Positions 1 through 64,000 of a stretch of DNA of 64,000 bases are shown here, in pieces; the first letter of the stretch is position 1, and each line of letters begins with the position of its first letter. The stretch covers positions 4,092,001-4,156,000 of the forward strand of contig JANJGN010000052.1 of the NCBI GenBank assembly GCA_026770705.1, in the 5' to 3' direction. Source of the stretch: Isurus oxyrinchus. Its lineage: Eukaryota. The notes beneath the pieces were generated by a model. That model was not told the DNA's origin and made no database searches. It was given only the letters and a program-made list of their open reading frames with translations. The translations under genes and the position numbers were made by a program.

Positions 1-382
1 CTATCTCCACTAATGCTCTCCTTCTCATTCTCTCTCTCATTCACTCTCTCTCCAATCTCCACTAATGCTCTCCTTCTCATTCTCTCTCTCGTCCTCTTAC
101 ACGTTGTTCAGTCTCTCACATTTTTAAGGAGCGCTGAGCTACATCTGCTCCTTCAGAAGATCCACCTCAACACCTGGAGTGAGCAGTGAATTGAAACTCG
201 CTCAACGACTGCTCAGCTTTACACAGGAATCACGTCACAGAGTCAGGACACAAAGGGTTAACTGTTTTCTTTCAACACAACACTAAGGCCCTACGTTTCA
301 ATGAAAGGGTTTTCACAATTGTTCCCCAATTCCTGATTTTGTCTCACAGAGACACATCAACCCTTTCTCATTAAATACACAG

Positions 383-467
383 AGGGAGCAGCACAGGAAG
401 AGGTCATTCAGCCCAAGCAGAGCGTGTGGGCAGTTCCTCCCCAGGCGAGCAGTCGGACAGGTCCTGG
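383..467 (+). CDS. Probable first cytoplasmic exon of an upstream receptor gene (phase 2 to 0; GSSTGRGHSAQAERVGSSSPGEQSDRSW)
   Basis: AG at 381-382, GTAAGT at 468; open frame joins exon 979 in phase 0. A near-identical copy lies at 4043-4127, so it may instead be a duplicated promoter/5'UTR piece. Confidence 0.4.
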
Positions 468-664
468 GTAAGTAACGGAACGATTGGAACTCACTTCCAT
501 GACCAACACCGTCCTTTGTTGATGTTGTGACTTTATAAAGACAGATTCCAATGATTGATGCCTTTGAAAGATTTCTACTGATTATTGAGATCTGGGTGTG
601 AGGCTCAAGTCTGTTGTACAGAACATCTTTCTGGTTAAATTATACAGACAGGTTACACACAGTC

Positions 665-908
665 TACGATTATATTCCCTCGGGCCTAGAAGATTAAGGA
701 GTGATCTAATTGAGGGGTTCAAACTGATTAAACACTCGATAGGGTCGATAGAGAGAAGCTATTCCCTCGGGTGGGGGTGGGTGGTGGGGGTCGGGTGGAG
801 TCCAGAACAAGGGGGCCGGAACTTCAGATTGGAGCCAGGCCGTTCAGGGGTGATGTCAGGAAGCACTTCTTCACACAAAGGGGAGTGGAAATCTGGAACT
901 CTCTCCCC
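665..908 (+). mobile_element. CR1 LINE 3' fragment
   Basis: LYSLGPRRLRSDLIEGFK and KHFFTQRGVEIWNSLP are CR1 ORF2 C-terminal motifs. Confidence 0.8.
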
Positions 909-978
909 AATAATCAAACCCAACACCGAATACACATCATGTTGATTGTCACTCTGTCCATTTCCATCTCTATTACAG

Positions 979-1083
979 AAGAGAGGCGAGGGGAAAGCAG
1001 GAATCAAATCGAACCACCGTGTTGATGAATATCGAGGTCCTGTTTATGAAAACTGTGAGCGTGGTTGGGCTTTGAGGAATCAG
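979..1083 (+). CDS. Cytoplasmic exon of upstream Siglec/CD22-like receptor (KRGEGKAGIKSNHRVDEYRGPVYENCERGWALRNQ)
   Basis: Pyrimidine tract + TACAG acceptor, CAG|GTGAGT donor, 105 nt, phase 0-0, YEN motif. Confidence 0.7.
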
Positions 1084-1216
1084 GTGAGTCACACACCACA
1101 GGATCACCAGCCTCTCAGCTGCTCCAGTAGCCTGGTTATTGATATGGCTGCTCCAGTCCTGTATCTGCAATGTTTTATACAGTCACTCCCAAACCCAACC
1201 AAACTCACACCCAACA

Positions 1217-1738
1217 CCGTTCAGAATCAATAATCAAACCCCGTTCAGTATCAATAATCAAACCCCGTTCAGAATCAATAATCAAACCCCATTCAGTATC
1301 AATAATCAAACCCCGTTCAATATCAATAAGCAAACCCCGTTCAGTATCAATAATCAAACCCCGATCAGTATCAATAAACAAACCCCATTCTGTATCAATA
1401 ATCAAACCCCGTTCAGAATCAATAATCAAACCCCGTTCAGTATCAATAATCAAACCCCGTTCAGAATCAATAATCAAATCCCGTTCAGAATCAATAATCA
1501 AACCCCGTTCAGAATCAATAATCAAACCCCGTTCAGTATCAATAATCAAACCCCGTTCAGTATCAATAATCAAACCCCGTTCAGAATCAATAATCAAACC
1601 CCGTTCAGTATCAATAATCAAACCCCGTTCAGAATCAATAATCAAATCCCGTTCAGAATCAATAATCAAACCCCGTTCAGAATCAATAATCAAACCCCGT
1701 TCAGTATCAATAATCAAACCCTGTTCAGTATCAATAAT
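1217..1738. repeat. 24-bp tandem repeat (ccccgttcag[a/t]atcaataatcaaa), about 21 copies
   Basis: Directly visible; explains the 8-aa-periodic ORFs. Confidence 0.97.
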
Positions 1739-1836
1739 TAATGTATCCATTGTGGGTGGAATTTTCGATTTGGATCAATAATTCTAAACACTGATCACTC
1801 TGATTGTCACTCTGATCATTTCTGTTTCTATTACAG

Positions 1837-1953
1837 AAGAAAGATGAGAAGGATCTGGAAATGAAATCTAACCGCGGAGTCAATCCTGATACAGATGATG
1901 ATCTTTACGCAAACTGTGAATTTGCCAAGGATTCTGTTTATGGGAATTTATAA
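1837..1953 (+). CDS. Terminal cytoplasmic exon (KKDEKDLEMKSNRGVNPDTDDDLYANCEFAKDSVYGNL*)
   Basis: TACAG acceptor, open to TAA at 1951-1953, LYANC and ITIM-like SVYGNL; AATAAA at 2727-2732. Confidence 0.72.
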   Translation, partial: KKDEKDLEMKSNRGVNPDTDDDLYANCEFAKDSVYGNL

Positions 1954-3007
1954 ACTGAGCAAGAATGAGACACACACAGTGTAGGGAGAATACAGAACGG
2001 GAGAATCATTCAAAACTCTAACTTACCTTCCTAATATCCACAGGAACTCACTCCCAGGAAATAGATTTAAACCTCTTGTTACAATCTGATGGAATTTCTT
2101 CGGAATGATCTATCCAGGATGATTGTCTGTGGGTTTCAATTCGAACATCCTCCTTCAGAATTGTCCCTCCCTGTTGGAAACATCCTTCTCTCCATTCTGA
2201 TTGTAAATGTCTTTAGATATCGTTCGATGATGTACCAGGACAGAACGGACAAATTCAATCCCGTGTCCATGATTATGAGTTAATTTTCATTCTGTTATTC
2301 ACCTTCCTGTCAGTCAGTGTTTACAGAATATTCATCAGCCAGTGTAGACTTCAGGAAATGCAGGATCGGTGGATAATTGGAGCAGAGGAGATAGGCAAAA
2401 TTTACTCAGCATTTTGTAATCAAATGTATTTTTAGATATATATTTGGATTTTACACTTCATCGTTAAACAGCAAAACTAACAGCAATCTGGGAAACAGGG
2501 AAACAATTTGTTTGGAGATTTGAGAAATTCTCTGCAGCTCAGAGGAGAACAGATGTGCTACAGTGCCACCACTGGTGGGAGGACATCATTTCAGCGTGAC
2601 ATGTTTACATTGATGTTGCCAGTGAACATAGGAAATTATGATGTGAAAAATTGGTTGCAGGTTTACCTTCTTCAGAAGTTCATGGATGGATGAGACAGCT
2701 TTGATAACAGAATGAGATATAGCTGCAATAAACCTCAATTTTAGTCTTTCACACTTGGAGAGTACAATTAGCATCCATTCTGAAGGCTGAGTGGATGGGT
2801 GGACTGTGCGATGTGTTTCAGATCACAGAGACCAACATCCTTGATCCTGGTTCTGCTCTATGTTTGATGACATTCTTGGATAAAAGATTGGGAAAATAAA
2901 TAATCCTCCTGCATTGATCTGTAACTGGTCTCTCCATCTGTCAATGTCCTGAGGAGAGAATTGGGTTTGAGGTCCAAAATCAGATGCATACTTTGACTGC
3001 CCATTGA

Positions 3008-3912
3008 ATAGGAACAGGAGGAGGCCATTCAGCCCCCTCGAACCTGCTACACAGGAACAAGAGAGCACCTGAAATAAAAACAGAAAATGCTGGAGAAACT
3101 GAGTAGTTCTGGCAGCATCTGAGGAGAGATAAACAGAATTAACATTTCGAGTCCGTATGACCCTTCTTCAGAGTCTATATGCAAAAACTCTGTTTCTCTC
3201 TCCACAGCTGCTGCCAGACCTGCTGAGTTAAGGCAACATTTTTCATTTTTATTGAAGATTTACAACATCTGCAGTATTTATTTTTAATGAGAGGAGGACA
3301 TTCAGCCCCGCGACCCTGTTACACAGGAACAGGAGGAGGCCATTCAGCCCCCTCGAGCCTGTTACACAGGAACAGGAGGAGGCCATTCAGCCCCATGAGC
3401 CTGTTATACAGGAAAAGGAGGAGGCCTTTCAGCCCCTCAAGCCTGTTACACAGGAACAGGAGGAAGCCCATTCAGCACCTCGAGCCTGTTACACAGCAAC
3501 AGGAGGAGGCCCATTCAGACCTTCAAGCCTCTAACACCAGAACGGAATGAGGTCATTTCAGCCCCATGAGCTTGATGAACAGGAACAGGAGGAGGTCCAT
3601 TAAGCCCCTCAAGTCAGTTACATAGGAACAGGAGAAGTCTCATTCAGCCACACGAGCATCTTATATAAGAACATGAGGGGGCCCAAACAGACCCTCAAGC
3701 CTGTTACACAAGAAGCGGAGGAGGAGGTTCATTCAGTCCCTCGAGGCAGTTTTACAGGAACAGGAGGAGGCCCATTCAGCCACACAAGCCTCTTACACAG
3801 GAACAGGAGGAGGTCCATTCAGCCCCTCAAGCCTGTTACACAGGAACACGAGGAGGCCCGTTCAACCACCTCGAGCTTAAAGCATGTGAACAGTCGATGG
3901 CCCTTCAGCCAC
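3008..3912. repeat. About 42-bp tandem repeat (acacaggaacaggaggaggccattcagcccctcgagcctgtt), interrupted by a Penelope-type fold-back at about 3070-3285
   Basis: Directly visible; same unit at 42590-42833; resembles the CR1 3' tail (compare 48775-48815). Confidence 0.9.
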
Positions 3913-3983
3913 ATTCTTGGCACACAAAGGGTTAACAGTTTTCTAACTGTGCGAGGCAAAGAGTTGCTTTCTAACTTGGGACT

Positions 3984-4127
3984 AACCACTTCCTCATTTT
4001 GTCTCACAGTGACACATCCACCCTTTCTATTTAAACACACAGAGGGAGCAGCACAGGAAGAGGTCATTCAGCCCAAGCAGAGCGTGTGGGCAGTTCCTCC
4101 CCAGGCGAGCAGTCGGCCAGGTCCTGG
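3984..4127 (+). promoter_or_regulatory. Candidate promoter / 5'UTR exon of Siglec gene A
   Basis: Overlapping AACCAC (RUNX-type) and ACTTCCTC (PU.1/ETS-type) at 3984-3995, TATTTAAA at 4028-4035, GTAAGT donor at 4128, about 450 bp upstream of the ATG. Confidence 0.45.
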
Positions 4128-4577
4128 GTAAGTAACGGAACGATTGGAATTCACTTCCACGACCAACACCATCCTTTATTGATGTTGTGACTTTATAAAG
4201 ACAGATTCCAATGATTGATGCCTTTGAAAGATTTCTACTGATCATTGAGATCAGGGTGTGAGGCTCAGTTCTGTTGTACAGAATATCTTTCTAGCTCAAA
4301 GGATGAGGGAATATCAGGGGTATGAGCTTTGGGACATCCTGAGGTGGTGAAAGGTGCTATAGAAATGCAAGTCCTTCATTGATTTATTTTTTTAAAGCTT
4401 TTTCACTCTCTGCAGAGCACCTATCATCCCACAGAGAACCAAATTAGTCTGTGAAGACATTGTCTAAAAGCAGTTCTGATCTCTCGAGAGCTGTCGGACA
4501 AGAGGTGAGGTCTCATTAACTCCTTTCTCTTTCAGAGTTTAAGAGTCAGAAGCTAAAGGAATATCTGGGAGTGGACA

Positions 4578-4617
4578 ATGATCGGGAAATCTTACTTCCT
4601 CCTGTCACTTCTCCAAG
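4578..4617 (+). CDS. Siglec gene A leader exon (MIGKSYFLLSLLQ, phase 1)
   Basis: Acceptor at 4534-4535, ACAATG, hydrophobic stretch, CAAG|GTAATA donor; joins V exon to give ...LLQVGLSQ/EW. Confidence 0.8.
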
Positions 4618-5599
4618 GTAATATCATCGTCAGCTTGGACAGACTTATGGCTAATAGTCTTTGTAAAAGAACATTCTTACTGAGCTCTGATAGGGAACTG
4701 ATTCAGCAGTGAGCCAGTGTACAAACTCACACCAAGTCCCATTCACCCATCACCCCTGTGCTCACTGATATACACTGACTCCCTGTCTGACAGCAGAACT
4801 GCAGGACAGCAGAGACCTCAAAGGGTTTCAGGGCTGGAGGAGGTGACAGTGATAGGGATTAGAGAGGGAGGATGGAGGGATAAGGAATCAATGAAGAGAT
4901 TTTGAAAATTGAGTCATTGCTGGACTGGGAGCCAGCGTAGGTCAGCGAGTGACAGGGGAGCAATCGGCTGAATAGAGAAGCAGGGATAAAAACTGGGGGA
5001 TGAAGTCTATCCTGATGCAAGCACTCCGATATCAATGCCCTGAAATTTTTCTCTCTTGCTGATTTTCATCAGAACTTCCCATGAAGACAACACAGAAGCT
5101 CTTAGATTAGACAGGCTGTTCAGCGTCACACTTCCTGTCCCTTCTCACCATGCTAGATACTTCAATAAGGGAGCAAGATAACTGATAGAGAGAAGGGAGG
5201 CAAAGCTGTCTGTGTGTAAAACTGTCAAATATTCCGAGTTATCATGATTGTTTCTGATCTGCTGCAGAGTTTATATTTCATTGAAACTTATCACTTTGCA
5301 GTTCAGAGAGAGACCATTGACTCACTGCCTGAAAGGCCGGTGGAAGCAGATTCAACAGGAACTTTCAGAAGGGGAACTGGATAAATACTTGAAGGGGACA
5401 TTTTGCAGGGCTGTGGGGGAGAGAGCAGAGGTGAGAGTGGGACGAATTGGACAGATCTTTCAAAGGCGCAGCACAGGCTCGATGGGCCAAATGGCTTCCT
5501 TCAGTTCTGGATCATTCTACAATCCGATAAATTAAATCTCTTATCAGTAACTCTTCAGGCTCCTGCTGCAGGAATGGATCTTTCAGAAGGGCAGGGAAC

Positions 5600-8500
5600 A
5601 AGCGGTTTCTCATATCATGTTCATATTTATTGACAATTACATAAGTGTATGGAACTGTTGAATATTTGACTCTCTAAAGTGTGGATTTAACCTTCTGGTC
5701 CACCCAGATCTTGTGCTGGTTACCTTGTCTGGAGGTGTCTTTAACTGCTCACAGTGATCTGTGGGATTGTCACCCTTGGATGTTGTTCCTGATTTCATGT
5801 GGGATCTTCTCCTCGATGAAATAGGAGCGGGAATGGATCTGATTTATCCTCGGTTCCACCTCACCGCTGTGCCCTTGTGTGTTTGACTCCATAGGCCCTT
5901 GGTTCTGAACAAATCCTTGTCACCTCGGCTGGTGGTCATGAACCTTCTGTGGGATCCTGGATGTGAACTTGTCCCAACTGTAAACTTGGCAACTCTGCAC
6001 CTCCATTTTTATCATGAACATTCCTTATCTTCTCTTGTAGTTTTAAAAGTTGCCCTCTGGTTTCTGAGAGAGTAGAATGGGTAAGAGTAGCGAAATTGGT
6101 CACTACTGGCCCACCAAACATGTTCTCTGTCAGTGATGGAATAAGGTGAGGTGATGGTGTAGTGGTATTGTTGCTAGATGAGTAATTCAGACACCCAGGG
6201 TAATGTCCTGAGAATATGGGTTCAAATCCGACCATAATAGATGATGAAATTTGAATTTAATAAAAAGATGAAATTCAAAGTCTAGTGATGACCACAAAAC
6301 CATTGTTGGAAATCCCACCTGGTTCACCAGTGCCATTTAGGGAACAAAATTGTCTGGCGGACATGTGACTCCAGACTCCACGTCAATGTGGTTGACTCTT
6401 ACATTAGGGATGGGTAATAAATCCTGGCCTGACCAGTGACTCCCACATCCCATGAATGAATTTAACAAAGTTGCAGTTGTAGGTGTCGATCTCAGATGTA
6501 ACATTGCAATGTGTGGATCTTGCTTGGTCTGTCTACATTTGAGAATTAGGGATTTCACTGTGTGAATCATTCATTCAGCTAGGCTGTTAGATCTGGGGTA
6601 ATGAGGAGAAGAAGTAGTGTGATTGATATTCCAGATTATCTGTAATCATGAACCTAGGTTCACCAAATAAACTGAAAATAGTGCTCAGAGTGTGTGCACC
6701 AGTTGTGCTCGGTGTGTTGTGCTATTTTTGAATAATGGGATATCTGGTAAAGCTGTCGACGATGACGATGAAGTCAGTGACATGGACATGAAAGGATTCA
6801 GATGTGATTTTGGACTAAGAATAGGCAGGAATTTCCTGTGGAATCAATGTTTCTTTGTGTTGACTTGGCTCATCCTCTTGACAAGCCTCGTACTTCCCTA
6901 CAACAACTTCAAGGTCATTGTTCATACCCGGCCAGGGACTGTATCTCTTGTGAGTCTCCTTGTGTGATCTGTGCCCATGTGTGAGGGATGAAGTTGTTGA
7001 AGAATATAGGATCACAAATGTGCCGGTATGATGCCCTGCCTGCCATTAAAAATGACTCCCTGGGAGATGCCTCGCTTATCTCGATGAGGTCAAGTTGAAT
7101 CAGGCCACCCTTTCAATGATATTTCCACAGTTCCTGCAGAATTTTTCACTGTTCCCTCTTGTAGCTGCTGGCATTTCTGTTGTGCTAAATGTACTGGATC
7201 AATTGACAGACTTGCATTCTCCTGCAGGTGTAATGTAGCAGCTCCCTTGAAACTGACAATACTGTTGAAACTTTCTGCATATTTCAATGTTATGTCCATG
7301 AACTGAGTTGATGGGGTAGTTTCTGCATTTGACCCATGTGAAGTCTGACAGATTCCATGCATTGTCACTAGTGTGAGGTCACTGCATGCCGGTAGACTTG
7401 CAATTGCTCAGCCTTTAGTCTCCACGATGTAGAACATCTGTGACACCCAGGAGGATTGATTGTATTTGCACCCCAGGACTATGGATTCTGCACATGGAGT
7501 TGAAGTGTTGTACACAGCAGTAGGTTTCCCCATGGCCTCCCATGTCCTTGGATACATGTCTTTGAAAATTTGCTGGGGTGGGCTGTGGGAGGGGAATGTT
7601 GGCACTTGCCCCTGTGTCAATCTTGGTCAATAAAGGGGAGGTTGCAACTTTCTCAGGGCAGAAAATTGGAATCTTGGCCAATAGTGCAGGTGATGTGACA
7701 GCATCTGTTCTCCGTGAGATTGATGGTGTAAAAGGTTTGAAATTGTTCAACAATTGTACAATACGTTGAGCACAACTGTTGCACAAACTCTAGGTTGGGG
7801 TTTTCCGGCACAGTCATGATGGGACCTGCCGTGGGAGATTGGACAAACATTGGCTTTCGGCTGGACCGGACAATCCTGGCAGTGGGTGGGGCCAGAAAAT
7901 CCCACCCCTATGGGACATTTTCAGTTTATTTGATGTGCCCAGAGAGATCTTTAAAGACAACAATCCACAATTTATTGGCAAGCCACGCCAGGATATGTGT
8001 GAGAGGTGGAATATCGATCAGCGCTCCTCGTCTCACCGTGTACATCATCGCCATTTCCTGGTTTGTCAGTCACCACATGTATATGTTCCTGATGGAATAG
8101 CGGATGGTCATTCTTATTGCTTGAAGGTTCCCCGTTGTGTAGGGTCTGTTTGGATCAGTGCACGGCTCTTTGTAGCTGCATGAGCCTTTGCTCTAGTGCC
8201 CTGCCGCTGTCAATGGCCCTTTCTGCCACAAGCCTTGCAGGATTGGTGGAAAGCTGGGCATTTCCTTGGTGCCTGCAGAAGGCCACACCTTCCACATGTC
8301 TCACTAGGTTTGGATGTTCTAGTCAGTGTGTCAACAATTGATGTTGTACTGAGGACCTGTAAGCTTCGTTGACCTGCGAGGATCACTTCGTATTTATGTC
8401 GATCCTTGAGTAGCTCTTCAATGCTATAGGTTTTGGTCTTATCTAGCAGATCTCACCACGAGGGATCCGTTTGCTCCCCAGCTCTTTACTTGAGCTCTTT

Positions 8501-8905
8501 CCCGTCACTGTGTCTTCAAAGGTTTCCTGAGCAGTCAGTACACTGCGATTTCAACCCTCTCTGATGCTGTGTCTCTGTTATGGTCTGACCAAAGCGTTGA
8601 GGGTCGTCTCATGTCATGTAGCTCGATCTCAGGCTGTTCACCACGTCATACCTGTACTGAATCTTGCTGCCAGAATGTTTGGCCACCGCTGATCACCATG
8701 TTGTGTTTTTATAATGATATAAAGGCACCAGCCACTGATACGGAATTAGGTAAATACATTGTGGATTCATTTATTTAGAATAGTGACATGAGAACAGATA
8801 CACAAGGATAGAAACTGGGAGACACCTGCAGCCAAACTGTGTGAGCTGTGTTCTGCTCACAGGCCAAAGTGAAACTTGGACTGGATGGTGTTATCATCCC
8901 AGCTG
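5600..8905 (-). mobile_element. Decayed Ty3/Gypsy LTR retrotransposon in intron of gene A, with nested SINE at about 6150-6460
   Basis: Protease KIDTGASANI (7415-7786 -), integrase WPGMNNDLEVVVGKYEACQ and KQDPHIAMLHLRSTP; PBS-like ACA|TGGTGATC at about 8692-8702. Confidence 0.8.
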
Positions 8906-8906
8906 A

Positions 8907-10118
8907 TGTTACTACTGGGCAAGTCAGATCCCAGGGTGGAGCTCAGCTTGATAGGTCCTAACTTTTATTTTTTATTTTGGAATGTGGAGTGCGGCTACTG
9001 AACAGAGTCACAGGAGTCATCTGATGAACGTCTAACAAAAGAATAAAACATTTATTAAACTAGGAAAGACAAACTATATGACATTACTCCTTCACCCAGA
9101 CCTATACCTTTACAGATACATAAGTAGAACACAAATTACGATAACTATCTTATATTCTCATGTTCACACTAAGTACACAGTCCGTGTAAACCAATAGACG
9201 ACCTGTGGTCAGGGACACAACATTCTGAAAGCAAGTGGCAGAGCCCACTTGAAACAACTTCTATGTCTCATCTGTCCCCAGACGCTTGTTACACTGTGAG
9301 CCAAACAGTCTCACTGAAAAGCTTCTTTCATATGAGAGTTTCCAATCTCCACTCTCCAAGAACTCTCTTTGGAATCTCCTCCAACATGACACTTTCACTC
9401 AGACACCTTCCACAAGGGTCCACTTTCACTATTTCAAACTCTCCTTCCCATGTTCCTGCCCCCTGGATCGCCACGTGCATTCAGCCTTCCTTCCACGCCC
9501 TGTCTCTCCAATGCTCAGCCGTGTCAATGGAACACCATGGCTTCACATGGCCGTAGTAATGAGTCACCAACCTGTGGTGTCTCCCAGGATCTTCTGGCTT
9601 CTCGCAAGCCTATTTTGCTTTAGGCCTGTGTCCTGCTGCTTTCTCCCTTTATGCTTGAAGCCTTCTTCTGCTCCTCACTCTTAACTTCACTTAACAGGGC
9701 CTTTTCCAGATTTGACTAGAAGGTTTTCTTGGGCCCTTTCTCCTGTTCCACTCGATGGTTTTGGCTTCTCCTTTACTTTGGGACTGACTATCTGTCCCGC
9801 TCCTTTGCTGCTTCTCCTGGCAACTCCTTTCAACAGAACTGAAAGTACTTTTCTGTTTTTCTCTGTCTCTGTGGGTCCTTCCCTCTGGATCACTGTTGCT
9901 AGGCAACAGCACAGTTTCTTACACCTTGTATTTGTTTTGACTTCCCTTCAACAGTCATAAAACCTCAATGGAATGCTGGCTTCTTTTAAAGTCAAATTCT
10001 ATCTTTTCAAAACACCTAAACACAAAAATACAAACTAAACTTGAACTTAAAGATAGACCTTATGCCTAACACACAAATAGACACATAGAACTGACTTAAG
10101 CCATCCGCCGTTCCTATA
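8907..10118. mobile_element. LTR-like element nested in the Gypsy LTR
   Basis: Starts TGTTA, non-coding; ends approximate. Confidence 0.4.
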
Positions 10119-10184
10119 GATCACATGACACACTTCCCCTCGAGTGATGTCATGCTGCTGTCCCTGAAAGGCATATTACAATAG

Positions 10185-10690
10185 TGTTATCACTTGGCAG
10201 GTGATGTGTGCCAGGCAGACCAAGTCCATGAGAGAAAGGTGGTCACACTATCATAATGATTTTGCAATTTGTATTTATTATGAGATGTGTGCACTGAATT
10301 CAGAAGCAATAAGTCCACCAAGAAAATTAGAGAATTAAAAAATAAATTAAAATATTTGTCATCAAAATAAAAGATTTCAAGCACATACATAAGACTACAA
10401 TGACTGTTATAATAACTCCTCGAATTCCTAATTAACCTGATCCCCAGTTACACTCATTTTAAAGCAACAGACCAAAAATAGATGTAAGATTTAAAACAAA
10501 CTCAGCAAGTTAACCCAATGCCCTGGACAGTGGAATTCCAAATGGATTTTCCCCAACTTCAGTTCTGTTGGATAGCAGGCTTGTGCACAAACAGGGTCCT
10601 GAGGACCATGAGCCAATGTAGAATGAACTAGTCCACTCCTGTGTCCAGGATTCTCTTCCATCCGTTGTGAAACCTTGGGGAGTTCCATGT
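10185..10690 (-). mobile_element. Partial LTR, inverted relative of 29757-30717
   Basis: ttttgcaatttgtatttattatgagatgtgtgcactgaattcag is the reverse complement of about 30600-30642. Confidence 0.65.
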
Positions 10691-10807
10691 GTGTCCTGTA
10701 GATGGTCCACACTGCAGCCACTGTGCCCCAGTGATGGAGGGAGTGGATATCGAGTCTAGTGGATCTACAAATTATCCAGATTTAAATATTGATATTTCTC
10801 TCCCCAG

Positions 10808-11176
10808 TTGGACTGTCACAAGAATGGGAAAGTAACACTCCACGAGAGGTGACAGCGCAGGAAGGTTCATGTGTACAGATTCCATGTCATTACAATTACC
10901 CATCACATTTGTTAGAGAAAACACGTGTCGGAATCTGGAATATGAGGAGGGACAAATGGAATACATTGTCTACAGCCTTTCACTCCAAGGATCACAGTCA
11001 CGAGTTACCACGGTTCCACCATCGGACCCGGCTGTCTGGAGACCTGAAAGATGGTGACTGTTCCCTGATTATAAACAACATCAGACGGGGAGATGCAGGA
11101 TTTTTTTTTTTCAGAATAGAATTTGACAATGGTCGGAGCCACAACTATTATCCTGTAACCCAGCTTCACGTTTCTG
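10808..11176 (+). CDS. Siglec gene A V-set exon V1
   Basis: 369 nt, phase 1-1, CCCCAG/GTAAGT; Siglec hallmarks W near the N-terminus, GSCVQIPC, GDLKDGDCSL and FFFRIE with the essential Arg. Confidence 0.93.
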
Positions 11177-11527
11177 GTAAGTGCTATGTTATAATTACTC
11201 AACAATTCACATTCAACACTCAATGGGAAATAACACAAACTGTGATGTTTACATATTAACACAAAACACAGCTTATTTTAACACATTGTCTGATTCTCAA
11301 TAACCTGGTGATGGCTTCCAGTTCAGTCCTAAAGCAACGTCTAATACTCACTTTAATATCAATGATGATGAACATTAACTGTATTATCAGGTTACCACTC
11401 CCATCAATCTCTCCTGTCCTGTTTAAAAGTCTGACGTATCGATAAAAGAAAGATGTGCATTTCTGCAGCGCAATTTACCACCTCCCTATTACAGTAATCT
11501 CCTCCTTTATCTTCATCCACGGCAACA

Positions 11528-12480
11528 TTCCCTATCTCAGGAGCCTCCTCCAGTCCCTACAACCCTCTCTATCTCAGGAGCCTCCTCCAGTCCCTACAAC
11601 CCTCCCTATCTCAGGAGCCTCCTCCAGTCCCTACAACCCTCCCTATCTCAGGAGACTCCTCCAGTCCCTACAACCCTCCTATCTCAGTACTCTCTTCCAA
11701 TCCCGAAAACCATTCCTATCACTGCAAACTCCTCCGGACCCAACACCCCTCCCTATCTCTTTAACCTCCTCAAGCCCCAATAACCCTCGCGATATTTGTT
11801 GCCTCCTCCAGTCCTAACAACCTCCCCTATCTCTGCAACCTCCTCCAGACCGAATACCTCTCCCTATCTCTGTAAGCTGGTCCATCTCTTACAACCCTTC
11901 ATATTTCTGTAACCTCCTCCAGCCCACTACAACCCTCCCTATCTCTGTAACCTCCTCCAGTCCCTAAGAGTTTCCTTTATCTCTGTAACCTCCTCCAGCC
12001 ATTATAACCCTCCCTATCTCTGTAGCCTCCCTCAGCCCCAGCCACACTCCATATCTATGTAACCTCGTCCTGCCCTTACAACCCTCCCTATCTCTGTAAC
12101 CCCATCCTGCCCCAAAAACTCCCCCATCTCTGTAAACTCCTCCAGTCCCTGCAACCTTCCCTACCTCTGAAACCTCCACCAGCCTTTCCAAGCCTCCCTA
12201 CCTCTGCAATCCGTCCAGCCCCTACAACTCTTCCTATCCCTGTAAACTCCTCCAGACCCTAAAACCCTCTCTGCCCTTGCAGCCTCCTCCAGTCCCTACA
12301 CGCTCCCCATCTCCATAAACTCCTCAAATCCCTACAGCCCTCCCTATCTCTGCAACCTCCTCCAGGTCCTACCACCCTCCCTCTCTGCGTAACCTCCTCC
12401 AGTATCTACAGCCCTCCCTATCTCTGTTACCTCCTACAGCCCCCACAAACCTCCCTATCAGTGTAACCTCCTCCAGCCCC
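11528..12480. repeat. 37-bp minisatellite (ccctccctatctctgtaacctcctccagcccctacaa), degenerate
   Basis: Directly visible. Confidence 0.92.
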
Positions 12481-12555
12481 TGATGGAAGGTGGGTCGAGC
12501 GGGTCAGTCACTTGCATGTTTATTCTGCAGCTTTAATATTTTAAGATGGTAAGAA

Positions 12556-13290
12556 TGTAGGAACATAAGAAATAGGGACAGGAGCAGGCCATTCGGCCCC
12601 TCAAGCCTGCTCTCACTGATCTGGTTGTGGCCTTAACTCCATTCTCCTGCCTGTCCCCCAAACCCTTGACTCCCTTGTCGATCAAAAACCTGCCTCACTC
12701 AGCCTTGAGTCTATTCAATGGCCCAGCCTCCACTGCTCTCTGGGGAAGAGAATTCCACAGGCTAGCGCCCCTCTGAGAGAGGAAATTCCTCCTCATCTCA
12801 GTCTTAAATGGGAGAGGCCTCATTCCGAAACTGTGCTCCCTGGTTCTAGATTCCCCCACGAGGGGGAAACATCCTCCCAGCATCCACCCTGTCAAGCCCC
12901 CTCGGAATCGGATATGTTTCAATAAGGTCACCCCTCATTCTTCTAAACTCCAATGGATACAGGCCCAACCTGCTCAACATTTCCTCACAGGACAAACCCT
13001 TTAATCCCAGGAATCAGCCCAGTGAAGCTTCTCTGAACTGCCTGTACACAATGATCCTGTTACAATCTCACTAACGCCCTGTGCAGCTGTTGCAAGACTT
13101 CCCTCCTTTTATACTCCATCCCTTTGCAATAAAGGCCAACATTCCACTTGCCTTCCTCATTCCGTGGTGTTCCTGAATGCTGACTTTCTGTGATTCATGT
13201 ACAAGGACACCCAGATCCCTCTGTACTGCATTCTGCATCCTGTCTCCATTTAAATAATATCCTGTTTTTCTATTCTTCCTGCCAAAATAA
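12556..13290 (-). mobile_element. CR1 LINE 3' fragment
   Basis: VQRDLGVLVHESQK and FKTEMRRNFLSQR...LWNSLPQRAVEA; duplicated at 48760-49490. Confidence 0.88.
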
Positions 13291-13406
13291 TTTGTTGCCA
13301 TTCTCCTCAGTATTGACCATCCCCCCAATTCAGCCTCATCAGTAAATTTTGAGTCTAGTGGATCCACAAACCATCCAGAGTTAAATATTAATATTTCTCT
13401 CCCCAG

Positions 13407-13775
13407 CTGAACCCTCACAAGAGTGGAAAGGTGACACTCCACGAGAGGTGACAGCGCAGCAAGATTCGTGTGTACTGATTCCGTGTCATTACAGTTATCC
13501 ATCGTGTCTGGAAAACCAACCGCGAGGTGGAGTCTGGTTTAATAATGAGGAACAGATTTCCTGGGCTCCCATTGCCTTTCACTCCAAGGATCACAGTCAC
13601 GAGTTACCACGGTTCCGCCATCGGACCCGGCTGTCTGGAGACCTGAAAGATGGTGACTGTTCCCTGATTATAAACAACATCAGACGGGAAGATGCAGGAC
13701 CTTATTTTTTCAGAATAGAATTTGACAATGGTCCGAGCCATAACTATTACCCTGTAACCCAGCTTCACGTTTCTG
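13407..13775 (+). CDS. Siglec gene A V-set exon V2
   Basis: 369 nt, phase 1-1, open; AEPSQEWKGDTPREV...DSCVLIPC...GDCSL...DAGPYFFRIE. Confidence 0.93.
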
Positions 13776-14588
13776 GTAAGTGCTGTGTTATAATTACTCA
13801 ACAATTCACATTCAACACTCAATGGGAAATAACGCAAACTGTGACGTTTACATATTAACACAAAACACAGCTTATTATAACACGCTGTCTGATTCTCAAT
13901 AACCTGCTAATAGCTTCCAGTTCAGTCCTAAAACAACCTCTAATACTCACTTTAATATCAATGATTAAATGTATTGACTGTGTCCATCAATGTTATCAGG
14001 TTATCCACTTACATCAATCTCCCTAATCCTGTTTAAAATTCTTACATATCAACAAATGAAAGATTTGCATTTCTATAGCGCCTTTCAACACCTCTGGACG
14101 TCGCAAATGGATTCACAACCATTGAAATAATTGTTGAAATGTAGCCCTTGTTGTAATATAGGAAACACAGCAGCCAACATGTGCACAGGAAGCTCCCAGA
14201 AACAGCAATGTGATCAATAACCTGATCATCTGCTTTAAATGCCGGTTCAGTGATTGGTTCAAATGGATTCTCTCCTGGTGGCGACAGGATAGAATTTAAA
14301 TCTGGCAGATTTCAGAGAAAGTAACAAGCCAGTGTGTCAGGAACTGTGAGCTGCTCCCCCGCCCTCACCTGGGATTGTCAATTCAATTGTCTCAAAGTGG
14401 AAGTGAATTCATCTGAGAGACAGAAATTCCACTAAGTCTGAAAATAGGAAATTCTCTCCTGATCATTGTAACCTCTCAGATCTGATATCATCCTTGTAAA
14501 ATTGCTTTCTCTTGTGGGACTGTGCTTTCTATTTAAACTGATGCTTCATGTTATATTTCTCTAAAAGGATCCATTCTCCGTCTGTTAG

Positions 14589-14885
14589 ATTTCACAGATA
14601 AACCCACGATATTCCCTGCTGAAATTATTGCAGGAAAGCGTGTGGATGTAAGCTGCACCTTCAACACAACGTGCAATGGAACAGCAGCACCTGTCTTAAC
14701 CTGGGACACTCCCACTGACGTACCTGGATCAGTCTCAAACACTGTAACTCAGCATGGTGTCACTCTGACCTATACTTCTGTTCTGACCCTGATCCCATCA
14801 CTCAAACACCACGGACACACTCTCAGCTGCAGAGTGAGATATCCATCTGTTTCATCGGAGCTGACCCTTATGCTAACTGTAAAAT
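14589..14885 (+). CDS. Siglec gene A Ig domain following V (C2-1)
   Basis: 297 nt, phase 1-1; DKPTIFP...VSCTFNTTC...LTW...HHGHTLSCRV, including the extra Cys for the V-C2 interdomain bond. Confidence 0.93.
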
Positions 14886-15254
14886 GTAAGTATGGATTCC
14901 CTTCATTCTATATTAGCTGTAATAGGATACAATGTGCAGAGCAAGATCCCAAAAACATCACTTGAAGACAAAACAGGTCCTTTTTTATTAGTGATATTGA
15001 CCAGGGAGAGCTCTTCCTGTATTGAGCCTTGGGATTGTTTGTGCCTACCTGATAGGGCAGAGGGGGCCAAGGTTGAACTTAAAAGACAATATAGGATAAT
15101 ATAAATATTGTCTTCATTGATGTCAAAGATTTTGGGGGAGATGTAGTATAAAAGTTTAATATTAACAATGTAAATAGATAGTATTTATCATCAGTTACTC
15201 AAGGTCACATGAGAATAGAACACGGAGAGAGATAGTTCTCTTGATACCTAGGTA

Positions 15255-17330
15255 CATAGAAACTAGGAGCAGGATTAGGACATTCAGCCCTTCAAGCCTT
15301 CTCCACCATTCAATATGATCAAGGCTGACCCTCTATCTCAAAGCCTTATTCCCGCTTTCTCTCCGTACCCTTTGATGCCCCTAATATCAAAATATTTATC
15401 AGTTTCTTTCTTGAATACACTCAGTGACCCGGCCTCCACAGCCTCTGTGATGGAGAATTCCACAGATTGACCACCCTCTGAGTGAAGAAATGTTTCCCTA
15501 TCTCAGTCCAAAATGGCCTGCCCTGTATCCTGAGATTGTCGCCCTTGGTTTTAGACTCCCCAACCAAGGGATGCATCCTCCCTCCATCCAGTCTGTCTAT
15601 CTCTGTTAGAATTTCTTACGTTTATTCAGGTCTCCTCTCATTCTTCTAAACTCTAGTGAATACAGACCCAGTCGTACCAATTCTCCTCATACGACAGTCC
15701 TGCCGCCCCTGGTATCAGCCTAGAGAACCTTCTCTGCGCTCTCTTGACGGCAAGTCTATCCTTTTTTAGGGAGGGAGACCAAAACGGCACGTAGTACCCC
15801 ATGTGCAGTCTCACCAAGACCTTATATAACTGCAGTAAGACATCCCTACTCCTGAACACAAATCCTCTTGCAATGAAGGCCAACATACCATTTGCCTTCC
15901 GAATTACTTGCTGCACCTGCCTGTTTACTTTCATTGGCTAGTGCACAAGGACACCCAGATCCCTTTGTACATCCACATTTCCCATTATATCACCATTTAA
16001 ATAATACTCTGCCTTTCTGTTTTTCACACCAAAGCCTACAATGTCACATTCATCCACATCATCTGCCATGTGTTTGCCCACACACACAACATGTCTAAAT
16101 CGCCTTGAAGTCTCTTTGCATCCTCCTCACAGCTCACACCCTTACCCAGCGTTGTGTCATCAGAAAACCTGGAAATATTGCACTTGGCTCCCTCACCCAA
16201 GTCATTTAAATATATCGTGAATAGTTAGGTCCCAAGCACGGATCCCTGTGGTACACCACTAGTCACTGCCTGCCACTCAGATAAAGACTAATTTATTCTG
16301 ACCCTCTGTTTCCTGTCTGTCGACCAATTCTCAATCCATGCCAGTAAATTACCCCCAATCCCATGGGCTTTAATGTTGCCCACTAGCCTCATGTAGGACC
16401 TTATCAAAAGCCTTCTTGAAATCTAAAAACACCACATCCACTGGTTATCCCTTATCTATTCCACAAGTTACATCCTCAAAATCTCCAGTAGATTAGTTAA
16501 GCATGATTTTCCTTTCATTAACCCATGCTGACTTTGTCTAATCCCATTCATGCTTTCCAAGCGTTCCGTTAGCACACCTTATATAATAGGCTCTAGCGTT
16601 TTCCCCATGTTAGACTAACTGATCTGTAATTCCCAGTTTTTTTCTCTCCCTTCTATTTTAAATAGTGGGGTTACAATTGCCACCCTCCAATCTATAGGAA
16701 CTGCTCCAGAGCCTATAGAATTTTGGAGGATGACCACCAGTGCTTCCAATATTTCCAGGGTCACTTCCGTTAGTCTCTGGGATGTAGATTTTCAGGCCCT
16801 GGGGACTGTTCAACCTTTAACCCATTAATTTCTCCAGCTCCATTTTTTAAAACTAATCCTGATTATCTTCAATTCCTCCCTCTCACGAGACACTTGGTTC
16901 CCTAACATTCCTGGGAAATTATTTGTGTCCTCTTTTGTGAAGACAGAACTAAAATATATGTTCAGTTCTTCTGCCATTTCTTTGTTTCTCATTAGAATTT
17001 CCCCCATTTCTGACTGCAAGGAACCTACATCGGTCACTGCTAATCTTTCTCTCTTCACATATTTATAGAAGCTTTTACAGTCGGTTTTTACGTTCCCTGC
17101 AAGTTTACTCCCATGTTCCATTTTCCCCTTCTTGATCAATCTTTTTGTCCACTTTTGCTGAATTCTAAACTGCTCCCAATCCTCAGCATTGCTGCTTCCC
17201 CTGGCAATTTTATGTCTCCTCTCTGGATCTAATACTATCCCTAATTTCTTTTGTAAGCCCTGGTTGAGCACCATTTCCTGATTTATTTTTACGCCAGACA
17301 GAAATGGATAATTGTTGTAGCAAATGCTTC
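15255..17330 (-). mobile_element. CR1 LINE ORF2, degenerate
   Basis: KSFYKYVKRER, MAEELNIYFSSVFTKED, RKANGMLAFIARG, LLQLYKVLVRLH. Confidence 0.9.
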
Positions 17331-17429
17331 AGCCTTATCTTTTGCCCTGATGTGCTGGGCTCCCCCTTCATTGAGGATGGGGATATTTGTGGATTCCCCT
17401 CCTCCAGTGAGCTAATTGTCCGTTACCAT

Positions 17430-18430
17430 TGGATACGAGCATTAGTGGACTGTGTTAGACCATTATCGAAAATGAAAGCCGGACTCCAGTATGGCCTCAC
17501 TATGATGGATATGACAACTCGATTTCCAGAGACCATCCCTTTAGGAACAATTACAGCTAAAGTAGTAATAGGGAAGTTAACCCAATTTTTTACCCATTAT
17601 GGATTACCGCTGGAGATCCAGTCAGATCAAGGTTCCATCTCTATGTCTTAAAATTTTCCGAACATAATGAGTAATTTGGGTATAAAACAGTTAAAGTCCA
17701 CAGCATATCATCCATAGACACAGGGATCTTTAGAGAGGGACCAACAAACACTCAAAACAATGATTGAAGCTATTGTCATGAACTCCCCATGACTGGGACA
17801 AAGGACTGGATTTTCTTGTATTTCCCACACGAGATTCACCAACTGAATCGGCAGGTTTTAGTCTTTTTGGAATAACTTATGGACACGAGATAAGAGGCTG
17901 TCTGAAATACATCAAAGAAAGATATTCCGGACAGAGGGATGAATCCTCTATTTCAGATGATGTGTCCATGTTTCAGGAACGGCTCATAGGAGCCTCCAAA
18001 GTGGCACAAGAACATCTTATAGTTTCTCAAACAGAAATGAAGGAATGGGGCAGACAGGCAAGCTGTGACCCGAACATCACAACCAGGGGGATGACGTGTT
18101 AGTATCATTGCCTTGGCAGGGGGAGCCTCTGAAAGCGCGGTTCAGTGGTCCCCACAAGGTAATTAGGAGGGTTGGTCAAGTAAGTTATTTGATAGACACC
18201 CCAGATTGTAGAATAAAGAATCGGCTGTGACACATCAATATGTTAAAACGATACCATCGTATGGAGGGAGGTAAAAAGGAGCAGGTATTTCATTTCCAAC
18301 CAGATTCTGCATAGATTACAGAAAGGTTAATGCAGCAATAAAACCAGATTCCTACCCAATCCCCTGTTTAGAAGATGGTATTGACGGGGTTGGCAGTGCC
18401 ATGTTCCTTACTGAGATAAATTTGTTGGTA
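17430..18430 (+). mobile_element. Gypsy (Gmr1-like) integrase followed by RT fragment
   Basis: VDCVRPL...TRFPETIPL...IQSDQGS, ARFSGPHKV, HINMLKRYH, then CIDYRKVNAAIKPDSYPIP from about 18308. Confidence 0.8.
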
Positions 18431-18519
18431 GTGGGGGGTGTTCGTGACCATCAGTGTGGAAGGGTTAGGTTTACAGGTTACACAGACCACACACGCACCA
18501 ACAGACACACACACACATG

Positions 18520-18985
18520 NNNNNNNNNNNNNNNNNNNNNNNNNNNNNNNNNNNNNNNNNNNNNNNNNNNNNNNNNNNNNNNNNNNNNNNNNNNNNNNNN
18601 NNNNNNNNNNNNNNNNNNNNNNNNNNNNNNNNNNNNNNNNNNNNNNNNNNNNNNNNNNNNNNNNNNNNNNNNNNNNNNNNNNNNNCATGCACANNNNNNN
18701 NNNNNNNNNNNNNNNNNNNNNNNNNNNNNNNNNNNNNNNNNNNNNNNNNNNNNNNNNNNNNNNNNNNNNNNNNNNNNNNNNNNNNNNNNNNNNNNNNNNN
18801 NNNNNNNNNNNNNNNNNNNNNNNNNNNNNNNNNNNNNNNNNNNNNNNNNNNNNNNNNNNNNNNNNNNNNNNNNNNNNNNNNNNNNNNNNNNNNNNNNNNN
18901 NNNNNNNNNNNNNNNNNNNNNNNNNNNNNNNNNNNNNNNNNNNNNNNNNNNNNNNNNNNNNNNNNNNNNNNNNNNNNNNNNNNNN
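18520..18985. other. N-runs (also 33690-34246, 34985-35123, 35417-35687)
   Basis: Unknown bases, often flanked by CA/TG microsatellite; content cannot be assessed. Confidence 0.99.
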
Positions 18986-19139
18986 TCAGTGCTGCACTGG
19001 AGTCTCGGTGTCAGCTCCGATTCTGTGCTGAAGGAAGGTAAACTCCAGATCAACAAGACCCTGAATTGGATGAGCAAAATCCTTAACAGAGAATTGTAGA
19101 TTTACCCCTCAGTGCTCCATCGATTAAATATAATTCATT

Positions 19140-19389
19140 ACAAAAACAGAATTACCTGGAAAAACTCAGCAGGTCTGGCAGCATCGGCGGAGAAGAAAAG
19201 AGTTGACGTTTCGAGTCTTCATGACCCTTCGACAGAACTAAAGTTCTGTCGAAGGGTCATGAAGACTCGAAACGTCAACTCTTTTCTTCTCCGCCGATGC
19301 TGCCAGACCTGCTGAGTTTTTCCAGGTAATTCTGTTTTTGTTTTGGATTTCCAGCATCCGCAGTTCTCTTTGTTTTTATCTCTGTGTTT
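19140..19389. mobile_element. Penelope-type terminal-repeat fold-back with 100-bp perfect arms and 13-bp target duplication
   Basis: 19140-19239 is the reverse complement of 19242-19341; aatataattcatt at 19127-19139 and 19390-19402. Confidence 0.85.
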
Positions 19390-19659
19390 AATATAATTCA
19401 TTGCCTGTCAAGCCCTTGGGGACATCCTGAGGATGTGAAAGGGAGTTTCTTTAAATCTGGATGGGCAGGGTCTCTGGTGGGAGAATGCTCCTGCAGTGTG
19501 ACAGTTTACATAGGCAGTGCCCATTGTAAATGTGACATAGGAACTTATCTTGAGAGAAGGTGCCTAGAAATGCACACAGGCATCAGATACAGAGACATGA
19601 TGCATGGAGTCTTGCTGTGCACAGTGCTTGCTCACATTAAACACTTGATTTGTTCTTAG

Positions 19660-19941
19660 ATGCTCCACAGAATCTCTCATTTACTTCTCTTGATATGATT
19701 AACGCTTCATCGATCAATATAATTGAGGGGAATTCTGCAGTGATAATCTGCTCTGTCGAGAGCTTCCCAGCTTCTAACCTGACGTGGCGACATCTTAATG
19801 TCCCAATGAACAGAACAAGTTCCAACAATGAGCTGTGGTTGGTGATTCCTCACCTTACATCCAGGGACACTGGAGACTATCAGTGTGTGGCAGAGAATGA
19901 ACATGGAGCAGTGGAGGGGTTCATAACCATCACTGTGGAAT
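19660..19941 (+). CDS. Siglec gene A C2-2 exon
   Basis: 282 nt, phase 1-1; YAPQNL...EGNSAVIICSVESFPASNLTW...DTGDYQCVAENEHG. Confidence 0.93.
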
Positions 19942-19984
19942 GTGAGTGTGGAGATACATTTGTTTGTTTGTTGTCTCCGTGGTC

Positions 19985-20268
19985 TCCGTGGAGCCATTGG
20001 GATCGTGTTGTTTTTAATCCAGTTTTCTTCAATCCTCACTCAGTCCACGTTATCCACACACCCAATTTTTCCTCTCTCTTTCTGTTTTTGCTCTCAGTTT
20101 CTCCTTCAATGGTTGTCAGGACAAGGCTGTCAGGTCTTCGTTTCCAATCTCCGTACTTGACGACCTTTCTCTCTCTAACTGTCCTGAACAACCCTTTTAA
20201 TTGCTGAACGTCTCCTCTTGATCTCAGCCACTCATTGGTCTTTCTGTCCATCCAGCTGATTCTGAGCA
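19985..20268 (-). mobile_element. RTE-like LINE 3' fragment
   Basis: MLRISWMDRKTNEW and a TTIEG...RKR C-terminal motif. Confidence 0.55.
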
Positions 20269-20269
20269 T

Positions 20270-21480
20270 CTGGCAGCATCTGTGGAGAGAAAGACAGGGT
20301 TAGCGTTTGGAGTCCGTAAGACTCCTCTTCAGAGCTAAAGGGAAGTAGACATGTGGTGAAATATATCCTGTCTAAGGGGGGGCGATGGGACAGGTGGAGC
20401 TGGGTAGAAAACCAGCGATAGGTGGAGGCAATGGAGAGATTGTGGAAGATGTCATAAACAAAAGGTCAAAGGGTTGTTAACAGTGGTGGTATTGGATAAA
20501 GGAGGTGCTAATGGTGACATTAAGCAGAGTGTGATAATGGGCGGACCAGGGTAAGCACTCTGGAAAGAGACAGATGGCCCTCGTGGGGGTGTGGAAGGGG
20601 AAGGGGACGGTGGAGGGAATAAAGATCGAAAATAGACTAAAATCTGTGGATAAAACAATCAATAAAAATGGAAATGAATTTCAAATAATAATAATAAAAA
20701 TAAGTGGAAAAAAATTAACAAGTAAAACAATTAAAATGTATATATTAAAAAATCGGGTCAAAAAGCAGTGAAGATCGAGGAGAGAGTTCATGACCAGAAA
20801 TTGTTGAACTCAATATTCAGTCGGGAAGGCTGTAAAGTGCCTGGTCGGAAGATGAGGTGCTGTTCCTCCAGTTTGCGTTGGGCTTCACTGGAACAATGCA
20901 GCAGGCCAAGGACGGACATGTGGGCATGAGAGCAGGGTGGGGTGTTAAAATGGCAAGCGACAGGGAGGTCTGGGTCGTTCTTGCAGACAGACTGAAGGTA
21001 TTCTGAAAAGTGGTCACCCAGTCTGTGTTTGGTGTCTCCAATGTAGAGGAAACCGCACTGGGAGCAGTGAATGCAGTAGATTAAATTGAAGGAAGTCTGC
21101 ATGAAGCGCTGCTTCACCTGGAAGGAGTGTTTGGGTCATTGGACAGTGAGGGGGGAGGAAGTAAAGGGGCAGGTGTTGCACCTTCTGCAAATACATGGGA
21201 AGATGTCATCGGAGAGGGTTGAGGTGCTAGGGGTGATGGAGGAGTGGACCAGGGTGTCCTGGAGGGAATGATCCCTATGGAATGCCAACGTGGGGGGGGT
21301 GGGGGGGGGCGGATGTGGTGAAGGGAAGATGTGTTTGGTGGTGGCATCATGCTGGAGTTGGCGGAAATGGCGGAGAATGATCCTTTGAATGAGGAGGCTG
21401 GTGGGGTGAAAAGTGAAGACAGGAGGGACCCTTACATTGCTCTGGGAGGGAGAGGAATTTGCAAGGCGGGATGCGCGGGA
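20270..21480 (-). mobile_element. Penelope-like retroelement (GIY-YIG endonuclease end plus terminal repeat)
   Basis: NLIYCIHCSQCGFLYIGDTKHRLGDHF...PVACHFN...QRKLEEQHLIF...LQPSRLNIEF (20788-21117 -). Confidence 0.9.
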
Positions 21481-21811
21481 GATACACAATCTCCAACTCT
21501 TTCTCAACCATTAAGATGCTCCTTAAAACCATTAAGACACACCGTTAAAACCTCCTGCTTTCAGCGAGCTTTTGCTCACCTCTCCTAATATCTCCTAATG
21601 TGACTCGGGGTCAGATTTTGTCCGAAGGAGGTGAGAAATGATGGAGGGAATTCCAGAGGTTAGGGTCCAGGCAGCTTAAGGCACGGCCGCCAATGGTGGA
21701 GAGATGGGAATGGGAGAATGTGCAAGGGGTCGGAATTGGAGGAGCACAGAGATTTCGGAGAGCTGTGGGGTGTGGGGATTATCTGCTGATTGTTCTCTGT
21801 CTTTGTTCCAG

Positions 21812-22087
21812 ATCCCCCACAGGAGACGATGGTGTCCATCAGCAGATCCTCAGGTGGGATAAGAGTGGGAAGCAATATCACATTAACCTGCTCCAGTGAA
21901 AGTGTCCCACCGATATCTCATTACACCTGGTTCAGGATCGAGGGGAACACCAGCACCCAGTTAAACACAAGTAGCCGCACTCTCTCCTTCACTCCTGTAA
22001 CACGGGAGAATGATGCAGGTTTCTACTGCACAGCGAGGAACCCGGTGGGTAACAGCACCTCCAACATCACCCACCTGAACGTACAAT
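21812..22087 (+). CDS. Siglec gene A C2-3 exon
   Basis: 276 nt, phase 1-1; YPPQET...GSNITLTCSSESVPPISHYTWFR...DAGFYCTARNPVG. Confidence 0.93.
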
Positions 22088-22429
22088 GTAAGCATTTTAC
22101 TCCCCCTGTCTCTGCTTAAAACTCAAACACTTTCTGTCTGAGGGCAGCTTCCTTGCTGTTGTTTAGCATAACTAGCATCACCTCCCTGCTTTTTTCACCC
22201 TGCGCCTCTCCGAGATACATAAGGAGATATCAGAACAGGGACTGAAAGCTCAGAGAAAGAGGCCAGATTTTAAGGAGTGTCTGAAATGAGGAGAGAGATA
22301 GACATGGAGAGGTTTACGGTGGGAATTCTAGAGCTCGGGGCCCAGGCAGCTGAAGGCACGGCCGCCAATGGTGGAGCGATAGGAATCGGGGGATGGTCAA
22401 GAGGCCGGAATTGGAGGAACGCAGAGACC

Positions 22430-22810
22430 TCGGAGGGATGTAGATGCTGGAGGAGGTTACAGAGATAGGGAGGGTTGTGGGGTCTGGAGGAGGTTACAGA
22501 GATAGGGAGGGTTGTGATGGCTGGAGGAGGTAACAGAGATAGGGAGGGTTATAGGGGCTGGAGGAGGTAACAGAGATAGGGAGGGTTGTGATGGCTGGAG
22601 GAGGTAACAGAGATAGGGAGGGTTATAGGGGCTGGAGGAGGTAACAGAGATAGGGAGGGTTGTAGATGCTGGAGGAGGTAACAGAGATAGGGAGGGTTGT
22701 GGGGTCTGGAGGAGGTTACAGAGATAGGGAGGGTTGAAGGGGCTGGAGGAGGTTACAGAGATAGGGAGGGTTGTAGATGCTGGAGGAGGTAACAGAGATA
22801 GGGAGGGAGT
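22430..22810. repeat. 37-bp minisatellite, G-rich orientation
   Basis: Directly visible; also at 44080-44460. Confidence 0.93.
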
Positions 22811-23117
22811 AAGGAGGAATTTGAAACGATGTAAATTTTAAAATTGTGGCATTGTCGGACCGGGAGCCAGTGTAGCTCAGTGACCAACAGGGAGTGATGT
22901 GTGAACGGGACTCGGTGTGAGTTAGGACATGGGGACAGCAGAGTTTGGGATGAGCTGATGTTTCCGGAGAGTGGAAGATGGGAGGTCAGGCAGGAGAGTG
23001 TTGGGATAGTCGAGTGCGGAGGTAACAAAGGCAGGAATGAGTGTTTCAGTGTTAAGATTCTATCTTACGCTCTAACTTTGCTATGACGTTGTCTCATTGT
23101 TGTCCTTCCCTCCTCAG

Positions 23118-23411
23118 ATAAGCCGGAGATTTCCCAGCAGTCGGAGTGCACTCGGAGGTCAGAGGGGGTCACCTGCGTCTGTGTGGCCAACTCCAACCCA
23201 CCCGGAGACCTCACCTGGCACCTGCCCAGTGCCAACATCAGTGGTAACCAAAAAAACGGAGGTTTTGTGTCGTGGCAGGTCAGAGATGGGCATCTGGTGA
23301 CTGGTTCCCTCACCCTGATGAGACCCCAGGATGAGGGGGGAGTGATGGCATCCTGCTCGGTTCAAAACCCACACGGGGAAGCCATGTTCAAGATGTATCT
23401 GTGGGTCAAAG
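23118..23411 (+). CDS. Siglec gene A membrane-proximal C2-4 exon (MAG domain-5-like)
   Basis: 294 nt, phase 1-1; YKPEISQQSECTRRSEGVTCVCVANSNPP...HLPSANIS...VTGSLTL...ASCSVQNPHG, with the C...CxC...SNP pattern of MAG/CD33-related proximal domains. Confidence 0.92.
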
Positions 23412-24295
23412 GTGAGAGACTCGCTCAGGATCGATCTCCACTCAGCTGGATTGATCCCTAAACTCGAGAATTCCCTCCCTCAACCTCTCCACCTCTCTCT
23501 CTACCTCCTCTAAGATGCTGTGTACAACTTCCCCCTTTGACCAAGCTTTGAATCACCTGACCTCATGTGACAATGGCAACACTTGGTCAACTTGGAGCCA
23601 GGCCGTTCAGGGGGTGATGTCAGGAAGCACTTCTTCACACAAAGGGGAGTGGAAATCTGGAACCCTCTCCCCCAGATAAGCTGCTTCATTGGGTGCAAGA
23701 CAGAAAGCTTTGACAAAATGTCCTTTCTCAGCAATACTCAGGTTCTCCTCCCAAACGATAAAATATTATATATAAACATTTCATAGATTACATCGAGAAA
23801 CATTTTATATAAATGTTACATAGATTACATTGATAAATATTATATATAAATGTTACATAGATTACGTTGAGAAACGCAACAGCTGATTTGTGCAGAGCAA
23901 GATCCCACAAATAACAGTGTGAGGATGAGGTGATAAATGATTATTTTAGTGATGTTAGTTGATACATATATATAGAAATTAAAGATATAATTACACATTT
24001 AGTGAGGGAAACCTGTCCATTTTAACAGGTCTGGGTGTATATGTGACTCCAGTCTCAGACACCATCATGGTTAACTCTTACCTGCCCTCTGAACTGCTCT
24101 CCCAGTTTGGGACCAACCAGTGGTTCAGGAGGAAGACCCCCCACCACCTTCTCAAGGGGAAACTAGGGATGGACAATAAATGTCAGCATTGCCCGAGAAT
24201 GAGTATTTAAACACTGAGTGAGTGTATCGCTTCTCGAGATACATCGGAGCATCATTGTAAACCTGTAGTGCAGTAATTAATGGCTGTTTTTACAG

Positions 24296-24392
24296 GTAGA
24301 GACTCCAGTAAATGGACAGTAGGATTGTTCACGGCTGGGATCATGTTGAGTGTTTTCCTGGCTGGAATCTTCATCTTCATCTGTGTGAGAAA
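24296..24392 (+). CDS. Siglec gene A transmembrane exon (GRDSSKWTVGLFTAGIMLSVFLAGIFIFICVRK), uncharged
   Basis: TTTTACAG acceptor, AA|GTAAGT donor, phase 1 to 2. Confidence 0.9.
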
Positions 24393-24509
24393 GTAAGTCT
24401 GAAGATTTAACTTGATTTTAATATAAACATTTGTTTAGGATTAATTGGACAGTTTTTACAAAGGGCCAGCACAGGCACGATGGGCTGAGTGGCTTCCTCC
24501 CGAGCTGTG

Positions 24510-24975
24510 AGATTTTAAATTCTTTCATCGAATGTGACTGTCACTGGCGTGGCCAATACTAATTGCCCATTCCCTAAATGCCCCTTGAGAATGAGGTGGT
24601 GAGCTGCCTTCTTGACCCGCTGCAGTCCATGTGGTGTAGGTACACCCACAGTGCTGTTAGAGAGGGAGCTCCAGGATTTTGACCCAGCGACAGTGAAGGA
24701 ACGGTGATATATTTCCAAGTCAGGATGGTGAGTGACTTGGAGGGGAACTTCCAGGTGGTGGTGTTCCCATGTGTCTGCTGCCCTTGTCCTTCTAGATGGT
24801 AGAGGTCGTGGGTTTGGAAGGTGCTGTTGAAGGAGCCTTGCTGAGTTGCTGCAGTGCATCTTGTATATGTTACACACACTGCTGCCACTGTGTGTTCGTT
24901 GTGGAGGGAGTGAATGTTTAATGTGGTGGATGGGGTGTAGATCAATCGAGCTGCTTTGTCCTGGATGGTGTCGAG
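24510..24975 (-). mobile_element. LINE 3' fragment (copy at 27050-27510, part of the cassette duplication)
   Basis: CNIYKMHCSNSARLLQQHLPNPRPLP...SFTVAGSKSW; same family as 31370-31745. Confidence 0.8.
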
Positions 24976-25115
24976 ATTCTAGATTCTGTGCTTTGTGCAG
25001 AAGTGATTTAAAGAGACAGTCCAGTCATTGGTGTAAGGTTACAGTGGGCTCTGTGTCTGTGCTGCACTGACTCTTTGCTATGTGATAACCACAGTGTGAT
25101 ATTGTGTTATTGCAG

Positions 25116-25197
25116 GAGAAAGACAGCGATGGAGGAGAGAGTTTCAGGGACCAGTGACATTGCATTGACCCCCAGTTCACTCTCTGTGAAGCACCAG
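25116..25197 (+). CDS. Gene A cytoplasmic exon 1, cassette a (RKTAMEERVSGTSDIALTPSSLSVKHQ)
   Basis: TGCAG acceptor, CAG|GTACAG donor, 82 nt, phase 2 to 0. Confidence 0.82.
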
Positions 25198-25717
25198 GTA
25201 CAGGAGCTGTTTACACTCACTCCAAAGCTTCAATCTCAGTGTGTAGACAACACATGTCCCAGATTCCCTGCCCAGTTACCCACTGATTTGTACCTGTGGA
25301 GTCAGCAATGGTTCAGTATCATGCTGTCTCTCTGTTATGACACAGCAACTGGTAAAGGCTGTTGTTTAAAAACCCAGAGGGAAACTTTAAACAACTGTCA
25401 TAACCTATATTTCCCAGTGGAATGTTTGAGATGCATCTCTAAATTCAGGAATAAGACCACCAGTTCTGGAGATGGGTTTATATCAAACTAAATGAGACAT
25501 ATATTAATTTACACAAGTTAAACATATGCACATGGTTACAAACTAGTATTATCATAACTTTTTAACAAATTCTCAAACTAATCTCCTCTAAGACAACCCA
25601 TAGTCTTTAAGCAGATTCCAGGCATTTTCACCTCACAAGTTCCAGTTTCTCTCTCTATCTCAACCTCCCTTTCTTTCTCTCTCTTTCTCTCTCTCTCATC
25701 CTCTCTCTGATTACAAG

Positions 25718-25795
25718 GTGCATGTTAATGAGCTTCACACCAGAAACTTGAGTGAAGAATCCAAGCCGTCACTCACCAGAGCCATTACCGAGAGA
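25718..25795 (+). CDS. Gene A possible cytoplasmic exon 2, cassette a (VHVNELHTRNLSEESKPSLTRAITER)
   Basis: Pyrimidine tract + AAG acceptor, 78 nt, phase 0-0; weak donor GTGCGA. Confidence 0.45.
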
Positions 25796-25802
25796 GTGCG
25801 AG

Positions 25803-26105
25803 ACTGACAGCGGGTCAGTACTGAGGGAGTGCTGCACAGTCGGAGGGTCAGTACTGAGGGAGAGTTGCACCGTCGGAGGGTCAGTACTGAGGAAGCGCTG
25901 TACTGTCGGAGGGTCAGTACTGAGGGAGCGCTGCACCATCGGAGGGTCAGTACTGAGGGAGCGCTGCACTGTCAGAGGGTCAGTACTGAGGTTTTTGCTG
26001 CGCTGTCGGAGGGTCAGTACTGAGGGAGTGCGAGACTGACAGAGGGTCACTATTGAGGATGTGCTGCACTGTTGGAGGGTCAGTCCTGAGGGAGCACTGC
26101 ACTGC
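25803..26105. repeat. 33-bp minisatellite (gagggtcagtactgagggagtgctgcactgtcg)
   Basis: Directly visible; also at 28930-29097, 38007-38326, 54700-55212, 61070-61302 and 62995-63268. Confidence 0.93.
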
Positions 26106-26249
26106 CATAGGTGGTTTCTTTCATAAGACATGGGAGAGAGAGTTAAACCCACTGAGACACGACTGACATTAACGAAGCTGCACAATAATTTAACCCTATC
26201 AGTGCCAGTAAATGATGTGAGGATGTCTTCTGTTTCCATTTCTCTGTAG

Positions 26250-26498
26250 GGTAAACAGAACGTGCTGATTACTGAGCCCCGGAACACAACCAGAGACACA
26301 ACTAACGAGGGGGAGACCCCAACTCCCCGGGGTCTCTCTGAAGGTGCAGTGGGAGGCGATGCTGGACTTGGGAACCCCGGCAAACCTGAAGAGTTTCTCT
26401 ACGCCAATCCCCAAGTTTTGAGGGTGTCCAGTGGTGATGGGTCTGTCCACAGGGAAGAGGAGACGGAATACGCACAGATCAGGTTTGAGCATAACTGA
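26250..26498 (+). CDS. Gene A terminal exon, cassette a (...FLYANPQV...TEYAQIRFEHN*)
   Basis: CTGTAG acceptor, phase 0, 249 nt; ITSM-like TEYAQI with a degenerate proximal ITIM; AATAAA at 27023-27028. Confidence 0.85.
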   Translation, partial: GKQNVLITEPRNTTRDTTNEGETPTPRGLSEGAVGGDAGLGNPGKPEEFLYANPQVLRVSSGDGSVHREEETEYAQIRFEHN

Positions 26499-27645
26499 AT
26501 GAGAAATGGGGACTGGGAGTGAGGAGGAGTGGGCGTGGGGGTAGGGATTGAGATTCCTGGGAACAGGAAACAACCCACTGGGGGAGAGGGGGAGAGAGGG
26601 AGGAAGGGATGGAATTGGGCTACGGTTGGTGTGGTTTGGAATGAAATGCTTCTCCAGAGAGGACTGGATGCTGAGCCATTGGGGAGTGAGATTCACTGTC
26701 TCTCTCTCTCTCTCTCTCTTCCTCTCTGTCTCTCTCTTTCTTTCTGTGTCAGTCTCTCATTCTCTCTCTCTTGCTCCTCCTTTAAGATGACCGTTAATGA
26801 CTGACTTTGATGACTCAGCTGTTGGTCTCCTGTCCCTAATATCTCCTCATGTGCCTCAGAGTCAGGTGAAATGTGACTAACAATCCCCGGATGAGCCTTG
26901 GGACATTTTGCTACATTGAAGGTGCTATATAAATGCAAGTTGTTGCAGTAACTCTGATCTGCTTCTATTAACAATGGAACCACAGAGGTTCCTTCGACAG
27001 GGCGTGTGTGCAGCAGGGTCACAATAAATACATTGAGCTGTGAGATTTTTCATTCTTACATCGAATGTGGCTGTCACTGGTGATGTCCGCATTGATGCCA
27101 ATCTCTAACTGCCCTTGAGAAGGTGGTGGTGAGCTGCCTTCTTGACCCGCTACAGTGCATGTGGTGTAGGTACACCCACAGTGCTGTTAGAGAGGGAATT
27201 CCAGGATTTTGACCCAGCGACAGTGAAGGAACGGTGATATATTTCCAAGTCAGGATGGTGAGTGACTTGGAGGGGAACTTCCAGGTGGTGGTGTTCCCAT
27301 GTGTCTGCTGTCCTTGTCCTTCTAGATGGTAGAGGTCGCGTATTTGGAAGGTGCTGTTGAAGGAGCCTTGCTGAGTTGCTGCAGTGCATCTTGTAGATGG
27401 TACACACACTGCTGCCACTGTGTGTTCATGGTGGAGGGAGTGAATGTTTAATGTGGTGGATGTGGTATGGATCAATCGGGCTGCTTTGTCCTGGATGGTG
27501 TCGAGCGTCTTGATTCTGTGCTTTGTGCAGAGGTGATTTAAAGAGAGAGTCCAGTCATTGGTGTAAGGTTACAGTGGGCTCTGTGTCTGTGCTGCACTGA
27601 CTCTCTGCTATATGATAACCACAGTGTGATATTTTGTGATTGCAG

Positions 27646-27727
27646 GAGAAAGACAGCGATGGAGGAGAGAGTTTCAGGGACCAGTGACATTGCATTGACC
27701 CCCAGTCCACTCCCTGTGAAACACCAG
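27646..27727 (+). CDS. Gene A cytoplasmic exon 1, cassette b
   Basis: Near-identical to 25116-25197 with splice sites intact. Confidence 0.8.
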
Positions 27728-28842
27728 GTACAGGAGCTGTTTACACTCACTCCAAAGCTTCAATCTCAGTGTGTAGACATCATATGTCCCAGATTCCCAG
27801 CCCAGTTACCCACTGATTTGTACCTGTGGAGTCAGCAATGGTTCAGTATCATGCTGTCTCTCTGTTATGACACAGCAACTGGTAAGGGCTGTTGTTTAAA
27901 ATCCCAGAGGGAAACTTTAAACAACTGTCGTAACCTATATTTCCCAGTGAAATGTTTGAGATGCAGCTCTAAATTCAGGAATAAGACCACCAGTTCTCAA
28001 GATGATTTTATATCAATCTAAATGAGACATTTATTAATTTTCACAAGTTAAACATATGCACATGGCTACAAACTAGTATTATCATAACTTTATAACAAAT
28101 TCTCAAACTAATCTCCTCCAAGACAACCCATAGACTTTAAGCAGACACCAGGCAAAGCATTTTCACCTCACAAATTCCAAATGAGGCTCCTTTCACTTTG
28201 GTTCCTTTGCAGACAAGTGTAGGATTACAGCTGCTTTGCTGTTACAAGCCTCTGCTCTGCACACACAAAACTGCACAAGTTATACCCAGCTCTTGAGTGT
28301 GAAGAAGATGGAGATTGATGGGCTCTTGATTGGTAAAGGGATCAATGGTTAGGAGAGAAGGTGGGAGAATGGGGTTTGTGAAACATATCAGCCATGTATG
28401 AATGGTGGAGCAGACTCGATGGACCGAATGGTCTAATTTCTCCTCCTATGTCTTATGGTCTTATGGCTTCTGTTTGAAGGTAAATTCGCAATGTATCATC
28501 AGGACCTTTGAACTCCATCTCTTCCAATCCCCTTTCATCGTATCAATTTTATTAGTAATATAAACGTTGATTGGTTTAAGATTTCAATCTCAGACTTTGA
28601 ATGTTTTATTTAAAAATACAAATTACCACTTTACCTCTTTGTTTACATCTCAAAACTACTATACATCAAAGCACACAGACTGGCTGTCTTTAATCCAATT
28701 TAAATACACACAGACACACACACAGACTAAACCTCTGTTTAAAAAGACAGTTTGCATTTATAATACAAACATTAATAGATTAATAACACTCTGTCTCTAT
28801 CCCTCCTCTATCTCTCTCTCTCATCCTCTCTCTGATTACAAG

Positions 28843-28920
28843 GTTCATGTTATTGAGCCTCACACCAGGCACCTGAGTGCAGAATCCAAGCCGTCACTCA
28901 CCAGAGCCATTACCGGGGGA
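28843..28920 (+). CDS. Gene A possible cytoplasmic exon 2, cassette b (VHVIEPHTRHLSAESKPSLTRAITGG)
   Basis: 78 nt, phase 0-0, donor GTGGGG. Confidence 0.5.
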
Positions 28921-29216
28921 GTGGGGGACTGACAGCGGGTCAGTACTGAAGGAGTGCTGCACTGTCGGAGGGTCAGTACTGAGGGAGTGCTGCACTGACA
29001 GAGGGTCAGTACTGAGGGAGCGCTGTATTGTCGGAGGGTCAGCACTGAGGGAGTGCTGCACTGTTGGAGGGTCAGTACTGAGGGAGTGCTGCACTGCCAT
29101 AGGTGGTGCCTTTTATCCGATAGGAGAGAGAGAATTAAACAAGTCTGCACAATAATTTAACCCTATCAGTACCAGTAAATGATGTGAGGATGTCTTCTGT
29201 TTCCATTTCTCTGTAG

Positions 29217-29465
29217 GATGAACAGAACGTGCTGATTACTGAGCCCCGGAACACAACCAGAGACACAACTAGTGAGGGGGAGACCCCAGCTCCCCGGGAT
29301 CTCTCTGAAGGTCCAGTGGGAGGCGATGTTGGACATGGGAACTCAGACAAACCTCACGAGCTTCTCTATGCCAACATCAACTTTTCAAAGCTGCCCGGCG
29401 GTGACAGGACTGTGCACAGGAGCGAGGACACGGAATACGCACAGATCAGGTTCCAGAAAAACTGA
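29217..29465 (+). CDS. Gene A terminal exon, cassette b (...LLYANINF...TEYAQIRFQKN*)
   Basis: 249 nt, phase 0; ITIM LLYANI plus ITSM-like TEYAQI, the CD33-related Siglec tail layout. Confidence 0.88.
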   Translation, partial: DEQNVLITEPRNTTRDTTSEGETPAPRDLSEGPVGGDVGHGNSDKPHELLYANINFSKLPGGDRTVHRSEDTEYAQIRFQKN

Positions 29466-29654
29466 GTGTGAAACAGGGAGCGGGGCTGTGGGGTGTGTGC
29501 AGCCAACATGGCCAAATAGTAATGAACACAAATATGATGTTGCTCAACTTTTTTTTATTAGTTCTGAGTGAGCTTTCTGAATGCTGCACCTTTTTCCATG
29601 CTGTAAAAGATTGTGAGAAGCTTATGAATTATGTATAATGTTAGATCTGTTAAT

Positions 29655-31750
29655 ACAAGGTGAGATGAGAGTGACTGCCTTTGACATCAAGGCTGCATTT
29701 GACCGAGTGTGGCATCTAGGAGCCCGAGCAAAACTGGAATCAATGGGAATCAGGGGTGGTACGAAAGTATAATAATTTGCTTAATATTTTCCTGGTTTGT
29801 TGTAAACTAGGTTTATGGGTGTGAGTGTAGATGGGTCTGTCTGTGTGGCTTAATTACACCTGGAGTCAGGTAGACTGCAAGTTTGAGATTATCAAAAGAA
29901 GCTAGATGTAGAAATATAATTGAAATGCTAGTAAGTGAACATGGAGGCTGACTTAGCATGTAAGGTGTGAGGGGAATTTGCATTTTTAGATAAGTGACGG
30001 GATTGTTTGGATTTCAAAGGGCTGTTGGTCTGTTTACAACGAGGCCGATATGCAAGGCAAAGGAGTGTGTTTATTTTTCCCAAAGGTTATTGACAACATT
30101 GGCAACATGAAAGTTTTTATATTATGGGAAATGTATAATTCCAAAGACATATGGAACAATGAAATTTACATATCAAAGAGAGAGGAACATAAACAAAGGA
30201 GAATGAAAGGCTATTTTGGGGACCATGTAAAATCTAACAAGAGTGTGTGAATCAGCCTTGAAGAAGCCTCCAGGCATTTGTCCATAGGTCTGTTATGTTC
30301 AGTGACTATAGATTGAGAAAGCCATTAGGAATTCCACTCTCAAGTGTGTACTGTGTTAACTTGCTGGTTCTGTTTTTAAATCTAAAATCTATTTTGGACT
30401 GTTGCCTTAAATGGGGTTGTACTGCTCATCTCCAGACTTCCCAATGCCTGTCCACCATCTTTAAGGTTAATTAGGAAGTTTAGGATTTGTTATAGTAGTA
30501 ACCGTATCCTTATGTGTGTGCTTGAAATCTTGTATTTTGTTAATAAATATTGACATTTAATTTTTAAGATCTCTAAATGTCTTGGTTGACACGTTACTCC
30601 TGAATTCAGTGCACACATCTCATAATAAATACAAATTGCAAAACCGTTGTGAGAGTGTGACCAAGTTTCCCTTGTGGATTTGGTCCCCTGGCACACATCA
30701 TCTACCACATCATAACAGAGGGAAAACTCTCCACTGGTTGGAGCCATACCCAGCACAAAGGAAGATAGTTGTAGTTGTTGGAGGTCAATCATCTCAGTTC
30801 CAGGACATCACTGCAGGAGTTACTCAGGGTAGTGTCCTCGGCCCAACCATCTTCAGCTGCTTCATCAATGACCTTCCTTCCATCATAAGGACAGAAGTGT
30901 GGATGTTCACTGATGATTGCACAATGTTCAGCACCATTCACGGCTCCTCAGATACTGAAGCAGTCCTTGTCCAAATGCAGCAAGAGCTGGACAATATCCA
31001 GGCTTGCGCTGACAAGTGTCAGGCAATGACCATCTCCAATAAGAGAGAATCTAACCATCGCCCTTTAATGTTCAATGGCATTACCATTGCTGAATCCCCC
31101 ACTATCAACATCCTGGGGATTACTATTGACCAGAAACTGAACTGGACTAGCCATATAAACACTGTGGCTACAAGAGCAGATCAGTGTCTGGGAATCATGC
31201 AGTGAGTAACTCACTCCAGACTCCCCAAAGCCTGTCCACCACCTTCAAGGCACAGGTCAGGAGTGTGATGGAAGACTCTCCACTTGCCTGGATGAGTGCA
31301 GCTCCAACAAGATTCAGTAAACTCAAAACCACTCAGGACAAAGCAGCCCCGCTAGATCCACTCTCTGCACAACCGACACACAGTAGCAGCAGTGTGTACC
31401 ATCTACAAGGTGCACTGCAGGAACTCACCAAGACTCCTTAGGCAGCACCTACAAACACACAACCACTACCATCTCGAATTACAGGGCAGCAGATACATGG
31501 TAACAGCACCACCTGGAAGTTACCCTCAAAGTCACTCACCCCCATCCTGACTTGGAAATATACGGCCGTTCCTGCACTGTCACTGGGTCCAAATCCTGCA
31601 ATTCCCTCCCTAACAGCACTGTGGGTGTACCTACCCCACATGGACTGCAACAGTTCAAGACGGCAGCTCACTACCACATTCTCAAGGGCTATTAGGGATG
31701 GGCAATAATTCTGGCCTAGACAGCGCCACCCACATCCCATAAATGAATAT
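29655..31750 (+). mobile_element. CR1/L2-class LINE RT fragment interrupted by a solo LTR (about 29757-30717)
   Basis: GVTQGSVLGPTIFSCFINDL...MFTDDC; the LINE sequence gggaatcagggg|...|aaaactctcc is split by a TG...CA insert. Confidence 0.85.
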
Positions 31751-32799
31751 AAAAATCAAGCAATTAAAATGCTCAGACATTTCTGTACATTGTTTTTCAA
31801 ATGTGAATACCATTCTCTGGTGAATAATTCCATTCTCAAGGCACCATTTCCTGTTATCACATGCCCTTTTCATTATTTACAATCATATACCTTCATTTGT
31901 AATGTAACATTCCCATGTAAACATGTCACACTGTAGTTACACCCTCCTGCCAGTGGCGGTGCTCTAGTGTCATAGTTTTACCTCTCAGAAGATGGAGGAA
32001 AAATATCCACTGTGTTTACAATATTAGAAACACTCAGGGGTGACCAGGGGATTCTTTAGGTCATGTTTACGATGTTGTTAAGATACAAGGGGCCAGTGGG
32101 ATTTTTCCTACTGCGTTTACAATGTTGTTAAGACAGGATTCGGGTGAAAGATGACCTTCAACCCATCATCCCTCTCATGCCGAGAGGGAACAATAGCCTT
32201 AAGTCAGGGCCTGGCAGTTTGTGGGAACAGTCCCTGTGCCTGATTGGATAGGCTCAAAGTGAACCCAGTGTTGGGTCTTGAGCCTCAAGATCCTGGAACA
32301 GGCACAGAGTGGACACCTCGGATGGATGTCAAAAACCCCATGGACACTTTTTGGGTGAAGTGTAGGGGATGGGTATGGAGTCGGGTGGGGCAGTTATCCC
32401 CAGGGTCCTGGGACCAATATTTATCCCTAAACCAACATCATTAAAAAAAAACAGATGTTCTGGGTCTGTATCTCACTGCTGTTTGTGGGATCCTGCTGTG
32501 CAGAAATTGTCTGCCATGTTTCCTACTGTTCCACAGCATCCACTGTTCAAAACCATTTCTCAGGGAATGAAGGACTATCTGTGAAGTGCAGATCCCCGTT
32601 GTAATGTAGGAAACACCACAGTCAATTTGCGCACAGCAAGCTCCCACAAACAGCAATGTGAGAATGAGCCAGACCATCTGTTTTTAGGGTGTTAGTTGGG
32701 GGTAAATATTGGCCCCAGTATTCTAAGGCACTCGATACAGGGTTGAATTTAAGAAGTTTTTGAAGTGTCCGGCACAGTTTTCTAAAGCTCCTCTCAGAC

Positions 32800-33252
32800 C
32801 CCACCTGTAGTCACTGGGGTCAGTCCTGGACCCCGCACCTCAGGGAGGGGATATTGTCCTCGGAGGGGCTGCAGCCCAGAGTCACCAGAACGATCCCGGG
32901 GGCTGAAAGGGTTAAATCCCGAGGACAGGTTGCACAGACCAGGCTTGTGTTCCCTCGAGTCTCGAAGATTAAGGGGTGATCTAATCGAGGGGTTTAAGAT
33001 GATTAAAGGATTCGATGGGGTCGAGAGAGAGAAACTATTTCCCCTGGTGGTGGGGGTGAGGTGAGGGGGGGGTGGGGGTGAGGGTGGGGGTGAGGTGAGG
33101 GGGTGGGGGTGAGGGGGGGTGGGGGTGAGGGTGGGGGTGAGGTGAGGGGGTGGGGGTGAGGGTGGGGGTGGGGGTGAGGTGAGGGGGGGTATAGAACAAG
33201 GGGGCAGAACCTTAAAATTGGAGCCAGGCCGTTCAGGGGGTGATGTCAGGAA
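32800..33252 (+). mobile_element. CR1 3' fragment with a GGGT-rich expansion
   Basis: gaagattaaggggtgatctaatcgagggg; same family as 665-908. Confidence 0.7.
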
Positions 33253-34364
33253 GCTGTGATGTAGTCAAATAGAGAAGGAGGCTAGAGGGGCTGAATGGCC
33301 TCTTCCTGTTCCTGTGCATCAGACTCGACCGGAGGAGGAGGGGAGGAGCAGAAAGATGAGGATGAGGTGGAGGGAGGTGGGGGGTTGAGGAGGGGGAGGC
33401 GTGGGAGTATGAGGAGAGAGATGAGGAGGGACGCAGCGGAGCAGGAGGATGAAGAGCGGAGGAGGGACTAGTTACTCTCTGAGCTGCAGCTTCCAAATCC
33501 TTATTTGATGCCGTGCATGTGGGGTTGGAAGATTTTTTTTAAAACCACAGGCAGTTCACAGAAACCCACAGGAAACCCACAGAGAGACAGTCACTGAGAA
33601 AGTCACTCACTCTTTGTGGTTTCACCTTTTAACCACATCCTGTCTGTGTGGCTTAAATGTTAAACACACCGGCCACACTCAGGGAGGTTNNNNNNNNNNN
33701 NNNNNNNNNNNNNNNNNNNNNNNNNNNNNNNNNNNNNNNNNNNNNNNNNNNNNNNNNNNNNNNNNNNNNNNNNNNNNNNNNNNNNNNNNNNNNNNNNNNN
33801 NNNNNNNNNNNNNNNNNNNNNNNNNNNNNNNNNNNNNNNNNNNNNNNNNNNNNNNNNNNNNNNNNNNNNNNNNNNNNNNNNNNNNNNNNNNNNNNNNNNN
33901 NNNNNNNNNNNNNNNNNNNNNNNNNNNNNNNNNNNNNNNNNNNNNNNNNNNNNNNNNNNNNNNNNNNNNNNNNNNNNNNNNNNNNNNNNNNNNNNNNNNN
34001 NNNNNNNNNNNNNNNNNNNNNNNNNNNNNNNNNNNNNNNNNNNNNNNNNNNNNNNNNNNNNNNNNNNNNNNNNNNNNNNNNNNNNNNNNNNNNNNNNNNN
34101 NNNNNNNNNNNNNNNNNNNNNNNNNNNNNNNNNNNNNNNNNNNNNNNNNNNNNNNNNNNNNNNNNNNNNNNNNNNNNNNNNNNNNNNNNNNNNNNNNNNN
34201 NNNNNNNNNNNNNNNNNNNNNNNNNNNNNNNNNNNNNNNNNNNNNNCAGACAGACACAAACACACTTACATTCTCATATTCACACATTCACTCATACATT
34301 CACTCACACACATGCACAAATACAAACACAAAGACAACATCCCAATGACAGCAAACTGTGATTA

Positions 34365-37300
34365 AGAGCTTCCTACAACTTAACTAACAGACCAAAGACA
34401 TATTATACTGTCTAAAAGTGACCTGTTTTTCAAAGAAATACAAGATTGTACTCAGATGAAAAATGGCTGACACAAGTCATCTGATTGCTGATACTGTGAA
34501 GTTGATCACTTCTCTGGAAAGGTTCAAATGAATTGCACTGTAGACCTGTTGCATGGAAGTTCACGCCTGAGGTGTGTCAGGATCCACTTCAAACAGGGAC
34601 ACTCTTAAAAGGAAGGCATTAAAATGCAAAGTGCTGGACTTTGATCAGCTGTAGTTCTATCAAAACAGTGGGAACTGCTCACCAAGCGGATAATCATCAG
34701 CCATTCAAAACCCCCTCTGGAGGATACAATACCCCCATCTCCTGTTGATTTATATCTTGAAATGCATCAAATGTTTTGGAGATGCAAAGATAAAAAATGG
34801 GAGTACTTGGCCTTTAACAATATCTGAAGCTAACAGAGTGTCTTCAACAATGTGAAAGTCTGAGCCAGATGAAACACAGGATTCTACAGCAAACCAACTA
34901 ATTTAAAACAGCTTCAAACTTCACAGCCGACGCTGCAGTATAAGCTAACAACTCTTTTAATTTTTTATTGGACTCCATAATTATNNNNNNNNNNNNNNNN
35001 NNNNNNNNNNNNNNNNNNNNNNNNNNNNNNNNNNNNNNNNNNNNNNNNNNNNNNNNNNNNNNNNNNNNNNNNNNNNNNNNNNNNNNNNNNNNNNNNNNNN
35101 NNNNNNNNNNNNNNNNNNNNNNNTGCGTGTGCGCCATTGTGCCTGGGTGTGTGAGCATGTGTGTGTTTATGTGTGTGTGTGTGTGTGAGTGTGTGTGTGT
35201 GTGTGTGTGTGTTTTGTCACATTTTTATTATTTTTTCTCCAGTTAGGTAACTAATAAACTTACTCTCAACCAGATGTGGCTTAATTGGTTCATTCTTAAC
35301 AACCAAAGAGACTTTTTTCGGAAATTGCATTTGGGGGAAAATATATTTTCAACACTTTTTTGTGACCAACCAGGGGGTTTGAATAGAAAGGGAGCCAGTT
35401 CACTCCCCGTCAACCANNNNNNNNNNNNNNNNNNNNNNNNNNNNNNNNNNNNNNNNNNNNNNNNNNNNNNNNNNNNNNNNNNNNNNNNNNNNNNNNNNNN
35501 NNNNNNNNNNNNNNNNNNNNNNNNNNNNNNNNNNNNNNNNNNNNNNNNNNNNNNNNNNNNNNNNNNNNNNNNNNNNNNNNNNNNNNNNNNNNNNNNNNNN
35601 NNNNNNNNNNNNNNNNNNNNNNNNNNNNNNNNNNNNNNNNNNNNNNNNNNNNNNNNNNNNNNNNNNNNNNNNNNNNNNNNNNNNNNNACAGGAAACTGCG
35701 ACTGAGTGAGAGTATGTCAGGAATATATAATAATCTCCACAATGTTATTGGAATTTATTGTGAAATAGAGTCCATGTGTCTGTGTCCACATGTGTCTGTG
35801 ATGTGTTTGTGTGAGACTTATTGGAATTAGAGGAAGCTGGTCTGGGTGTTTTGATGGAAGAAGAGAAGTTAGGTTTGAACTGTTTATTAGGTAAACATGG
35901 GGATGTTTTAGAATGTGAAGTGTAAAGGGGGCAATTTGCATTTTAAATTAAACCAAACGAGATTGTTTTCAAAGAAGGAGAGAAATGTGTCACCCAGCCA
36001 GGTGAAGATAAGAACCAGTGTGTTTATTTTTGCCATAGATTACTGGTAAAAGTTAGGACTATGAGAGATTTGTATTATTACAAAGATAAAGTCCAAAGAC
36101 AAAACTAAAACAATGGGAATTTGCATTCAAAGGGGAAAATATGTATCAAGGAGTGAAGGCTGTGTGTAAGAGTTGGTGTTTTTAAGAGCTTACAATGGTG
36201 AAAAGCCATCAGCCTGCATGTCCCAAGCTGCTGCCTCCAGGGACTGAAGTTAAGATAACTCATTTTGATCTCAGCTGTCCAGAGTATCGTTTATTTTTCC
36301 TGGGACTTTTAAAGTCTCTGTGTTTTACTGTTGCCTGAAGAAAAGTGTAAATGGAAGTTAAATTAATTAAGAGATTTAGAAGTTATTATAGTAGCAATTT
36401 ATAGATATATGTGTGTGCTTAAAAATAATTTCTCTTGTTAATCAATGTTTAATTTAGTTTTATAAAAAACCTCTTACACTTTGAAAAAAGGGTGAACTCA
36501 AATTGTAAAGTGCTTTGGGACATCCAAATATCATGCTATACAGAAGAGATTTGATTGGAGCAGCAAGTGTTTTACTTACAGGAGAATGAGTCCTCAGGGT
36601 TGTAGAGTCAATCCTGTAAGATGAATGACTAACTGGAGACACTGATCCAATTCTGGAAATGTTTAGTTTACCAGGTTTGGAGGAGAGATGATCTCCCTCT
36701 CCTGACTGCATCAGACAAGTGGTGAACCTGTTGAGGTGAACAGAATTACCTCTTAAACCTCTTAACCTCATTACTACTGAATTCAAAGCCCACACCTCAA
36801 AACATACAAGTTGGAAATTAGTTGTGACAGTTGTTTCAAGTTTCCCTCCAGGATTTGAACAGCTCAGCATTTACCATCTGTTATGTCATAACAGAGCTTC
36901 CTTCAACTTAGCCAATGAGCCAAAAATGTATTGAACTGTTTAAAGGAGACCTGTTTTTCAAAAGTACAAGATTAGGCACTGATCAAAAATGGCTGTCACG
37001 AGTCACCTGATTGCTGATACTGCAAACTTGATCACTTCTCTGGAAAGTTTCAAATGAATTGCACTGCAGACATGTTGCATGAAAGTTCTCACTGAGGTGT
37101 GTCAGTGTCCACTTGAAACAGGGCCTCCCTTAAAAATGCAAAGTGCTGGGCTTTGATCACTGTAGGTCTATCAAGGTAATGGGAACTGCTCACCATGCAG
37201 ATATTCATCAAACATTCAAAACCCCTTGTGGAGGATGAAATGCCTCCATCTCCTGTTGATTTATATCTTGAAATGCATCAAATGTTTCAGAGATGCAAAC

Positions 37301-37680
37301 ATCAAAAAATGGGATTACTTGGTCTGTAACAATGAATGCAAGACATGCTGATCGAATTCCCTTTTGGGAATATACAGACAGGAGTTTAACAACAGGTTCT
37401 GTCAAGCAGATATAAGAGAAAGTAGGAGGAAAAAGAAAGATGGCAGTCACCCAAACACATTGCTGGAAAAGAGCAGAAATTCTCTCTCTCTCTTTCTGAA
37501 GCTAACAGAGCGTCTTTAACAAAGTGCAAATCTGAATCAAATCACCACCAGGATGCCACAGGAAACCAATTAACTTTGAACAGCTGCAAACGTCAACAAT
37601 GTATTTCTCAAAGACAAGCAAAGATACTAATCATATCTTCTTTTACATTTTTATTGGACTCCAACTTTTTAATTCTGACG
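34365..37680. repeat. Two diverged direct copies (about 34365-34980 and 36894-37670) with an LTR-like element (about 35743-36893) between them
   Basis: Shared gagcttcct...aaaaatggctg...cacctgattgctgatac...ttattggactcca; the insert runs TGT...ATAACA. Confidence 0.65.
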
Positions 37681-37765
37681 TGTGTGTTTGTGTGTGTATG
37701 TCTGTCTGCCTTTCTGTGTATGTGTGTGTGTCTGCCTGTGCGAGCTTGTGTCAGTGTGAACGTCT

Positions 37766-37798
<33 letters not shown>

Positions 37799-38399
37799 AG
37801 TCTGTGTGCGTGTATATTGTTGCATCTTTATTATTAACGTTATTTAAAAATAGTGATCACACAAGCCTGGTTTCTAAGGAAATGAAACTGCAAACAATTT
37901 ACAGTAAAGTGAAACGTACAGGAATAATCTATTTATTTTGAGCTGATGACATATAACTATACATGAGGCATGTTGCTAATTTCAAACTCATCTGAAATAT
38001 GGCAGGTCTGACAGAGCAGCATTCCCTCAGTGCCCACCCTCTGACAGTGCAGCACTCCCTCAGTACTGACCCTCTGACAGTGCAGCACTCCCTCAGTACT
38101 GACCCTCTGGGAGTTCAGCACTCCCTCAGTACTGACCCTCTGACAGTGCAGCCCTCTCTCAGTACTGACACTCTGACAGTGCAGCCCTCTCTCAGTATTG
38201 ACCATACGACAGTGCAGCATTCCCTCAGTACTGACCCTCTGACAGTGCAGCACTCACTCAATACTGAACCTCTGACAGTACAACACTCCCTCAGTACTGA
38301 CCCTCCGACAGTGCAGCACTCCCTCACCACTCCCTCACTGGGGAGAATCTACCTGGGTTTTGAGCTGAAATCATGAGCAGGTCTTAAAACATTCTGTAT

Positions 38400-39810
38400 C
38401 AGAGAGAGAGAGAATGTCTGAGAGAGAGACAGAGAGACTGTGTGAGAGAGAAAAAGAGATAGAGTGTGTGCATGAGTGAGGGAGAGTGTTTGTATATGAG
38501 GGAGAGAGTGTGCATGTGAGAGTGTGTGAGAGAGAGTGTGTGGGAGAGAGAGTGTGTGTGTGACAAAGAGTGTGTGTGTGTGCGAGGGAGAGAAAGAGGG
38601 AGACAGCAGAAGAGCGAGATAAAGAGAAATGGTAATTGTTTGAGAGAGAGAGAATGTGTGTGTCTGAGAGAGAGAGAGAATGTGTATGTCTGAGAGAGTG
38701 AGTGTGTGTGTGTGAGAGAGAGTGTGTGCTTGACAGAGAGAGAGTGTGTTTGTTTTACAGAAAGTGTGTGTGTGTGAGAGAGTGTTTGTGTCTGAGAGAG
38801 AGAGAGAGCATGTGTTTGAGGGAGGGAGCCAGAGAGAATGTGTGTGTGTGAGAGAGAGAGATAGAGCAGAAGAGTGCGATGGAGAGAGATTGTGAGTGTT
38901 AGAGAGAGAATGTGTGTGTGTGTGAGAGAGAGATAGAGCAGAAGAGTGTGATAGAGAGAGATTGTGAATGTTAGAGAGAGAATGAGTGTGTGAGAGAGAG
39001 AGAGATAGAGCAGAAGAGTGTGATAGAGATTGTGAGTGTTAGAGAGAGAATGTGTATGTGAGAGAGAGAGAGAGCAGAAGAGTGCGATAGAGAGAGATTG
39101 TGAGTGTTAGAGAGAGAATGTGTGTGTGTGTGAGAGAGAGAGAGCAGAAGAGTGTGATAGAGAGAGATTGTGAGTGTTAGAGAGAGAATGTGTGTGTGTG
39201 AGAGAGAGAGAGATAGAGCAGAAGAGTGCGATAGAGAGAGATTGTGTTTGTTAGAGAGAGAATGTGTGTGAGTGAGAGAGAGATAGAGCAGAGGAGTGTG
39301 ATAGAGAGAGATTGTGAGTGTTAGAGAGAGAATGTGTGTGTGTGTGAGAGAGAGATAGAGCAGAAGTGTGTGATAGAGAGAGATTGTGAGTGTTAGAGAG
39401 AGAATGTGTGTGTGTGTGAGAGAGAGAGATAGAGCAGAAGAGTACGATAGAGAGAGATTGTGAGTGTTAGAGAGAGAATGTGTGTGTGTGTGAGAGAGAG
39501 ATAGAGCAGAAGAGTGTGATAGAGATTGTGAGTGTTAGAGAGAGAATGTGTGTGTGAGAGAGAGAGAGATAGAGCAGAAGAGTGTGATAGAGAGAGATTG
39601 TGAGTGTTAGAGAGAGAACGTGTGTGTGAGAGAGAGAGCAGAAGAGTGTGATAGAGAGAGATTGTGAGTGTTAGAGAGAGAATGTGTGTGTGTGTGAGAG
39701 AGATAGAGCAGAAGAATGTGGTAGAGAGAGATTGTGAGTGTTAGAGAGAGAATGTGTGTGTGAGAGAGAGAGAGATAGAGCAGAAGAGTGCGATAGATAG
39801 AGATTGTGAG
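38400..39810. repeat. Compound GA/GT microsatellite with a higher-order unit of about 60-70 bp
   Basis: Repeated atagagcagaagagtgtgatagagagagattgtgagtgttagagagagaatgtgtg. Confidence 0.95.
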
Positions 39811-40074
39811 GACTAAACTCACTGAGAGAAAAAGCTGGACACCCAGCACAGGGAGTGAGGGAACAATGAATTTTTGCCGTGTTTGGTGAATCGGTTTGCG
39901 ATGTCCCTTCTCAATCTCTCCTTCCTTGTCTTGACATTAGTTTATTCCCTGGGGCTGTTTAACTCACTGAAAGGTGCCATTTAACCACAAGTTGTTGTTT
40001 GAGGAAGAAACACTGGAGACAATTTCTGAAAAAGTCTCTGTCTTTATCATTTCCATTTAGATGAGGAACTGAAG

Positions 40075-40120
40075 ATGGGAGAGGTCGGTCTGATACTGAT
40101 CTTCATCAGCTTGCTGCAAG
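40075..40120 (+). pseudogene. Siglec gene B leader exon (MGEVGLILIFISLLQ, phase 1)
   Basis: Acceptor TTTAG at 40060, AAGATGG, CAAG|GTACAA; ends in SLLQ like the gene A leader. Confidence 0.8.
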
Positions 40121-40940
40121 GTACAAATTCATTACTGATCGGAACTCAGGGAATTGGATTCTTTCCTGGAGTGAGGAAGTGAACATTTAATTTTAGAGAA
40201 CAGGGTTAGTGATCACACAGAGAGTGAGTGATTAGCGAGTCAGAGAATATAGCAAAAGCAAAAGTCTCATACGGACTCGAAACACCAACTCTGTTTCTCT
40301 CTCCACAGATGCTGTCAGACCTGCTGAGTTTTTCCAGCATTTTCTGTTTGTGCATCAGAGAGCTTGTTTCAATAGGAATGACAGTGCATTTGTATAGCAC
40401 CTTTAATGCAGTAAAACATCCTTATTGCTTCACAGGATTCCCCCACAAGGGGTAACATCCCCTCAGCATCCACCCTGTCAAACCCCCCACCACCTCAGAA
40501 TCTTATATGTTTCAATAAGATCACCTCTCATTCTTCTAAACTCCAATGGATACAGGGCCCAACCTGCTCAACATTTCCTCATAAGACAAACCCCCTTCAT
40601 CCCAGGAATCAGCCCAGTGATCCTCCTCTGAGCTGCCTCCAATGCAGAGTCTATCCCTCCCTAAGTAAGGAGACCAGAACTGTACACACTGCTCCTGATA
40701 CAATCTCACCAACGCCCTGTACAGTTGTAGCAAGACTTCCCTCCTTTTATACTCCATCCCTTTGCAATAAAGGCCAACATTCCACTTGCCTTCCTCATTC
40801 CGCGCTGTTCCTGAATGCTGACTTTCTGTGATTCATGTACAAGGACACCCAGATCCCTCTGTACCGCATTCTGCTGCCTCTCTCCATTGAAGTAATATTC
40901 TGCTTTTTGATGTTCAGTCCCCTCCCTTGTTGCCTTTCAG

Positions 40941-41230
40941 GAGTGACGTCAGAGGGATGGTCTATGAAGGCGCTGCCTCAGAGGGCCATCAGCAGCTCTT
41001 GTGTGGTTATTCCGTGTAGCTTTGACTTTCCTTCCCACTCTTACACAGCACTGCACGGAGCTTGGTATAAATATTGGTATAGATGGAAATATACCATCAC
41101 ATACACCAAAGATCCCAATTATGGGGTGGCCACATTCGTGGGACGTGCTAAAATAATCGCCGACTTGGAAGGGAAGAATTGTTCGGTGAGGATTGACAGT
41201 CTCAGAGCTGAAGACAGTGATGTGTATTAC
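40941..41230 (+). pseudogene. Siglec gene B V-set exon (MAG/sialoadhesin-like), truncated
   Basis: GWSM...SSCVVIPCSFDFP...LHGAWY...FVGRAKIIADLEGKNCSVRIDSLRAEDSDVYY, then runs into gag sequence and stops at 41240-41242. Confidence 0.88.
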
Positions 41231-42300
41231 ACCCAATTCTAAATCTTTTCACCAATTAGTCGTCCTCATGAAGATGTATTTTCAGCTGTAGCCGGGGGTA
41301 ATAATGAAAAGGTTTAAGTTTAACTCCAGAGTAAGGGCCCAGGGAGAGTCCATCGCAACCTATACAGTGAAGTGGAAGCAGGTGACTGAGCACTGGGACC
41401 TCGGAGACACACTCAATGACATGTTGCGGGGCCGATTGGTTTGTGTCGTTCACCCCAACGCCATTCAGAGCCGTTTACTCGCAGAAGCCGACATCGATTT
41501 GAAGCGCACCATGGAAATAGCGCCAGGCATGGAAAGTGCTGGGAGAGACTGGCGGGATTTACAGGATGTACAACATGGCGCCAGTCCTCAGCTGGGACAG
41601 GAAACAACCACCGGGCGTGAGGCTCAAACTGGAGAGAGAGAGAGAGAGAGACAGCCGCCAAGCGAGAGACAGTCTCTGCCGCTCCAGAAACTAAAAGGCT
41701 TCGTGGGAGTATTTCAGCAGCAACTCCGAAGTTGGCCTGTTCTCGATGTGGGGGGCATTGAGCACGTACTGGACACCTGCAGGTTCAAGGGGGCAGAATG
41801 CCATCACTGCCACAAGAAAGGGGCGGGTAATAAAGCAATGCAGGGTGAAATCGAGACAGCCCATCAGGCAGTGCACCAACATGATGGAAGTGAATAATAT
41901 CACAGAGCCTGAAGCTGCTGATACCGATGTCTATTCCCTGTCCAATGTCACAGTGGTAAAAACTGAACCTATAACCATCACAACCCAAGTGAATGGGCAG
42001 CCACTAGTAATGGGGCAGATACGGGAGCCTCAGACACAGTGGTGGAAGAGCCCACATTTAAACAGCTAAATGAAGGAACCCAGACGCTGAATTTAGAGCC
42101 AACAATGGATCAGCTGAAAACACACACTGGAGAATCCATACAGGGAAAGGACCTCATCCCAGTACCTGTGTCCTACAGGCAGCAGACAGCCCAGCTTCCA
42201 GTGATCATAGCGACAGGTGAGGGCCCTAGTCTTCTGGGCCGAGACTGGTTCCAGAAAACCAAGCTCAGCTGCTCTGAAATGTTTCACTGGAGGAGTTGCT
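41231..42300 (+). mobile_element. Gypsy gag-protease remnant
   Basis: KRFKFNSRVRAQGESIATY, LNDMLRGRLVC, IQSRLLAE, zinc knuckle CHHCHKKG, frameshifted DTGAS and GEGPSLLGRDW. Confidence 0.88.
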
Positions 42301-42833
42301 GAGTTGCTGGGGGAATATGAGAGTGTATCTCGGAATGAGTTTGAAGAATTGAAGCATCCTCACAGGCTGCAAGTGTCCCTCAGGTCAGAGTTGGTTCCAC
42401 TGGAAAATCCTGAAGAGAAAGAAAGCGAATTCTGTGCCGCTCTGAGCAAACTGAAGAAACAGTTGGCAGGGAAGACCCAACCATGTCCAATGTTCCAGGA
42501 GGAAGGCAAGAGATACAAGGAAGAGACTGAAGAGCTGAAGATTCAGCTGAATGAAACCAAAGAGGCAGTTACAGTATCACAACAATTTTACAGAGCAGAA
42601 GGAGGCCATTCAGCCCCTCGAGCCTTTTACACAGGAACAGGAGCAAGCCCATTCAGCCACTGATGTCTGTTACACAGGAACGGAAGGAGGCCCATTTAGC
42701 TCCTCGAGCCTGTTACACAGGAACTGGAGGAGGCCCATTCAGCCCCATTGAGCCTGTTACACAGAAAAAGGACGAGGCCCATTCAGCCACTGATGCCCGT
42801 TACACAGGAACAGGAGGAGGCCATTCAGCCCCT

Positions 42834-44084
42834 TGTAGGGTGTGGTGGTGTGTGTCAGCTTCACCTGCGACTTCTGAGCCGTCTGAATCGCTCCCACTCC
42901 CTGGGTTCTAGACCTTGGACTTATTCGGGGCTTGTCACAAAGTGCAGCAGACAACTGGTTTTGGTGCAAGACAAAAACTGAGTTTACTGAAGTCACAAAT
43001 GAACTTCTAACATTAGGATGACACTGAGATTATACAGACTTACAAAGTACACTGAGTTAAGAATGGGGAACACACGGCATAACGAGGGAGAATCACGCTA
43101 CTAATGCCCTTACCCTTGTCCCACCCCCCAAACCCTAACTAAATTGCACTAGGAGAGGTCAGGGGTCACGCTCACCAACCCAGGGTTCCTTGACAGGTGG
43201 AAATCCAGCCAGGTAAGCCGGTTGCAGTTTTGGGGGACGCTCTTAGTGTCCTCTGGGGCCTGTCATCCCCACGTGGTCCTGGTCTGTGGAATCTGTGAAG
43301 GGTCTTCAGTTGGGTGGAGGGCGCGGTTGTGGGTGGTCGATCTTCATGGAGGGCAGCGGTTGTGGCCTTGTTGTCTTCGGTTGAGCCTGCCACCCCGTGC
43401 CCCTCACCGTGATGTTGCCTGTGGGCCTGCAAACCTCCAGATCTCCTTGCTTAAACTCTGTTTCAACCGCTCCCAACTGCTCACTGCCCTGTGTCAGCTT
43501 TCAACACTGCAACCCTTCTGCTGGCTGTTTTCTCTCCCAACTGACTGCCCAGTTATACTACCTTTCGAGTTTCTTATCGCAATCCAAATCAAGGTTCGTT
43601 CTTTGTTTGTCTTTGGTGGGCTTCCCCAGGTGATTGATGTCTCGTTGTTGTTAATGGGCTCGCATGATGTTTATCATTGTCTTCCTGCCCAGTAACTAGT
43701 TTTGAACTGAAAGCCATTGTATGTGTGGAGTATTGATGGGTTCGCATAATTAAATTGCCGGCCTCAGAAGTTAGGAGCGATTATTGATGCAAGATTTAGA
43801 TGGGCTTCAGTTGCGTGTGAAGTGAAGTCTTTCTCTGGGTTGATTGTATTAAAGGGAAGAATGCGTATTCTGTCTCCTCTCGTTGTCTGGTTTCAGGCCA
43901 AACATTCCACACTGCTCTCAATAAGCCCGGACATGTGCAGCCCCAGGCCTTCATGGGCCCAGCCTCCTGTCTGCAGGGTTTTCCACTTAACTCAGCAGTT
44001 TAAAGGTGCAAAAGTGATATCCTTGTTGATGATATGGAAAATGTGGGAATTTTGAGAACCCTTCAAGAGAAAGGGACAGTTACA
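42834..44084. mobile_element. Possible solo LTR
   Basis: About 1.25 kb bounded by TGTA...TACA between two tandem arrays; no clear TSD. Confidence 0.35.
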
Positions 44085-44609
44085 GGGGCTGGAGGAGGTT
44101 ACAGGAATAGGGAGGGGTGTAGGGGTTGAAGGTGGTTACAGAGATGGGGAGGGTTGTGGGGGTTGGAGGTGGTTACAGGTATAGGGAGGGGTGTAGGGGT
44201 TGAAGGTGGTTACAGAGATGGGGAGGGTTGTGGGGGTTGGAGGTGGTTACAGGTATAGGGAGGGGTGTAGGGGTTGAAGGTGGTTACAGAGATGGGGAGG
44301 GTTGTGGGGGTTGGAGGTGGTTACAGATATAGGGAGGGGTGTAGGGGTTGAAGGTGGTTACAGAGATGGGGAGGATTGTAGAGGCAGGTGGAGGCTGCCT
44401 TAGGGAGGGTTGTAGGGGCTGGAGGAAAGGGACAGAGAGAGGAGGTTACAGATATAGGGAGGGAGACAGTCAGAGAGAGAGCCTCCAGGAGATAGAGAGC
44501 GATAGAGAGATTGAGAGACAGACAGAGACTGAGAGAGGGAGAAGAGAGAAGGAGAGTGAGAGAGAGAGAGAACAAGTGTGAAAGATGGTGGAAGGGAAGA
44601 GTGGGGAGG

Positions 44610-44960
44610 TGTTGGCCTGATGGTATTTTCGCTGGACCAGTAATCCAGAGACCCAGTGTAATGCTCCTGGGACCCTGGTTAGAATCCCACCACAGCAGTT
44701 GGTGGAATTTGAACTCAATAAAAACCTGGAATTAAAAGTCCGATGATGACCAGGAAACCATTGCTGATTCTTGTATTAGGGTCACAAATGCCCTTTAGGG
44801 AGGGAAATCTGCTGTCCTTACCTGGTCTGGCCTACATGTGACTCCAGACCCACAGCAATGTGGTTCACTTTTAAAAAGTGGCCTCTGAACAAGGGCAATT
44901 AGGGTTGGGCAATAAATGCTGGCCTAGGCAGTGATGTCCACATCACATGAAAGAATGAAA
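44610..44960 (+). mobile_element. tRNA-derived SINE
   Basis: tggcctgatggta A-box, ggttagaatccc B-box; same body as 6150-6460. Confidence 0.7.
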
Positions 44961-45539
44961 TAAAAGGACAGAGAGGGACAGACAGAGTCGAGAGACACCC
45001 AGAATGAAAAAAACACAGTAAACACTGGAAAATAAACATTCTGGTCTGATCTGGTCTTGTATACCTTCAAATGGAACACCAGTAAAACAGGGAAATAAGA
45101 GTACTGGGCCAAACTGTTAGAGAGGGGCACATTTAGAGAGAGAGAGAGAGAGAGAAAGAGGGAGACACTGAAAGAGATAAGGACAAGGAAAGAAAGAGTG
45201 AGAGAGAGAGACAGACAGAGACACACAAAGAAGTAGAAAGAAAGTGATAGAGATGAAGCAGGAGAGAATGAGGAGAAAGATAGATAGATAGAGAGAGAGG
45301 ATGGTAGAGAAAGAGAACGAGAGGAAAAGAGACAAAGGCAGAATGTGATGGAACACTGAATCCTTGTCTATGCGTTTTGAAATCCAGCCCAGAACTATCA
45401 TTGGAAGATTCAGCGAGTGTCCAGTACAGGGGACCCAGCCCAACCTTCTCATCCTGACCTTCCCAGTGGGGCTGAAGAGGGCAGAGAGGAAACCTTCCTC
45501 TGTTATTCTGTTGTCGAATAAACACAACAATTCTGGAAC

Positions 45540-46140
45540 TCTGCCCTTTCTATCTCACGGATTAGAATATAAGGGGGCAGAGGTCATGCTTCAGTCTACA
45601 TAAAGCCCTGGCTAGACCACACCTGGAGTCACTGTGAGACATTCTGGGCCCCACACCTTAGGAAGGATATATTGACCTCGGAGGGAGAGCAGTGTCAGTT
45701 TACCAGAATGAGACCGGGACTCCAAGGGTTAAATCACAAGGAGAGATTAAACACAAACTCGGCTTGTATTCCCTGGAAGTTAGAATGTTAAGCAGGAGAT
45801 TTGATGAAAGCTTGCATGATATTAAGGGGAACAGATCGGGGGCGATAAAGAGAAACCATTTCCCCTGGTTGGGGGGAGTCTGGGACTCGGGGTCAGAGCC
45901 TAAAAAGGAATTAAATTAGGAAGTACAAAGGGTGGGAGAAATTTGGAACTCTCTTCCCCAAACAGGAACTGATGCACGATCAAGTTGTTCATTTTAAACC
46001 TGTGAGACTGATAGATTTTTGTTATCCAAAGGTATTAAAGGAGATGGGACAAAGGCATATGGGGCTAGTTTGCAGATCAGCCATGAACTCTTTGAATGGT
46101 GGAGCAGGCTCGAGGGGCCAAATGGCCTCCTCCTACCCTG
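45540..46140 (+). mobile_element. CR1 3' fragment
   Basis: GLEYKGAEVMLQ, KLGLYSLEVRML and a CR1 tail. Confidence 0.8.
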
Positions 46141-46529
46141 ATGTAATAGAAACTTACCTGTCAGAAGCCAGTTTATGTTGATGTGAGTCTGAGTCGATGA
46201 CTGAACCCAGTTGGTAACTTGTTCCATACAAAGCAAGAACGTTCATGCCCTTCAATGTTCCTGGATAAACCATTAACAAAGCTGGTGACAGACAGTCTCC
46301 ACATGGTAAACACTGACCGATCAACACATGACATGGCTGTTAACCCCTAAACCTCAGCGTAAATCAGTTCCCCCTCGAGGCCCCTTGTCCGAAATAAAAG
46401 CAACGCACACAATTTGTAAAATAGTAAGTGTCTGGCAGGAAGGAGGAGCAATGAGAGGAGTAAGGGGTTAGGGGGCGTGCGCTTCACCTGATTTGCCGAC
46501 ATAAGAACCAGCCCCTCTGTTTTTGCTAT

Positions 46530-46750
46530 GTTGTGTTGCATCAATATGAACACATATTTGCACAAGGTGAAGGGCGTTGCGGAGGGACTGATAGTTCTCG
46601 GCGCCAGACAGGCAATGTCCCAGTGACCTTACTGCTGGTCCCAGGCCAGTGGGACAGGGAACATCAACACTGCAATATCCAGAAATGGGTGTGATACCAC
46701 ACAGCTACCCACCCGCGGCTGTCCCCTTCAAGTGTTTCAGGTATAAGAGC
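46530..46750 (+). promoter_or_regulatory. Hepcidin-type proximal promoter
   Basis: TTGCATCA at 46536 and TTGCACAA at 46558 (C/EBP-type), GGCGCC+AGAC at 46600-46609 (BMP/SMAD-type), degenerate STAT-like TATCCAGAA at 46676, TATAAGA at 46742. Confidence 0.6.
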
Positions 46751-46818
46751 AGGAAGCTCCTCTAGTTACAAACCAAAGCATCAAAGCAGAGCCAGAAGAT
46801 CAGAAGAGACAGGCAGAG

Positions 46819-46911
46819 ATGGGAAGCTCCCAGATGAAATGGCGACTTGTCTTGTTCACTCTGACTTTGCTGCTCTCCCTGCAGCTGAGTCACTTCTTCT
46901 CCTTGTCGAGG
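46819..46911 (+). pseudogene. hamp: Orphan hepcidin-like exon 1 (MGSSQMKWRLVLFTLTLLLSLQLSHFFSLSR, phase 0)
   Basis: 31-codon signal-peptide exon with AGG|GTAAGC phase-0 donor, as in HAMP exon 1; its intron shares diagnostic minisatellite variants with the minus-strand hepcidin locus. Confidence 0.65.
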
Positions 46912-47109
46912 GTAAGCTAAGAGATGTCCCTCTGGGTGAGGTGTTTCTTGCACATGACTCTCCGTCTACCACCCAGATAGACTGGTCACTTCCGCAGTTT
47001 GATATTATTATGTTCGTGCCTTTAATATTGTCGCCCTCTATGAATTTAACATCATTTCCTTCTGTCATTTCCCCTGAAATTCTCATTCTTGTTTTCAATC
47101 CCTCCTCAG

Positions 47110-48520
47110 CGACTCCCTATCTCTGTAACCTCCTCCAGCCCGTACAACCCTCCCTATCTCTGTAAATTCCTCCAGCCCCTACACCCCTCCCTATCTCTGT
47201 AACCTCCTCCAGCCCGTACAACCCTCCCTATCTCTGTAAACTCCTCCAGCCCCTACAACCCTCCCTATCTCTGTAACCTCCACCAGGCCTTACAACCCTC
47301 CCTATCTCTGTAACCTCCTCCAGCCCCTACACCCCTCCCTATCTCTGTAACCTCCTCCAGCCCCTACAACCCTCCCTATCTCTGTAACTTCCTCCAGCCC
47401 CTACAACCCTCCCTATCTCTGTAACCTCCTCCAGCCCGTACAACCCTCCCTATCTCTGTAACCTCCTCCAGCCCCTACAACCCTCCCTATCTCTGTAACC
47501 TCCTCCAGCCCCTACAACCCTCCCTATCTCTGTAACATCCTCCAGCCCCTACAACAATCCCTATCTCTGTAACATCCTACAGTCTCTACAACCCTCCCTA
47601 TCTCTGTAACCTCCTCCAGTCCCTATAACCCTCCCTATCTCTGTAACCTCCTCCAGACCCGACAACCCTCCCTATCTATGTAACCTCCTACAGTCCCCAC
47701 AACACTCCCTATCTCTGTAACCTCCCCCAGGCCCCACAACCCTCACGATCACTGTAACCTCCTCCAGACCCTACAACCCTCCCTATCTCTGTAACCTGCT
47801 CCAGACCCTACAACCCTCCCTATCGCTGTAACCTGCTCCAGACCCTACAACCCTCCCTATCTCTGTAACCTGCTCCAGACCCTACAACCCTCCCTATCTC
47901 TGTAAAATCCTCCAGGCCCCACAACCCTCACAATCACTGTAACCTCCTCCAGCCCCTACATCCTCCTGAACTCTATAAGCTTCTCTCCACACTATAACTC
48001 TCCCTATCTCTGTAACCTACTGTGGCCCCTACAGCAGTGTCTATTTTGGTAACCTCCTCCAGCCTCTACAACCCTCCCTACATCTGTAACCTCCTCCAGC
48101 CCCCACAACTCCCCCATCTCTGTAACCTCCTACAGCCTCTACAACCCTCCCTATCTCTGTAACTTCCTACAGCCCTTACAACCCTCCCTATCTCTGTAAC
48201 CTCCTACAGCCTCTACAGCCCTCCCTATTTCTGTAACCTCCTCCAGCCCCTACAACCCTCCCTATCTCTGTAACCTCCTACAGCCTCTACAACCCTCCCT
48301 ATCTCTGTAACTTCCTAGAGCCCTTACAACCCTCCCTATCTCTGTAACCTCCTTCAGCCCCTACAACCCTCCCTATCTCAGGAGCCTCCTCCAGCCCCTA
48401 CAACCCTCCCTATCTCTGTAACCTCCTCCAGCCCCTACAACCCTCCCTATCTCAGGAGCCTCCTCCAGCCCCTACAACCCTCCCTATCTCTGTAACCTCC
48501 TCCAGCCCCTACAATCCTCT
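47110..48520. repeat. 37-bp minisatellite array
   Basis: Directly visible; variant units at 47950-48050 match 63581-63680 inverted. Confidence 0.95.
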
Positions 48521-49610
48521 GAGATCTCTGCACTCCTCTAATTCCGGTCTCTTGAGCTACCCCCGATTCCCATCGTTGTGCCATTGGAAGCCATGCCTTC
48601 TGCTGCCTGGGGCCCCGAGCTCTGGAATTTTATCTCTACACCTCTCCCCACCTCTCCCTCTCTATCTCTCTCTCTCTCACTCTCTCTCTCTCACTCTCTC
48701 CCTCTCTCTCTCTCGCTATCCCTTTTATCCCTCTTTTAATATTCTTCATAACACAACAACATAAGAACATTAGAAATAGGAACAGGAGCAGGCCATTCGG
48801 CCCCTCGAGCCTGCTCTCGCTGATCTGGTTGTGGCCTTAACTCCATTTTCCTGCCTGTCCCACAAACCCTTGACTCCCTTGTCGATCAAAAACCTGCCTC
48901 ACTCAGCCTTGAGTCTATTCAATGGCCCAGCCTCCACTGCTCTCTGGGGAAGAGAATTCCACAGGCTAGCGCCCCTCTGAGAGAGGAAATTCCTCCTCAT
49001 CTCAGTCTTAAATGGGAGAGCCCTCATTCCGAAACTGTGCTCCCTGGTTCTAGATTCCCCCACGAGGGGGAAACATCCTCCCAGCATCCACCCTGTCAAG
49101 CCCCCTCGGAATCGGATATGTTTCAATAAGGTCACCCCTCATTCTTCTAAACTCCAATGGATACAGGCCCAACCTGCTCAACATTTCCTCACAGGACAAA
49201 CCCTTTAATCCCAGGAATCAGCCCAGTGAAGCTTCTCTGAACTGCCTGTACACAATGATCCTGTTACAATCTCACTAACGCCCTGTGCAGCTGTTGCAAG
49301 ACTTCCCTCCTTTTATACTCCATCCCTTTGCAATAAAGGCCAACATTCCACTTGCCTTCCTCATTCCGTGCTGTTCCTGAATGCTGACTTTCTGTGATTC
49401 ATGTACAAGGACACCCAGATCACTCTGTACTGCATTCTGCAGCCTGTCTCCAGTTAAATAATATCCTGTTTTTCTATTCTTCCTGCCAAAATAATTTGTT
49501 GCCATTCTCCTCAGTATTAACCATCCTCCAAATTCAGCCTCATCTGTAAATATCGGGTTCAGTGGATCCACAAACCATTCAGAGATAAATATTGAGATTT
49601 CTCTCCCCAG

Positions 49611-49978
49611 TTGGACTGTCACAAGAGTGGAAAGGTGACACTCCACGAGAGATGACAGCGCAGGAAGGTTCGTGTGTACAGATTCCATGTCATTACAGTT
49701 ATCCATCGTGTCTGGAAAACCAACCGCGAGGTGGAGTCTGGTTTAATAATAAGAAACAGATTCCCTGGGCTCCCATAGCCTTTCACTCCAAGGATCACAG
49801 TCACCAGTTACCACGGTTCCGCCATCGGACCCGGCTGTCTGGAGACCTGAAAGATGGCGACTGTTCCCTGATTATAAACAACATCTGACGGGAAATGCAG
49901 GACCTTATTTTTTCAGAATAGAATTTGACAATGGTCCGAGACATAACTATTACCCTGTAACCCAGCTTCACGTTTCTG
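49611..49978 (+). pseudogene. Siglec gene C V-set exon, disabled
   Basis: Close paralog of V2/V1; AGA to TGA at 49886-49888 plus a 1-nt deletion (368 nt). Confidence 0.92.
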
Positions 49979-50791
49979 GTAAGTGCTGTGTTATAATTAC
50001 TCAACAATTCACATTCAACACTCAGTGGGAAATAACACAAACTGTGATGTTTACATATTAACACAAAACACAGCTTATTATAACACACTGTCTGATTCTC
50101 AATAACCTGGTGATAGCTTCCAGTTCAGTCCTAAAGCAACCTCTAATACTCACTTTAATATCAATGATTAAATGTATTGACTGTGTCCATCAATGTTTTC
50201 GGGATATCCACTCCCACTGATCTCCCTAACCCTGTTTGACAGTCTTACATATCGACAAAAGAATGATTCACATTTCTTTAGCACCTTTCACCACCTCTGT
50301 CGGTCGCAAATGGATTCACAACCAATGAAATAATTCCTGAAATGTCACCCTTGTTGTAATATGGGAAACACAGCAGCCAATTTGTGCACAGGAAGCTCCC
50401 AGAAACAGCAATGTGATCAATAACCTGATCATCTGCTTTAGATGCCGGTTCAGTGATTGGTTCAAATGGATTCTCTCCTGCTGGGATCTGGATAGAATTT
50501 AAATCTGGCAGATTTCGGAGAAAGTAACAAGCCAGTGTGTCAGGAACTGTGAGCTGATCCCCCACCCTCACCTGGGATTGTCAATTCAATTGTCTCAAAG
50601 TGGAAGTGAATTCATCTGAGAGACAGAAACTCCACTAAGTCTGAAAATAGGAAATTCTCTCCTGATCATTGTAACCTCTCAGTTCTGATATCATCCTTGT
50701 AAAAGTGCTTTTTCTTGTGGGACTGTGATTTCTATCTGAACTGATGCTTCACGTTATATTTCTCTAAAAGGATCCATTCTCTGTCTGTTAG

Positions 50792-51088
50792 ATTTCACAG
50801 ATAAACCCATGATATTCCCTGCTGAAATTATTGCAGGAAAGCGTGTGGATGTAAGCTGCACCTTCAACACAACGTGCAATGGAACAGCAGCACCTGTCTT
50901 AACCTGGGACACTCCCACTGACGTACCTGGATCAGTCTCAAACACTGTAACTCAGCATGGTGTCACTCTGTCCTATACTTGTGTTCTGACCCTGATCCCA
51001 TCACTCAAACACCATGGACACACTCTCAGCTGCAGAGTGAGATATCCATCAGTTTCATCGGAGCAGACCCTCGTACTAACTGTGCAAG
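50792..51088 (+). pseudogene. Siglec gene C C2-1 exon (open frame)
   Basis: 297 nt, nearly identical to 14589-14885. Confidence 0.92.
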
Positions 51089-51417
51089 GTAAGTATGGAC
51101 ATCCTTCATTCTACATCAGCACACCCTCAGCGCTGACCCTCTGACAGTGCAGCCCGTTCTCAGTGTCCACATTCTCATGCCTCTCAAAGTGCTTCACAGT
51201 CCATAGAAGTTAACTGATCTTTATTTGATTGTTGCTGAATGAAGAGACAAGCTGTTTAAACTTTACATCTCACACACATTATTTTCCATGGCAACACCTT
51301 CGAGACCACTTGCCAATCTATCAGCACTCTCTTCCCTTTAAATATAAATTGTTGTTCACTCTCTGTTGGTAAACATGCGATCTGTCTTGTTGAGTCCTGC
51401 CCTGATATCTGAATATC

Positions 51418-51556
51418 ACAATGAACAGAACAAGTTCCAACAATGAGCTGTGGTTGGTGATTCCTCACGTTACATCCAGGGACACTGGAGACTATCAGTG
51501 TGTGGCAGAGAATGAACATGGAGCAGTGCAGGGATTCATAACCATCACTGTGGAAT
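51418..51556 (+). pseudogene. Siglec gene C 3' half of C2-2 exon
   Basis: MNRTSSNNELWLVIPHVTSRDTGDYQC...ITVE|GTGAGT matches 19806-19941; 5' half and acceptor missing. Confidence 0.9.
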
Positions 51557-53231
51557 GTGAGTGTACACAGATTTCATCATCTGTCTCAGATTGAAACATG
51601 ACACAAACACAGACAAATATACAGACCTAAATAGACACCTGCAGATACACAATCCCTCGTATATGAGCACACACAAAGACACAAACAAACACACTAGCAC
51701 AATGCTCCCCAGTGGGTTACCTGACCTCCCTCAGTGCTGCACCGGAGAGTTGACCTGGATTCTGAGATTTCTGTTCCCTTTCATGTTTATAGAAGAATAT
51801 GGAAATTGCAAAGTCTATTACAGACACTCAGATGCATAGAGACACTCACAGATACTCTCTGTCTCTCCAACTCTCTATCCTCCTTTAAGAAGCTTCCTGA
51901 AACCTAACCCTTTGACCAGTCAATTGTCCCAACTCCTCCTTACGTGAATCCGTGTGAAATTTTGTTTGAGTATCTGAGAGTAAGAGAGAGGTGGAGAGGT
52001 TTAGGAAGGGAATTCCTGTTGGTGAAAAGCTTACATCATGTTCTCACTTTTCCAGTGCCCGTATTTCACCTGATGTCCAATGTCCTTGTTTATAATAGGG
52101 ATTGCCTATGTAAACGTCACGCTGTAGTTACACTGTGGTGGCACGGTAGCACTTAACCCTTGCATCTCTCAGCTTTTCAAGCAAATCCACTTCCCAGTTT
52201 GCTCCACAAGCTGTGAGTTCATCAGAATTAAATTATTTCTCAAACGATAGATTTGATGTCATTTTATTGAAAACTTCCTCAGTGCCTCCCTGAAGGGTTT
52301 ACACTCTCTGGGAAGCAGGAATAGGCTGGATGTTGGGGAGCTCATCTTTTCCCAGAGAGTAGGGATCCTCGGGAATGTGCTGTCAGTGGGTGTGGTGGTT
52401 GCTGTTTCTATGTTGCCTTCAAGAGGGATCTGGAGTGGTTACTGACTGGGGGAGAGATCATGGAAGCGGAGAATGATACAGCACAGGAGGAGGCCATTCA
52501 GCCCATGGTGCCTGTGCCAGGTCTTTCAATGTTCTATCCAATCAGATCCACTAACCACCACTCCACTTTGCCCCCATCTTCCTCCTTCAAGTGTTTATCC
52601 AATTCCCCTTTTGAAAGTTCCAATTGAATCTGCTTCCACCGCCCTTTCAGGCAGCACCTTCCAGATCACAACAACTCACTCTGTCAAAACAAATTCTCCT
52701 CATCTCCCCCTCCGGTTCATCAATCTGTGTCCCTCTGGTTACCGACCCTCCTGCCCCTTAAATACATCGATCCTGTTCACATCACCCACTCCCTGTGGGA
52801 GTGAGTTCCACATTCTCCTCTCTCTCTGGGTAAAGATTGGAACTGTCTATTAAGCGGGGGGTGTAAGTCCGTGGGGGAGTCCATCTCGATCCTGCCCGAT
52901 TCGCACACACGTCCGAGATGGATTTCCACCCTGCACTAAACGTTTCCAGAATTTTCTACAGCACAATCCTGTACACAGCGATGGAGAGAAACATTGGACA
53001 GGGAGTCCAACAACACAATGATCCATTCTCACCAATGTTCCACGCTAAGGGGAAAGTTCCGATTGTCCACTCTTAGAGTGTTTACAATGAAAACATTCAT
53101 TCCACATTGAATCCCAGTGGATGGGTCAATATTACAGCAAATGTTGCAGTGATATGAAGCTTGATTGTTCAGCCAGAGTGAGAGATTGAAAGCGGAGAGT
53201 CAGTGATGATTTCTTTCTGTGTGTTCTCTAG

Positions 53232-53371
53232 ACAGTGGAGGAGAGATTCTGCACGTGATCCTGATCCTGGGAATACGAGCTGTGATATTCCTTGTGGCTG
53301 TGGTTATCACTATCGCTGGAGTCTGTGTCTGGGAGAGACAAACAGTGAAAGGAAGTCGACAGACTGTTTGA
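53232..53371 (+). pseudogene. Siglec gene C transmembrane exon with intramembrane Arg (SGGEILHVILILGIRAVIFLVAVVITIAGVCVWERQTVKGSRQTV*)
   Basis: CTCTAG acceptor, phase 1; long hydrophobic run with a central R; short Tyr-free tail; downstream 54215-54335 is homologous to the gene A 3'UTR at 29493-29620; AATAAA at 54353. Confidence 0.8.
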
Positions 53372-53394
53372 AGCTTTGTACAGCAACAATCTCA

Positions 53395-53995
53395 TCATGG
53401 AACAGAAGGACGGCATTCGGCCCATCGAGTCCATTCTGTCTCTCTGTAAAGCAATACAGTCAGTCCCATTCCCCCGCTCTATCCCCGTATCCCTGTGAGT
53501 TTATTTCCCCTCATGTGTCCATCCAATTTCCGTTTGAAATCGTTCATCGTCTCCACTTCCACCATCCTCGTAGGCAGCGAGTTCCAGCTCATTACCACTC
53601 GCTGTGTAAAAAAGTTCCTTCTCACATCACCCCCTGTCCAAATCCTTCAATCTGTGTCCCCCAGTCCTTGTCCCATCAGCTAATGGTAACAGCATCTCTT
53701 TGTCTTCCTTATCTAAACCCATCATCATCTTGTACACCTCAATCAGATCCCCCCTCAATCTCCTTTGCTCCAAGGAGAACAACCCCAGCTTCTCCAACCC
53801 AACCTTGTAGCTAAAATCCCTCATCCCTGGACCCATTCTGCTCAATCTCCTCCCTAACCTCTCAAGGACCCTCACTTCCTTCCCAAAGTGAGGAGACCAG
53901 AACTGGACACAATACTCTAGTTGTGACCTAACCAGAGCTTTATAAATGTTCAGCATAACCTCCCTGTGTTTGTTCTCAATCCCTCGATTTATGAA
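53395..53995 (-). mobile_element. CR1 3' fragment
   Basis: LNIYKALVRSQLEYCVQFWSP...LGLFSLEQRRLRGDLIEVYK. Confidence 0.9.
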
Positions 53996-55589
53996 AAGCT
54001 TATTCTTTCCATCAGCACAAACAGCAATTTCCAAGCGGACTCCCATCAGCAGACTGAGTGCAATGAAACATCGGCATGCCTGCTTCTTAATGTACGGAGA
54101 GAAACCTGGAACGAGAGATTCTCCTTCTTCTCCTCAGCAAGCTGAAACTTTTCCTTATACCTGGTGCTCCCCAGTCCTGCTGTGTGGACACATCATAACC
54201 ACGGCATTGTCTGGCTGTGTGCAGCCAACATGGTCGAATAGGAATGAACAGAAATGTGACGTTGCTAAACTCTGTTCTCTGATTGGAATGTGCTTTCTGA
54301 ATGCTGCACCTTTTTCATGCTGCGATAGATTGTAAGAAGCATTTGGGTTATGAATAAAATTACATTGATTAACACAAGTGATAAAAAGTTCAGCCTGTTC
54401 TGTAGATATTTATAGATTAAAATTCATATTTTGCTGCCAAATTCTTGCCTCAAAGACATTACTTCATATTGTCATGTTTTCCAATCAGATGATTTCCTGT
54501 GCCCATCTTTATAATAGAAATTTCCAAAGTATACATGTCACATTGCAGCTGCACACACTCCTGCCAGTGGGTGGTGCGATATGAAGGCTGCCTTGCTGCT
54601 CAGAAACAGTGAGAAATATTCCTGTTTTTGCATGAACTTCATGTGTGCATGAGACACAGGCATCAGATGCAATTTTGTACAATTTGTACAATGTTCTTTA
54701 GACAGCGCAGCACTCCCTCTGTTCAAACCCTCCAACAGTGCAGCACTCCCTCAGTACTGACCCTCCGACAGTGCAGCTCTACCTCAGTTCAAACCCTCCG
54801 ACAGTGTAGCACTCCCTCAGTTCAAACCCTCCGACAGTGCAGCTCTACCTCAGTTCAAACCTTCCGACAGTGTAGCACTCCCTCAGTTCAAACCCTCCGA
54901 CAGTGTAGCACTCCCACAGTTCAGACCCTCCGACAGTGCAGCACTCCCTCAGTTCAAACCCTCCGACAGTGCAGCACTCCCTCAGTTCAAACCCTCTGAC
55001 AGTGCAGCACCCCTCAGTTCAAACCCTCCGACAGTGCAGCACTCCCTAAGTACTGAACCTCCGACAGTGCTGCACTCCCTCAGTACTGACCCTCCGACAG
55101 TGCAGCACTCCCTCGGTACTGAACCTTCGACAGTGCTGCACTCCCTCAGTTCAGACCCTCTGACAGTAAAGCACTCCCTCAGTACTGATCCTCCGACAGT
55201 GCTGCACTACCTCACTAATTAGCGACTGGAAGGTTTATGTTCATTTATCTTTATTTTCCATTCCTATTGAGCAATGAAGCTCCTGATTTGCCACCTTTCT
55301 GTACCTCGTCCAATGCTTCTTTTATCAGGACTTCCACATCGATGTGAAAGAGCCATGATGATAGCAGACAGTCGCACAATGGGAATGGCACTAGGCCAGT
55401 GATCCAGAGGCCCAGGTGAATGCTTTGGAGGTAAGGGTTCAAATCCCACCACGGCAGCTGGAGGAATTTAGATTCGATTAATCAATAAATTTAATTGATT
55501 GATACATTTTTTTCTTGTTCATTTCAGGGATGTTGGTGTCGCTGACTAGGCCAGTATTTGTTGCCCATCCCCAATTGCCTTTGAGAACA

Positions 55590-56535
55590 TATGGATATCT
55601 GAGTTAGGATCAGGAGTAGGTCACTCAGCCCCTCGAACCTGCTCCGCCATTCAGTAAGATCATGGCTGATCTGATTGTCACCTCAACCTCACATTCCTGC
55701 CTACCCCCAATGACCTTTCACCCCATTGTTAATCAAGAATCTATCTAGCTCTGCCTTAAAAATATTCAAAGACCCTGTTTCCACTGCCTTTTGAGGCAGA
55801 GTGTTCCAAAGACTTACTACCCTCTGAGAGAAATCATTTCGCCTCATCTCTATCTTAAATGAGCGACCCCTTATTTTTAAACCATGACCCCCTAGTTCAA
55901 GATTCTCACACAAGAGGGAACATCCTCTCCATATCCACCCTGTCAAGACTCACCTGGATCTTAAAGGTTTTAATTAAGTTGCCTCTTACTCTTCTAAACT
56001 CCAGTGGATACAAGCCTAACCTGTCCAACCTGACCTCATAAGACAACCCGACCAATCCTGGTATTAGTCTAGTAAACCTTCTCTGAACTGCTTCTAATGC
56101 ATTTACATCTTTCTTTAAGTAAGGTGACCTTACTGTACAGAGTACTCCAGATGTGGTCTCACCAGTGCCCTGTACAACTGAACGTAACCTCCCTACTTTT
56201 CTATTCAATTCCCCCACAGTAAATTATAACATCCCATAGCTTTCCGATTGACCTGCTGTATCTGCAAACCAGCCTTTTGTGATTCATGCACGAGGACACC
56301 CAGATCCCTCTGCATCTCAGAGCTCTGCAATCTCTCACCTTTTAGATAATAATCTTCCTTCTTGTTCTTTCTGACAAAATGAACACTTTCACATGCGCCC
56401 ACATTATTCTCCATTTGTCAGATCTTTGCCCACTCACTTAACCTATCGATGTCACTTTCTAACCACCTTACATCCTCTTCACAATTTACTTTCCAACCTA
56501 TCTTTGTGTCAGCAGCTCATTTAGCCGCCATTCCT
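55590..56535 (-). mobile_element. CR1 3' fragment
   Basis: LEAVQRRFTRLIPG...LGLYPLEFRRVRGNLIKTFKI. Confidence 0.9.
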
Positions 56536-57004
56536 GGGCAGTCCAGGTGCTTCTCCACCGAGGTTCAAATGAGCACAGTTTATATATTTTTTACTCTCAG
56601 TTACAAGGTAATGGTATTAGTTAGACAAAGGCCACAGCACAATGACCCTCCGGTGGGCTGATAATTGTGTTCTTGTACAGTAATTACAGGGCAGAGACTG
56701 GCTATTGTCCTTTTGAGACAGCAAAGAATCTATGTTTGTTCGCTACAAAAGGTTTCCGGAGGCTGACTGGATGTGGTTCAAGGCCAATCGGAGGGTGTGA
56801 AATAACCTTCCCCATTTCTTGATTGAGTCACCCTGTGTCCTTGTGTGTGTGTCTCCCATTTCCTCATTGCAAATTTACAGCTGAACCCTTTGTACAGGTT
56901 TTTAGCTTTCACGTAAGGATGTGATTGTCTGTGTACGCTTTGTCACCCTAGCTGCTGGTCCTGGCTGGTTCTTTAAAATAAATCCAAATTTTCTGCACCT
57001 TCAG

Positions 57005-58075
57005 TGAGATTCTCTCTTGTTGGAGCTGGTCATTGCCTGGCACTTGTGTGGCATGAATGTTACTTATCACCTGTCAGCCCAAGCCTGGATGTTGTCCAGG
57101 TCTTGCTGCATTTGGACATAACTTGCTTCAGTATCTGAGGAGCCGTGAATGATGCTGAACATTGTGCAAACATCAGCAAACATCCCCACTTCTGACCTTA
57201 TGATGGAAGGAAGGTCATTGATGAAGCAGCTGAAGATGGTTGGGCCTAGGACACTACCCTGAGCAACTCCTGCAGTGATGTCCTGGAACTGAGATGATTG
57301 ACCCCCAATAATCACAACCATTTTCCTTTGTGCTGGGTATGACTCCAAGCAGCACAGAGTTTTCCCCCGATTCCCATTGACTCCAGTTTTGCTCGGGCTC
57401 CTTGATTTGCCACACTCAGTCAAATGCTGCCTTGATGTCAAGGACAGTCACTCTCACCTCTGGAGTTCAGCTCATTTGTGCATGTTTGAACCAAGGCTGT
57501 AATGAGGCCAGGAGCTGAATGATCCTGGTGGAACACAAACTGAGCGTCAGTGAGCAGGTTCTTGCTAAGCAGGTGCTGCTTGCAAGCGCTGTTGATGACC
57601 CCTTCCATCACTTTAGTAATGATCAAGAATAGACTGCTGGGTAATTGGCTGGGTTGGATTTGTCCTGCTTTTTGTGTACAGGACGTACCCCATAGCCGGG
57701 TAGTTGCCAGTGTTGCAGCTGTACTAGAAAATTCCAGAAAAGCTTGGCTAGGGGCGCAGCAAGTTCTGGAGCACAAGTCTTCAGTACTGTTGCCAGAATA
57801 TTTTCAGGGCCTGGAGCATTTACAATATCCAGTGCCTTCAGCCCTTTCTTGATATCACGTGGAATTAATCGAATTGGCTAAAGATTGGCATCTCTGATGC
57901 TGGGGACCTCCGGAGGAGGCCGAGATGGATCACCCACTCAGCACTTCTGGCTGAAGATTGTTGCGCATGCTTCAGTCTTGTCTTTTGCACTGGTGTTCTG
58001 GGCTCCTCCATCATTGAGGATGGGGATATTTGTGGAGTCTCCTCCTCCAGTGAGTTGTTTAATTGTCCACGACTG
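57005..58075 (-). mobile_element. CR1/L2-class LINE RT fragment
   Basis: GVAQGSVLGPTIFSCFINDL...MFADVC; same family as 29655-31750. Confidence 0.87.
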
Positions 58076-60007
58076 GATGTGACATCTGGAATGCGAAGCT
58101 AGTCTCAGTAATGGTGACCATGAAACTAAGGCCAATTGTTGCAAAAACCCATCTGTGTCACTAATGCCCTTTGGGGAAGGAAACCTGCCGTCCTTACCCA
58201 TTCTGGCCTACGTGTGACTCCTGACCCACAGCAATGTGGTTGACTCTTAACTGGCCCCTGAAATGGCCGAGCAAGCCACTGAGTTATATCAAAACCCGCC
58301 ACAGACCAGTCAAACCAGATGAACTGCAGCACTTCGAAAAGGCAGCTCAGCACCCCCTTCTCCAGGGCTCAGTCAGGAACAGGTAACAAACGCTGTCCAC
58401 ATCCCGTGAAAGAATTTTGGTAAAAAGGTAGCCGTGTATCACCACCCACGGCCAGCGCCAACCCCCCCACCCCTACCTGATTGCACCAGTTTCAGATTAC
58501 ACCAGGTCAATGAACGGATAGAAACTCAAACCAATGAGATGAGCACAGAGAAGGATCAAGCCAGAGAGAGTTGGTGGGAAGAATTGGGAAAGCAACAAAA
58601 AAGGCAGAGCGGACACTAACACTATAACAAAGTAAAGACCAGAGGAGGAAGGAAGCAAGTGGGAAGAGGAATTGAGAGTAGAGCTGGTAGGCTGCTTGTC
58701 AAAGCCAAGGAACATCCATAGGTCACACCCACAGTGCTTTTGGGGAGGGTGATACATGATTTTGACCCAGGATCATCAAGTTTTGCACTGGCAGAGCCGT
58801 TAAAGAAAAGGGACCTTCACTACCTGTGTCCCCCGCCCAACAAAACTGTTGACATGCTGAGTCCACCTGTACAGGCAACCTCCAGACAGTTGACTACAAA
58901 GGCCATTGCAGCTGCTGAATATGACTTCCAGTTTCAAAACCTTCATGAATACAAGGATGGGGGATTCAGCAGGAATATTCCTGCACATCCTGTGGCAGAT
59001 CCTGTAAATAAAAGGGACCTTCACTCACTCCTCAAAGCTGCTGACCTGCTGATTCACATCTACAGGCAACCTCCAAATAGTCAACTAAAGAAGACAACGC
59101 AGCTGCTGAATGTGACTCCTAGTTTTAAACCCTTCACTCTGGAAAGAAGGAATCCAGTGCAAAGGCCTCAGTATGATTCTTCACAGAAACTGATTTTAAA
59201 TCTCATGTCTAAGTATTATTTTTCCTTTGCTTACATTTTAATCCCTGCACCTGATGGCTTTATCGCTTCAACTTAAATAACTTTCAGCAGGAGCCAGGTT
59301 CAAATTGAATGGACAAGCTGGCTTGGGAGGCCAAAAGGCCTACTCCTGCTTCTGTTTATTTATGTTGGTGTTGTTATGTAGTGGAACTAGAGAGGTTATA
59401 GCAGTTATGAGAGCATTAAGCAAACAGCAGCAAGAATTGAACACCTACGTTGTGGTTTATGAAAAGGTTTTCAACCTGGTCAATTGGTAAAATCTGTTGA
59501 AAGTGGGCTATCATGGCGTGTGCCCTTTGTGAGATATTTGTAACAACGTTCTCGATGTCGGAACAGCTTGCATTGAACAAAGCTGATCTTTACCCAGAAC
59601 TTCAGAGGAAGGGGGGACAATTGTTCCCTGGTGTGGGGGGCATGGTGGGGGGGGAGGGTGAGGGAGAGACAAGTAGCCTGAAATACCAAGCCAGACACTT
59701 TGTGAAGACAAAAGTTGTTTATTCATTTTTTTTCACAAATCATAATCTTTACAATTAAAGTCCCGACAAGATAATGGTGAATCATGAACACATTGTCGGG
59801 GTCAATCTGTGCCCGGGAGCATAAAGCAGCAAAATCAGGAGCCCGCTTTACATCTCTCTGAATTTTAACTATCATTAACCCCAGTAACATCCATTCAAAT
59901 GACTTAGTCATAAGATTCCTCACACATTCACTTGCACACTCACACACCCACACCCACACAGACACACTGACACACTCACTCATTCACATTGACACACACT
60001 GACACAG

Positions 60008-60043
<36 letters not shown>

Positions 60044-60490
60044 ACACAATCACACACATTCACATTGACACGCACTGACAGTCACACATACACACACACA
60101 CGCTGACACAATCACACACATTCACATTGACACACACATATTGACAGTCACACACACGCGCTCATAAAGACAGACACAAACACAGTCACGTGAGGTGAAT
60201 AGTGTCGATGTATTTAAGGGGAAGCTGGATAAACACACGAGGGAGAAATGAATAGAAGGATATGGTGATGGGGTGAGATGGAGAAGGGGTGGGCGGAGAC
60301 TCGTGTGGAGCAGAAACTCCAGCATGGAACAGATGGGCCGAATGGCTTCTTTCCCTGCTGTAAAACGCAGGTAAAGTTTCAGTTGGAATTAATGAACAGG
60401 GCCTGTGTGAAATAGATTGCTAAGCAGTAGATAAGGAGGGGAGAGGCTGTGGCATGGTGCAGGATGACCTTGCGTGAATGAGGCCAGGGT

Positions 60491-60606
60491 CTAATATCTA
60501 CAGCAGAGCCACAAGTCTCATTTGGTTCTCTCCAATTACAGCAGTTACAGCAGAATCTGCAGAGCTGCTGTCTGCCCATTCTCTTCTGGCGCTGCAGCAA
60601 GGAGCC
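60491..60606 (-). pseudogene. hamp: Hepcidin exon 3 (GSLLQRQKR|MGRQQLCRFCCNCCNWREPNETCG[-1 fs]xCCRY*)
   Basis: TTTTCCAG acceptor, phase 0, furin site RQKR, CxxCCxCC...CG; the last CCRY-TAG is one base out of frame (116 nt rather than 117). Confidence 0.9.
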
Positions 60607-61566
60607 CTGGAAAAGCAGGAGGACAATAGGTGAGAACATTCCGGAAAGAAAGAAGGCATCATTTCAATCAGGCGCGTCATTGGAAGGAGGATGGCGCATT
60701 TCTATAGCGCCTTTCCCCTCCTCAGGATGGCCCAAAGTGTTCCACAGCTGAAGGAAGGACTTTTTCTGAAGTGAGCTCACCGCTGTAATGTAGGAAACGC
60801 AGCAGGCAATTCACGCACAGCAAGATCCCACAAACAGAAATGTGATAATGGCCCCGATTTTCAGTTTTTTACCAATGTCAGTTGAGGGATAAATGTTTGC
60901 CCCAGGAAAGCAGACATAACTCCACCCATCCACCCCCCACCACCCCCTCCACACATACCCCCAACTCCTGAAACACTTCATTTAAATTGTGGCCATGGAA
61001 TCCTCTACATCCATCTGAGAGGGCAGATGTTGTCTCAGTTTAACATCTCATCTGAAAGACAGCGCCTTCAACAGTGCAGCACCCCCTCAGTACTGACCCT
61101 CCGACTGTGCATCACTCCCTCAGTACTGACCGTCTGACAATGCAGCACCCCCTCAGTACTGACCCTCCGACTGTGCAGTCCCCCGCTGGTACTGACCCTC
61201 TGACAGTGCAGCACTCCAAGACTGACCGTCTGACAATGCAGCACCCCCGCAGTACTGACCCTCCGACTGTCCTGCCCCCCCGCCGGTACTGACCCTCCGA
61301 CAGCTCGGTAATTTCTCAATTACGCCTGGTGGTCCTTTTAACTCCGAGCTGAGAGTTGCAGAGAATCGAGCAGACACCCTGAACTGACACTTGCAGTGCA
61401 AGTACTGGGAGCGCGCTGGTCATTATCATGCTGCTGTCTGTGGGATCTTACTGTGCGCCAATGGCTGATTCTTTTCCCACAGTACATCAGTGACCTCACA
61501 TGAAAGAAAAAAAGCACTTGATTGTCTGCGAAACAGTTTGGGACGTCCTGATGTGTTGGAAGGCGC

Positions 61567-61743
61567 TAGAGAAATGCAAGAGTTGACGTTTCGAGTCCTC
61601 ATGACCCTTCTGAGGACTCGAAACGTCAACTCTTTTCTTCTCCGCCGATGCTGCCAGACCTGCTGAGTTTTTTCAGGTAATTCTGTTTTTGTTTTGGATT
61701 TCCAGCATCTGCAGTTTTCTTTGTTTTTATAGAGAAATGCAAG
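61567..61743. mobile_element. Short Penelope-type fold-back with 14-bp target duplication
   Basis: Same sequence as 19242-19389; tagagaaatgcaag at 61567-61580 and 61730-61743. Confidence 0.8.
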
Positions 61744-62745
61744 TCCTCTTTGTCTTTCACTCGATCCTCTAAGGTGTCTGTTGATTAACCAGCCTCTCGG
61801 TGTTTGATGTAGGCCTGGTTATAAACAGTTAGAAGGATCAAATATCAAAAGTGCTTTGGCTGACAGTCAAACCGATTGCGCATTCGGAGAGATTAGATAC
61901 GGTCTGCGCACAATGACTCCAGTCTCTGGCACTGACTGCCGCCTGGGGTCTCCCTTCCACATAACACTCACAACTTGCATTTACACAGCGCCTCTGACAT
62001 TGCAAAATGTCCCAGCCCACATTACCGGAGCGTAAATCAGAGAGAAGTCTAACACTGAGTCACATATGGAGATATTAGGGATAGGTGACCAAAAGCTTGG
62101 TCAAAGATGTCAGTTTTTAAGGAGCGTCTTAAAGGAGAGAGAGAGAGAGAGGCAGAGAGGTTAAGGGAGGGTATTCCGGAGCTCAGGGCCCCAGGCAGCT
62201 GAAGGCACGGCCACCAATGGTGGAGCGATGGGAATCAGGGGGACCCGGGAGATGCAGTAATGTCAGAGATTTTGGAGGAACATCGGGACCGGAGGAGGTG
62301 TTCTCCTGCTCCATATCTCTCTCTCTCTTCCTCTCATCCACTCCTCCTCTCCCTGTCTCTCTCTCTCCTACTCTTCCTCTCAATTGCCCTCTCTCCCAAT
62401 CTTTCTCTCCTCTCTCCCTTTTCCTGTCTCTCTCCCTCTCTCTCTCCCTGTCTCCTTCTCCCACTCTGTATCTCTCCCTCTCTCTCACACTATTTTTGTA
62501 CCTTTCGCTCACTCTGTAACTCTCCCTTTCCTGTTAATTTCTCTCTCTTGGACAATCTCTCTTCCCTTTTCACTTTCCCGCACTCTGCATCTCTTCTTTA
62601 ATTTCTCCCTCTGTCACTCTCTCCCACCTATGTTCTTTCCCTTTCACCCCTCCCCGTCCCACTCTCTGTCTCTCTCTTCCAATCCCTCCCTCCCTCATTC
62701 CATCCCTCTCTCCGACTCTCGACTCCCAGCCTCTCTTTAACCCAC

Positions 62746-62803
62746 TCCCAGGCTGGATCAGTCTCCCTCTCACTATTCCCGGCGTGGGTTACATTTAAAA
62801 TTC
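62746..62803 (-). pseudogene. hamp: Candidate hepcidin exon 2 (pro-region, ...NVTHAGNSERETDPAW...)
   Basis: CCCCACAG acceptor and GTGGGT donor, 58 nt versus about 60 expected; needs indels to keep phase 0-0. Confidence 0.4.
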
Positions 62804-63334
62804 CTGTGGGGATATGTTCAGTTCCTTGGAATTGCCTCTTCCCAGCTTTGCAAAAAAAAGGGGGCGGCGGGGGGCTCGATTTCAAACATGCCTCCTGAGT
62901 ATAACCGAGACAGACTGCCACTGAAATCAGCTTGAAATCAGAAATCAGAGGGCAGACGGGGGACTCGGTTTAATGTCTCATTCAACATTGTTGTGCTCCC
63001 TCAGTACTAACCCTTTGACACTGCAGCACTCCCTCAGTACTAACCCTTCGATAGTGCTGCACTCCCACCCTATTGTCCCTCCGTCAGTGCAGCGCTCCCT
63101 CAGTACTGACCCTCCGACAGTGCAACACTTCCACAGTACTGACCCTGTAACAATGCAGCACTTCCTCAGTACTGACCTCCGACAGTATAGCACTCACTCA
63201 GTACTGTCCCTCCAATAGTGCAACACTTCCACACTACCGACCCTCTGACAGTGCAGCACTCCCTCAGCACGGAGTGTTGACCGACGTTATGGGACTGAAT
63301 TCCCTGGAGTGAGACTCAGACCAGAGATTTAGGT

Positions 63335-64000
63335 AGGGTTGTTCCGGCTGGAGGAGGTTACAGAGATCGGGAGGGTTGTAGAGGCTGTAGGAGGTAACAG
63401 AGATAGGGAGGATTCTAGAGGCTGTAGGAGGTTACAGAGATAGGGAGGGTTGTAGGGGCTGTAGGAGGTTACAGAGATAGGGAGGTGAGTAGGGGCTGTA
63501 GGAGGTTAAAGAGATGGGGGGGTTGTGGGGGCTGGAGGAGGTTACAGAGGTAGGGAGGGTTGTAGAGGCTGGAGGAGGTTACCAAAATAGATACTGTTGT
63601 AGGGGCCACAGTAGGTTACAGAGATAGGGAGAGTTATAGTGTGGAGAGGACGTTATAGAGTTCATGAGCATTGTAGGGGCTGGAGGAGGTTACAGTGATT
63701 CTGAGGGTCGTGGGGCCTGGAGGAGGTTACAGAGATAGGGAGGGTTGTAGGGTCTGGAGGAGGTTACAGAGATAGGGAGGGTTGTAGGGTCTGGAGCAGG
63801 TTACAGAGATAGGGAGGGTTGTAGGGTCTAGAGGAGGTTACAGTGATCATGAGGGTTGTGGGGCCTGGGGGAGGTTACAGAGATAGGTAGGGTTGTAGGG
63901 GCTGGAGGAGGTTACAGAGATAGGGAGGTTTATAGGGGCTGGAGGAGGTTACAGAGATAGGGAGGGTTGTAGGGGCTGGAGGAGGTTACGGAGATAGGGA
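63335..64000. repeat. 37-bp minisatellite, G-rich orientation (probable hepcidin intron 1)
   Basis: Directly visible; inverted paralog of the 47110-48520 array. Confidence 0.93.

What the first reader, a model, noticed from the sequence alone, without database searches (positions are those of the whole stretch)
4578..29465. Modular Siglec with two V-set exons and two tail cassettes, a possible combinatorial receptor
Seen: one leader, two intact phase 1-1 V exons, one shared C2x4-TM trunk and two intact cytoplasmic cassettes. All phases are compatible, so V1, V2 or V1+V2 could join tail a or tail b (about 687 aa with one V and 810 aa with both, if the 78-nt exon is used). Known: most Siglecs have one V-set domain; Siglec-12 is the two-V exception. 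Inference: one gene may vary ligand specificity and signalling independently by splicing.
Basis: partly seen in the sequence, partly recalled or inferred. Interest (0 to 1): 0.8.

Follow-up and report, generated by a model that had tools for sequence, protein, structure and literature searches.

The report
Shark Siglec gene with doubled modules
A shark immune-receptor gene of the sialic-acid-binding Siglec family really has two sugar-binding exons and two signalling-tail cassettes, but they look built to be used one after the other, not as either/or choices, and automatic annotation already predicts this layout in related sharks.

Summary
One leader (4578-4617), two intact phase-1 V-set exons (10808-11176, 13407-13775), four C2 exons, an uncharged TM exon and two intact tail cassettes form one open gene with canonical splice sites. 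The assembly gap lies in the C2_1/C2_2 intron, among retroelement-like sequence, and touches no exon.

Both V exons are Siglec-type and keep the sialic-acid arginine. They differ mainly in the C-C' region.

The "choose one V, choose one tail" reading is only partly supported:
- RNA-derived contigs of the same or a sister species show a V-exon 3' end spliced onto the V2 start. This is serial use.
- The closest RefSeq models (great white and basking shark) carry V1-V2 in tandem. One great white isoform skips V1.
- The best-matching great white model joins tail a to tail b in series, through a donor inside the last a exon that ends 16 nt before the end of a's stop codon. The same donor is in frame here, giving an 889-aa ORF.

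I could not lay reads on the tails, so tail usage in this genome is untested. Multi-V Siglec models are already in RefSeq for several sharks and rays, and this scan has noted the layout elsewhere in this genome. I found no paper describing it.

The parts
4578..4617 (+). Leader exon (start codon, 13 codons plus 1 base); the only leader in the window
   Evidence: The same 13-residue leader is found in great white and basking shark Siglec models.
10808..11176 (+). V1: first V-set exon, phase 1-1, intact. Keeps the canonical Arg and has three Cys.
   Evidence: Pfam V-set 2.5e-11 and Ig_CD22. Best PDB matches are Siglec-5, sialoadhesin, MAG and CD33, with the Arg aligned. It groups with first-position V domains of great white two-V models. 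RNA-derived contigs lie on it.
11523..12481 (.). 37-bp minisatellite in the V1-V2 intron. The same array precedes the V exon of the paralogue at 47113-48540.
13407..13775 (+). V2: second V-set exon, phase 1-1, intact. Keeps the canonical Arg and has a fourth Cys that is typical of V domains following another V.
   Evidence: Three RNA-derived contigs of X1 carry an 11-letter V-exon 3' end directly before the V2 start.
14589..14885 (+). C2_1 exon (C2-set_2)
   Evidence: The GT..AG joint 13775^14589 is seen in X1, X2 and X5 but not in the DNA run X16.
18520..18985 (.). Two assembly gaps, inside the C2_1/C2_2 intron, among retroelement-like sequence
19660..19941 (+). C2_2 exon (Ig_3 / I-set)
21812..22087 (+). 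C2_3 exon
   Evidence: 97% identical to great white P0261.
23118..23411 (+). C2_4 exon
24296..24392 (+). Transmembrane exon with no charged residue in the span
25116..25197 (+). Tail a, first exon (82 nt)
26250..26498 (+). Tail a, last exon. The proximal Tyr motif has Pro at +3, so it is not an ITIM, though YxN is kept. The distal motif is TEYAQI. The stop codon is at 26496-26498. An internal donor CAG|GT follows 26482.
   Evidence: Great white and basking shark models use this donor.
26507..27034 (.). Spacer specific to copy a, with no counterpart after copy b. It carries the only AATAAA after tail a (27023).
27646..27727 (+). Tail b, first exon (82 nt)
29217..29465 (+). Tail b, last exon. 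It has a proximal ITIM (LLYANI) and a distal TEYAQI, with the stop codon at 29463-29465. It is followed by sequence shared with the paralogue (29491-29663 matches 54213-54381).
25718..25795 (+). Open and AG/GT-flanked, but unsupported.
   Evidence: Absent from all 280 fetched relatives' protein models.

Best explanation
This is a real, probably functional, inhibitory Siglec-type receptor gene of a lamniform-like shark. It contains two old internal tandem duplications.

Shown: exon integrity, Siglec-type V domains that keep the arginine, an uncharged TM, the ITIM/ITSM content of the tails, a V-to-V2 splice in RNA-derived contigs, and serial V-V and tail-tail models in the nearest species.

Inferred: the duplicated modules are mainly used in series.
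- The main product carries V1-V2 as a two-headed lectin end on four C2 domains. The two heads differ in the C-C' region, so they likely differ in glycan fine specificity.
- The tail can be lengthened by splicing from a donor inside the last a exon (last exon base 26482, 16 nt before the end of a's stop codon) to the first exon of cassette b. This gives four tyrosine motifs: YxN-only, ITSM-like, ITIM and ITSM-like.
- Exon skipping (V1, or the a cassette) probably yields shorter isoforms.
- Termination in a alone is less likely, because a did not inherit the shared 3' flank.
For: Gene structure and ORFs.

Siglec identity.

RNA-derived contigs:
- The joint 13775^14589 (GT..AG) is present in X1, X2 and X5 and absent from the DNA run X16.
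- Three X1 contigs start 11 letters before the V2 start. Those letters match the last letters of a V exon and match neither the intron nor the leader.
- Contigs lie on V1, V2 and C2_1.

Relatives:
- The seven best hits to V2 have 2-4 V-sets.
- Great white P0161 reads L-V1-V2-C2_1-C2_4-TM-tail a, and P0260 is the same minus V1.
- P0261, the best match of the window's C2_3, TM and both tails (89-97% across these), reads C2x4-TM-a-b. Seven lamniform models have two tail cassettes in series, and three of them have the a-then-b order.

In the window:
- The same donor (CAG|GTTTGA, with G at +5) is in phase with the 27646 acceptor, and the serial ORF is intact at 889 aa.
- The b copy has CAG|GTTCCA, without G at +5.
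- Homology between the two tail units ends 8 nt after the stop codon. Only b is followed by sequence shared with the paralogue.

Position-specific features:
- V1 groups with first-position V domains and V2 with later-position ones.
- An extra Cys occurs in 23 of 28 later-position V domains and 1 of 24 first-position ones. The Arg is kept in 81 of 86 V domains.
Against: - No reads were laid on the tail region, so a-b, a-only and b-only use are untested in this genome.
- The RefSeq models are automatic predictions from other species, and I could not see the evidence behind them.
- The V-to-V2 overhang is only 11 letters. The contigs come from a run whose RNA nature is guessed, from the same or a sister species, and could stem from a paralogue with a V2-type start.
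- The V-to-C2_1 joint cannot tell V1 from V2, because their last 25 nt are identical.
- X1 contigs over V2 carry three letters typical of the paralogue.
- The internal donor is not a strong consensus site.
- dN/dS between the two last tail exons is about 1.1, so constraint on both is not shown.
- The Cys correlation is shared by kin, so the cases are not independent.
Confidence: 0.55

Rival explanations
1. One reading: V1, V2 or V1+V2 is freely combined with tail a or tail b by alternative splicing, so ligand specificity and signalling vary independently.
For: All the phases allow it. The V acceptors and donors are identical in context, so neither is obviously weaker. The great white locus XP_041037226-30 has V1+V2 and V2-only isoforms. 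Paralogues end in a-type or b-type tails alone.
Against: No V1-only or leader-to-V2 junction was seen; all three contigs ending at the V2 start carry a V 3' end. The closest models of the tail region use a and b together. Cassette a lacks the shared 3' flank. Nothing links the V choice to the tail choice.
Confidence: 0.2
2. One copy of each pair is a silent relic. For example, V1 or cassette a is skipped in nearly all transcripts, and the gene makes an ordinary one-V, one-tail Siglec.
For: dN/dS is near 1 between the last tail exons and 0.7 between the V exons. The proximal ITIM is lost in a. In X2, little lies on the V1-specific part, though contig depth cannot rank parts of a gene.
Against: Both copies keep their ORFs, splice sites, Arg and Cys pattern. 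Orthologous V1-type and a-type modules are intact, and are included in models, in great white and basking shark. Contigs lie on V1 in X1 at exon-like rather than intron-like level, and a V-to-V2 junction exists.
Confidence: 0.15
3. The duplicates are assembly artefacts (uncollapsed haplotypes or a false tandem duplication).
For: There is a gap elsewhere in the gene, and the locus is repeat-rich.
Against: The copies differ by 7-18%, with a central V segment only about 45% alike. That is far beyond allelic difference. No gap lies between or beside the copies. Contigs of an independent DNA run cover all 30 bins of 10500-15000. The same V1/V2 and a/b order recurs in protein models from other species' assemblies.
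Confidence: 0.03

Closest known systems
RefSeq models of great white shark (Carcharodon carcharias): XP_041037239 (P0261), XP_041037234 (P0172), XP_041037226-30 (P0161, P0258, P0260)
   Same: Same leader. V1-type then V2-type heads. Exon-level identity is 84-97% between the window and these models. Tail a is joined to tail b at the same position. One isoform lacks V1.
   Different: They are automatic predictions in another species. No single model there combines two V, four C2 and both tails, as the window's exons would allow. The window's species is not among the proteins fetched (best identities 87-98%).
Primate Siglec-12 (Siglec-XII)
   Same: A Siglec with two V-set domains in one chain (PMC6288428) and an inhibitory-type tail (the tail is from my own knowledge).
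   Different: The shark duplication is most likely independent. It is part of a family-wide 2-7 V layout in sharks and rays. Both shark heads keep the Arg. NCBI's name 'Siglec-12' for the shark models is automatic, not orthology.
CD33-related inhibitory Siglecs (Siglec-5, -7, CD33)
   Same: They are the best structural-sequence matches of both V exons, with the Arg aligned. Tail b has a proximal ITIM and a distal ITIM-like/ITSM motif, which is the arrangement of these receptors (own knowledge).
   Different: Sialoadhesin and MAG score almost as well, so subfamily orthology is open. Differences here are the two heads, four C2 domains and a duplicated tail cassette.
CD22 (Siglec-2)
   Same: Pfam Ig_CD22 matches both V exons. 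A long tail with several tyrosine motifs, including a YxN type, would resemble the serial a+b tail (own knowledge).
   Different: CD22 scores much lower than the CD33-type Siglecs in PDB. Its tail is not built from a repeated two-exon cassette.

Membership tests
Siglec (I-type sialic-acid lectin) | N-terminal V-set Ig domain of Siglec type | tested here: met
   Both V exons match Pfam V-set (about 3e-11) and Ig_CD22 above their cut-offs. The top PDB hits are all Siglecs.
Siglec (I-type sialic-acid lectin) | Conserved F-strand arginine and A-strand aromatic residue that contact sialic acid | tested here: met
   The Arg of FRIE aligns with the Arg of Siglec-5 and sialoadhesin. The Trp of QEW aligns with the N-terminal Trp of sialoadhesin. 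The Arg is kept in 81 of 86 related V domains.
Siglec (I-type sialic-acid lectin) | Cysteine pattern: an intrasheet pair plus an extra Cys for a bond to the next domain | tested here: met
   V1 has 3 Cys, V2 has 4 and C2_1 has 3, at the expected places. The bonds themselves are not testable with these tools.
Siglec (I-type sialic-acid lectin) | Binds sialylated glycans | not testable with these tools
   Needs recombinant protein and glycan arrays.
CD33-related inhibitory Siglecs | Uncharged TM, with a proximal ITIM plus a distal ITIM-like motif in the tail | tested here: met
   The TM has no charged residue. Tail b has LLYANI and TEYAQI. Tail a has only TEYAQI plus a YxN motif with Pro at +3.
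CD33-related inhibitory Siglecs | Orthology to the mammalian CD33-related cluster | tested here: inconclusive
   Siglec-5, CD33 and Siglec-7 score best, but sialoadhesin and MAG are within two orders of magnitude in E-value. I made no tree with mammalian Siglecs.
Two-V-set Siglec (Siglec-12 type architecture) | Two V-set domains in one transcript or polypeptide | tested here: met
   Three RNA-derived contigs join a V 3' end to the V2 start. The caveats are the 11-letter overhang and a possible paralogue origin. V1-V2 models exist in great white and basking shark.
Mutually exclusive cassette splicing | Only one member of each duplicated exon set is ever included | tested here: not met
   For the V exons, the V-to-V2 junction and the tandem models contradict exclusivity. 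For the tails, the relatives' models include both cassettes. RNA over the tails of this genome was not tested.

The most novel reading that the evidence does not exclude
The gene is a splicing-tuned receptor. Including or skipping V1 switches between a hetero-bivalent head and a single lectin head. Using or ignoring the donor inside the last a exon switches between two tails: a short one without an ITIM (YxN plus ITSM-like) and a long four-tyrosine one that adds a true ITIM. One locus would then set both glycan specificity and inhibitory strength. The fourth cysteine of V2 would bond to the otherwise unpaired cysteine of V1, copying the V-C2 disulfide of Siglecs.
Probability: 0.2. Interest if true: 0.65.

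Novelty: new variant of a known kind. Interest (0 to 1): 0.45.

Why it matters
Siglecs are studied almost only in mammals, where one V-set head and one tail is the rule. A large shark family with stacked, arginine-bearing heads and repeatable tail cassettes would show two things. Modular growth of both ends of the receptor is old. CD33-type tail logic (ITIM plus ITIM-like motif) also exists in cartilaginous fish.

This locus gives concrete, testable junctions (11176^13407, 4617^13407, 26482^27646, 24392^27646) and a testable disulfide. The value is limited because RefSeq already predicts such models in related sharks and rays, and because this scan has met the same layout elsewhere in this genome.

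Tried and rejected
- Searching for spliced transcript ORFs of this species with the V2 exon in the word-indexed protein search gave only three short RefSeq proteins from other sharks.
- The look-up of encoding contigs, which I wanted for the great white and basking shark loci to see whether both cassettes and both V exons lie in one gene there, was closed.
- Read laying allows one call of at most 6,000 letters.
- Contig depth cannot rank V1 against V2, so I did not use it.
Exons were searched one by one, and joined ORFs were only checked for frame and length inside scripts.
- A second leader for V2 was searched for with up to 5 mismatches in 13 residues in all six frames. None was found.
- I considered structure prediction of a V1-V2 model and dropped it, because the tool returns no coordinates and so could not test the proposed disulfide.
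- Literature searches for shark, elasmobranch or cartilaginous-fish Siglecs found no description of multi-V Siglecs.
Full report
**The gap.** The window has N runs at 18520-18685 and 18694-18985, and three more beyond 33 kb. The two runs inside the finding lie in the intron between the first and second C2 exons. They follow a CA-rich stretch and sit among retroelement-like open frames. The only Pfam support is a weak integrase-core match below the cut-off. The exons on both sides are phase 1-1. The great white shark model P0261 joins the same two exons directly. So the gap does not bear on any exon the finding names. It could still hide an extra C2 exon, since paralogues carry up to five C2_2-type repeats. 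I did not fill the Ns.

On the + strand every element has canonical AG/GT sites:
- a 40-nt leader (4578-4617);
- two 369-nt V exons (10808-11176 and 13407-13775) with identical acceptor and donor contexts;
- four C2 exons (14589-14885, 19660-19941, 21812-22087, 23118-23411);
- a 97-nt TM exon (24296-24392);
- two tail cassettes of two exons each (25116-25197 plus 26250-26498, and 27646-27727 plus 29217-29465).

The leader is unique in the 64 kb, even allowing 5 mismatches in 13 residues in six frames.

First, the small tail exon is 82 nt, so using both small exons back to back breaks the frame. It appears in none of the 280 relatives' models I collected. Third, without it the ORFs are 661 aa with one V and 784 aa with both.

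**What the domains are.**
- Both V exons match Pfam V-set and Ig_CD22 above threshold.
- Their best solved relatives are Siglec-5, CD33, Siglec-7, sialoadhesin and MAG. The arginine of FRIE aligns with the sialic-acid arginine, and the Trp of QEW aligns with sialoadhesin's N-terminal Trp.
- The TM span has no charged residue.
- Tail b has a proximal ITIM (LLYANI) and a distal TEYAQI.
- Tail a keeps TEYAQI, but its proximal motif has Pro at +3, so it is not an ITIM although YxN remains.

This is an inhibitory Siglec-type receptor.

**The duplications are real and old.**
- The V units are 85.6% alike over 749 bp. The tail units are 93.5% alike over 1149 bp and 82% in the last exon. That is far beyond allelic difference, and no gap lies between the copies.
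- Within the V exon the divergence is mosaic. dS is 0.32 in codons 1-30, about 1.4 in codons 31-56 (the C-C' region) and 0.05 in codons 57-122. This pattern suggests gene conversion around an old, distinct centre.
- A 5'-truncated, frameshifted paralogue at 48.8-51.6 kb is 95% identical to the V2/C2_1 unit and 88% to V1. So the V1/V2 split predates that gene copy.
- In a quick tree of 86 V domains, V1 groups with first-position V domains of great white two-V models (SH-aLRT 88). V2 sits among later-position domains.
- Homology between the tail units ends 8 nt after the stop codon. Only copy b is followed by sequence shared with the paralogue. Copy a is followed by a 528-bp private spacer with one AATAAA at 27023.

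**RNA evidence.** I had one read-laying run and used it on 10500-15000, with three runs guessed to be RNA and one DNA run. All of them are Logan contigs.
- The GT..AG joint 13775^14589 is present in X1, X2 and X5 and absent from the DNA run. These runs therefore contain spliced RNA, and a V exon is joined to C2_1.
- The last 25 nt of V1 and V2 are identical, so this joint does not say which V was used.
- Three X1 contigs begin 11 letters before the V2 start. Those letters are exactly the end of a V exon, and are neither the intron nor the leader. This is a V-to-V2 splice, meaning serial use.
- Contigs lie on V1, V2 and C2_1.

Caveats apply. The runs are from the same or a sister species, with 2-4% differences in the introns. 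X1 contigs over V2 carry three letters typical of the paralogue. Paralogues with a V2-type start exist. Many rows of the output were not shown. No leader-to-V2 junction appeared among the rows that were shown.

**Relatives.**
- A search of the representative library with the V2 exon gave seven top hits that all have 2-4 V-set stretches.
- These are RefSeq models from small-spotted and cloudy catsharks, starry smooth-hound, basking shark and a stingray (Atlantic stingray, Hypanus sabinus), plus a deposited GenBank model from the brownbanded bamboo shark. Several are named 'Siglec-12' automatically.
- The nearest species are great white and basking shark, with exon identities of 87-98%.
- Great white XP_041037226-30 is one locus. 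Its isoforms read L-V1-V2-C2_1-C2_4-TM-tail a, the same minus V1, and one using an internal V1 acceptor.
- Great white XP_041037239 (P0261) is the best match of the window's C2_3, TM and both tails. It reads C2_1 to C2_4, TM, cassette a, cassette b. The last a exon is cut just after the distal tyrosine motif and joined to the first b exon.
- Seven lamniform models have two cassettes in series, and three of them have the a-then-b order.
- The window has the same donor (CAG|GTTTGA after 26482, with G at +5). It is in phase with the 27646 acceptor, and the serial ORF is intact at 889 aa. The b copy has lost the G at +5.

**A position-specific feature.** V domains that follow another V carry a fourth cysteine in 23 of 28 cases. 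First-position V domains carry it in 1 of 24 cases. The arginine is kept in 81 of 86 V domains. With V1+V2+C2_1 the cysteine count is even (10), and with V2+C2_1 alone it is odd (7). I infer that this cysteine may pair with the otherwise unpaired inter-domain cysteine of V1. These cases are related to each other, so the counts are not independent, and the bond is untested.

**Reading.** The most likely picture, at about 0.55, is a two-headed inhibitory Siglec whose duplicated modules are mainly used in series, with some exon skipping. Silent relic exons (0.15) fit the near-neutral dN/dS of the tails but not the conserved inclusion in relatives. An assembly artefact is very unlikely (0.03).

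**Novelty.** I found no paper on multi-V Siglecs in sharks. PMC6288428 mentions two V-sets only for Siglec-12. Automatic annotation already predicts multi-V and double-tail models in related species. This scan has already noted the layout on other DNA of this genome, for example a seven-V gene. I file it as a new variant of a known kind, of moderate interest.

**Limits.**

Noticed in passing
window 48762-51564 (+): A paralogous Siglec fragment that is 95% identical to 12558-14917. Its V exon (about 49611-49978) has a 1-nt deletion that shifts the frame. It has no leader, and the same 37-bp minisatellite lies upstream (47113-48540). It is probably a headless pseudogene.
   Followed up: partly
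window 40934-41236 (+): A divergent, orphan V-set-like open frame (Pfam V-set E 6e-5, below cut-off). It stops before the F-strand arginine. Its start resembles the fourth V of a basking shark four-V model (P0277).
   Followed up: no
window 11523-12481, 22430-22810, 44066-44445, 47113-48540, 63322-64000: A 37-bp minisatellite family occurs in both orientations, always in or beside Siglec-like units. A separate 33-bp minisatellite lies in both tail introns (25786-26114, 28896-29103) and inverted at 38007-38326.
   Followed up: no
window 13975-14470: One X1 contig skips 494 bp with non-canonical ends (GA..GT). It is probably an insertion/deletion difference in the V2/C2_1 intron of the run's organism, not a splice.
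   Followed up: no
window 13550, 13559, 13654: All X1 contigs over V2 carry the letters of the paralogue at these three sites but, in the rows shown, not at its other differences. This suggests gene conversion or allelic mosaicism between V2 and the paralogue's V.
   Followed up: partly
proteins P0174, P0176, P0274 (great white shark): V1-V2-C2_1 ectodomains joined to a TM that contains an arginine and to a very short tail. These are activating-type partners of the inhibitory two-V genes.
   Followed up: no
window 30561-31202 (+): A reverse-transcriptase open frame (RVT_1, E 4e-10) about 1.1 kb downstream of tail b. The only AATAAA signals after tail b (30542, 30624) lie at its start.
   Followed up: no

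Follow-up and report, generated by a model that had tools for sequence, protein, structure and literature searches.

Two duplicated cytoplasmic-tail cassettes, a and b, of a Siglec gene in Isurus oxyrinchus are probably joined in series by splicing rather than acting as alternative last exons; the sequence and the gene models of related sharks both point to this arrangement. The gene lies on the forward strand of a 64,000-nucleotide stretch (contig JANJGN010000052.1 of assembly GCA_026770705.1, positions 4,092,001 to 4,156,000), hereafter the window, whose numbering is used throughout. The explanation as a whole, that is, a CD33-like Siglec with one 216-residue tail carrying four motifs, together with the proposed duplication history and tuning function, we consider likely, though well short of settled.

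The extracellular and membrane part of the gene comprises the following features:

4578..4617, + strand: signal-peptide exon, ATG at 4578; N-terminus as in shark RefSeq Siglec models P0008 and P0010
10808..11176, + strand: V-set exon 1 (V1), Siglec type; Arg of FFFRIE kept; PF07686, PF24518
13407..13775, + strand: V-set exon 2 (V2), Siglec type; Arg of YFFRIE kept; best PDB match Siglec-5, E 4.6e-15
14589..14885, + strand: C2-set Ig exon 1 (Pfam)
19660..19941, + strand: Ig exon 2 (Pfam)
21812..22087, + strand: Ig exon 3 (Pfam)
23118..23411, + strand: Ig exon 4, under the Pfam cut-off (E 2e-4)
24296..24392, + strand: transmembrane exon, phase 2 end; helix without a charged residue

Both V exons scored above the PF07686 and PF24518 cut-offs, and Siglecs made up the top 18 PDB matches of V2. 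The YFFRIE of V2 pairs with YFFRVE of Siglec-5 in the PDB alignment, where the cysteines of CVLIPC and DCSL also align; V1 likewise keeps the F-strand Arg and the two unusual V-domain cysteines. In this single-domain search the V2 scores for Siglec-5 and CD33 (58.9-51 bits) were close to those for sialoadhesin and MAG (50.6-48.8 bits). Together with C2-set/Ig domains, one transmembrane segment and type I topology, as in Siglecs, these features identify the gene at the sequence level as a shark Siglec, probably CD33-like, for which binding of sialylated glycans is predicted. It belongs to a cluster of paralogs in which at least 150 tail exons were scored; the Pfam search found no domain in the tail exons.

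The cytoplasmic part is organized as follows:

24502..27034, + strand: cassette a; the repeated unit runs from part of an intron through cyt1a, the next intron and exon a to a shortened 3'UTR
25116..25197, + strand: cyt1a exon, 82 nt; enters in phase 2, leaves in phase 0
26250..26482, + strand: 233-nt internal form of exon a, encoding FLYANP and TEYAQI; RefSeq models P0003, P0004 and others splice it to the following cyt1
26480..26488, + strand: internal 5' splice site CAG^GTTTGA (the caret marks the cut, 26482/26483); phase 2, in frame with cyt1b
26483..26498, + strand: remnant stop-coding end of exon a, stop at 26496-8; read only with the donor unused
27023..27028, + strand: AATAAA, candidate intronic poly(A) signal that came with a c-type 3'UTR; the breakpoint of the duplication follows after 7 nt
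27035..~30630, + strand: cassette b, terminal unit (alignment with cassette a)
27646..27727, + strand: cyt1b exon, 82 nt
29217..29465, + strand: coding portion of terminal exon b, with LLYANI (ITIM) and TEYAQI (ITSM / ITIM-like)
30542..30629, + strand: two AATAAA, at 30542 and 30624; candidates for the poly(A) signal of cassette b, common to b paralogs

The cassette duplication is real. Alignment of a with b gave 93.3% identity in the intron that precedes cyt1 (568/609), 96.3% in the 82-nt cyt1 exons (79/82) and 95.1% in the intron after cyt1 (424/446), bearing out an earlier note on this DNA that described the two as near-identical through the introns and early exons. Its claim that the last exons diverge in their 3' halves held as well, with 117/126 matches in the 5' half (dS about 0.07) and 91/123 in the 3' half (dS about 0.33), and the FLYANP+TEYAQI stretch (26250-26498), the LLYANI+TEYAQI stretch (29217-29465) and the AATAAA at 27023 lie where it had placed them. 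The 3'UTRs, which it regarded as unrelated, indeed do not align within the window, but they are related, as terminal c-type paralogs carry an a-like UTR followed by a b-like one (72-75%). One stretch of the b UTR, at about 29975-30540, is specific to dual genes. The idea that two haplotypes or paralogs were collapsed in tandem during assembly draws on the hundreds of near-identical copies in the cluster and on two copies lying on contig C71 that are 100% identical over both queries, an a stretch and the b exon; nevertheless, the same junction sequence at many independent loci, the 3'-half dS between a and b and the recurrence of the architecture among the models of two further species effectively refute it.

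The earlier note had overlooked the 5' splice site within exon a at 26482/26483. Exon b reads CAG^GTTCCA at the same place, without the +5 G. Joining exon a to cyt1b leaves translation open and yields a predicted tail of 216 aa with the motif order YANP, TEYAQI, LLYANI (ITIM), TEYAQI. Direct chaining of cyt1a to cyt1b, also considered, shifts the frame and runs into a stop. Among paralogs, a G^GTnnG donor was found in 49/50 last-exon copies having a cyt1 downstream, a position-based count (internal versus terminal; the sequence-based class a is defined in part by the +5 G) of copies that all stem from one event and are thus not 49 independent tests; the donor is absent from internal copy L139. 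The 81 copies without a following cyt1 comprise 27 with CAG^ATTCAA, 51 with GTTCC/AA minus the +5 G, 2 that are unreadable and 1 edge case, in which cyt1 does follow, in the adjoining stretch. When copies were typed by their UTR the donor was present in 31/31, and 48/50 a exons are open up to it. U1 pairing energies were -6.4 kcal/mol for the exon a donor, -4.3 to -10.2 for the real donors of the gene, -1.6 for the c-type and -5.6 for the b site, a crude test that sets c apart clearly and a from b weakly. Among a copies, the bases near the donor, stop-coding end included, are as invariant as the donor itself.

The white- and basking-shark RefSeq models join cassettes exactly at the exon a donor. 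In 62 fetched RefSeq proteins, which are predictions, several of them isoforms of one gene and open to mis-mapping of reads between near-identical paralogs, 17 of the 19 a-type modules continue into the next cassette; one of the other two takes the same donor into a b exon with a short frameshifted end, the other is a terminal c-type end, and none of the 62 proteins ends at the stop of a. Exon a is followed by an ITIM cassette in six white-shark models, and YxxP cassettes are stacked in three basking-shark genes. Because the donor marks internal copies and is missing from terminal ones, the relatives' models join there and no fetched protein ends at the stop of a, we infer that exon a probably behaves as an internal exon spliced onto b. 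The joints listed in four contig sets, whose RNA nature is a guess, did not include the a-to-cyt1b join, and neither a spliced nor a polyadenylated form of a was seen there; a LINE fragment (27044-27550) dominates that table and the one of loose ends, and 130 more joints lie outside the part listed. The a-type contigs of sets X1 and X5 span 26416-26469, and nothing covers 26524-26577, a pattern that fits splicing at 26482 and was not counted as evidence.

The earlier note proposed a switch between full inhibitory and ITSM-only signalling through last-exon or poly(A) choice. The corresponding explanation, with most transcripts either stopping at a and its AATAAA or skipping to b, seems to us improbable. 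Composite terminal exons have been described as a class (PMC4227790), and their layout is present here, with the donor at 26482/3, the stop at 26496-8 and the AATAAA beyond. The stop-coding end was kept in 43/43 distinct copies compared, AATAAA is intact in 43/50 a copies, a U/GU-rich stretch follows just past the duplication junction, and white-shark isoforms X4 and X5 contain b only and X3 a only. However, X3 reaches its end via the donor rather than the poly(A) site, no fetched protein stops at a, the in-frame donor is used in the relatives' models, contrary to mutually exclusive last exons, and terminal c copies have lost that donor, which is confined to internal ones. Moreover, the signal is severed from its native downstream sequence and has decayed to AGTAAA in 6/50 copies. 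Its use at 27023 is probably minor, because the duplication breakpoint falls 7 nt beyond it and the donor 541 nt ahead of it, inside the ~1 kb over which U1 is described as suppressing premature polyadenylation (PMC3826338). What stands of the proposal is that single-tail isoforms are possible, as X3-X5 illustrate, and a switch within one gene may operate through exon skipping. Under serial splicing, such minor isoforms would probably arise by skipping and less often by polyadenylation at 27023.

Turning to the motifs, LLYANI of cassette b fits the relaxed ITIM consensus S/I/V/L-x-Y-x-x-I/V/L (PMC4810170) and fails the strict form with L/V at +3 (PMC10906256). FLYANP of cassette a, with no I/V/L at Y+3, is not an ITIM; P occupies +3 in 48/48 a copies retaining the YANP tyrosine. 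TEYAQI, present in both cassettes, matches the ITSM consensus T-x-Y-x-x-V/I (PMC10906256), as the earlier note had stated. Calling the a tail ITSM-only was nonetheless too narrow, since the YANP/YTNP tyrosine and the distal Tyr are intact in 47/50 a copies (48 when one copy that lost the latter is included) and YANP conforms to YxxP, although the Crk optimum is pY-D-x-P (PMC2689226) and YANP has no Asp at that position. Cassette b would retain an ITIM+ITSM pair recruiting SHP-1/2, and each a module may contribute one more ITSM/Csk-type site together with a YxNP motif to which adaptors with SH2 domains of the Crk/Abl/Grb2 type could bind, so that a modules would tune inhibition and not switch it off.

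Alternatively, cassette a could be a neutral by-product of unequal crossing-over, mostly skipped or with inert extra motifs. Within-class dN/dS is about 1 (0.67-1.86), leaving purifying selection on a unsupported, copy number ranges from 0 to 4, the YANP tyrosine is replaced by a stop in two a copies, and b-only isoform models are known. We think this quite unlikely, given that the reading frame reaches the donor in 48/50 a exons and the 47 copies mentioned retain their two tyrosines, that donor gain and loss follow array position, and that the stacked design occurs in three lamniform genomes of two families.

Regarding the history of these tails, LLYANI/LLYASI was found in 12/12 non-lamniform shark proteins retrieved, and on this sequence comparison the ITIM is ancestral in sharks and YANP derived, in agreement with the earlier view that b keeps the ITIM and a lost it. 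The 3'-half tree separates b from a+c (100/100) and places a on one side of a branch (92/76); the intron between the transmembrane and cyt1 exons is shared by single-c and dual genes and not by single-b genes. A lamniform lineage would have lost the ITIM (YANI to YANP), possibly via a local +1/-1 frameshift, for which 8/11 matches when shifted versus 5/12 in register are suggestive only. In a c-type gene, the unit of cyt1, last exon and UTR up to 7 nt past the AATAAA would then have duplicated once, its upstream duplicate acquiring a donor with +5 G and turning internal, and unequal crossing-over may have altered copy number and set ITIM-bearing b ends behind a. Paralogs now carry stacks of one to five cassettes, many without any ITIM, and ITIM-less tails occur chiefly as separate paralogs (21/69 sampled loci of the contig).

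The usual route to diverse Siglec signalling is the replacement of ITIM tails by charged transmembrane anchors. The very large shark family appears to diversify by stacking tail modules and rewiring the ITIM tyrosine to YxNP. We tentatively propose a modular accordion in mackerel sharks, in which a terminal exon made stackable places 0-4 ITIM-less YxNP/ITSM modules ahead of an ITIM or ITIM-less end, among paralogs and also among the splice forms of a single gene, grading signalling from pure inhibition to an adaptor-driven, phosphatase-light form without a charged-transmembrane partner. If serial splicing is correct, the locus shows cleanly, in nature, how a 3'-terminal exon turns internal, with the donor gained in internal copies, absent from terminal ones, and the poly(A) signal cut past AATAAA, and for the innate immunity of cartilaginous fishes it yields testable predictions on how long the tails are, how many motifs they carry and which effectors they choose. 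A full-text literature search, whose coverage excludes most subscription journals, returned no title or abstract on shark Siglec expansion or tail stacking. The passage on Siglecs found in the whale-shark genome paper, a single mention, does not refer to the expanded family (PMC8455134). Joined-cassette models are already in RefSeq, uncommented.

Among known systems, CD33-related Siglecs (Siglec-3, -5, -7, -9) share with the shark gene the V-set F-strand Arg, C2/Ig domains and transmembrane segment, and the best PDB matches are Siglec-5, CD33 and Siglec-7. Humans have about ten CD33-related Siglecs, whereas the shark family runs to hundreds of copies. The proximal ITIM with a distal ITSM/ITIM-like motif is also common to both (PMC10906256), but the shark tail module is tandemly duplicated, with predicted serial splicing, and YANP replaces the ITIM in one lineage. 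Channel catfish IpLITR 1.1b, compared with 1.2a, similarly has an ITIM-less membrane-proximal tyrosine region ahead of a distal ITIM/ITSM region; the proximal region recruits Csk (consensus Y[TAS][KRQN][MIVR]) and probably Nck (PMC4810170); YAQI fits that consensus, and its binding to Csk is predicted. IpLITRs are not Siglecs, and the shark proximal module differs in being a diverged duplicate of the distal one, in 0-4 copies among paralogs. L-MAG and S-MAG (Siglec-4) are likewise isoforms differing in cytoplasmic length and partners (PMC5150538), but in MAG a single gene gives rise to a long tail and a short one, without stacked cassettes or an ITIM-to-YxxP change. Exon a also resembles a composite terminal exon subject to intronic polyadenylation, with a 5' splice site, then a stop and an AATAAA within the reach of U1 (PMC4227790, PMC3826338). 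It differs in that the shark intron is a former 3'UTR, the downstream exons duplicate the upstream cyt1 and last-exon unit, and a terminal exon was made internal. Finally, paired Siglecs (Siglec-5/14, -11/16) have homogenised shared parts and distinct signalling parts, as ITIM versus charged-transmembrane receptors. The contrasting dS of the 5' and 3' halves of a and b recalls this pattern, but in the shark the contrast lies between tail modules within one gene and among inhibitory-type paralogs.

The gene in the window is a mackerel-shark Siglec, since its close protein relatives, retrieved with exon a, are all lamniform (white and basking shark), and its tail design is CD33-like. The exons ahead of the tail are bounded by splice sites, and the tail units follow:

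4578, leader exon
10808 and 13407, V-set exons V1 and V2
four C2/Ig exons, between the V-set exons and the TM exon
24296-24392, transmembrane (TM) exon
24502-27034, cassette a: first cytoplasmic exon cyt1a, last exon a (FLYANP + TEYAQI)
27035 to about 30630, cassette b: cyt1b, last exon b (LLYANI + TEYAQI)

V1 and V2 passed the Pfam V-set and Ig_CD22 cut-offs; a solved-structure search with V2 matched Siglec-5, CD33 and Siglec-7 best, and V2 aligned with Siglecs at the F-strand Arg and the Siglec-type cysteines. The tandem V-set exons (10747-11484 and 13351-14094) are 85% identical, both in frame and with the key Arg kept; V domains number 0-8 per shark RefSeq relative, so the ectodomain is accordion-like as well. 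Three basking-shark proteins (P0007, P0048, P0050) combine a different ectodomain type with the same TM and tail exons, which suggests that tail modules are common to several receptor subfamilies. By eye, decayed retroelement-like (integrase-type) sequence occupies 17400-18400, within the intron that separates Ig exon 1 from Ig exon 2. Downstream lies a broken paralog (48762-54400; a 95% copy of 12558-14917). Its V exon (368 nt) is frameshifted and its Ig exon (51406-51557) truncated at the 5' end. The TM exon (~53231-53368) is of another kind, activating in type, with an Arg inside the helix and a short tail behind it, and a relic of b/c-like UTR contains AATAAA at 54353.

The duplicated cassette described in the earlier note is real. 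Alignment of a with b gave 93.3% identity in the intron piece before cyt1, 79/82 identical positions in cyt1 and 95.1% in the 5' part of the next intron, confirming near-identity through introns and early exons; the last exons agree at 117 of 126 positions in the 5' half and 91 of 123 in the 3' half, where divergence had been placed. The motifs of both cassettes and an AATAAA at 27023 were also found as described. Unit b carries an intronic insertion of ~600 nt, and the satellite tract is longer in a. Eighty sampled ten-kb stretches yielded 131 last-exon copies, window included, in three classes: b (YANI), a (YANP, inside arrays) and c (YANP/YANT, terminal). The 3'UTRs of a and b had been called unrelated, but they are related through c, whose UTR has the same AATAAA and runs on into b-like sequence.

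The earlier note read the cassettes as alternatives; RefSeq gene models from white shark and basking shark instead join them in series, a's TEYAQIR leading directly into the next cyt1 (RKTA...). Exon a contains a phase-2 donor, CAG/GTTTGA at 26482/3, matching the phase that cyt1 requires, which would splice in frame to cyt1b and give one stacked tail; the computed a + b frame is open (216 residues, tyrosines at 80, 103, 185 and 208). A G/GTnnG donor is present in 49/50 last-exon copies with another cyt1 after them, which count as one evolutionary contrast, not 49, because the copies share one origin (a forms one side of a tree branch, support 92/76). The 81 other copies comprise 27 with CAG/ATTCAA (no GT), 51 with GT lacking the +5 G, 2 unreadable and 1 edge case whose cyt1 follows in the adjoining stretch. 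The 62 fetched proteins contain 19 a-type modules: 17 run on into the cassette that follows, one is spliced from the same donor to the b exon, and the last forms a terminal c-type end. Alternative NCBI isoforms are based on transcript evidence. Of six isoform models of one white-shark gene, three (X1, X2, X6) are a+b and two (X4, X5) b only; in X3, a is followed by a short frameshifted end. Reads mis-mapped between paralogs could account for the b-only models but would not easily explain X3 or the a-to-cyt1 join. Stacking through the internal donor is the best explanation of these sequences and probably holds. A literature search of titles and abstract openings found no publication on tail stacking.

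As the main mode, a poly(A) or last-exon switch ranks second and appears unlikely: none of the 62 fetched proteins ends at a's stop, and the signal has lost its context. The native cleavage region lies 10-30 nt downstream of AATAAA. In a, only 7 nt follow the signal before TM-cyt1 intron sequence takes over, with an identical junction in all a copies aligned, and the native cleavage region has therefore been removed; U/GU-rich sequence still follows the junction, which favours such a switch. Between the donor and the signal (AATAAA in 43 of 50 a copies, AGTAAA in 6, one unresolved) are 541 nt, a distance within the ~1 kb reach of polyadenylation suppression by U1 (PMC3826338). With a donor followed by an inherited AATAAA, exon a is laid out like a composite terminal exon, a known class (PMC4227790), and splicing is likely the main route out of it. 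Dual-gene b cassettes (window ~30000-30540) have a distinct downstream UTR without the AATAAA at +798 of single-b genes, usable for assigning reads.

Four contig sets, presumed to be RNA, were mapped. A contig in set X1 joins the cyt1 end to a b-type last-exon start (depth 196.5), and c-type contigs pass through the stop into the UTR (set X2 record 9, set X3 record 17), which supports the exon structure modelled for the family and c as a terminal exon. Among the joins listed, none linked a to cyt1b. In the window's genome, exons b and a gave at least 150 scored matches each, among 434 and 422 candidates respectively, lower bounds for overlapping families; 434 candidates to one tail exon make this Siglec expansion very large. 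Matches cluster on few contigs (the window's own C52, C71, C121, C150, C189, C323 and others). On the 4.17-Mb C52, 47 b loci among the matches listed have a median spacing of ~80 kb in both orientations, and 13 of these 47, chosen regardless of a, have an a cassette in front. The 69 sampled C52 loci, partly picked by a matches and hence biased, comprise 34 b, 16 a-c, 14 a-b, 3 a-a-c and 2 c, 21 being without any ITIM; C1184 carries an a-a-a-a-b array. Such recurrence argues against an assembly artefact as the source of the stacked design; that explanation ranks last and is very improbable. Ten loci (L126-L133, L135, L136) form an a-c subclade with no TM or cyt1 exon in ~2.8-3.5 kb upstream of a. 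Locus L139 (C150:641-651 kb) is a second, independent duplication, c-c, with a different breakpoint; its upstream copy lacks the donor and its terminal copy stops two codons early.

All 12 retrieved non-lamniform shark proteins (Mustelus, Rhincodon, Scyliorhinus, Chiloscyllium, Hemiscyllium, Pristiophorus), which came from searching with b (searching with a returned lamniforms only), have a single tail with LLYANI/LLYASI, implying that the ITIM is ancestral, and a distal EYAQI-type motif, its Tyr replaced in one. The branch separating b from a/c is deep (dS ~0.33 in the 3' half, support 100/100), indicating that the divergence of a from b does not stem from a duplication within this gene; their 5' halves are homogenised (dS ~0.07). 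The TM-cyt1 intron of dual genes is common to single-c genes, not single-b genes. In the simplest order, ITIM loss would have produced c, one tandem duplication a-c, and crossovers the a-a-c and a-b chimeras, among them this gene. YANI and YANP match at 8/11 positions when shifted by one base and at 5/12 in register, and the change may perhaps be a compensated one-base frameshift.

That cassette a is a neutral duplicate ranks third, slightly less probable than the switch. Against function stand a dN/dS of ~1 within classes, one internal copy without the donor, and a stop exactly at the YANP tyrosine in two a exons, L130 (C52:3055.7 kb) and L140 (C189:350.5 kb); these lie in different subclades, and the stop would give a motif-less tail. 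Grb2 recognises YxN and Abl recognises YENP. YANP has the YxxP pattern bound by Crk but lacks the Asp that Crk prefers (PMC2689226). TEYAQI matches the ITSM consensus, as the earlier note proposed, and in Siglec-3 the ITIM recruits SHP-1/2 and the ITSM mainly SHP-2 (PMC10906256). The proposed ITIM-less signalling survives in part: the ITIM-less receptors would be separate paralogs of the c, a-c and a-a-c types, and switching is probably not the main mode here. LLYANI matches the relaxed ITIM consensus, and in catfish IpLITR 1.1b, for which a Csk consensus is reported, an ITIM-less proximal region signals beside a distal ITIM/ITSM region (PMC4810170). YAQI also fits that Csk consensus, and the a+b receptor would then combine an inhibitory Siglec with an extra adaptor/Csk module.

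What the first reader, a model, noticed from the sequence alone, without database searches (positions are those of the whole stretch)
46530..53371. Chimeric locus: hepcidin promoter and exon 1 placed upstream of a Siglec ectodomain
Seen: a TATA box, GGCGCCAGAC, C/EBP-type sites and a phase-0 signal-peptide exon (MGSSQMKW...), with no hepcidin exon 2/3 after it on the + strand. The next exons are Siglec V, C2 and TM (48765-51115 duplicates 12560-14912). No Siglec-type leader was found between them. Known: mammalian HAMP is driven by a GGCGCC BMP element, STAT3 and C/EBP, and its exon 1 ends in phase 0. Inference: an inverted partial hepcidin duplication captured Siglec gene C and could put it under iron/inflammation control. 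The hepcidin frame ends soon after splicing (LDCHKSGKVTLHER*). A second ATG at 46839 is in phase with V but reaches the TGA at 49886, giving at most a truncated V peptide. A non-coding or NMD transcript is most likely in this haplotype.
Basis: partly seen in the sequence, partly recalled or inferred. Interest (0 to 1): 0.85.

Follow-up and report, generated by a model that had tools for sequence, protein, structure and literature searches.

The report
Orphan hepcidin first exon beside Siglec pseudogene
In a shark genome, the promoter and first exon of a hepcidin (iron/defence peptide) gene sit alone upstream of a broken, headless copy of a neighbouring Siglec immune-receptor gene; this looks like debris of rearrangement in a hepcidin/Siglec gene cluster, not a working fusion gene.

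Summary
Exon 46819-46911 is a true hepcidin-family exon 1. It is 29/31 residues identical to exon 1 of an 88-aa basking-shark protein that carries the Pfam Hepcidin domain. It has a TATA box, a strong phase-0 donor and a GGCGCC-type element upstream. No hepcidin exon 2 or 3 follows on the + strand. The next + strand exons are a decayed, 5'-truncated copy of the window's two-V Siglec-like gene. That copy has no Siglec leader, a nonsense codon plus a 1-bp deletion in V, and only half of its second C-type Ig exon.

The 'capture' reading is not supported. In a public run that appears to be RNA, the exon-1 sequence is extremely abundant, but the listed consensus of contigs crossing the donor runs into hepcidin exon 2. 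That exon is absent from this window, so the RNA most likely comes from intact paralogues. No fusion can be in frame, because exon 1 ends in phase 0 and V starts in phase 1.

Whether the solo exon arose by inverted partial duplication or by an inversion that split one gene needs sequence right of the window.

The scan has already found two expressed hepcidin-Siglec chimeras elsewhere in this genome. This is a third, non-coding relic.

The parts
46536..46565 (+). two C/EBP-like motifs (TTGCATCAA, TTGCACAA) in the putative promoter
   Evidence: consensus matches only, function not tested
46600..46614 (+). GGCGCCAGACAGGCA, a BMP-response-like element about 170 bp upstream of the inferred transcript start
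   Evidence: GGCGCC alone is at chance level. The bipartite pattern is unique in the window (expected 0.04) but was chosen post hoc. The GGCGCC core is unchanged in contigs of related organisms; 46611/46612 vary
46742..46747 (+). TATA box (TATAAG)
   Evidence: The contig word depth of run X1 rises about nine-fold in the bin that starts at 46773, about 30 bp downstream
46773..46818 (+). inferred 5' UTR of hepcidin exon 1 (start approximate)
   Evidence: depth step, from contigs only, so the start is not exact
46819..46911 (+). hepcidin-family exon 1 coding part (31-aa signal peptide), ends in phase 0 at donor AGG|GTAAGC
   Evidence: 29/31 identical to exon 1 of P0152, a basking-shark hepcidin-domain protein. 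Donor score 8.8 bits. X1 contigs leave the window sequence just past the donor, at 46913; the first two letters of the next exon equal the intron's GT
46912..47112 (+). unique start of the intron after exon 1
   Evidence: no other copy in the window. Held with the same junction into the satellite by contigs of X1, X7 and X8
47113..48519 (+). 37-bp satellite array (38 copies)
   Evidence: Monomers are closest to the inverted array at 63322-64000 (34-37 of 37). Two 3' monomers are closer to the array at 11523-12481
48520..48666 (+). spacer that belongs to the satellite module; inverted homologues at 22291-22452 and 62135-62294
48641..48761 (+). (CT)n tract and short unique DNA: the junction between hepcidin-type and Siglec-type DNA
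   Evidence: Homology to 12558 onward starts at 48762, at the edge of an interspersed repeat
48762..51120 (+). block 95.1% identical to 12558-14917 (intron before V2, V2 exon, C2 exon of the intact Siglec-like gene)
49611..49978 (+). Siglec V-set exon, copy C, disabled: AGA>TGA at 49886-49888 and a 1-bp deletion at 49894/49895; phase-1 acceptor
   Evidence: The intact paralogue 13409-13777 hits Pfam V-set and Ig_CD22 and Siglec structures
50790..51088 (+). C2-set Ig exon of copy C (boundaries approximate)
   Evidence: Pfam C2-set_2 E 2.7e-7; tblastn with family proteins
51404..51564 (+). 3' half only of the next Ig exon (matches 19789-19949 at 95.7%); the 5' half and acceptor are missing
53232..53371 (+). 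transmembrane exon with an Arg in the membrane span, ending in a stop (activating-receptor type)
   Evidence: no homologue elsewhere in the window
60505..60606 (-). hepcidin exon 3 (furin site and Cys-rich peptide) with a frameshift before the last Cys pair; convergent with exon 1
   Evidence: (Pfam Hepcidin E 2e-5)
57419..57524 (-). homologue of the alternative 3' exon of basking-shark hepcidin isoform X3 (a retroelement fragment), collinear with exon 3
   Evidence: 92% identity
63322..64000 (-). inverted copy of the 37-bp satellite, running off the window
   Evidence: (47632-48307 against 64000-63322, 90.6%)
4578..4617 (+). for contrast: the genuine Siglec-family leader exon (phase 1) of the intact gene; the only copy in the window

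Best explanation
The element at 46.5-46.9 kb is a solo hepcidin promoter plus first exon. It is cut off from any hepcidin exon 2 or 3 on its strand.

About 200 bp after the exon comes a satellite-plus-spacer module. An inverted copy of the same module lies upstream of the minus-strand hepcidin exon 3. At a (CT)n tract (48.64-48.76 kb) the DNA switches to a decayed copy of the neighbouring Siglec-like gene. That copy starts in the intron before its second V exon, so it lacks the family's leader and V1.

The copy is a pseudogene: a nonsense codon and a frameshift in V, and a half-deleted Ig exon. Its own Arg-containing TM exon marks it as a former activating-type partner.

The juxtaposition is a by-product of rearrangement in a hepcidin/Siglec cluster. 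No protein fusion is possible, because exon 1 ends in phase 0 and V starts in phase 1. At most the promoter gives a short-ORF, NMD-prone read-through transcript.

Shown: the identity of exon 1, the anatomy and the lesions. Inferred: the rearrangement origin, and that the abundant RNA comes from paralogues.
For: - Exon 1 identity. The only database proteins that share the leader are two isoforms of Cetorhinus maximus LOC144671611 (94% over the 31 aa, E 2.7e-6 against 5.8 billion sequences). Isoform X2 carries Pfam Hepcidin (E 1.5e-11). Its exon 1/2 boundary falls exactly at the window's donor.
- RNA. In run X1 the word depth is 195,000-468,000 over 46773-46925 against about 500 in the flanks. 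Thirteen contigs continue past 46913 into one sequence (agreement 0.98) that translates as VDTALGSSTI. This matches basking-shark exon 2 (VDSAVGSLTI) and not V exon C.
- That exon 2 is nowhere in the window.
- The Siglec family leader is only at 4578-4617, and none of 150 family representatives starts with the hepcidin leader.
- Lesions of copy C.
- Block homology and junction.
- Satellite relations.
- In the basking shark a hepcidin gene and a Siglec-12-like gene have accessions 20 apart and are both recorded on a contig of 13,667,426 nt, so probably the same contig.
Against: - RNA contigs cannot be assigned to this locus or to paralogues with an identical exon 1, so the promoter here could be active.
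- Contigs drop rare variants, and 187 loose ends were not shown, so a minor 46911^49611 junction is not excluded.
- X1 is labelled RNA only by a guess.
- The V-exon lesions rest on one assembly and were not checked with reads.
- No intact hepcidin locus of this species was available to map where homology ends.
Confidence: 0.75

Rival explanations
1. One reading: the hepcidin promoter and exon 1 are transcribed here and spliced to V exon C. This gives a chimeric non-coding or NMD transcript, or a 45-aa peptide, that puts Siglec-C sequences under hepcidin-type regulation.
For: - The promoter motifs and exon are intact, and the dominant expressed sequence matches the window at every exon position listed.
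- The donor is strong.
- The acceptor at 49610/49611 is the same as in the intact paralogues.
- Two other loci of this genome are noted by the scan as expressed hepcidin-Siglec chimeras (I did not check them).
Against: - The listed consensus of contigs crossing the donor goes to hepcidin exon 2.
- No junction to 49611 was seen.
- About 2.7 kb, including a 1.4-kb satellite, lies between the two exons.
- The product would have no Siglec domain.
Confidence: 0.3
2. Origin by inversion rather than duplication. One + strand hepcidin gene (exon 1, intron with the satellite module, exon 3, alternative exon) was split by an inversion of about 48.7-62.1 kb between or within satellite modules. Exon 3 was turned onto the minus strand and the Siglec copy was brought behind exon 1.
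For: - Inverted, closely related satellite-plus-spacer modules lie at both ends: 47113-48666 and 62135-62294 with 63322-64000.
- Undoing the inversion gives a gene of about 3.5 kb, a little under the 4.2-4.6 kb stretches of other hepcidin notes.
- Exon 3 and the alternative exon are collinear, as in the basking-shark gene.
Against: - No exon 2 lies between the module and exon 3, so an extra loss is needed.
- The same layout fits an inverted partial duplication whose exon 1 lies just right of 64000.
Confidence: 0.35
3. Assembly mis-join. Exon 1 belongs to an intact hepcidin gene, and the assembler joined it to the Siglec copy through the repeat.
For: - A 1.4-kb satellite and a (CT)n tract lie at the junction.
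- Two 3' monomers of the array resemble the array of the Siglec intron.
- The window has several N gaps elsewhere.
Against: - The spacer after the satellite is of the hepcidin-side type, and the switch happens at a short (CT)n tract, not inside the long array.
- Copy C differs from the intact gene by 5% and has its own lesions and its own TM exon, so it is a real separate locus.
Confidence: 0.08
4. The exon is the ordinary leader of the Siglec-like gene C. This was my own first guess.
For: It is a signal-peptide exon on the right strand, 2.7 kb upstream of a V exon. A cryptic donor after 46888 would be in phase.
Against: - The family's leader is a different, phase-1 exon.
- None of 150 relatives has this leader.
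- The exon matches hepcidin exon 1.
- The cryptic donor scores -2.5 bits.
Confidence: 0.02

Closest known systems
Hepcidin (HAMP) genes; closest sequence: Cetorhinus maximus LOC144671611 isoform X2 (XP_078389754.1, 88 aa, Pfam PF06446)
   Same: - Exon 1 is 29/31 identical, with the same phase-0 end.
- There is a TATA box, C/EBP-like sites and a GGCGCC element, as in mammalian HAMP promoters (the last point is from my own knowledge).
- It lies beside Siglec genes, as HAMP lies beside MAG and CD22 in mammals. My own knowledge for the order; PMC4453067 places HAMP, USF2 and the FFAR genes in one mammalian locus and treats MAG as near FFAR2 in human.
   Different: Only the promoter and exon 1 are present. 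No pro-region exon and no Cys-rich exon follow on this strand, so the locus cannot encode a hepcidin.
Siglec family (CD33-related Siglecs, MAG, CD22); shark models named 'sialic acid-binding Ig-like lectin 8/12/13/14'
   Same: - The V exon of the intact paralogue matches Siglec-5, CD33 and Siglec-7/8 structures (E about 1e-15 to 1e-12). Its YFFRIE motif aligns with Siglec-5 YFFRVE; that this Arg is the sialic-acid-binding residue is my own knowledge.
- It also hits Pfam V-set and Ig_CD22.
- C2-set exon.
- Arg-containing TM, as in activating Siglecs.
   Different: Copy C has no leader, a stop and a frameshift before the Arg motif, and a half-deleted Ig exon. It is a pseudogene fragment.
Paired inhibitory/activating Siglecs whose activating partner is often a pseudogene (SIGLEC5/14, SIGLEC11/16 in primates; from my own knowledge)
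   Same: The ectodomain block is near-identical (95%) to that of a neighbouring gene with ITIM-type tails, joined to a different, charged TM exon. The activating copy is disabled.
   Different: Here the 5' end has been replaced by a fragment of a different gene (hepcidin). Gene conversion was not tested.
Hepcidin-Siglec chimeric loci noted earlier by this scan in the same genome (s1-866030, s1-868551)
   Same: The front part of a hepcidin gene is placed before Siglec-derived exons in the same cluster.
   Different: Those loci keep exons 1-2, are joined in frame to Siglec tail exons and have RNA support for the junction, according to those notes. Here there is exon 1 only, out of phase with a broken V exon, and no junction was seen.

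Membership tests
Hepcidin (HAMP) gene | Signal-peptide first exon homologous to that of hepcidin genes | tested here: met
   29/31 identity to exon 1 of P0152, which has Pfam Hepcidin at E 1.5e-11
Hepcidin (HAMP) gene | Pro-region exon and furin site on the same strand downstream | tested here: not met
   No match to exon 2 of P0152, or to the exon 2 read from RNA, anywhere in the window
Hepcidin (HAMP) gene | Exon for the 8-Cys mature peptide on the same strand | tested here: not met
   The only hepcidin-like Cys-rich exon is on the minus strand at 60505-60606, and it is frameshifted
Hepcidin (HAMP) gene | Transcript spliced from exon 1 to exon 2 | tested here: inconclusive
   Seen in X1 contigs, but exon 2 is not in this window, so the RNA most likely comes from paralogues with the same exon 1
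Hepcidin (HAMP) gene | Regulation by BMP/SMAD, STAT3 and C/EBP | not testable with these tools
   Motif matches only: GGCGCC-type element and C/EBP-like sites are present, no TTCNNNGAA site
Siglec | N-terminal V-set domain with the conserved sialic-acid-binding Arg (YFFR motif), in frame | tested here: not met
   The V exon is homologous, but a TGA at 49886 and a 1-bp deletion precede the motif. The motif is met in paralogues A and B
Siglec | Leader exon in phase 1 upstream of V | tested here: not met
   The family leader is only at 4578-4617. The exon before copy C is hepcidin exon 1 in phase 0
Siglec | C2-set domains followed by a TM segment | tested here: met
   C2-set_2 at E 2.7e-7. TM exon 53232-53371. 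The second C-type exon is truncated
Siglec | Sialic acid binding | not testable with these tools
   No assay was possible, and the domain cannot be translated in this copy
Chimeric (fusion) gene | A transcript that joins the parts of the two parent genes | tested here: inconclusive
   No 46911^49611 junction among the contigs shown. Only contigs were available and rare forms are dropped. V exon C was not in the stretch laid (45600-47112), so such a junction could appear only as a loose end.
Chimeric (fusion) gene | An open reading frame across the junction | tested here: not met
   Phase 0 against phase 1: a stop after 14 codons. The in-phase ATG at 46839 meets the TGA at 49886

The most novel reading that the evidence does not exclude
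The hepcidin promoter at 46.7 kb is active in liver and drives a chimeric transcript through the Siglec-C exons. In some haplotypes with an intact V exon, use of the cryptic phase-1 donor after 46888 would then yield an activating Siglec with a hepcidin signal peptide under iron/inflammation control. Together with the two other chimeras noted in this genome, this would mean that sharks repeatedly rewire Siglec exons to the hepcidin promoter.
Probability: 0.04. Interest if true: 0.65.

Novelty: new member of a known kind. Interest (0 to 1): 0.3.

Why it matters
The locus itself is most likely dead DNA: a solo promoter-exon relic next to a receptor pseudogene.

Its value is as a marker of how the shark hepcidin/Siglec cluster evolves. 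Hepcidin copies are interleaved with Siglec genes, which extends the HAMP-MAG-CD22 neighbourhood known from mammals. A satellite-plus-spacer module recurs at the rearrangement borders. Fragments of the two families have been joined at least three times in this genome.

For annotation it is a warning. The very high RNA signal on this exon should not be credited to this locus, and no 'hepcidin-Siglec fusion protein' should be called here.

Tried and rejected
- My first guess, that the exon is simply the Siglec leader, was rejected.
- The cryptic phase-1 donor after 46888 scores -2.5 bits and has no listed RNA support.
- Searches for hepcidin exon 2 on either strand found only chance-level matches. 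I used the basking-shark peptide, the 32 letters read from RNA, and ungapped BLOSUM windows. The best minus-strand candidate (60749-60781) looks to me like a SINE-like repeat, judged by eye and not checked against a repeat library.
- A search with the minus-strand hepcidin ORF found no database relative.
- The bacterial promoter/terminator scan is irrelevant to a vertebrate.
- The search of earlier findings by sequence was blank, which per the operators means nothing. Word searches for satellite or inversion notes were blank. There are no notes from the window to the right.
- The satellite 47113-48519 was kept out of read laying, because that tool turns away long repeats.
Full report
**What the window is.** The repeats and the protein matches show a shark genome. 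It carries a 37-bp satellite, a 33-bp repeat and retroelement ORFs. The best protein relatives come from Cetorhinus, Scyliorhinus and Mustelus. The + strand holds an intact Siglec-like gene with these exons:
- leader at 4578-4617 (MIGKSYFLLSLLQ, phase 1)
- V1 at 10810-11178
- V2 at 13409-13777
- C2 at about 14576-14890
- Ig exons at 19662-19940 and 23099-23449
- TM at 24298-24393
- duplicated tail cassettes up to 29.5 kb

Relatives in other sharks carry two to four V-like stretches. They are named sialic acid-binding Ig-like lectins by NCBI. The V2 exon hits Pfam V-set and Ig_CD22. Its best solved relatives are Siglec-5, CD33, Siglec-7/8, sialoadhesin and MAG. Its YFFRIE motif aligns with Siglec-5 YFFRVE; that this Arg is the conserved sialic-acid-binding residue is my own knowledge.

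**Checking the observation.**
- TATAAG at 46742, GGCGCCAGAC at 46600, and TTGCACAA/TTGCATCAA at 46536-46565.
- GGCGCC alone is no more frequent than chance (2 seen, 2.03 expected).
- A longer bipartite BMP-element pattern that I recalled from the literature is unique to this site (expected 0.04). I chose that pattern after seeing the site.
- The exon 46819-46911 encodes a 31-aa signal peptide. It ends at the strong donor AGG|GTAAGC in phase 0 (8.8 bits).
- The promoter and exon are single-copy in the window.
- The block 48762-51120 is 95.1% identical to 12558-14917.
- V exon C (49611-49978) has the same acceptor and donor as V1 and V2. It carries AGA>TGA at 49886 and a 1-bp deletion at 49894/49895.
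- The exon 1 frame spliced to 49611 stops after 14 codons. The ATG at 46839 is in phase with V and meets the TGA.

**Is it hepcidin exon 1?** Yes. I searched with the open frame 46747-46911, extended upstream so that proteins of 30-96 aa could be candidates. It returned exactly two proteins from 5.8 billion. Both are isoforms of Cetorhinus maximus LOC144671611 and are 94% identical over the 31-aa exon. Isoform X2 (88 aa) has a signal exon, a 19-aa pro-exon, a furin site and an 8-Cys peptide. It hits Pfam Hepcidin at E 1.5e-11. Its exon 1 ends where the window's donor lies.

The window also holds a hepcidin exon 3, on the minus strand only (60505-60606). Its Pfam Hepcidin match has E 2e-5, and a frameshift precedes the last Cys pair. 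A homologue of the alternative last exon of basking-shark isoform X3 lies 3 kb further down the same strand (57419-57524).

My first guess had been that the exon is the Siglec gene's own leader. That is refuted. The family leader is a different phase-1 exon, and none of 150 relatives starts like hepcidin.

**RNA.** Only contigs were available. Run X1 has the same organism label as other holders and is RNA by a guess. It matches the window at 99-100% outside the exon.
- Its word depth is 195,000-468,000 over 46773-46925. It is 0 in the next bin and about 500 further on.
- The depth step fits a start about 30 bp after the TATA box.
- Thirteen contigs run past 46913 into one consensus (agreement 0.98). 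In frame it reads VDTALGSSTI, which matches hepcidin exon 2 of the basking shark (VDSAVGSLTI). It is not the start of V exon C.
- These 32 letters occur nowhere in the window, even allowing 9 mismatches. No exon 2-like peptide is found on either strand.

The abundant RNA therefore most likely comes from intact hepcidin paralogues with the same exon 1. The scan has noted several very highly transcribed copies in this genome. Expression of this particular promoter is neither shown nor excluded. No junction to 49611 was listed. Contigs drop rare forms, and I could not lay the leader and the V exon together, because the satellite between them is a long repeat that the tool turns away.

**The Siglec copy.** Copy C begins in the intron before V2, so it lacks the leader and V1. 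Besides the two lesions in V, only the 3' half of its next Ig exon survives (51404-51564 matches 19789-19949 at 95.7%). About 4.6 kb is missing relative to the intact gene. It ends in its own TM exon with an Arg in the membrane span and an immediate stop (53232-53371). It is therefore a dead activating-type partner of the inhibitory gene. This resembles the paired Siglecs of primates (my own knowledge).

**The junction and the origin.**
- After exon 1 come 200 unique bases, then the 37-bp satellite (47113-48519), then a 150-bp spacer (48520-48666).
- The same satellite-plus-spacer module occurs inverted at 22291-22807. It occurs again at 62135-62294 with 63322-64000, upstream of the minus-strand exon 3.
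- The monomers of array C are closest to that inverted array (34-37 of 37). They are more distant from the array in the V1-V2 intron (30-33), except for two monomers at its 3' end.
- The switch to Siglec-type DNA is at the (CT)n tract 48641-48761. Homology to the intact gene starts at 48762, at the edge of an interspersed repeat.
- Contigs of two related organisms (X7, X8) hold the same exon 1, 200-bp stretch and satellite junction at about 97% identity. This arrangement is therefore probably the normal start of hepcidin intron 1 (inference).

Two origins fit. One is an inverted partial duplication of a hepcidin gene whose own exon 1 lies just right of the window. The other is an inversion between or within modules that split one gene. 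In both cases exon 2 is missing from the expected place. A mis-join is unlikely, because the switch is not inside the long array and copy C has its own lesions and its own TM exon.

**Comparison with what is known.** HAMP lies next to Siglec genes (MAG, CD22) in mammals. The gene order is from my own knowledge; PMC4453067 names HAMP, USF2 and the FFAR genes in one mammalian locus and treats MAG as near FFAR2 in human. In the basking shark the hepcidin gene and a Siglec-12-like gene have accessions 20 apart and are both recorded on a contig of 13,667,426 nt, probably the same contig. The neighbourhood is therefore ancestral, not a capture. The locus fails the defining tests of a hepcidin gene (no pro-exon and no Cys-rich exon on its strand). 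It fails those of a Siglec gene (no leader, V not translatable). It also fails those of a fusion gene (no open frame, no junction seen). The scan found two expressed in-frame hepcidin-Siglec tail chimeras elsewhere in this genome (s1-866030, s1-868551; I did not check them). This is a third and weaker case.

**Verdict.** Exon 1 is truly hepcidin and the locus is truly a juxtaposition of two gene fragments, but it is a relic. Interest is 0.3.

Noticed in passing
window 40904-41230 (+): A divergent Siglec/MAG-like V exon (CVVIPCSFDFP..., 25-33% identical to the family V domains), 5.6 kb upstream of the hepcidin exon 1. The frame stops where the YYFR-type motif is expected. No Pfam hit at E 0.1.
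   Followed up: partly
window 60505-60606 (-) and 57419-57524 (-): Minus-strand hepcidin exon 3 with a 1-base frameshift before the last Cys pair. Downstream is a retroelement fragment 92% identical to the alternative 3' exon of basking-shark hepcidin isoform X3. No exon 2 lies between the satellite and exon 3.
   Followed up: partly
window 11523-12481 (+), 22432-22807 (-), 44066-44445 (-), 47113-48519 (+), 63322-64000 (-): Five arrays of one 37-bp satellite in 64 kb. Three of them carry the same ~150-bp flanking spacer (22291-22452, 48520-48666, 62135-62294). This suggests a mobile or repeatedly duplicated module that marks rearrangement borders in this cluster.
   Followed up: partly
window 46415-46419: A contig of a related organism (X7) has 366 extra letters here. 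A contig of another related organism (X8) stops matching at 46419 and runs on unlike the window. The same contigs change the TATA region (46741-46756).
   Followed up: no
window 61611-61730 vs 19260-19379 and 19140-19221: A short element 97% identical between the hepcidin flank and an intron of the intact Siglec gene. It is present there in both orientations and could be a young MITE-like repeat.
   Followed up: no
window 51120-51404 vs 14917-19789: Copy C lacks about 4.6 kb present in the intact gene, including the 5' half of an Ig exon. The intact gene has two N gaps in this interval (18520-18985), so the comparison is incomplete.
   Followed up: partly
proteins P0151/P0152 (Cetorhinus maximus LOC144671611): NCBI names this basking-shark hepcidin 'uncharacterized protein'. 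One of its isoforms splices exons 1-2 to a reverse-transcriptase fragment instead of the Cys-rich exon. Like the minus-strand exon 3 here, its mature peptide has a long loop between the Cys pairs.
   Followed up: partly

Follow-up and report, generated by a model that had tools for sequence, protein, structure and literature searches.

We consider it quite probable that the terminal transmembrane (TM) exon of gene C, which encodes an arginine inside the membrane span (hereafter Arg-TM), is spliced on as the final exon in a large shark Siglec-like family, that its Arg likely recruits an ITAM adaptor, and that intact members would serve as the activating counterparts to ITIM-type genes among which they are interleaved, gene C being a broken copy. 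Gene C lies in the window, i.e., the whole 64,000-nucleotide stretch of Isurus oxyrinchus DNA analysed here, together with an inhibitory-type neighbour, gene A (Table 1). Gene C itself is an ordinary pseudogene copy, and the interest lies in the family that it reveals; single genes of this family are already annotated as Siglec-like in RefSeq, and the notable part is the scale and modularity of the array.

Table 1. Features of genes A and C, in window coordinates.
Feature	Position	Strand	Remarks
Gene A leader exon	4578..4617	+	sole leader found in window
Gene A first V exon	10808..11176	+	open; probably V1 of a gene with two V exons rather than a gene of its own
Gene A second V exon	13407..13775	+	top PDB matches Siglec-5, CD33, Siglec-7; YFFR Arg kept
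Gene A C2-1 exon	14589..14885	+	
Gene A C2-2 exon, full	19660..19941	+	
Gene A C2-3 exon	21810..22087	+	5' edge within 2 bases
Gene A C2-4 exon	23118..23411	+	
Gene A uncharged TM exon	24296..24392	+	194 exact motif matches in genome
Gene A first tail, two exons	25116..26498	+	distal TEYAQI motif, without consensus ITIM
Gene A second tail, two exons	27646..29465	+	LLYANI ITIM consensus and TEYAQI
Gene C V-set exon	49611..49978	+	disrupted: TGA at 49886, 1-bp deletion after 49894; TGA common to 8 V exons genome-wide
Gene C C2-1 exon	50792..51088	+	open, AG/GT intact, phase 1-1
Gene C C2-2 3' half relic	51404..51556	+	skipped in spliced contigs seen
Gene C terminal TM exon	53232..53371	+	intramembrane Arg codon 53276-53278; short Tyr-free tail, stop; C2-1 joint GT..AG in X1 and X5 contigs

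The Arg-TM exon of gene C is 140 bases long and in phase 1, follows an acceptor AG that ends at 53231, and translates as (D)SGGEILHVILILGIRAVIFLVAVVITIAGVCVWERQTVKGSRQTV-stop, with the TGA at 53369-53371 and no Tyr. The initial annotation had proposed an Arg-containing TM span without a Tyr motif before the stop, which is real, and had called the Arg central; the residue is indeed inside the span, but as the 8th residue in the best 21-residue hydrophobic window it sits in the outer half and is not strictly central. The letters AAAG/GAAGTC, read at that time as a donor that lost its T, are present at 53348-53357 but mark no lesion: GT stands at this site in 0 of 78 copies, identical letters occur in 71 of the 78 (one shifted by a frameshift), the proteins of other sharks terminate within the same exon, and contigs cross the site unspliced. 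C2-3 and C2-4 exons are, as first noted, absent from gene C (none was found), and both this absence and that of the donor are family norms, not lesions.

Compared with gene A, gene C is 95.1% identical in the V exon, 96.0% in C2-1 and 95.4% in the C2-2 relic. The sharing of V, C2-1 and C2-2 that had been put forward therefore stands for the first two, whereas C2-2 of gene C is a half exon of which just the 3' 153 bases remain and for which no in-frame acceptor was seen. No leader exon for gene C was found in the window, where three masked stretches between genes (139-557 bases) were unreadable in the search, and the only leader, at 4578, precedes gene A. Because no leader was found, and because of the in-frame TGA and the 1-bp deletion, we regard gene C as a pseudogene. 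Its stop had been likened to the null alleles of Siglec-14/16, a comparison that does not hold, since 8 V exons of the assembly carry this TGA, which was thus spread among paralogs. The deletion was unseen in the aligned run contigs, which drop rare variants and in which paralogs confound. Gene C (48762-54089) also looks chimeric: from ~50545 it matches loci L048, L114, L025 and L035 at 95.5-95.7%, while its V exon, unlike this 3' part, is nearest to L173 and L109. In gene A, the tail cassettes (25116-29465) stand in tandem, one with a consensus ITIM and one without, an arrangement common to many paralogs that would permit alternative signalling tails.

Splicing was read from run contigs that are presumed to be RNA, none being recorded as such, and whose source organisms are possibly other species; they demonstrate splicing for the family but not expression of gene C. 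At locus L050 the C2-1 end is joined to the TM exon in three of four runs (studies P1, P2 and P3), and one 972-base contig spans V, C2-1 and TM. The initial annotation had made its reading depend on the TM exon being spliced to Siglec exons and on conservation of the Arg, and C2-1-to-TM joints in contigs of three studies bear out the former. At the coordinates of gene C, X1 and X5, which come from one sample, show V-to-C2-1 and C2-1-to-TM joints with GT..AG; X19 and X20 lack them, and X20 has an unspliced contig. Contigs continue beyond the stop of the TM exon without a splice. No joint from a full C2-2 to TM is present among the 15 joints listed of 306, and a V-to-V joint is weakly suggested by one contig at depth 4.9.

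Conservation of the Arg was found across three shark orders. In a search with the TM peptide, LGIRA was kept in 9 of 9 matches, all ending in the same exon, at identities of 91-96% in Carcharodon, 84% in Scyliorhinus and 79-83% in Chiloscyllium; an unfiltered search added Hemiscyllium, Rhincodon and Mustelus, and among its 10 matches (9 with LGIRA, the tenth a repeat protein) there was no non-shark relative. The same exon terminates models named CD22-like, sialoadhesin-like and SLAM-family-9-like. On a chromosome-scale contig, a SLAM-like gene has a diverged copy as its last exon (C21:89447547; L100-L102), with a stop in one upstream exon. White shark RefSeq models have the leader-V-C2-TM and V-V-C2-TM layouts of the Arg-TM loci. 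In two proteins of Hypanus an Arg sits at a similar depth, with 9 of 29 identities to the TM peptide (shuffle p 0.011), a weak hint that the exon may predate the shark-ray split. With a bat Siglec-14 model (P0113) there is no detectable TM similarity (3 of 29 identities, shuffle p 0.175, a weak test on a short hydrophobic segment); an independent origin of the two TM spans would fit this, and the shark genes do not appear to be orthologs of Siglec-14 or -16. Within the genome, the TM exon is 98.85% identical and its upstream intron 98.87%, and TM variants are few (dN/dS 1.7); since the exon is no better kept than the intron, in-genome retention of the Arg reflects recent copying, not selection.

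The ectodomain combines a V-set of Siglec type with C2-set domains (Pfam V-set and C2-set_2), gene A V having Siglec-5, CD33 and Siglec-7 as its top PDB sequence matches, and the predicted structure of white shark protein P0011 (mean pLDDT 63.5) matches CD33, MAG and Siglec-10 first. The label CD33-related expresses a best-match ranking, with MAG and sialoadhesin scoring close behind. The essential F-strand Arg is present in 84 of the 94 distinct open V exons, and in gene C it lies behind the stop. Cysteines in SCVQIPC and DCSL of V and in SCTFNTTC of C2-1, aligned to Siglec-5, would form the B-E and V-C2 disulfides of the Siglec Cys pattern. Named relatives are all from sharks and rays, except one bat protein.

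Exact motifs counted 218 Arg-TM, 194 inhibitory-type TM, 427 V and 217 tail exons in the genome, with 0 matches to the reversed-pattern control of each; copies that have diverged are underrepresented in such counts, and the totals may include haplotype duplicates, as a second haplotype may account for part of contigs such as C71, C121 and C385. Contig C52 (4.17 Mb of the 4.98-Gb assembly), at whose end the window lies, carries 66 Arg-TM and 60 inhibitory TM exons, interleaved, and because other contigs may be second haplotypes we take its 66 Arg-TM exons as a safe floor. The two TM types alternate along C52 beyond chance, with 84 runs against 63.9 in shuffles and 0 of 10,000 shuffles as high. 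The Arg codon CGA is kept in 98 of 100 Arg-TM copies among the matches listed. At L032, L038, L042, L046, L055, L085 and L202 there is a third, uncharged TM exon type, 77% identical to that of gene A, the relatives of which have Tyr-rich tails.

We read ~9 kb upstream of 79 Arg-TM exons, i.e., all 66 on C52, the single one on C21, and 12 of the copies on C71, which number at least 33. None of these loci has C2-3 or C2-4, 69 have half of C2-2 and 9 a full C2-2, and the TM exon is normal in 72. With a basic TM residue, a short tail and no ITIM, the Arg-TM members have the sequence features of activating paired receptors. The last V, C2-1 and TM exons are all open in 30 of the 78 Siglec-type loci, and 18 of the 78 look complete, with an ATG leader and every V open; the other 12 of these 30 have no leader in the stretch examined (8), a leader without ATG (2) or a broken first V (2). 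An independent paired system with a dead activating member had been proposed: gene C is dead, and additionally no leader was found for it, but the complete-looking loci indicate that the class is not. Six loci on C52 (L056, L091, L086, L034, L023 and L088) have 7, 7, 6, 5, 4 and 4 open tandem V exons, respectively, ~2.3 kb apart, which could be multivalent heads or alternative exons; mammalian Siglecs are not known to have more than two V exons. At L037 and L087, Gln replaces the TM Arg on otherwise open V-C2-C2 genes.

The inhibitory-type set comprised 30 loci from 40 listed, plus gene A, and ranged from V-C2-TM up to V with ~12 C2 exons. The loci L117/L118, L137/L138, L139/L140 and L159/L160 carry up to 11 tandem C2-2 exons, which would give very long stalks. 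All 29 tails read are open; a consensus ITIM occurs in 14 of the 29 first tails, and nearly all 29 have a distal TEYAQI-like motif. The fraction of V exons that are open is 76 of 104 in Arg-TM cases and 37 of 39 in inhibitory-type cases, although the choice of inhibitory loci, which required a TM exon 100% identical to that of gene A (30 of 40 listed), biases them toward intact copies.

The ectodomains of the two classes are mixed. Over 143 V exons, mean identity is 0.871 between classes and 0.870 and 0.878 within them, and cross-class identity reaches 99.5% in V and 100% in C2-1. In the V tree there are 20 class-label changes (at least 10 forced by starred branches) against 33.4 when shuffled, i.e., some clustering remains, and a single clade of inhibitory V is rejected (p-AU 1.7e-55). 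The intermixing and this rejection imply that ectodomain exons move between the two signalling ends, and the V tree fits exchange by conversion or by unequal crossover. The initial claim of an activating-type TM on a Siglec ectodomain common to ITIM-type genes is upheld, the exon being spliced to Siglec exons and its Arg kept across sharks. Most of the variation in V falls in loops that surround the ligand site, and pooled dN/dS, a crude measure, was 0.59 for V and 0.64 for the variable loops, giving no sign of positive selection in V.

Such mixing bears on the proposal that genes A and C form an exclusive, one-to-one pair as in Siglec-5/14, with gene C as the converted activating partner of gene A carrying a null allele, which we now judge highly improbable. 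The two genes are neighbours on one strand of a contig along which TM types alternate, and have 95-96% exon identity and a 2.36-kb common tract at 95%, but such identity is ordinary in the family. Gene A is not the nearest relative of gene C, as in closeness its second V comes 38th among 142 and its C2-1 90th among 94, with 37 V and 89 C2-1 exons closer, and the stop common to 8 paralogs and the missing leader also speak against a null allele of a fixed pair. A broader objection would be that only a few genes work and that the array around them is for the most part debris of neutral duplication or a product of an inflated assembly. This is improbable: although 48 of the 78 loci are broken by the open-frame criterion, three locus pairs are >99.8% identical across 8-10 kb and many motif matches sit on small unplaced contigs, 66 and 60 TM exons stand on one contig, most best-paralog identities are 95-99.5%, and there are 94 distinct open V exons and many such genes in the white shark models.

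It is also unlikely that the Arg-TM genes encode endocytic lectins or decoys that do not signal, with an Arg that is tolerated or snorkels without recruiting any partner. Such a role would agree with the short-tailed members of rays that have no basic TM residue (P0065-P0067, P0073 and P0077) and with the absence of an in-genome selection signal on the TM exon, and adaptor binding is itself argued from analogy. However, LGIRA is kept in three shark orders and in unrelated SLAM-like genes while adjacent residues change, and a ray Siglec with a short tail has an Arg at like depth.

Under the preferred reading, that of a family with interleaved activating and ITIM-type members, the V domain would bind sialic acid via the YFFR Arg, and the TM Arg would pair with the Asp of an adaptor dimer. 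Recruitment of an ITAM adaptor by the basic TM residue is suggested by papers on known paired receptors (PMC13358205, PMC4042635, PMC5701461). Intact Arg-TM members would switch immune cells on through this partner chain, and activating copies may act against microbes that take advantage of inhibitory members. Birth and death is the likely mode of evolution of the array, driven by segmental duplication and by V/C2 exon exchange between signalling ends, with activating copies likely decaying more often than inhibitory ones.

Judged by analogy from general receptor rules, DAP12 would have an even chance of being the adaptor, FcR-gamma or CD3-zeta a lesser one, and a different chain would be unlikely. 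FcR-gamma partners place their Arg at the membrane edge and Siglec-14 has it deeper; the shark Arg is nearer in depth to that of Siglec-14, hence a slight lean to DAP12. FcR-gamma-like and CD3-zeta-like TM exons with Asp occur in the genome. Two TM exons (C1723:88553-88636 and C1648:27629-27712; L072 and L073) match FcR-gamma best (E 2e-10, versus 3e-8 for CD3-zeta), a chain that the available part of a 2014 paper reports as absent in sharks (PMC4016189). No ITAM exon was recognised when the 30 kb surrounding the FcR-gamma-like exon were scanned for motifs, a crude approach, so the evidence for this gene is confined to its TM exon. A search for the DAP10 family yielded no credible exon, its one borderline match having an internal stop. 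Modelling the TM peptide together with the FcR-gamma-like exon in two copies gave a score of 0.15 (mark 0.34), which carries no weight for or against pairing.

More tentatively, and at somewhat less than an even chance, sharks may possess an innate Siglec repertoire on the scale of KIR/CHIR, with hundreds of glycan receptors built from swappable modules (1-7 tandem V, 1-12 C2, and an Arg-TM or ITIM end), in which a portable Arg-TM exon made Siglec, CD22-like, sialoadhesin-like and SLAM-like genes activating independently of mammals, and multi-V members would be multivalent sialic-acid sensors or have alternatively spliced V heads. Paired activating Siglecs have been described from primates, and a shark array that has both ends, and whose activating transcripts are spliced, would put paired Siglec signalling among the earliest-branching jawed vertebrates, with a copy number some hundredfold that of human paired Siglecs (two pairs in humans). 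The array also offers cloneable receptors with which to ask which adaptor an ancient Arg-TM uses and whether microbial sialic-acid mimicry drives expansions.

Large paired Ig-receptor clusters, in which near-identical ectodomains occur on both ends and evolve by birth and death, include chicken CHIR, KIR/LILR and teleost NITR/LITR. The Xenopus CEACAMs, as described in the available part of PMC5112662, are alike in having many near-identical ectodomains on inhibitory and activating ends and birth-and-death evolution. The CHIR, KIR/LILR, NITR/LITR and CEACAM clusters are not Siglec-type lectins, whereas the shark ectodomain has the Siglec V-set signature. Siglec-15 resembles the Arg-TM members in having V and one C2, a basic TM residue and an occurrence in fish, but it is a single conserved gene with Lys, according to the available text of PMC7226832, and it matches gene A V at E 1.8e-7, against ~5e-15 to 6e-14 for Siglec-5 or CD33. 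The same 2020 bony-fish study finds fish genomes to be without inhibitory CD33-related Siglecs and, in its available text, does not mention sharks. Shark RefSeq models named CD33-like or Siglec-7/12/13/14-like (e.g., XP_041037236.1 and XP_072325011.1) are the same genes, with leader, V, C2-1 and Arg-TM (281 aa in white shark), under automatic names taken over from Siglecs of mammals, often inhibitory ones; no activating class or array was found in the descriptions of these models. A paper on shark activating Siglecs or on the array was likewise not found in the literature searched, which covered few subscription journals. The closest likeness is to primate Siglec-5/14 and 11/16, where, in the available parts of the sources, ITIM-bearing and short-tailed basic-TM receptors share a V-set and C2 ectodomain (PMC4042635, PMC5701461, PMC13358205), and where V exons are exchanged and activating copies can be non-functional, as in the shark array. 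The primate system as described there consists of two fixed pairs, whereas the shark one is a mixed pool of ~200 and ~200 exons, its lesions being paralog-level pseudogenes and its members having up to 7 tandem V exons.
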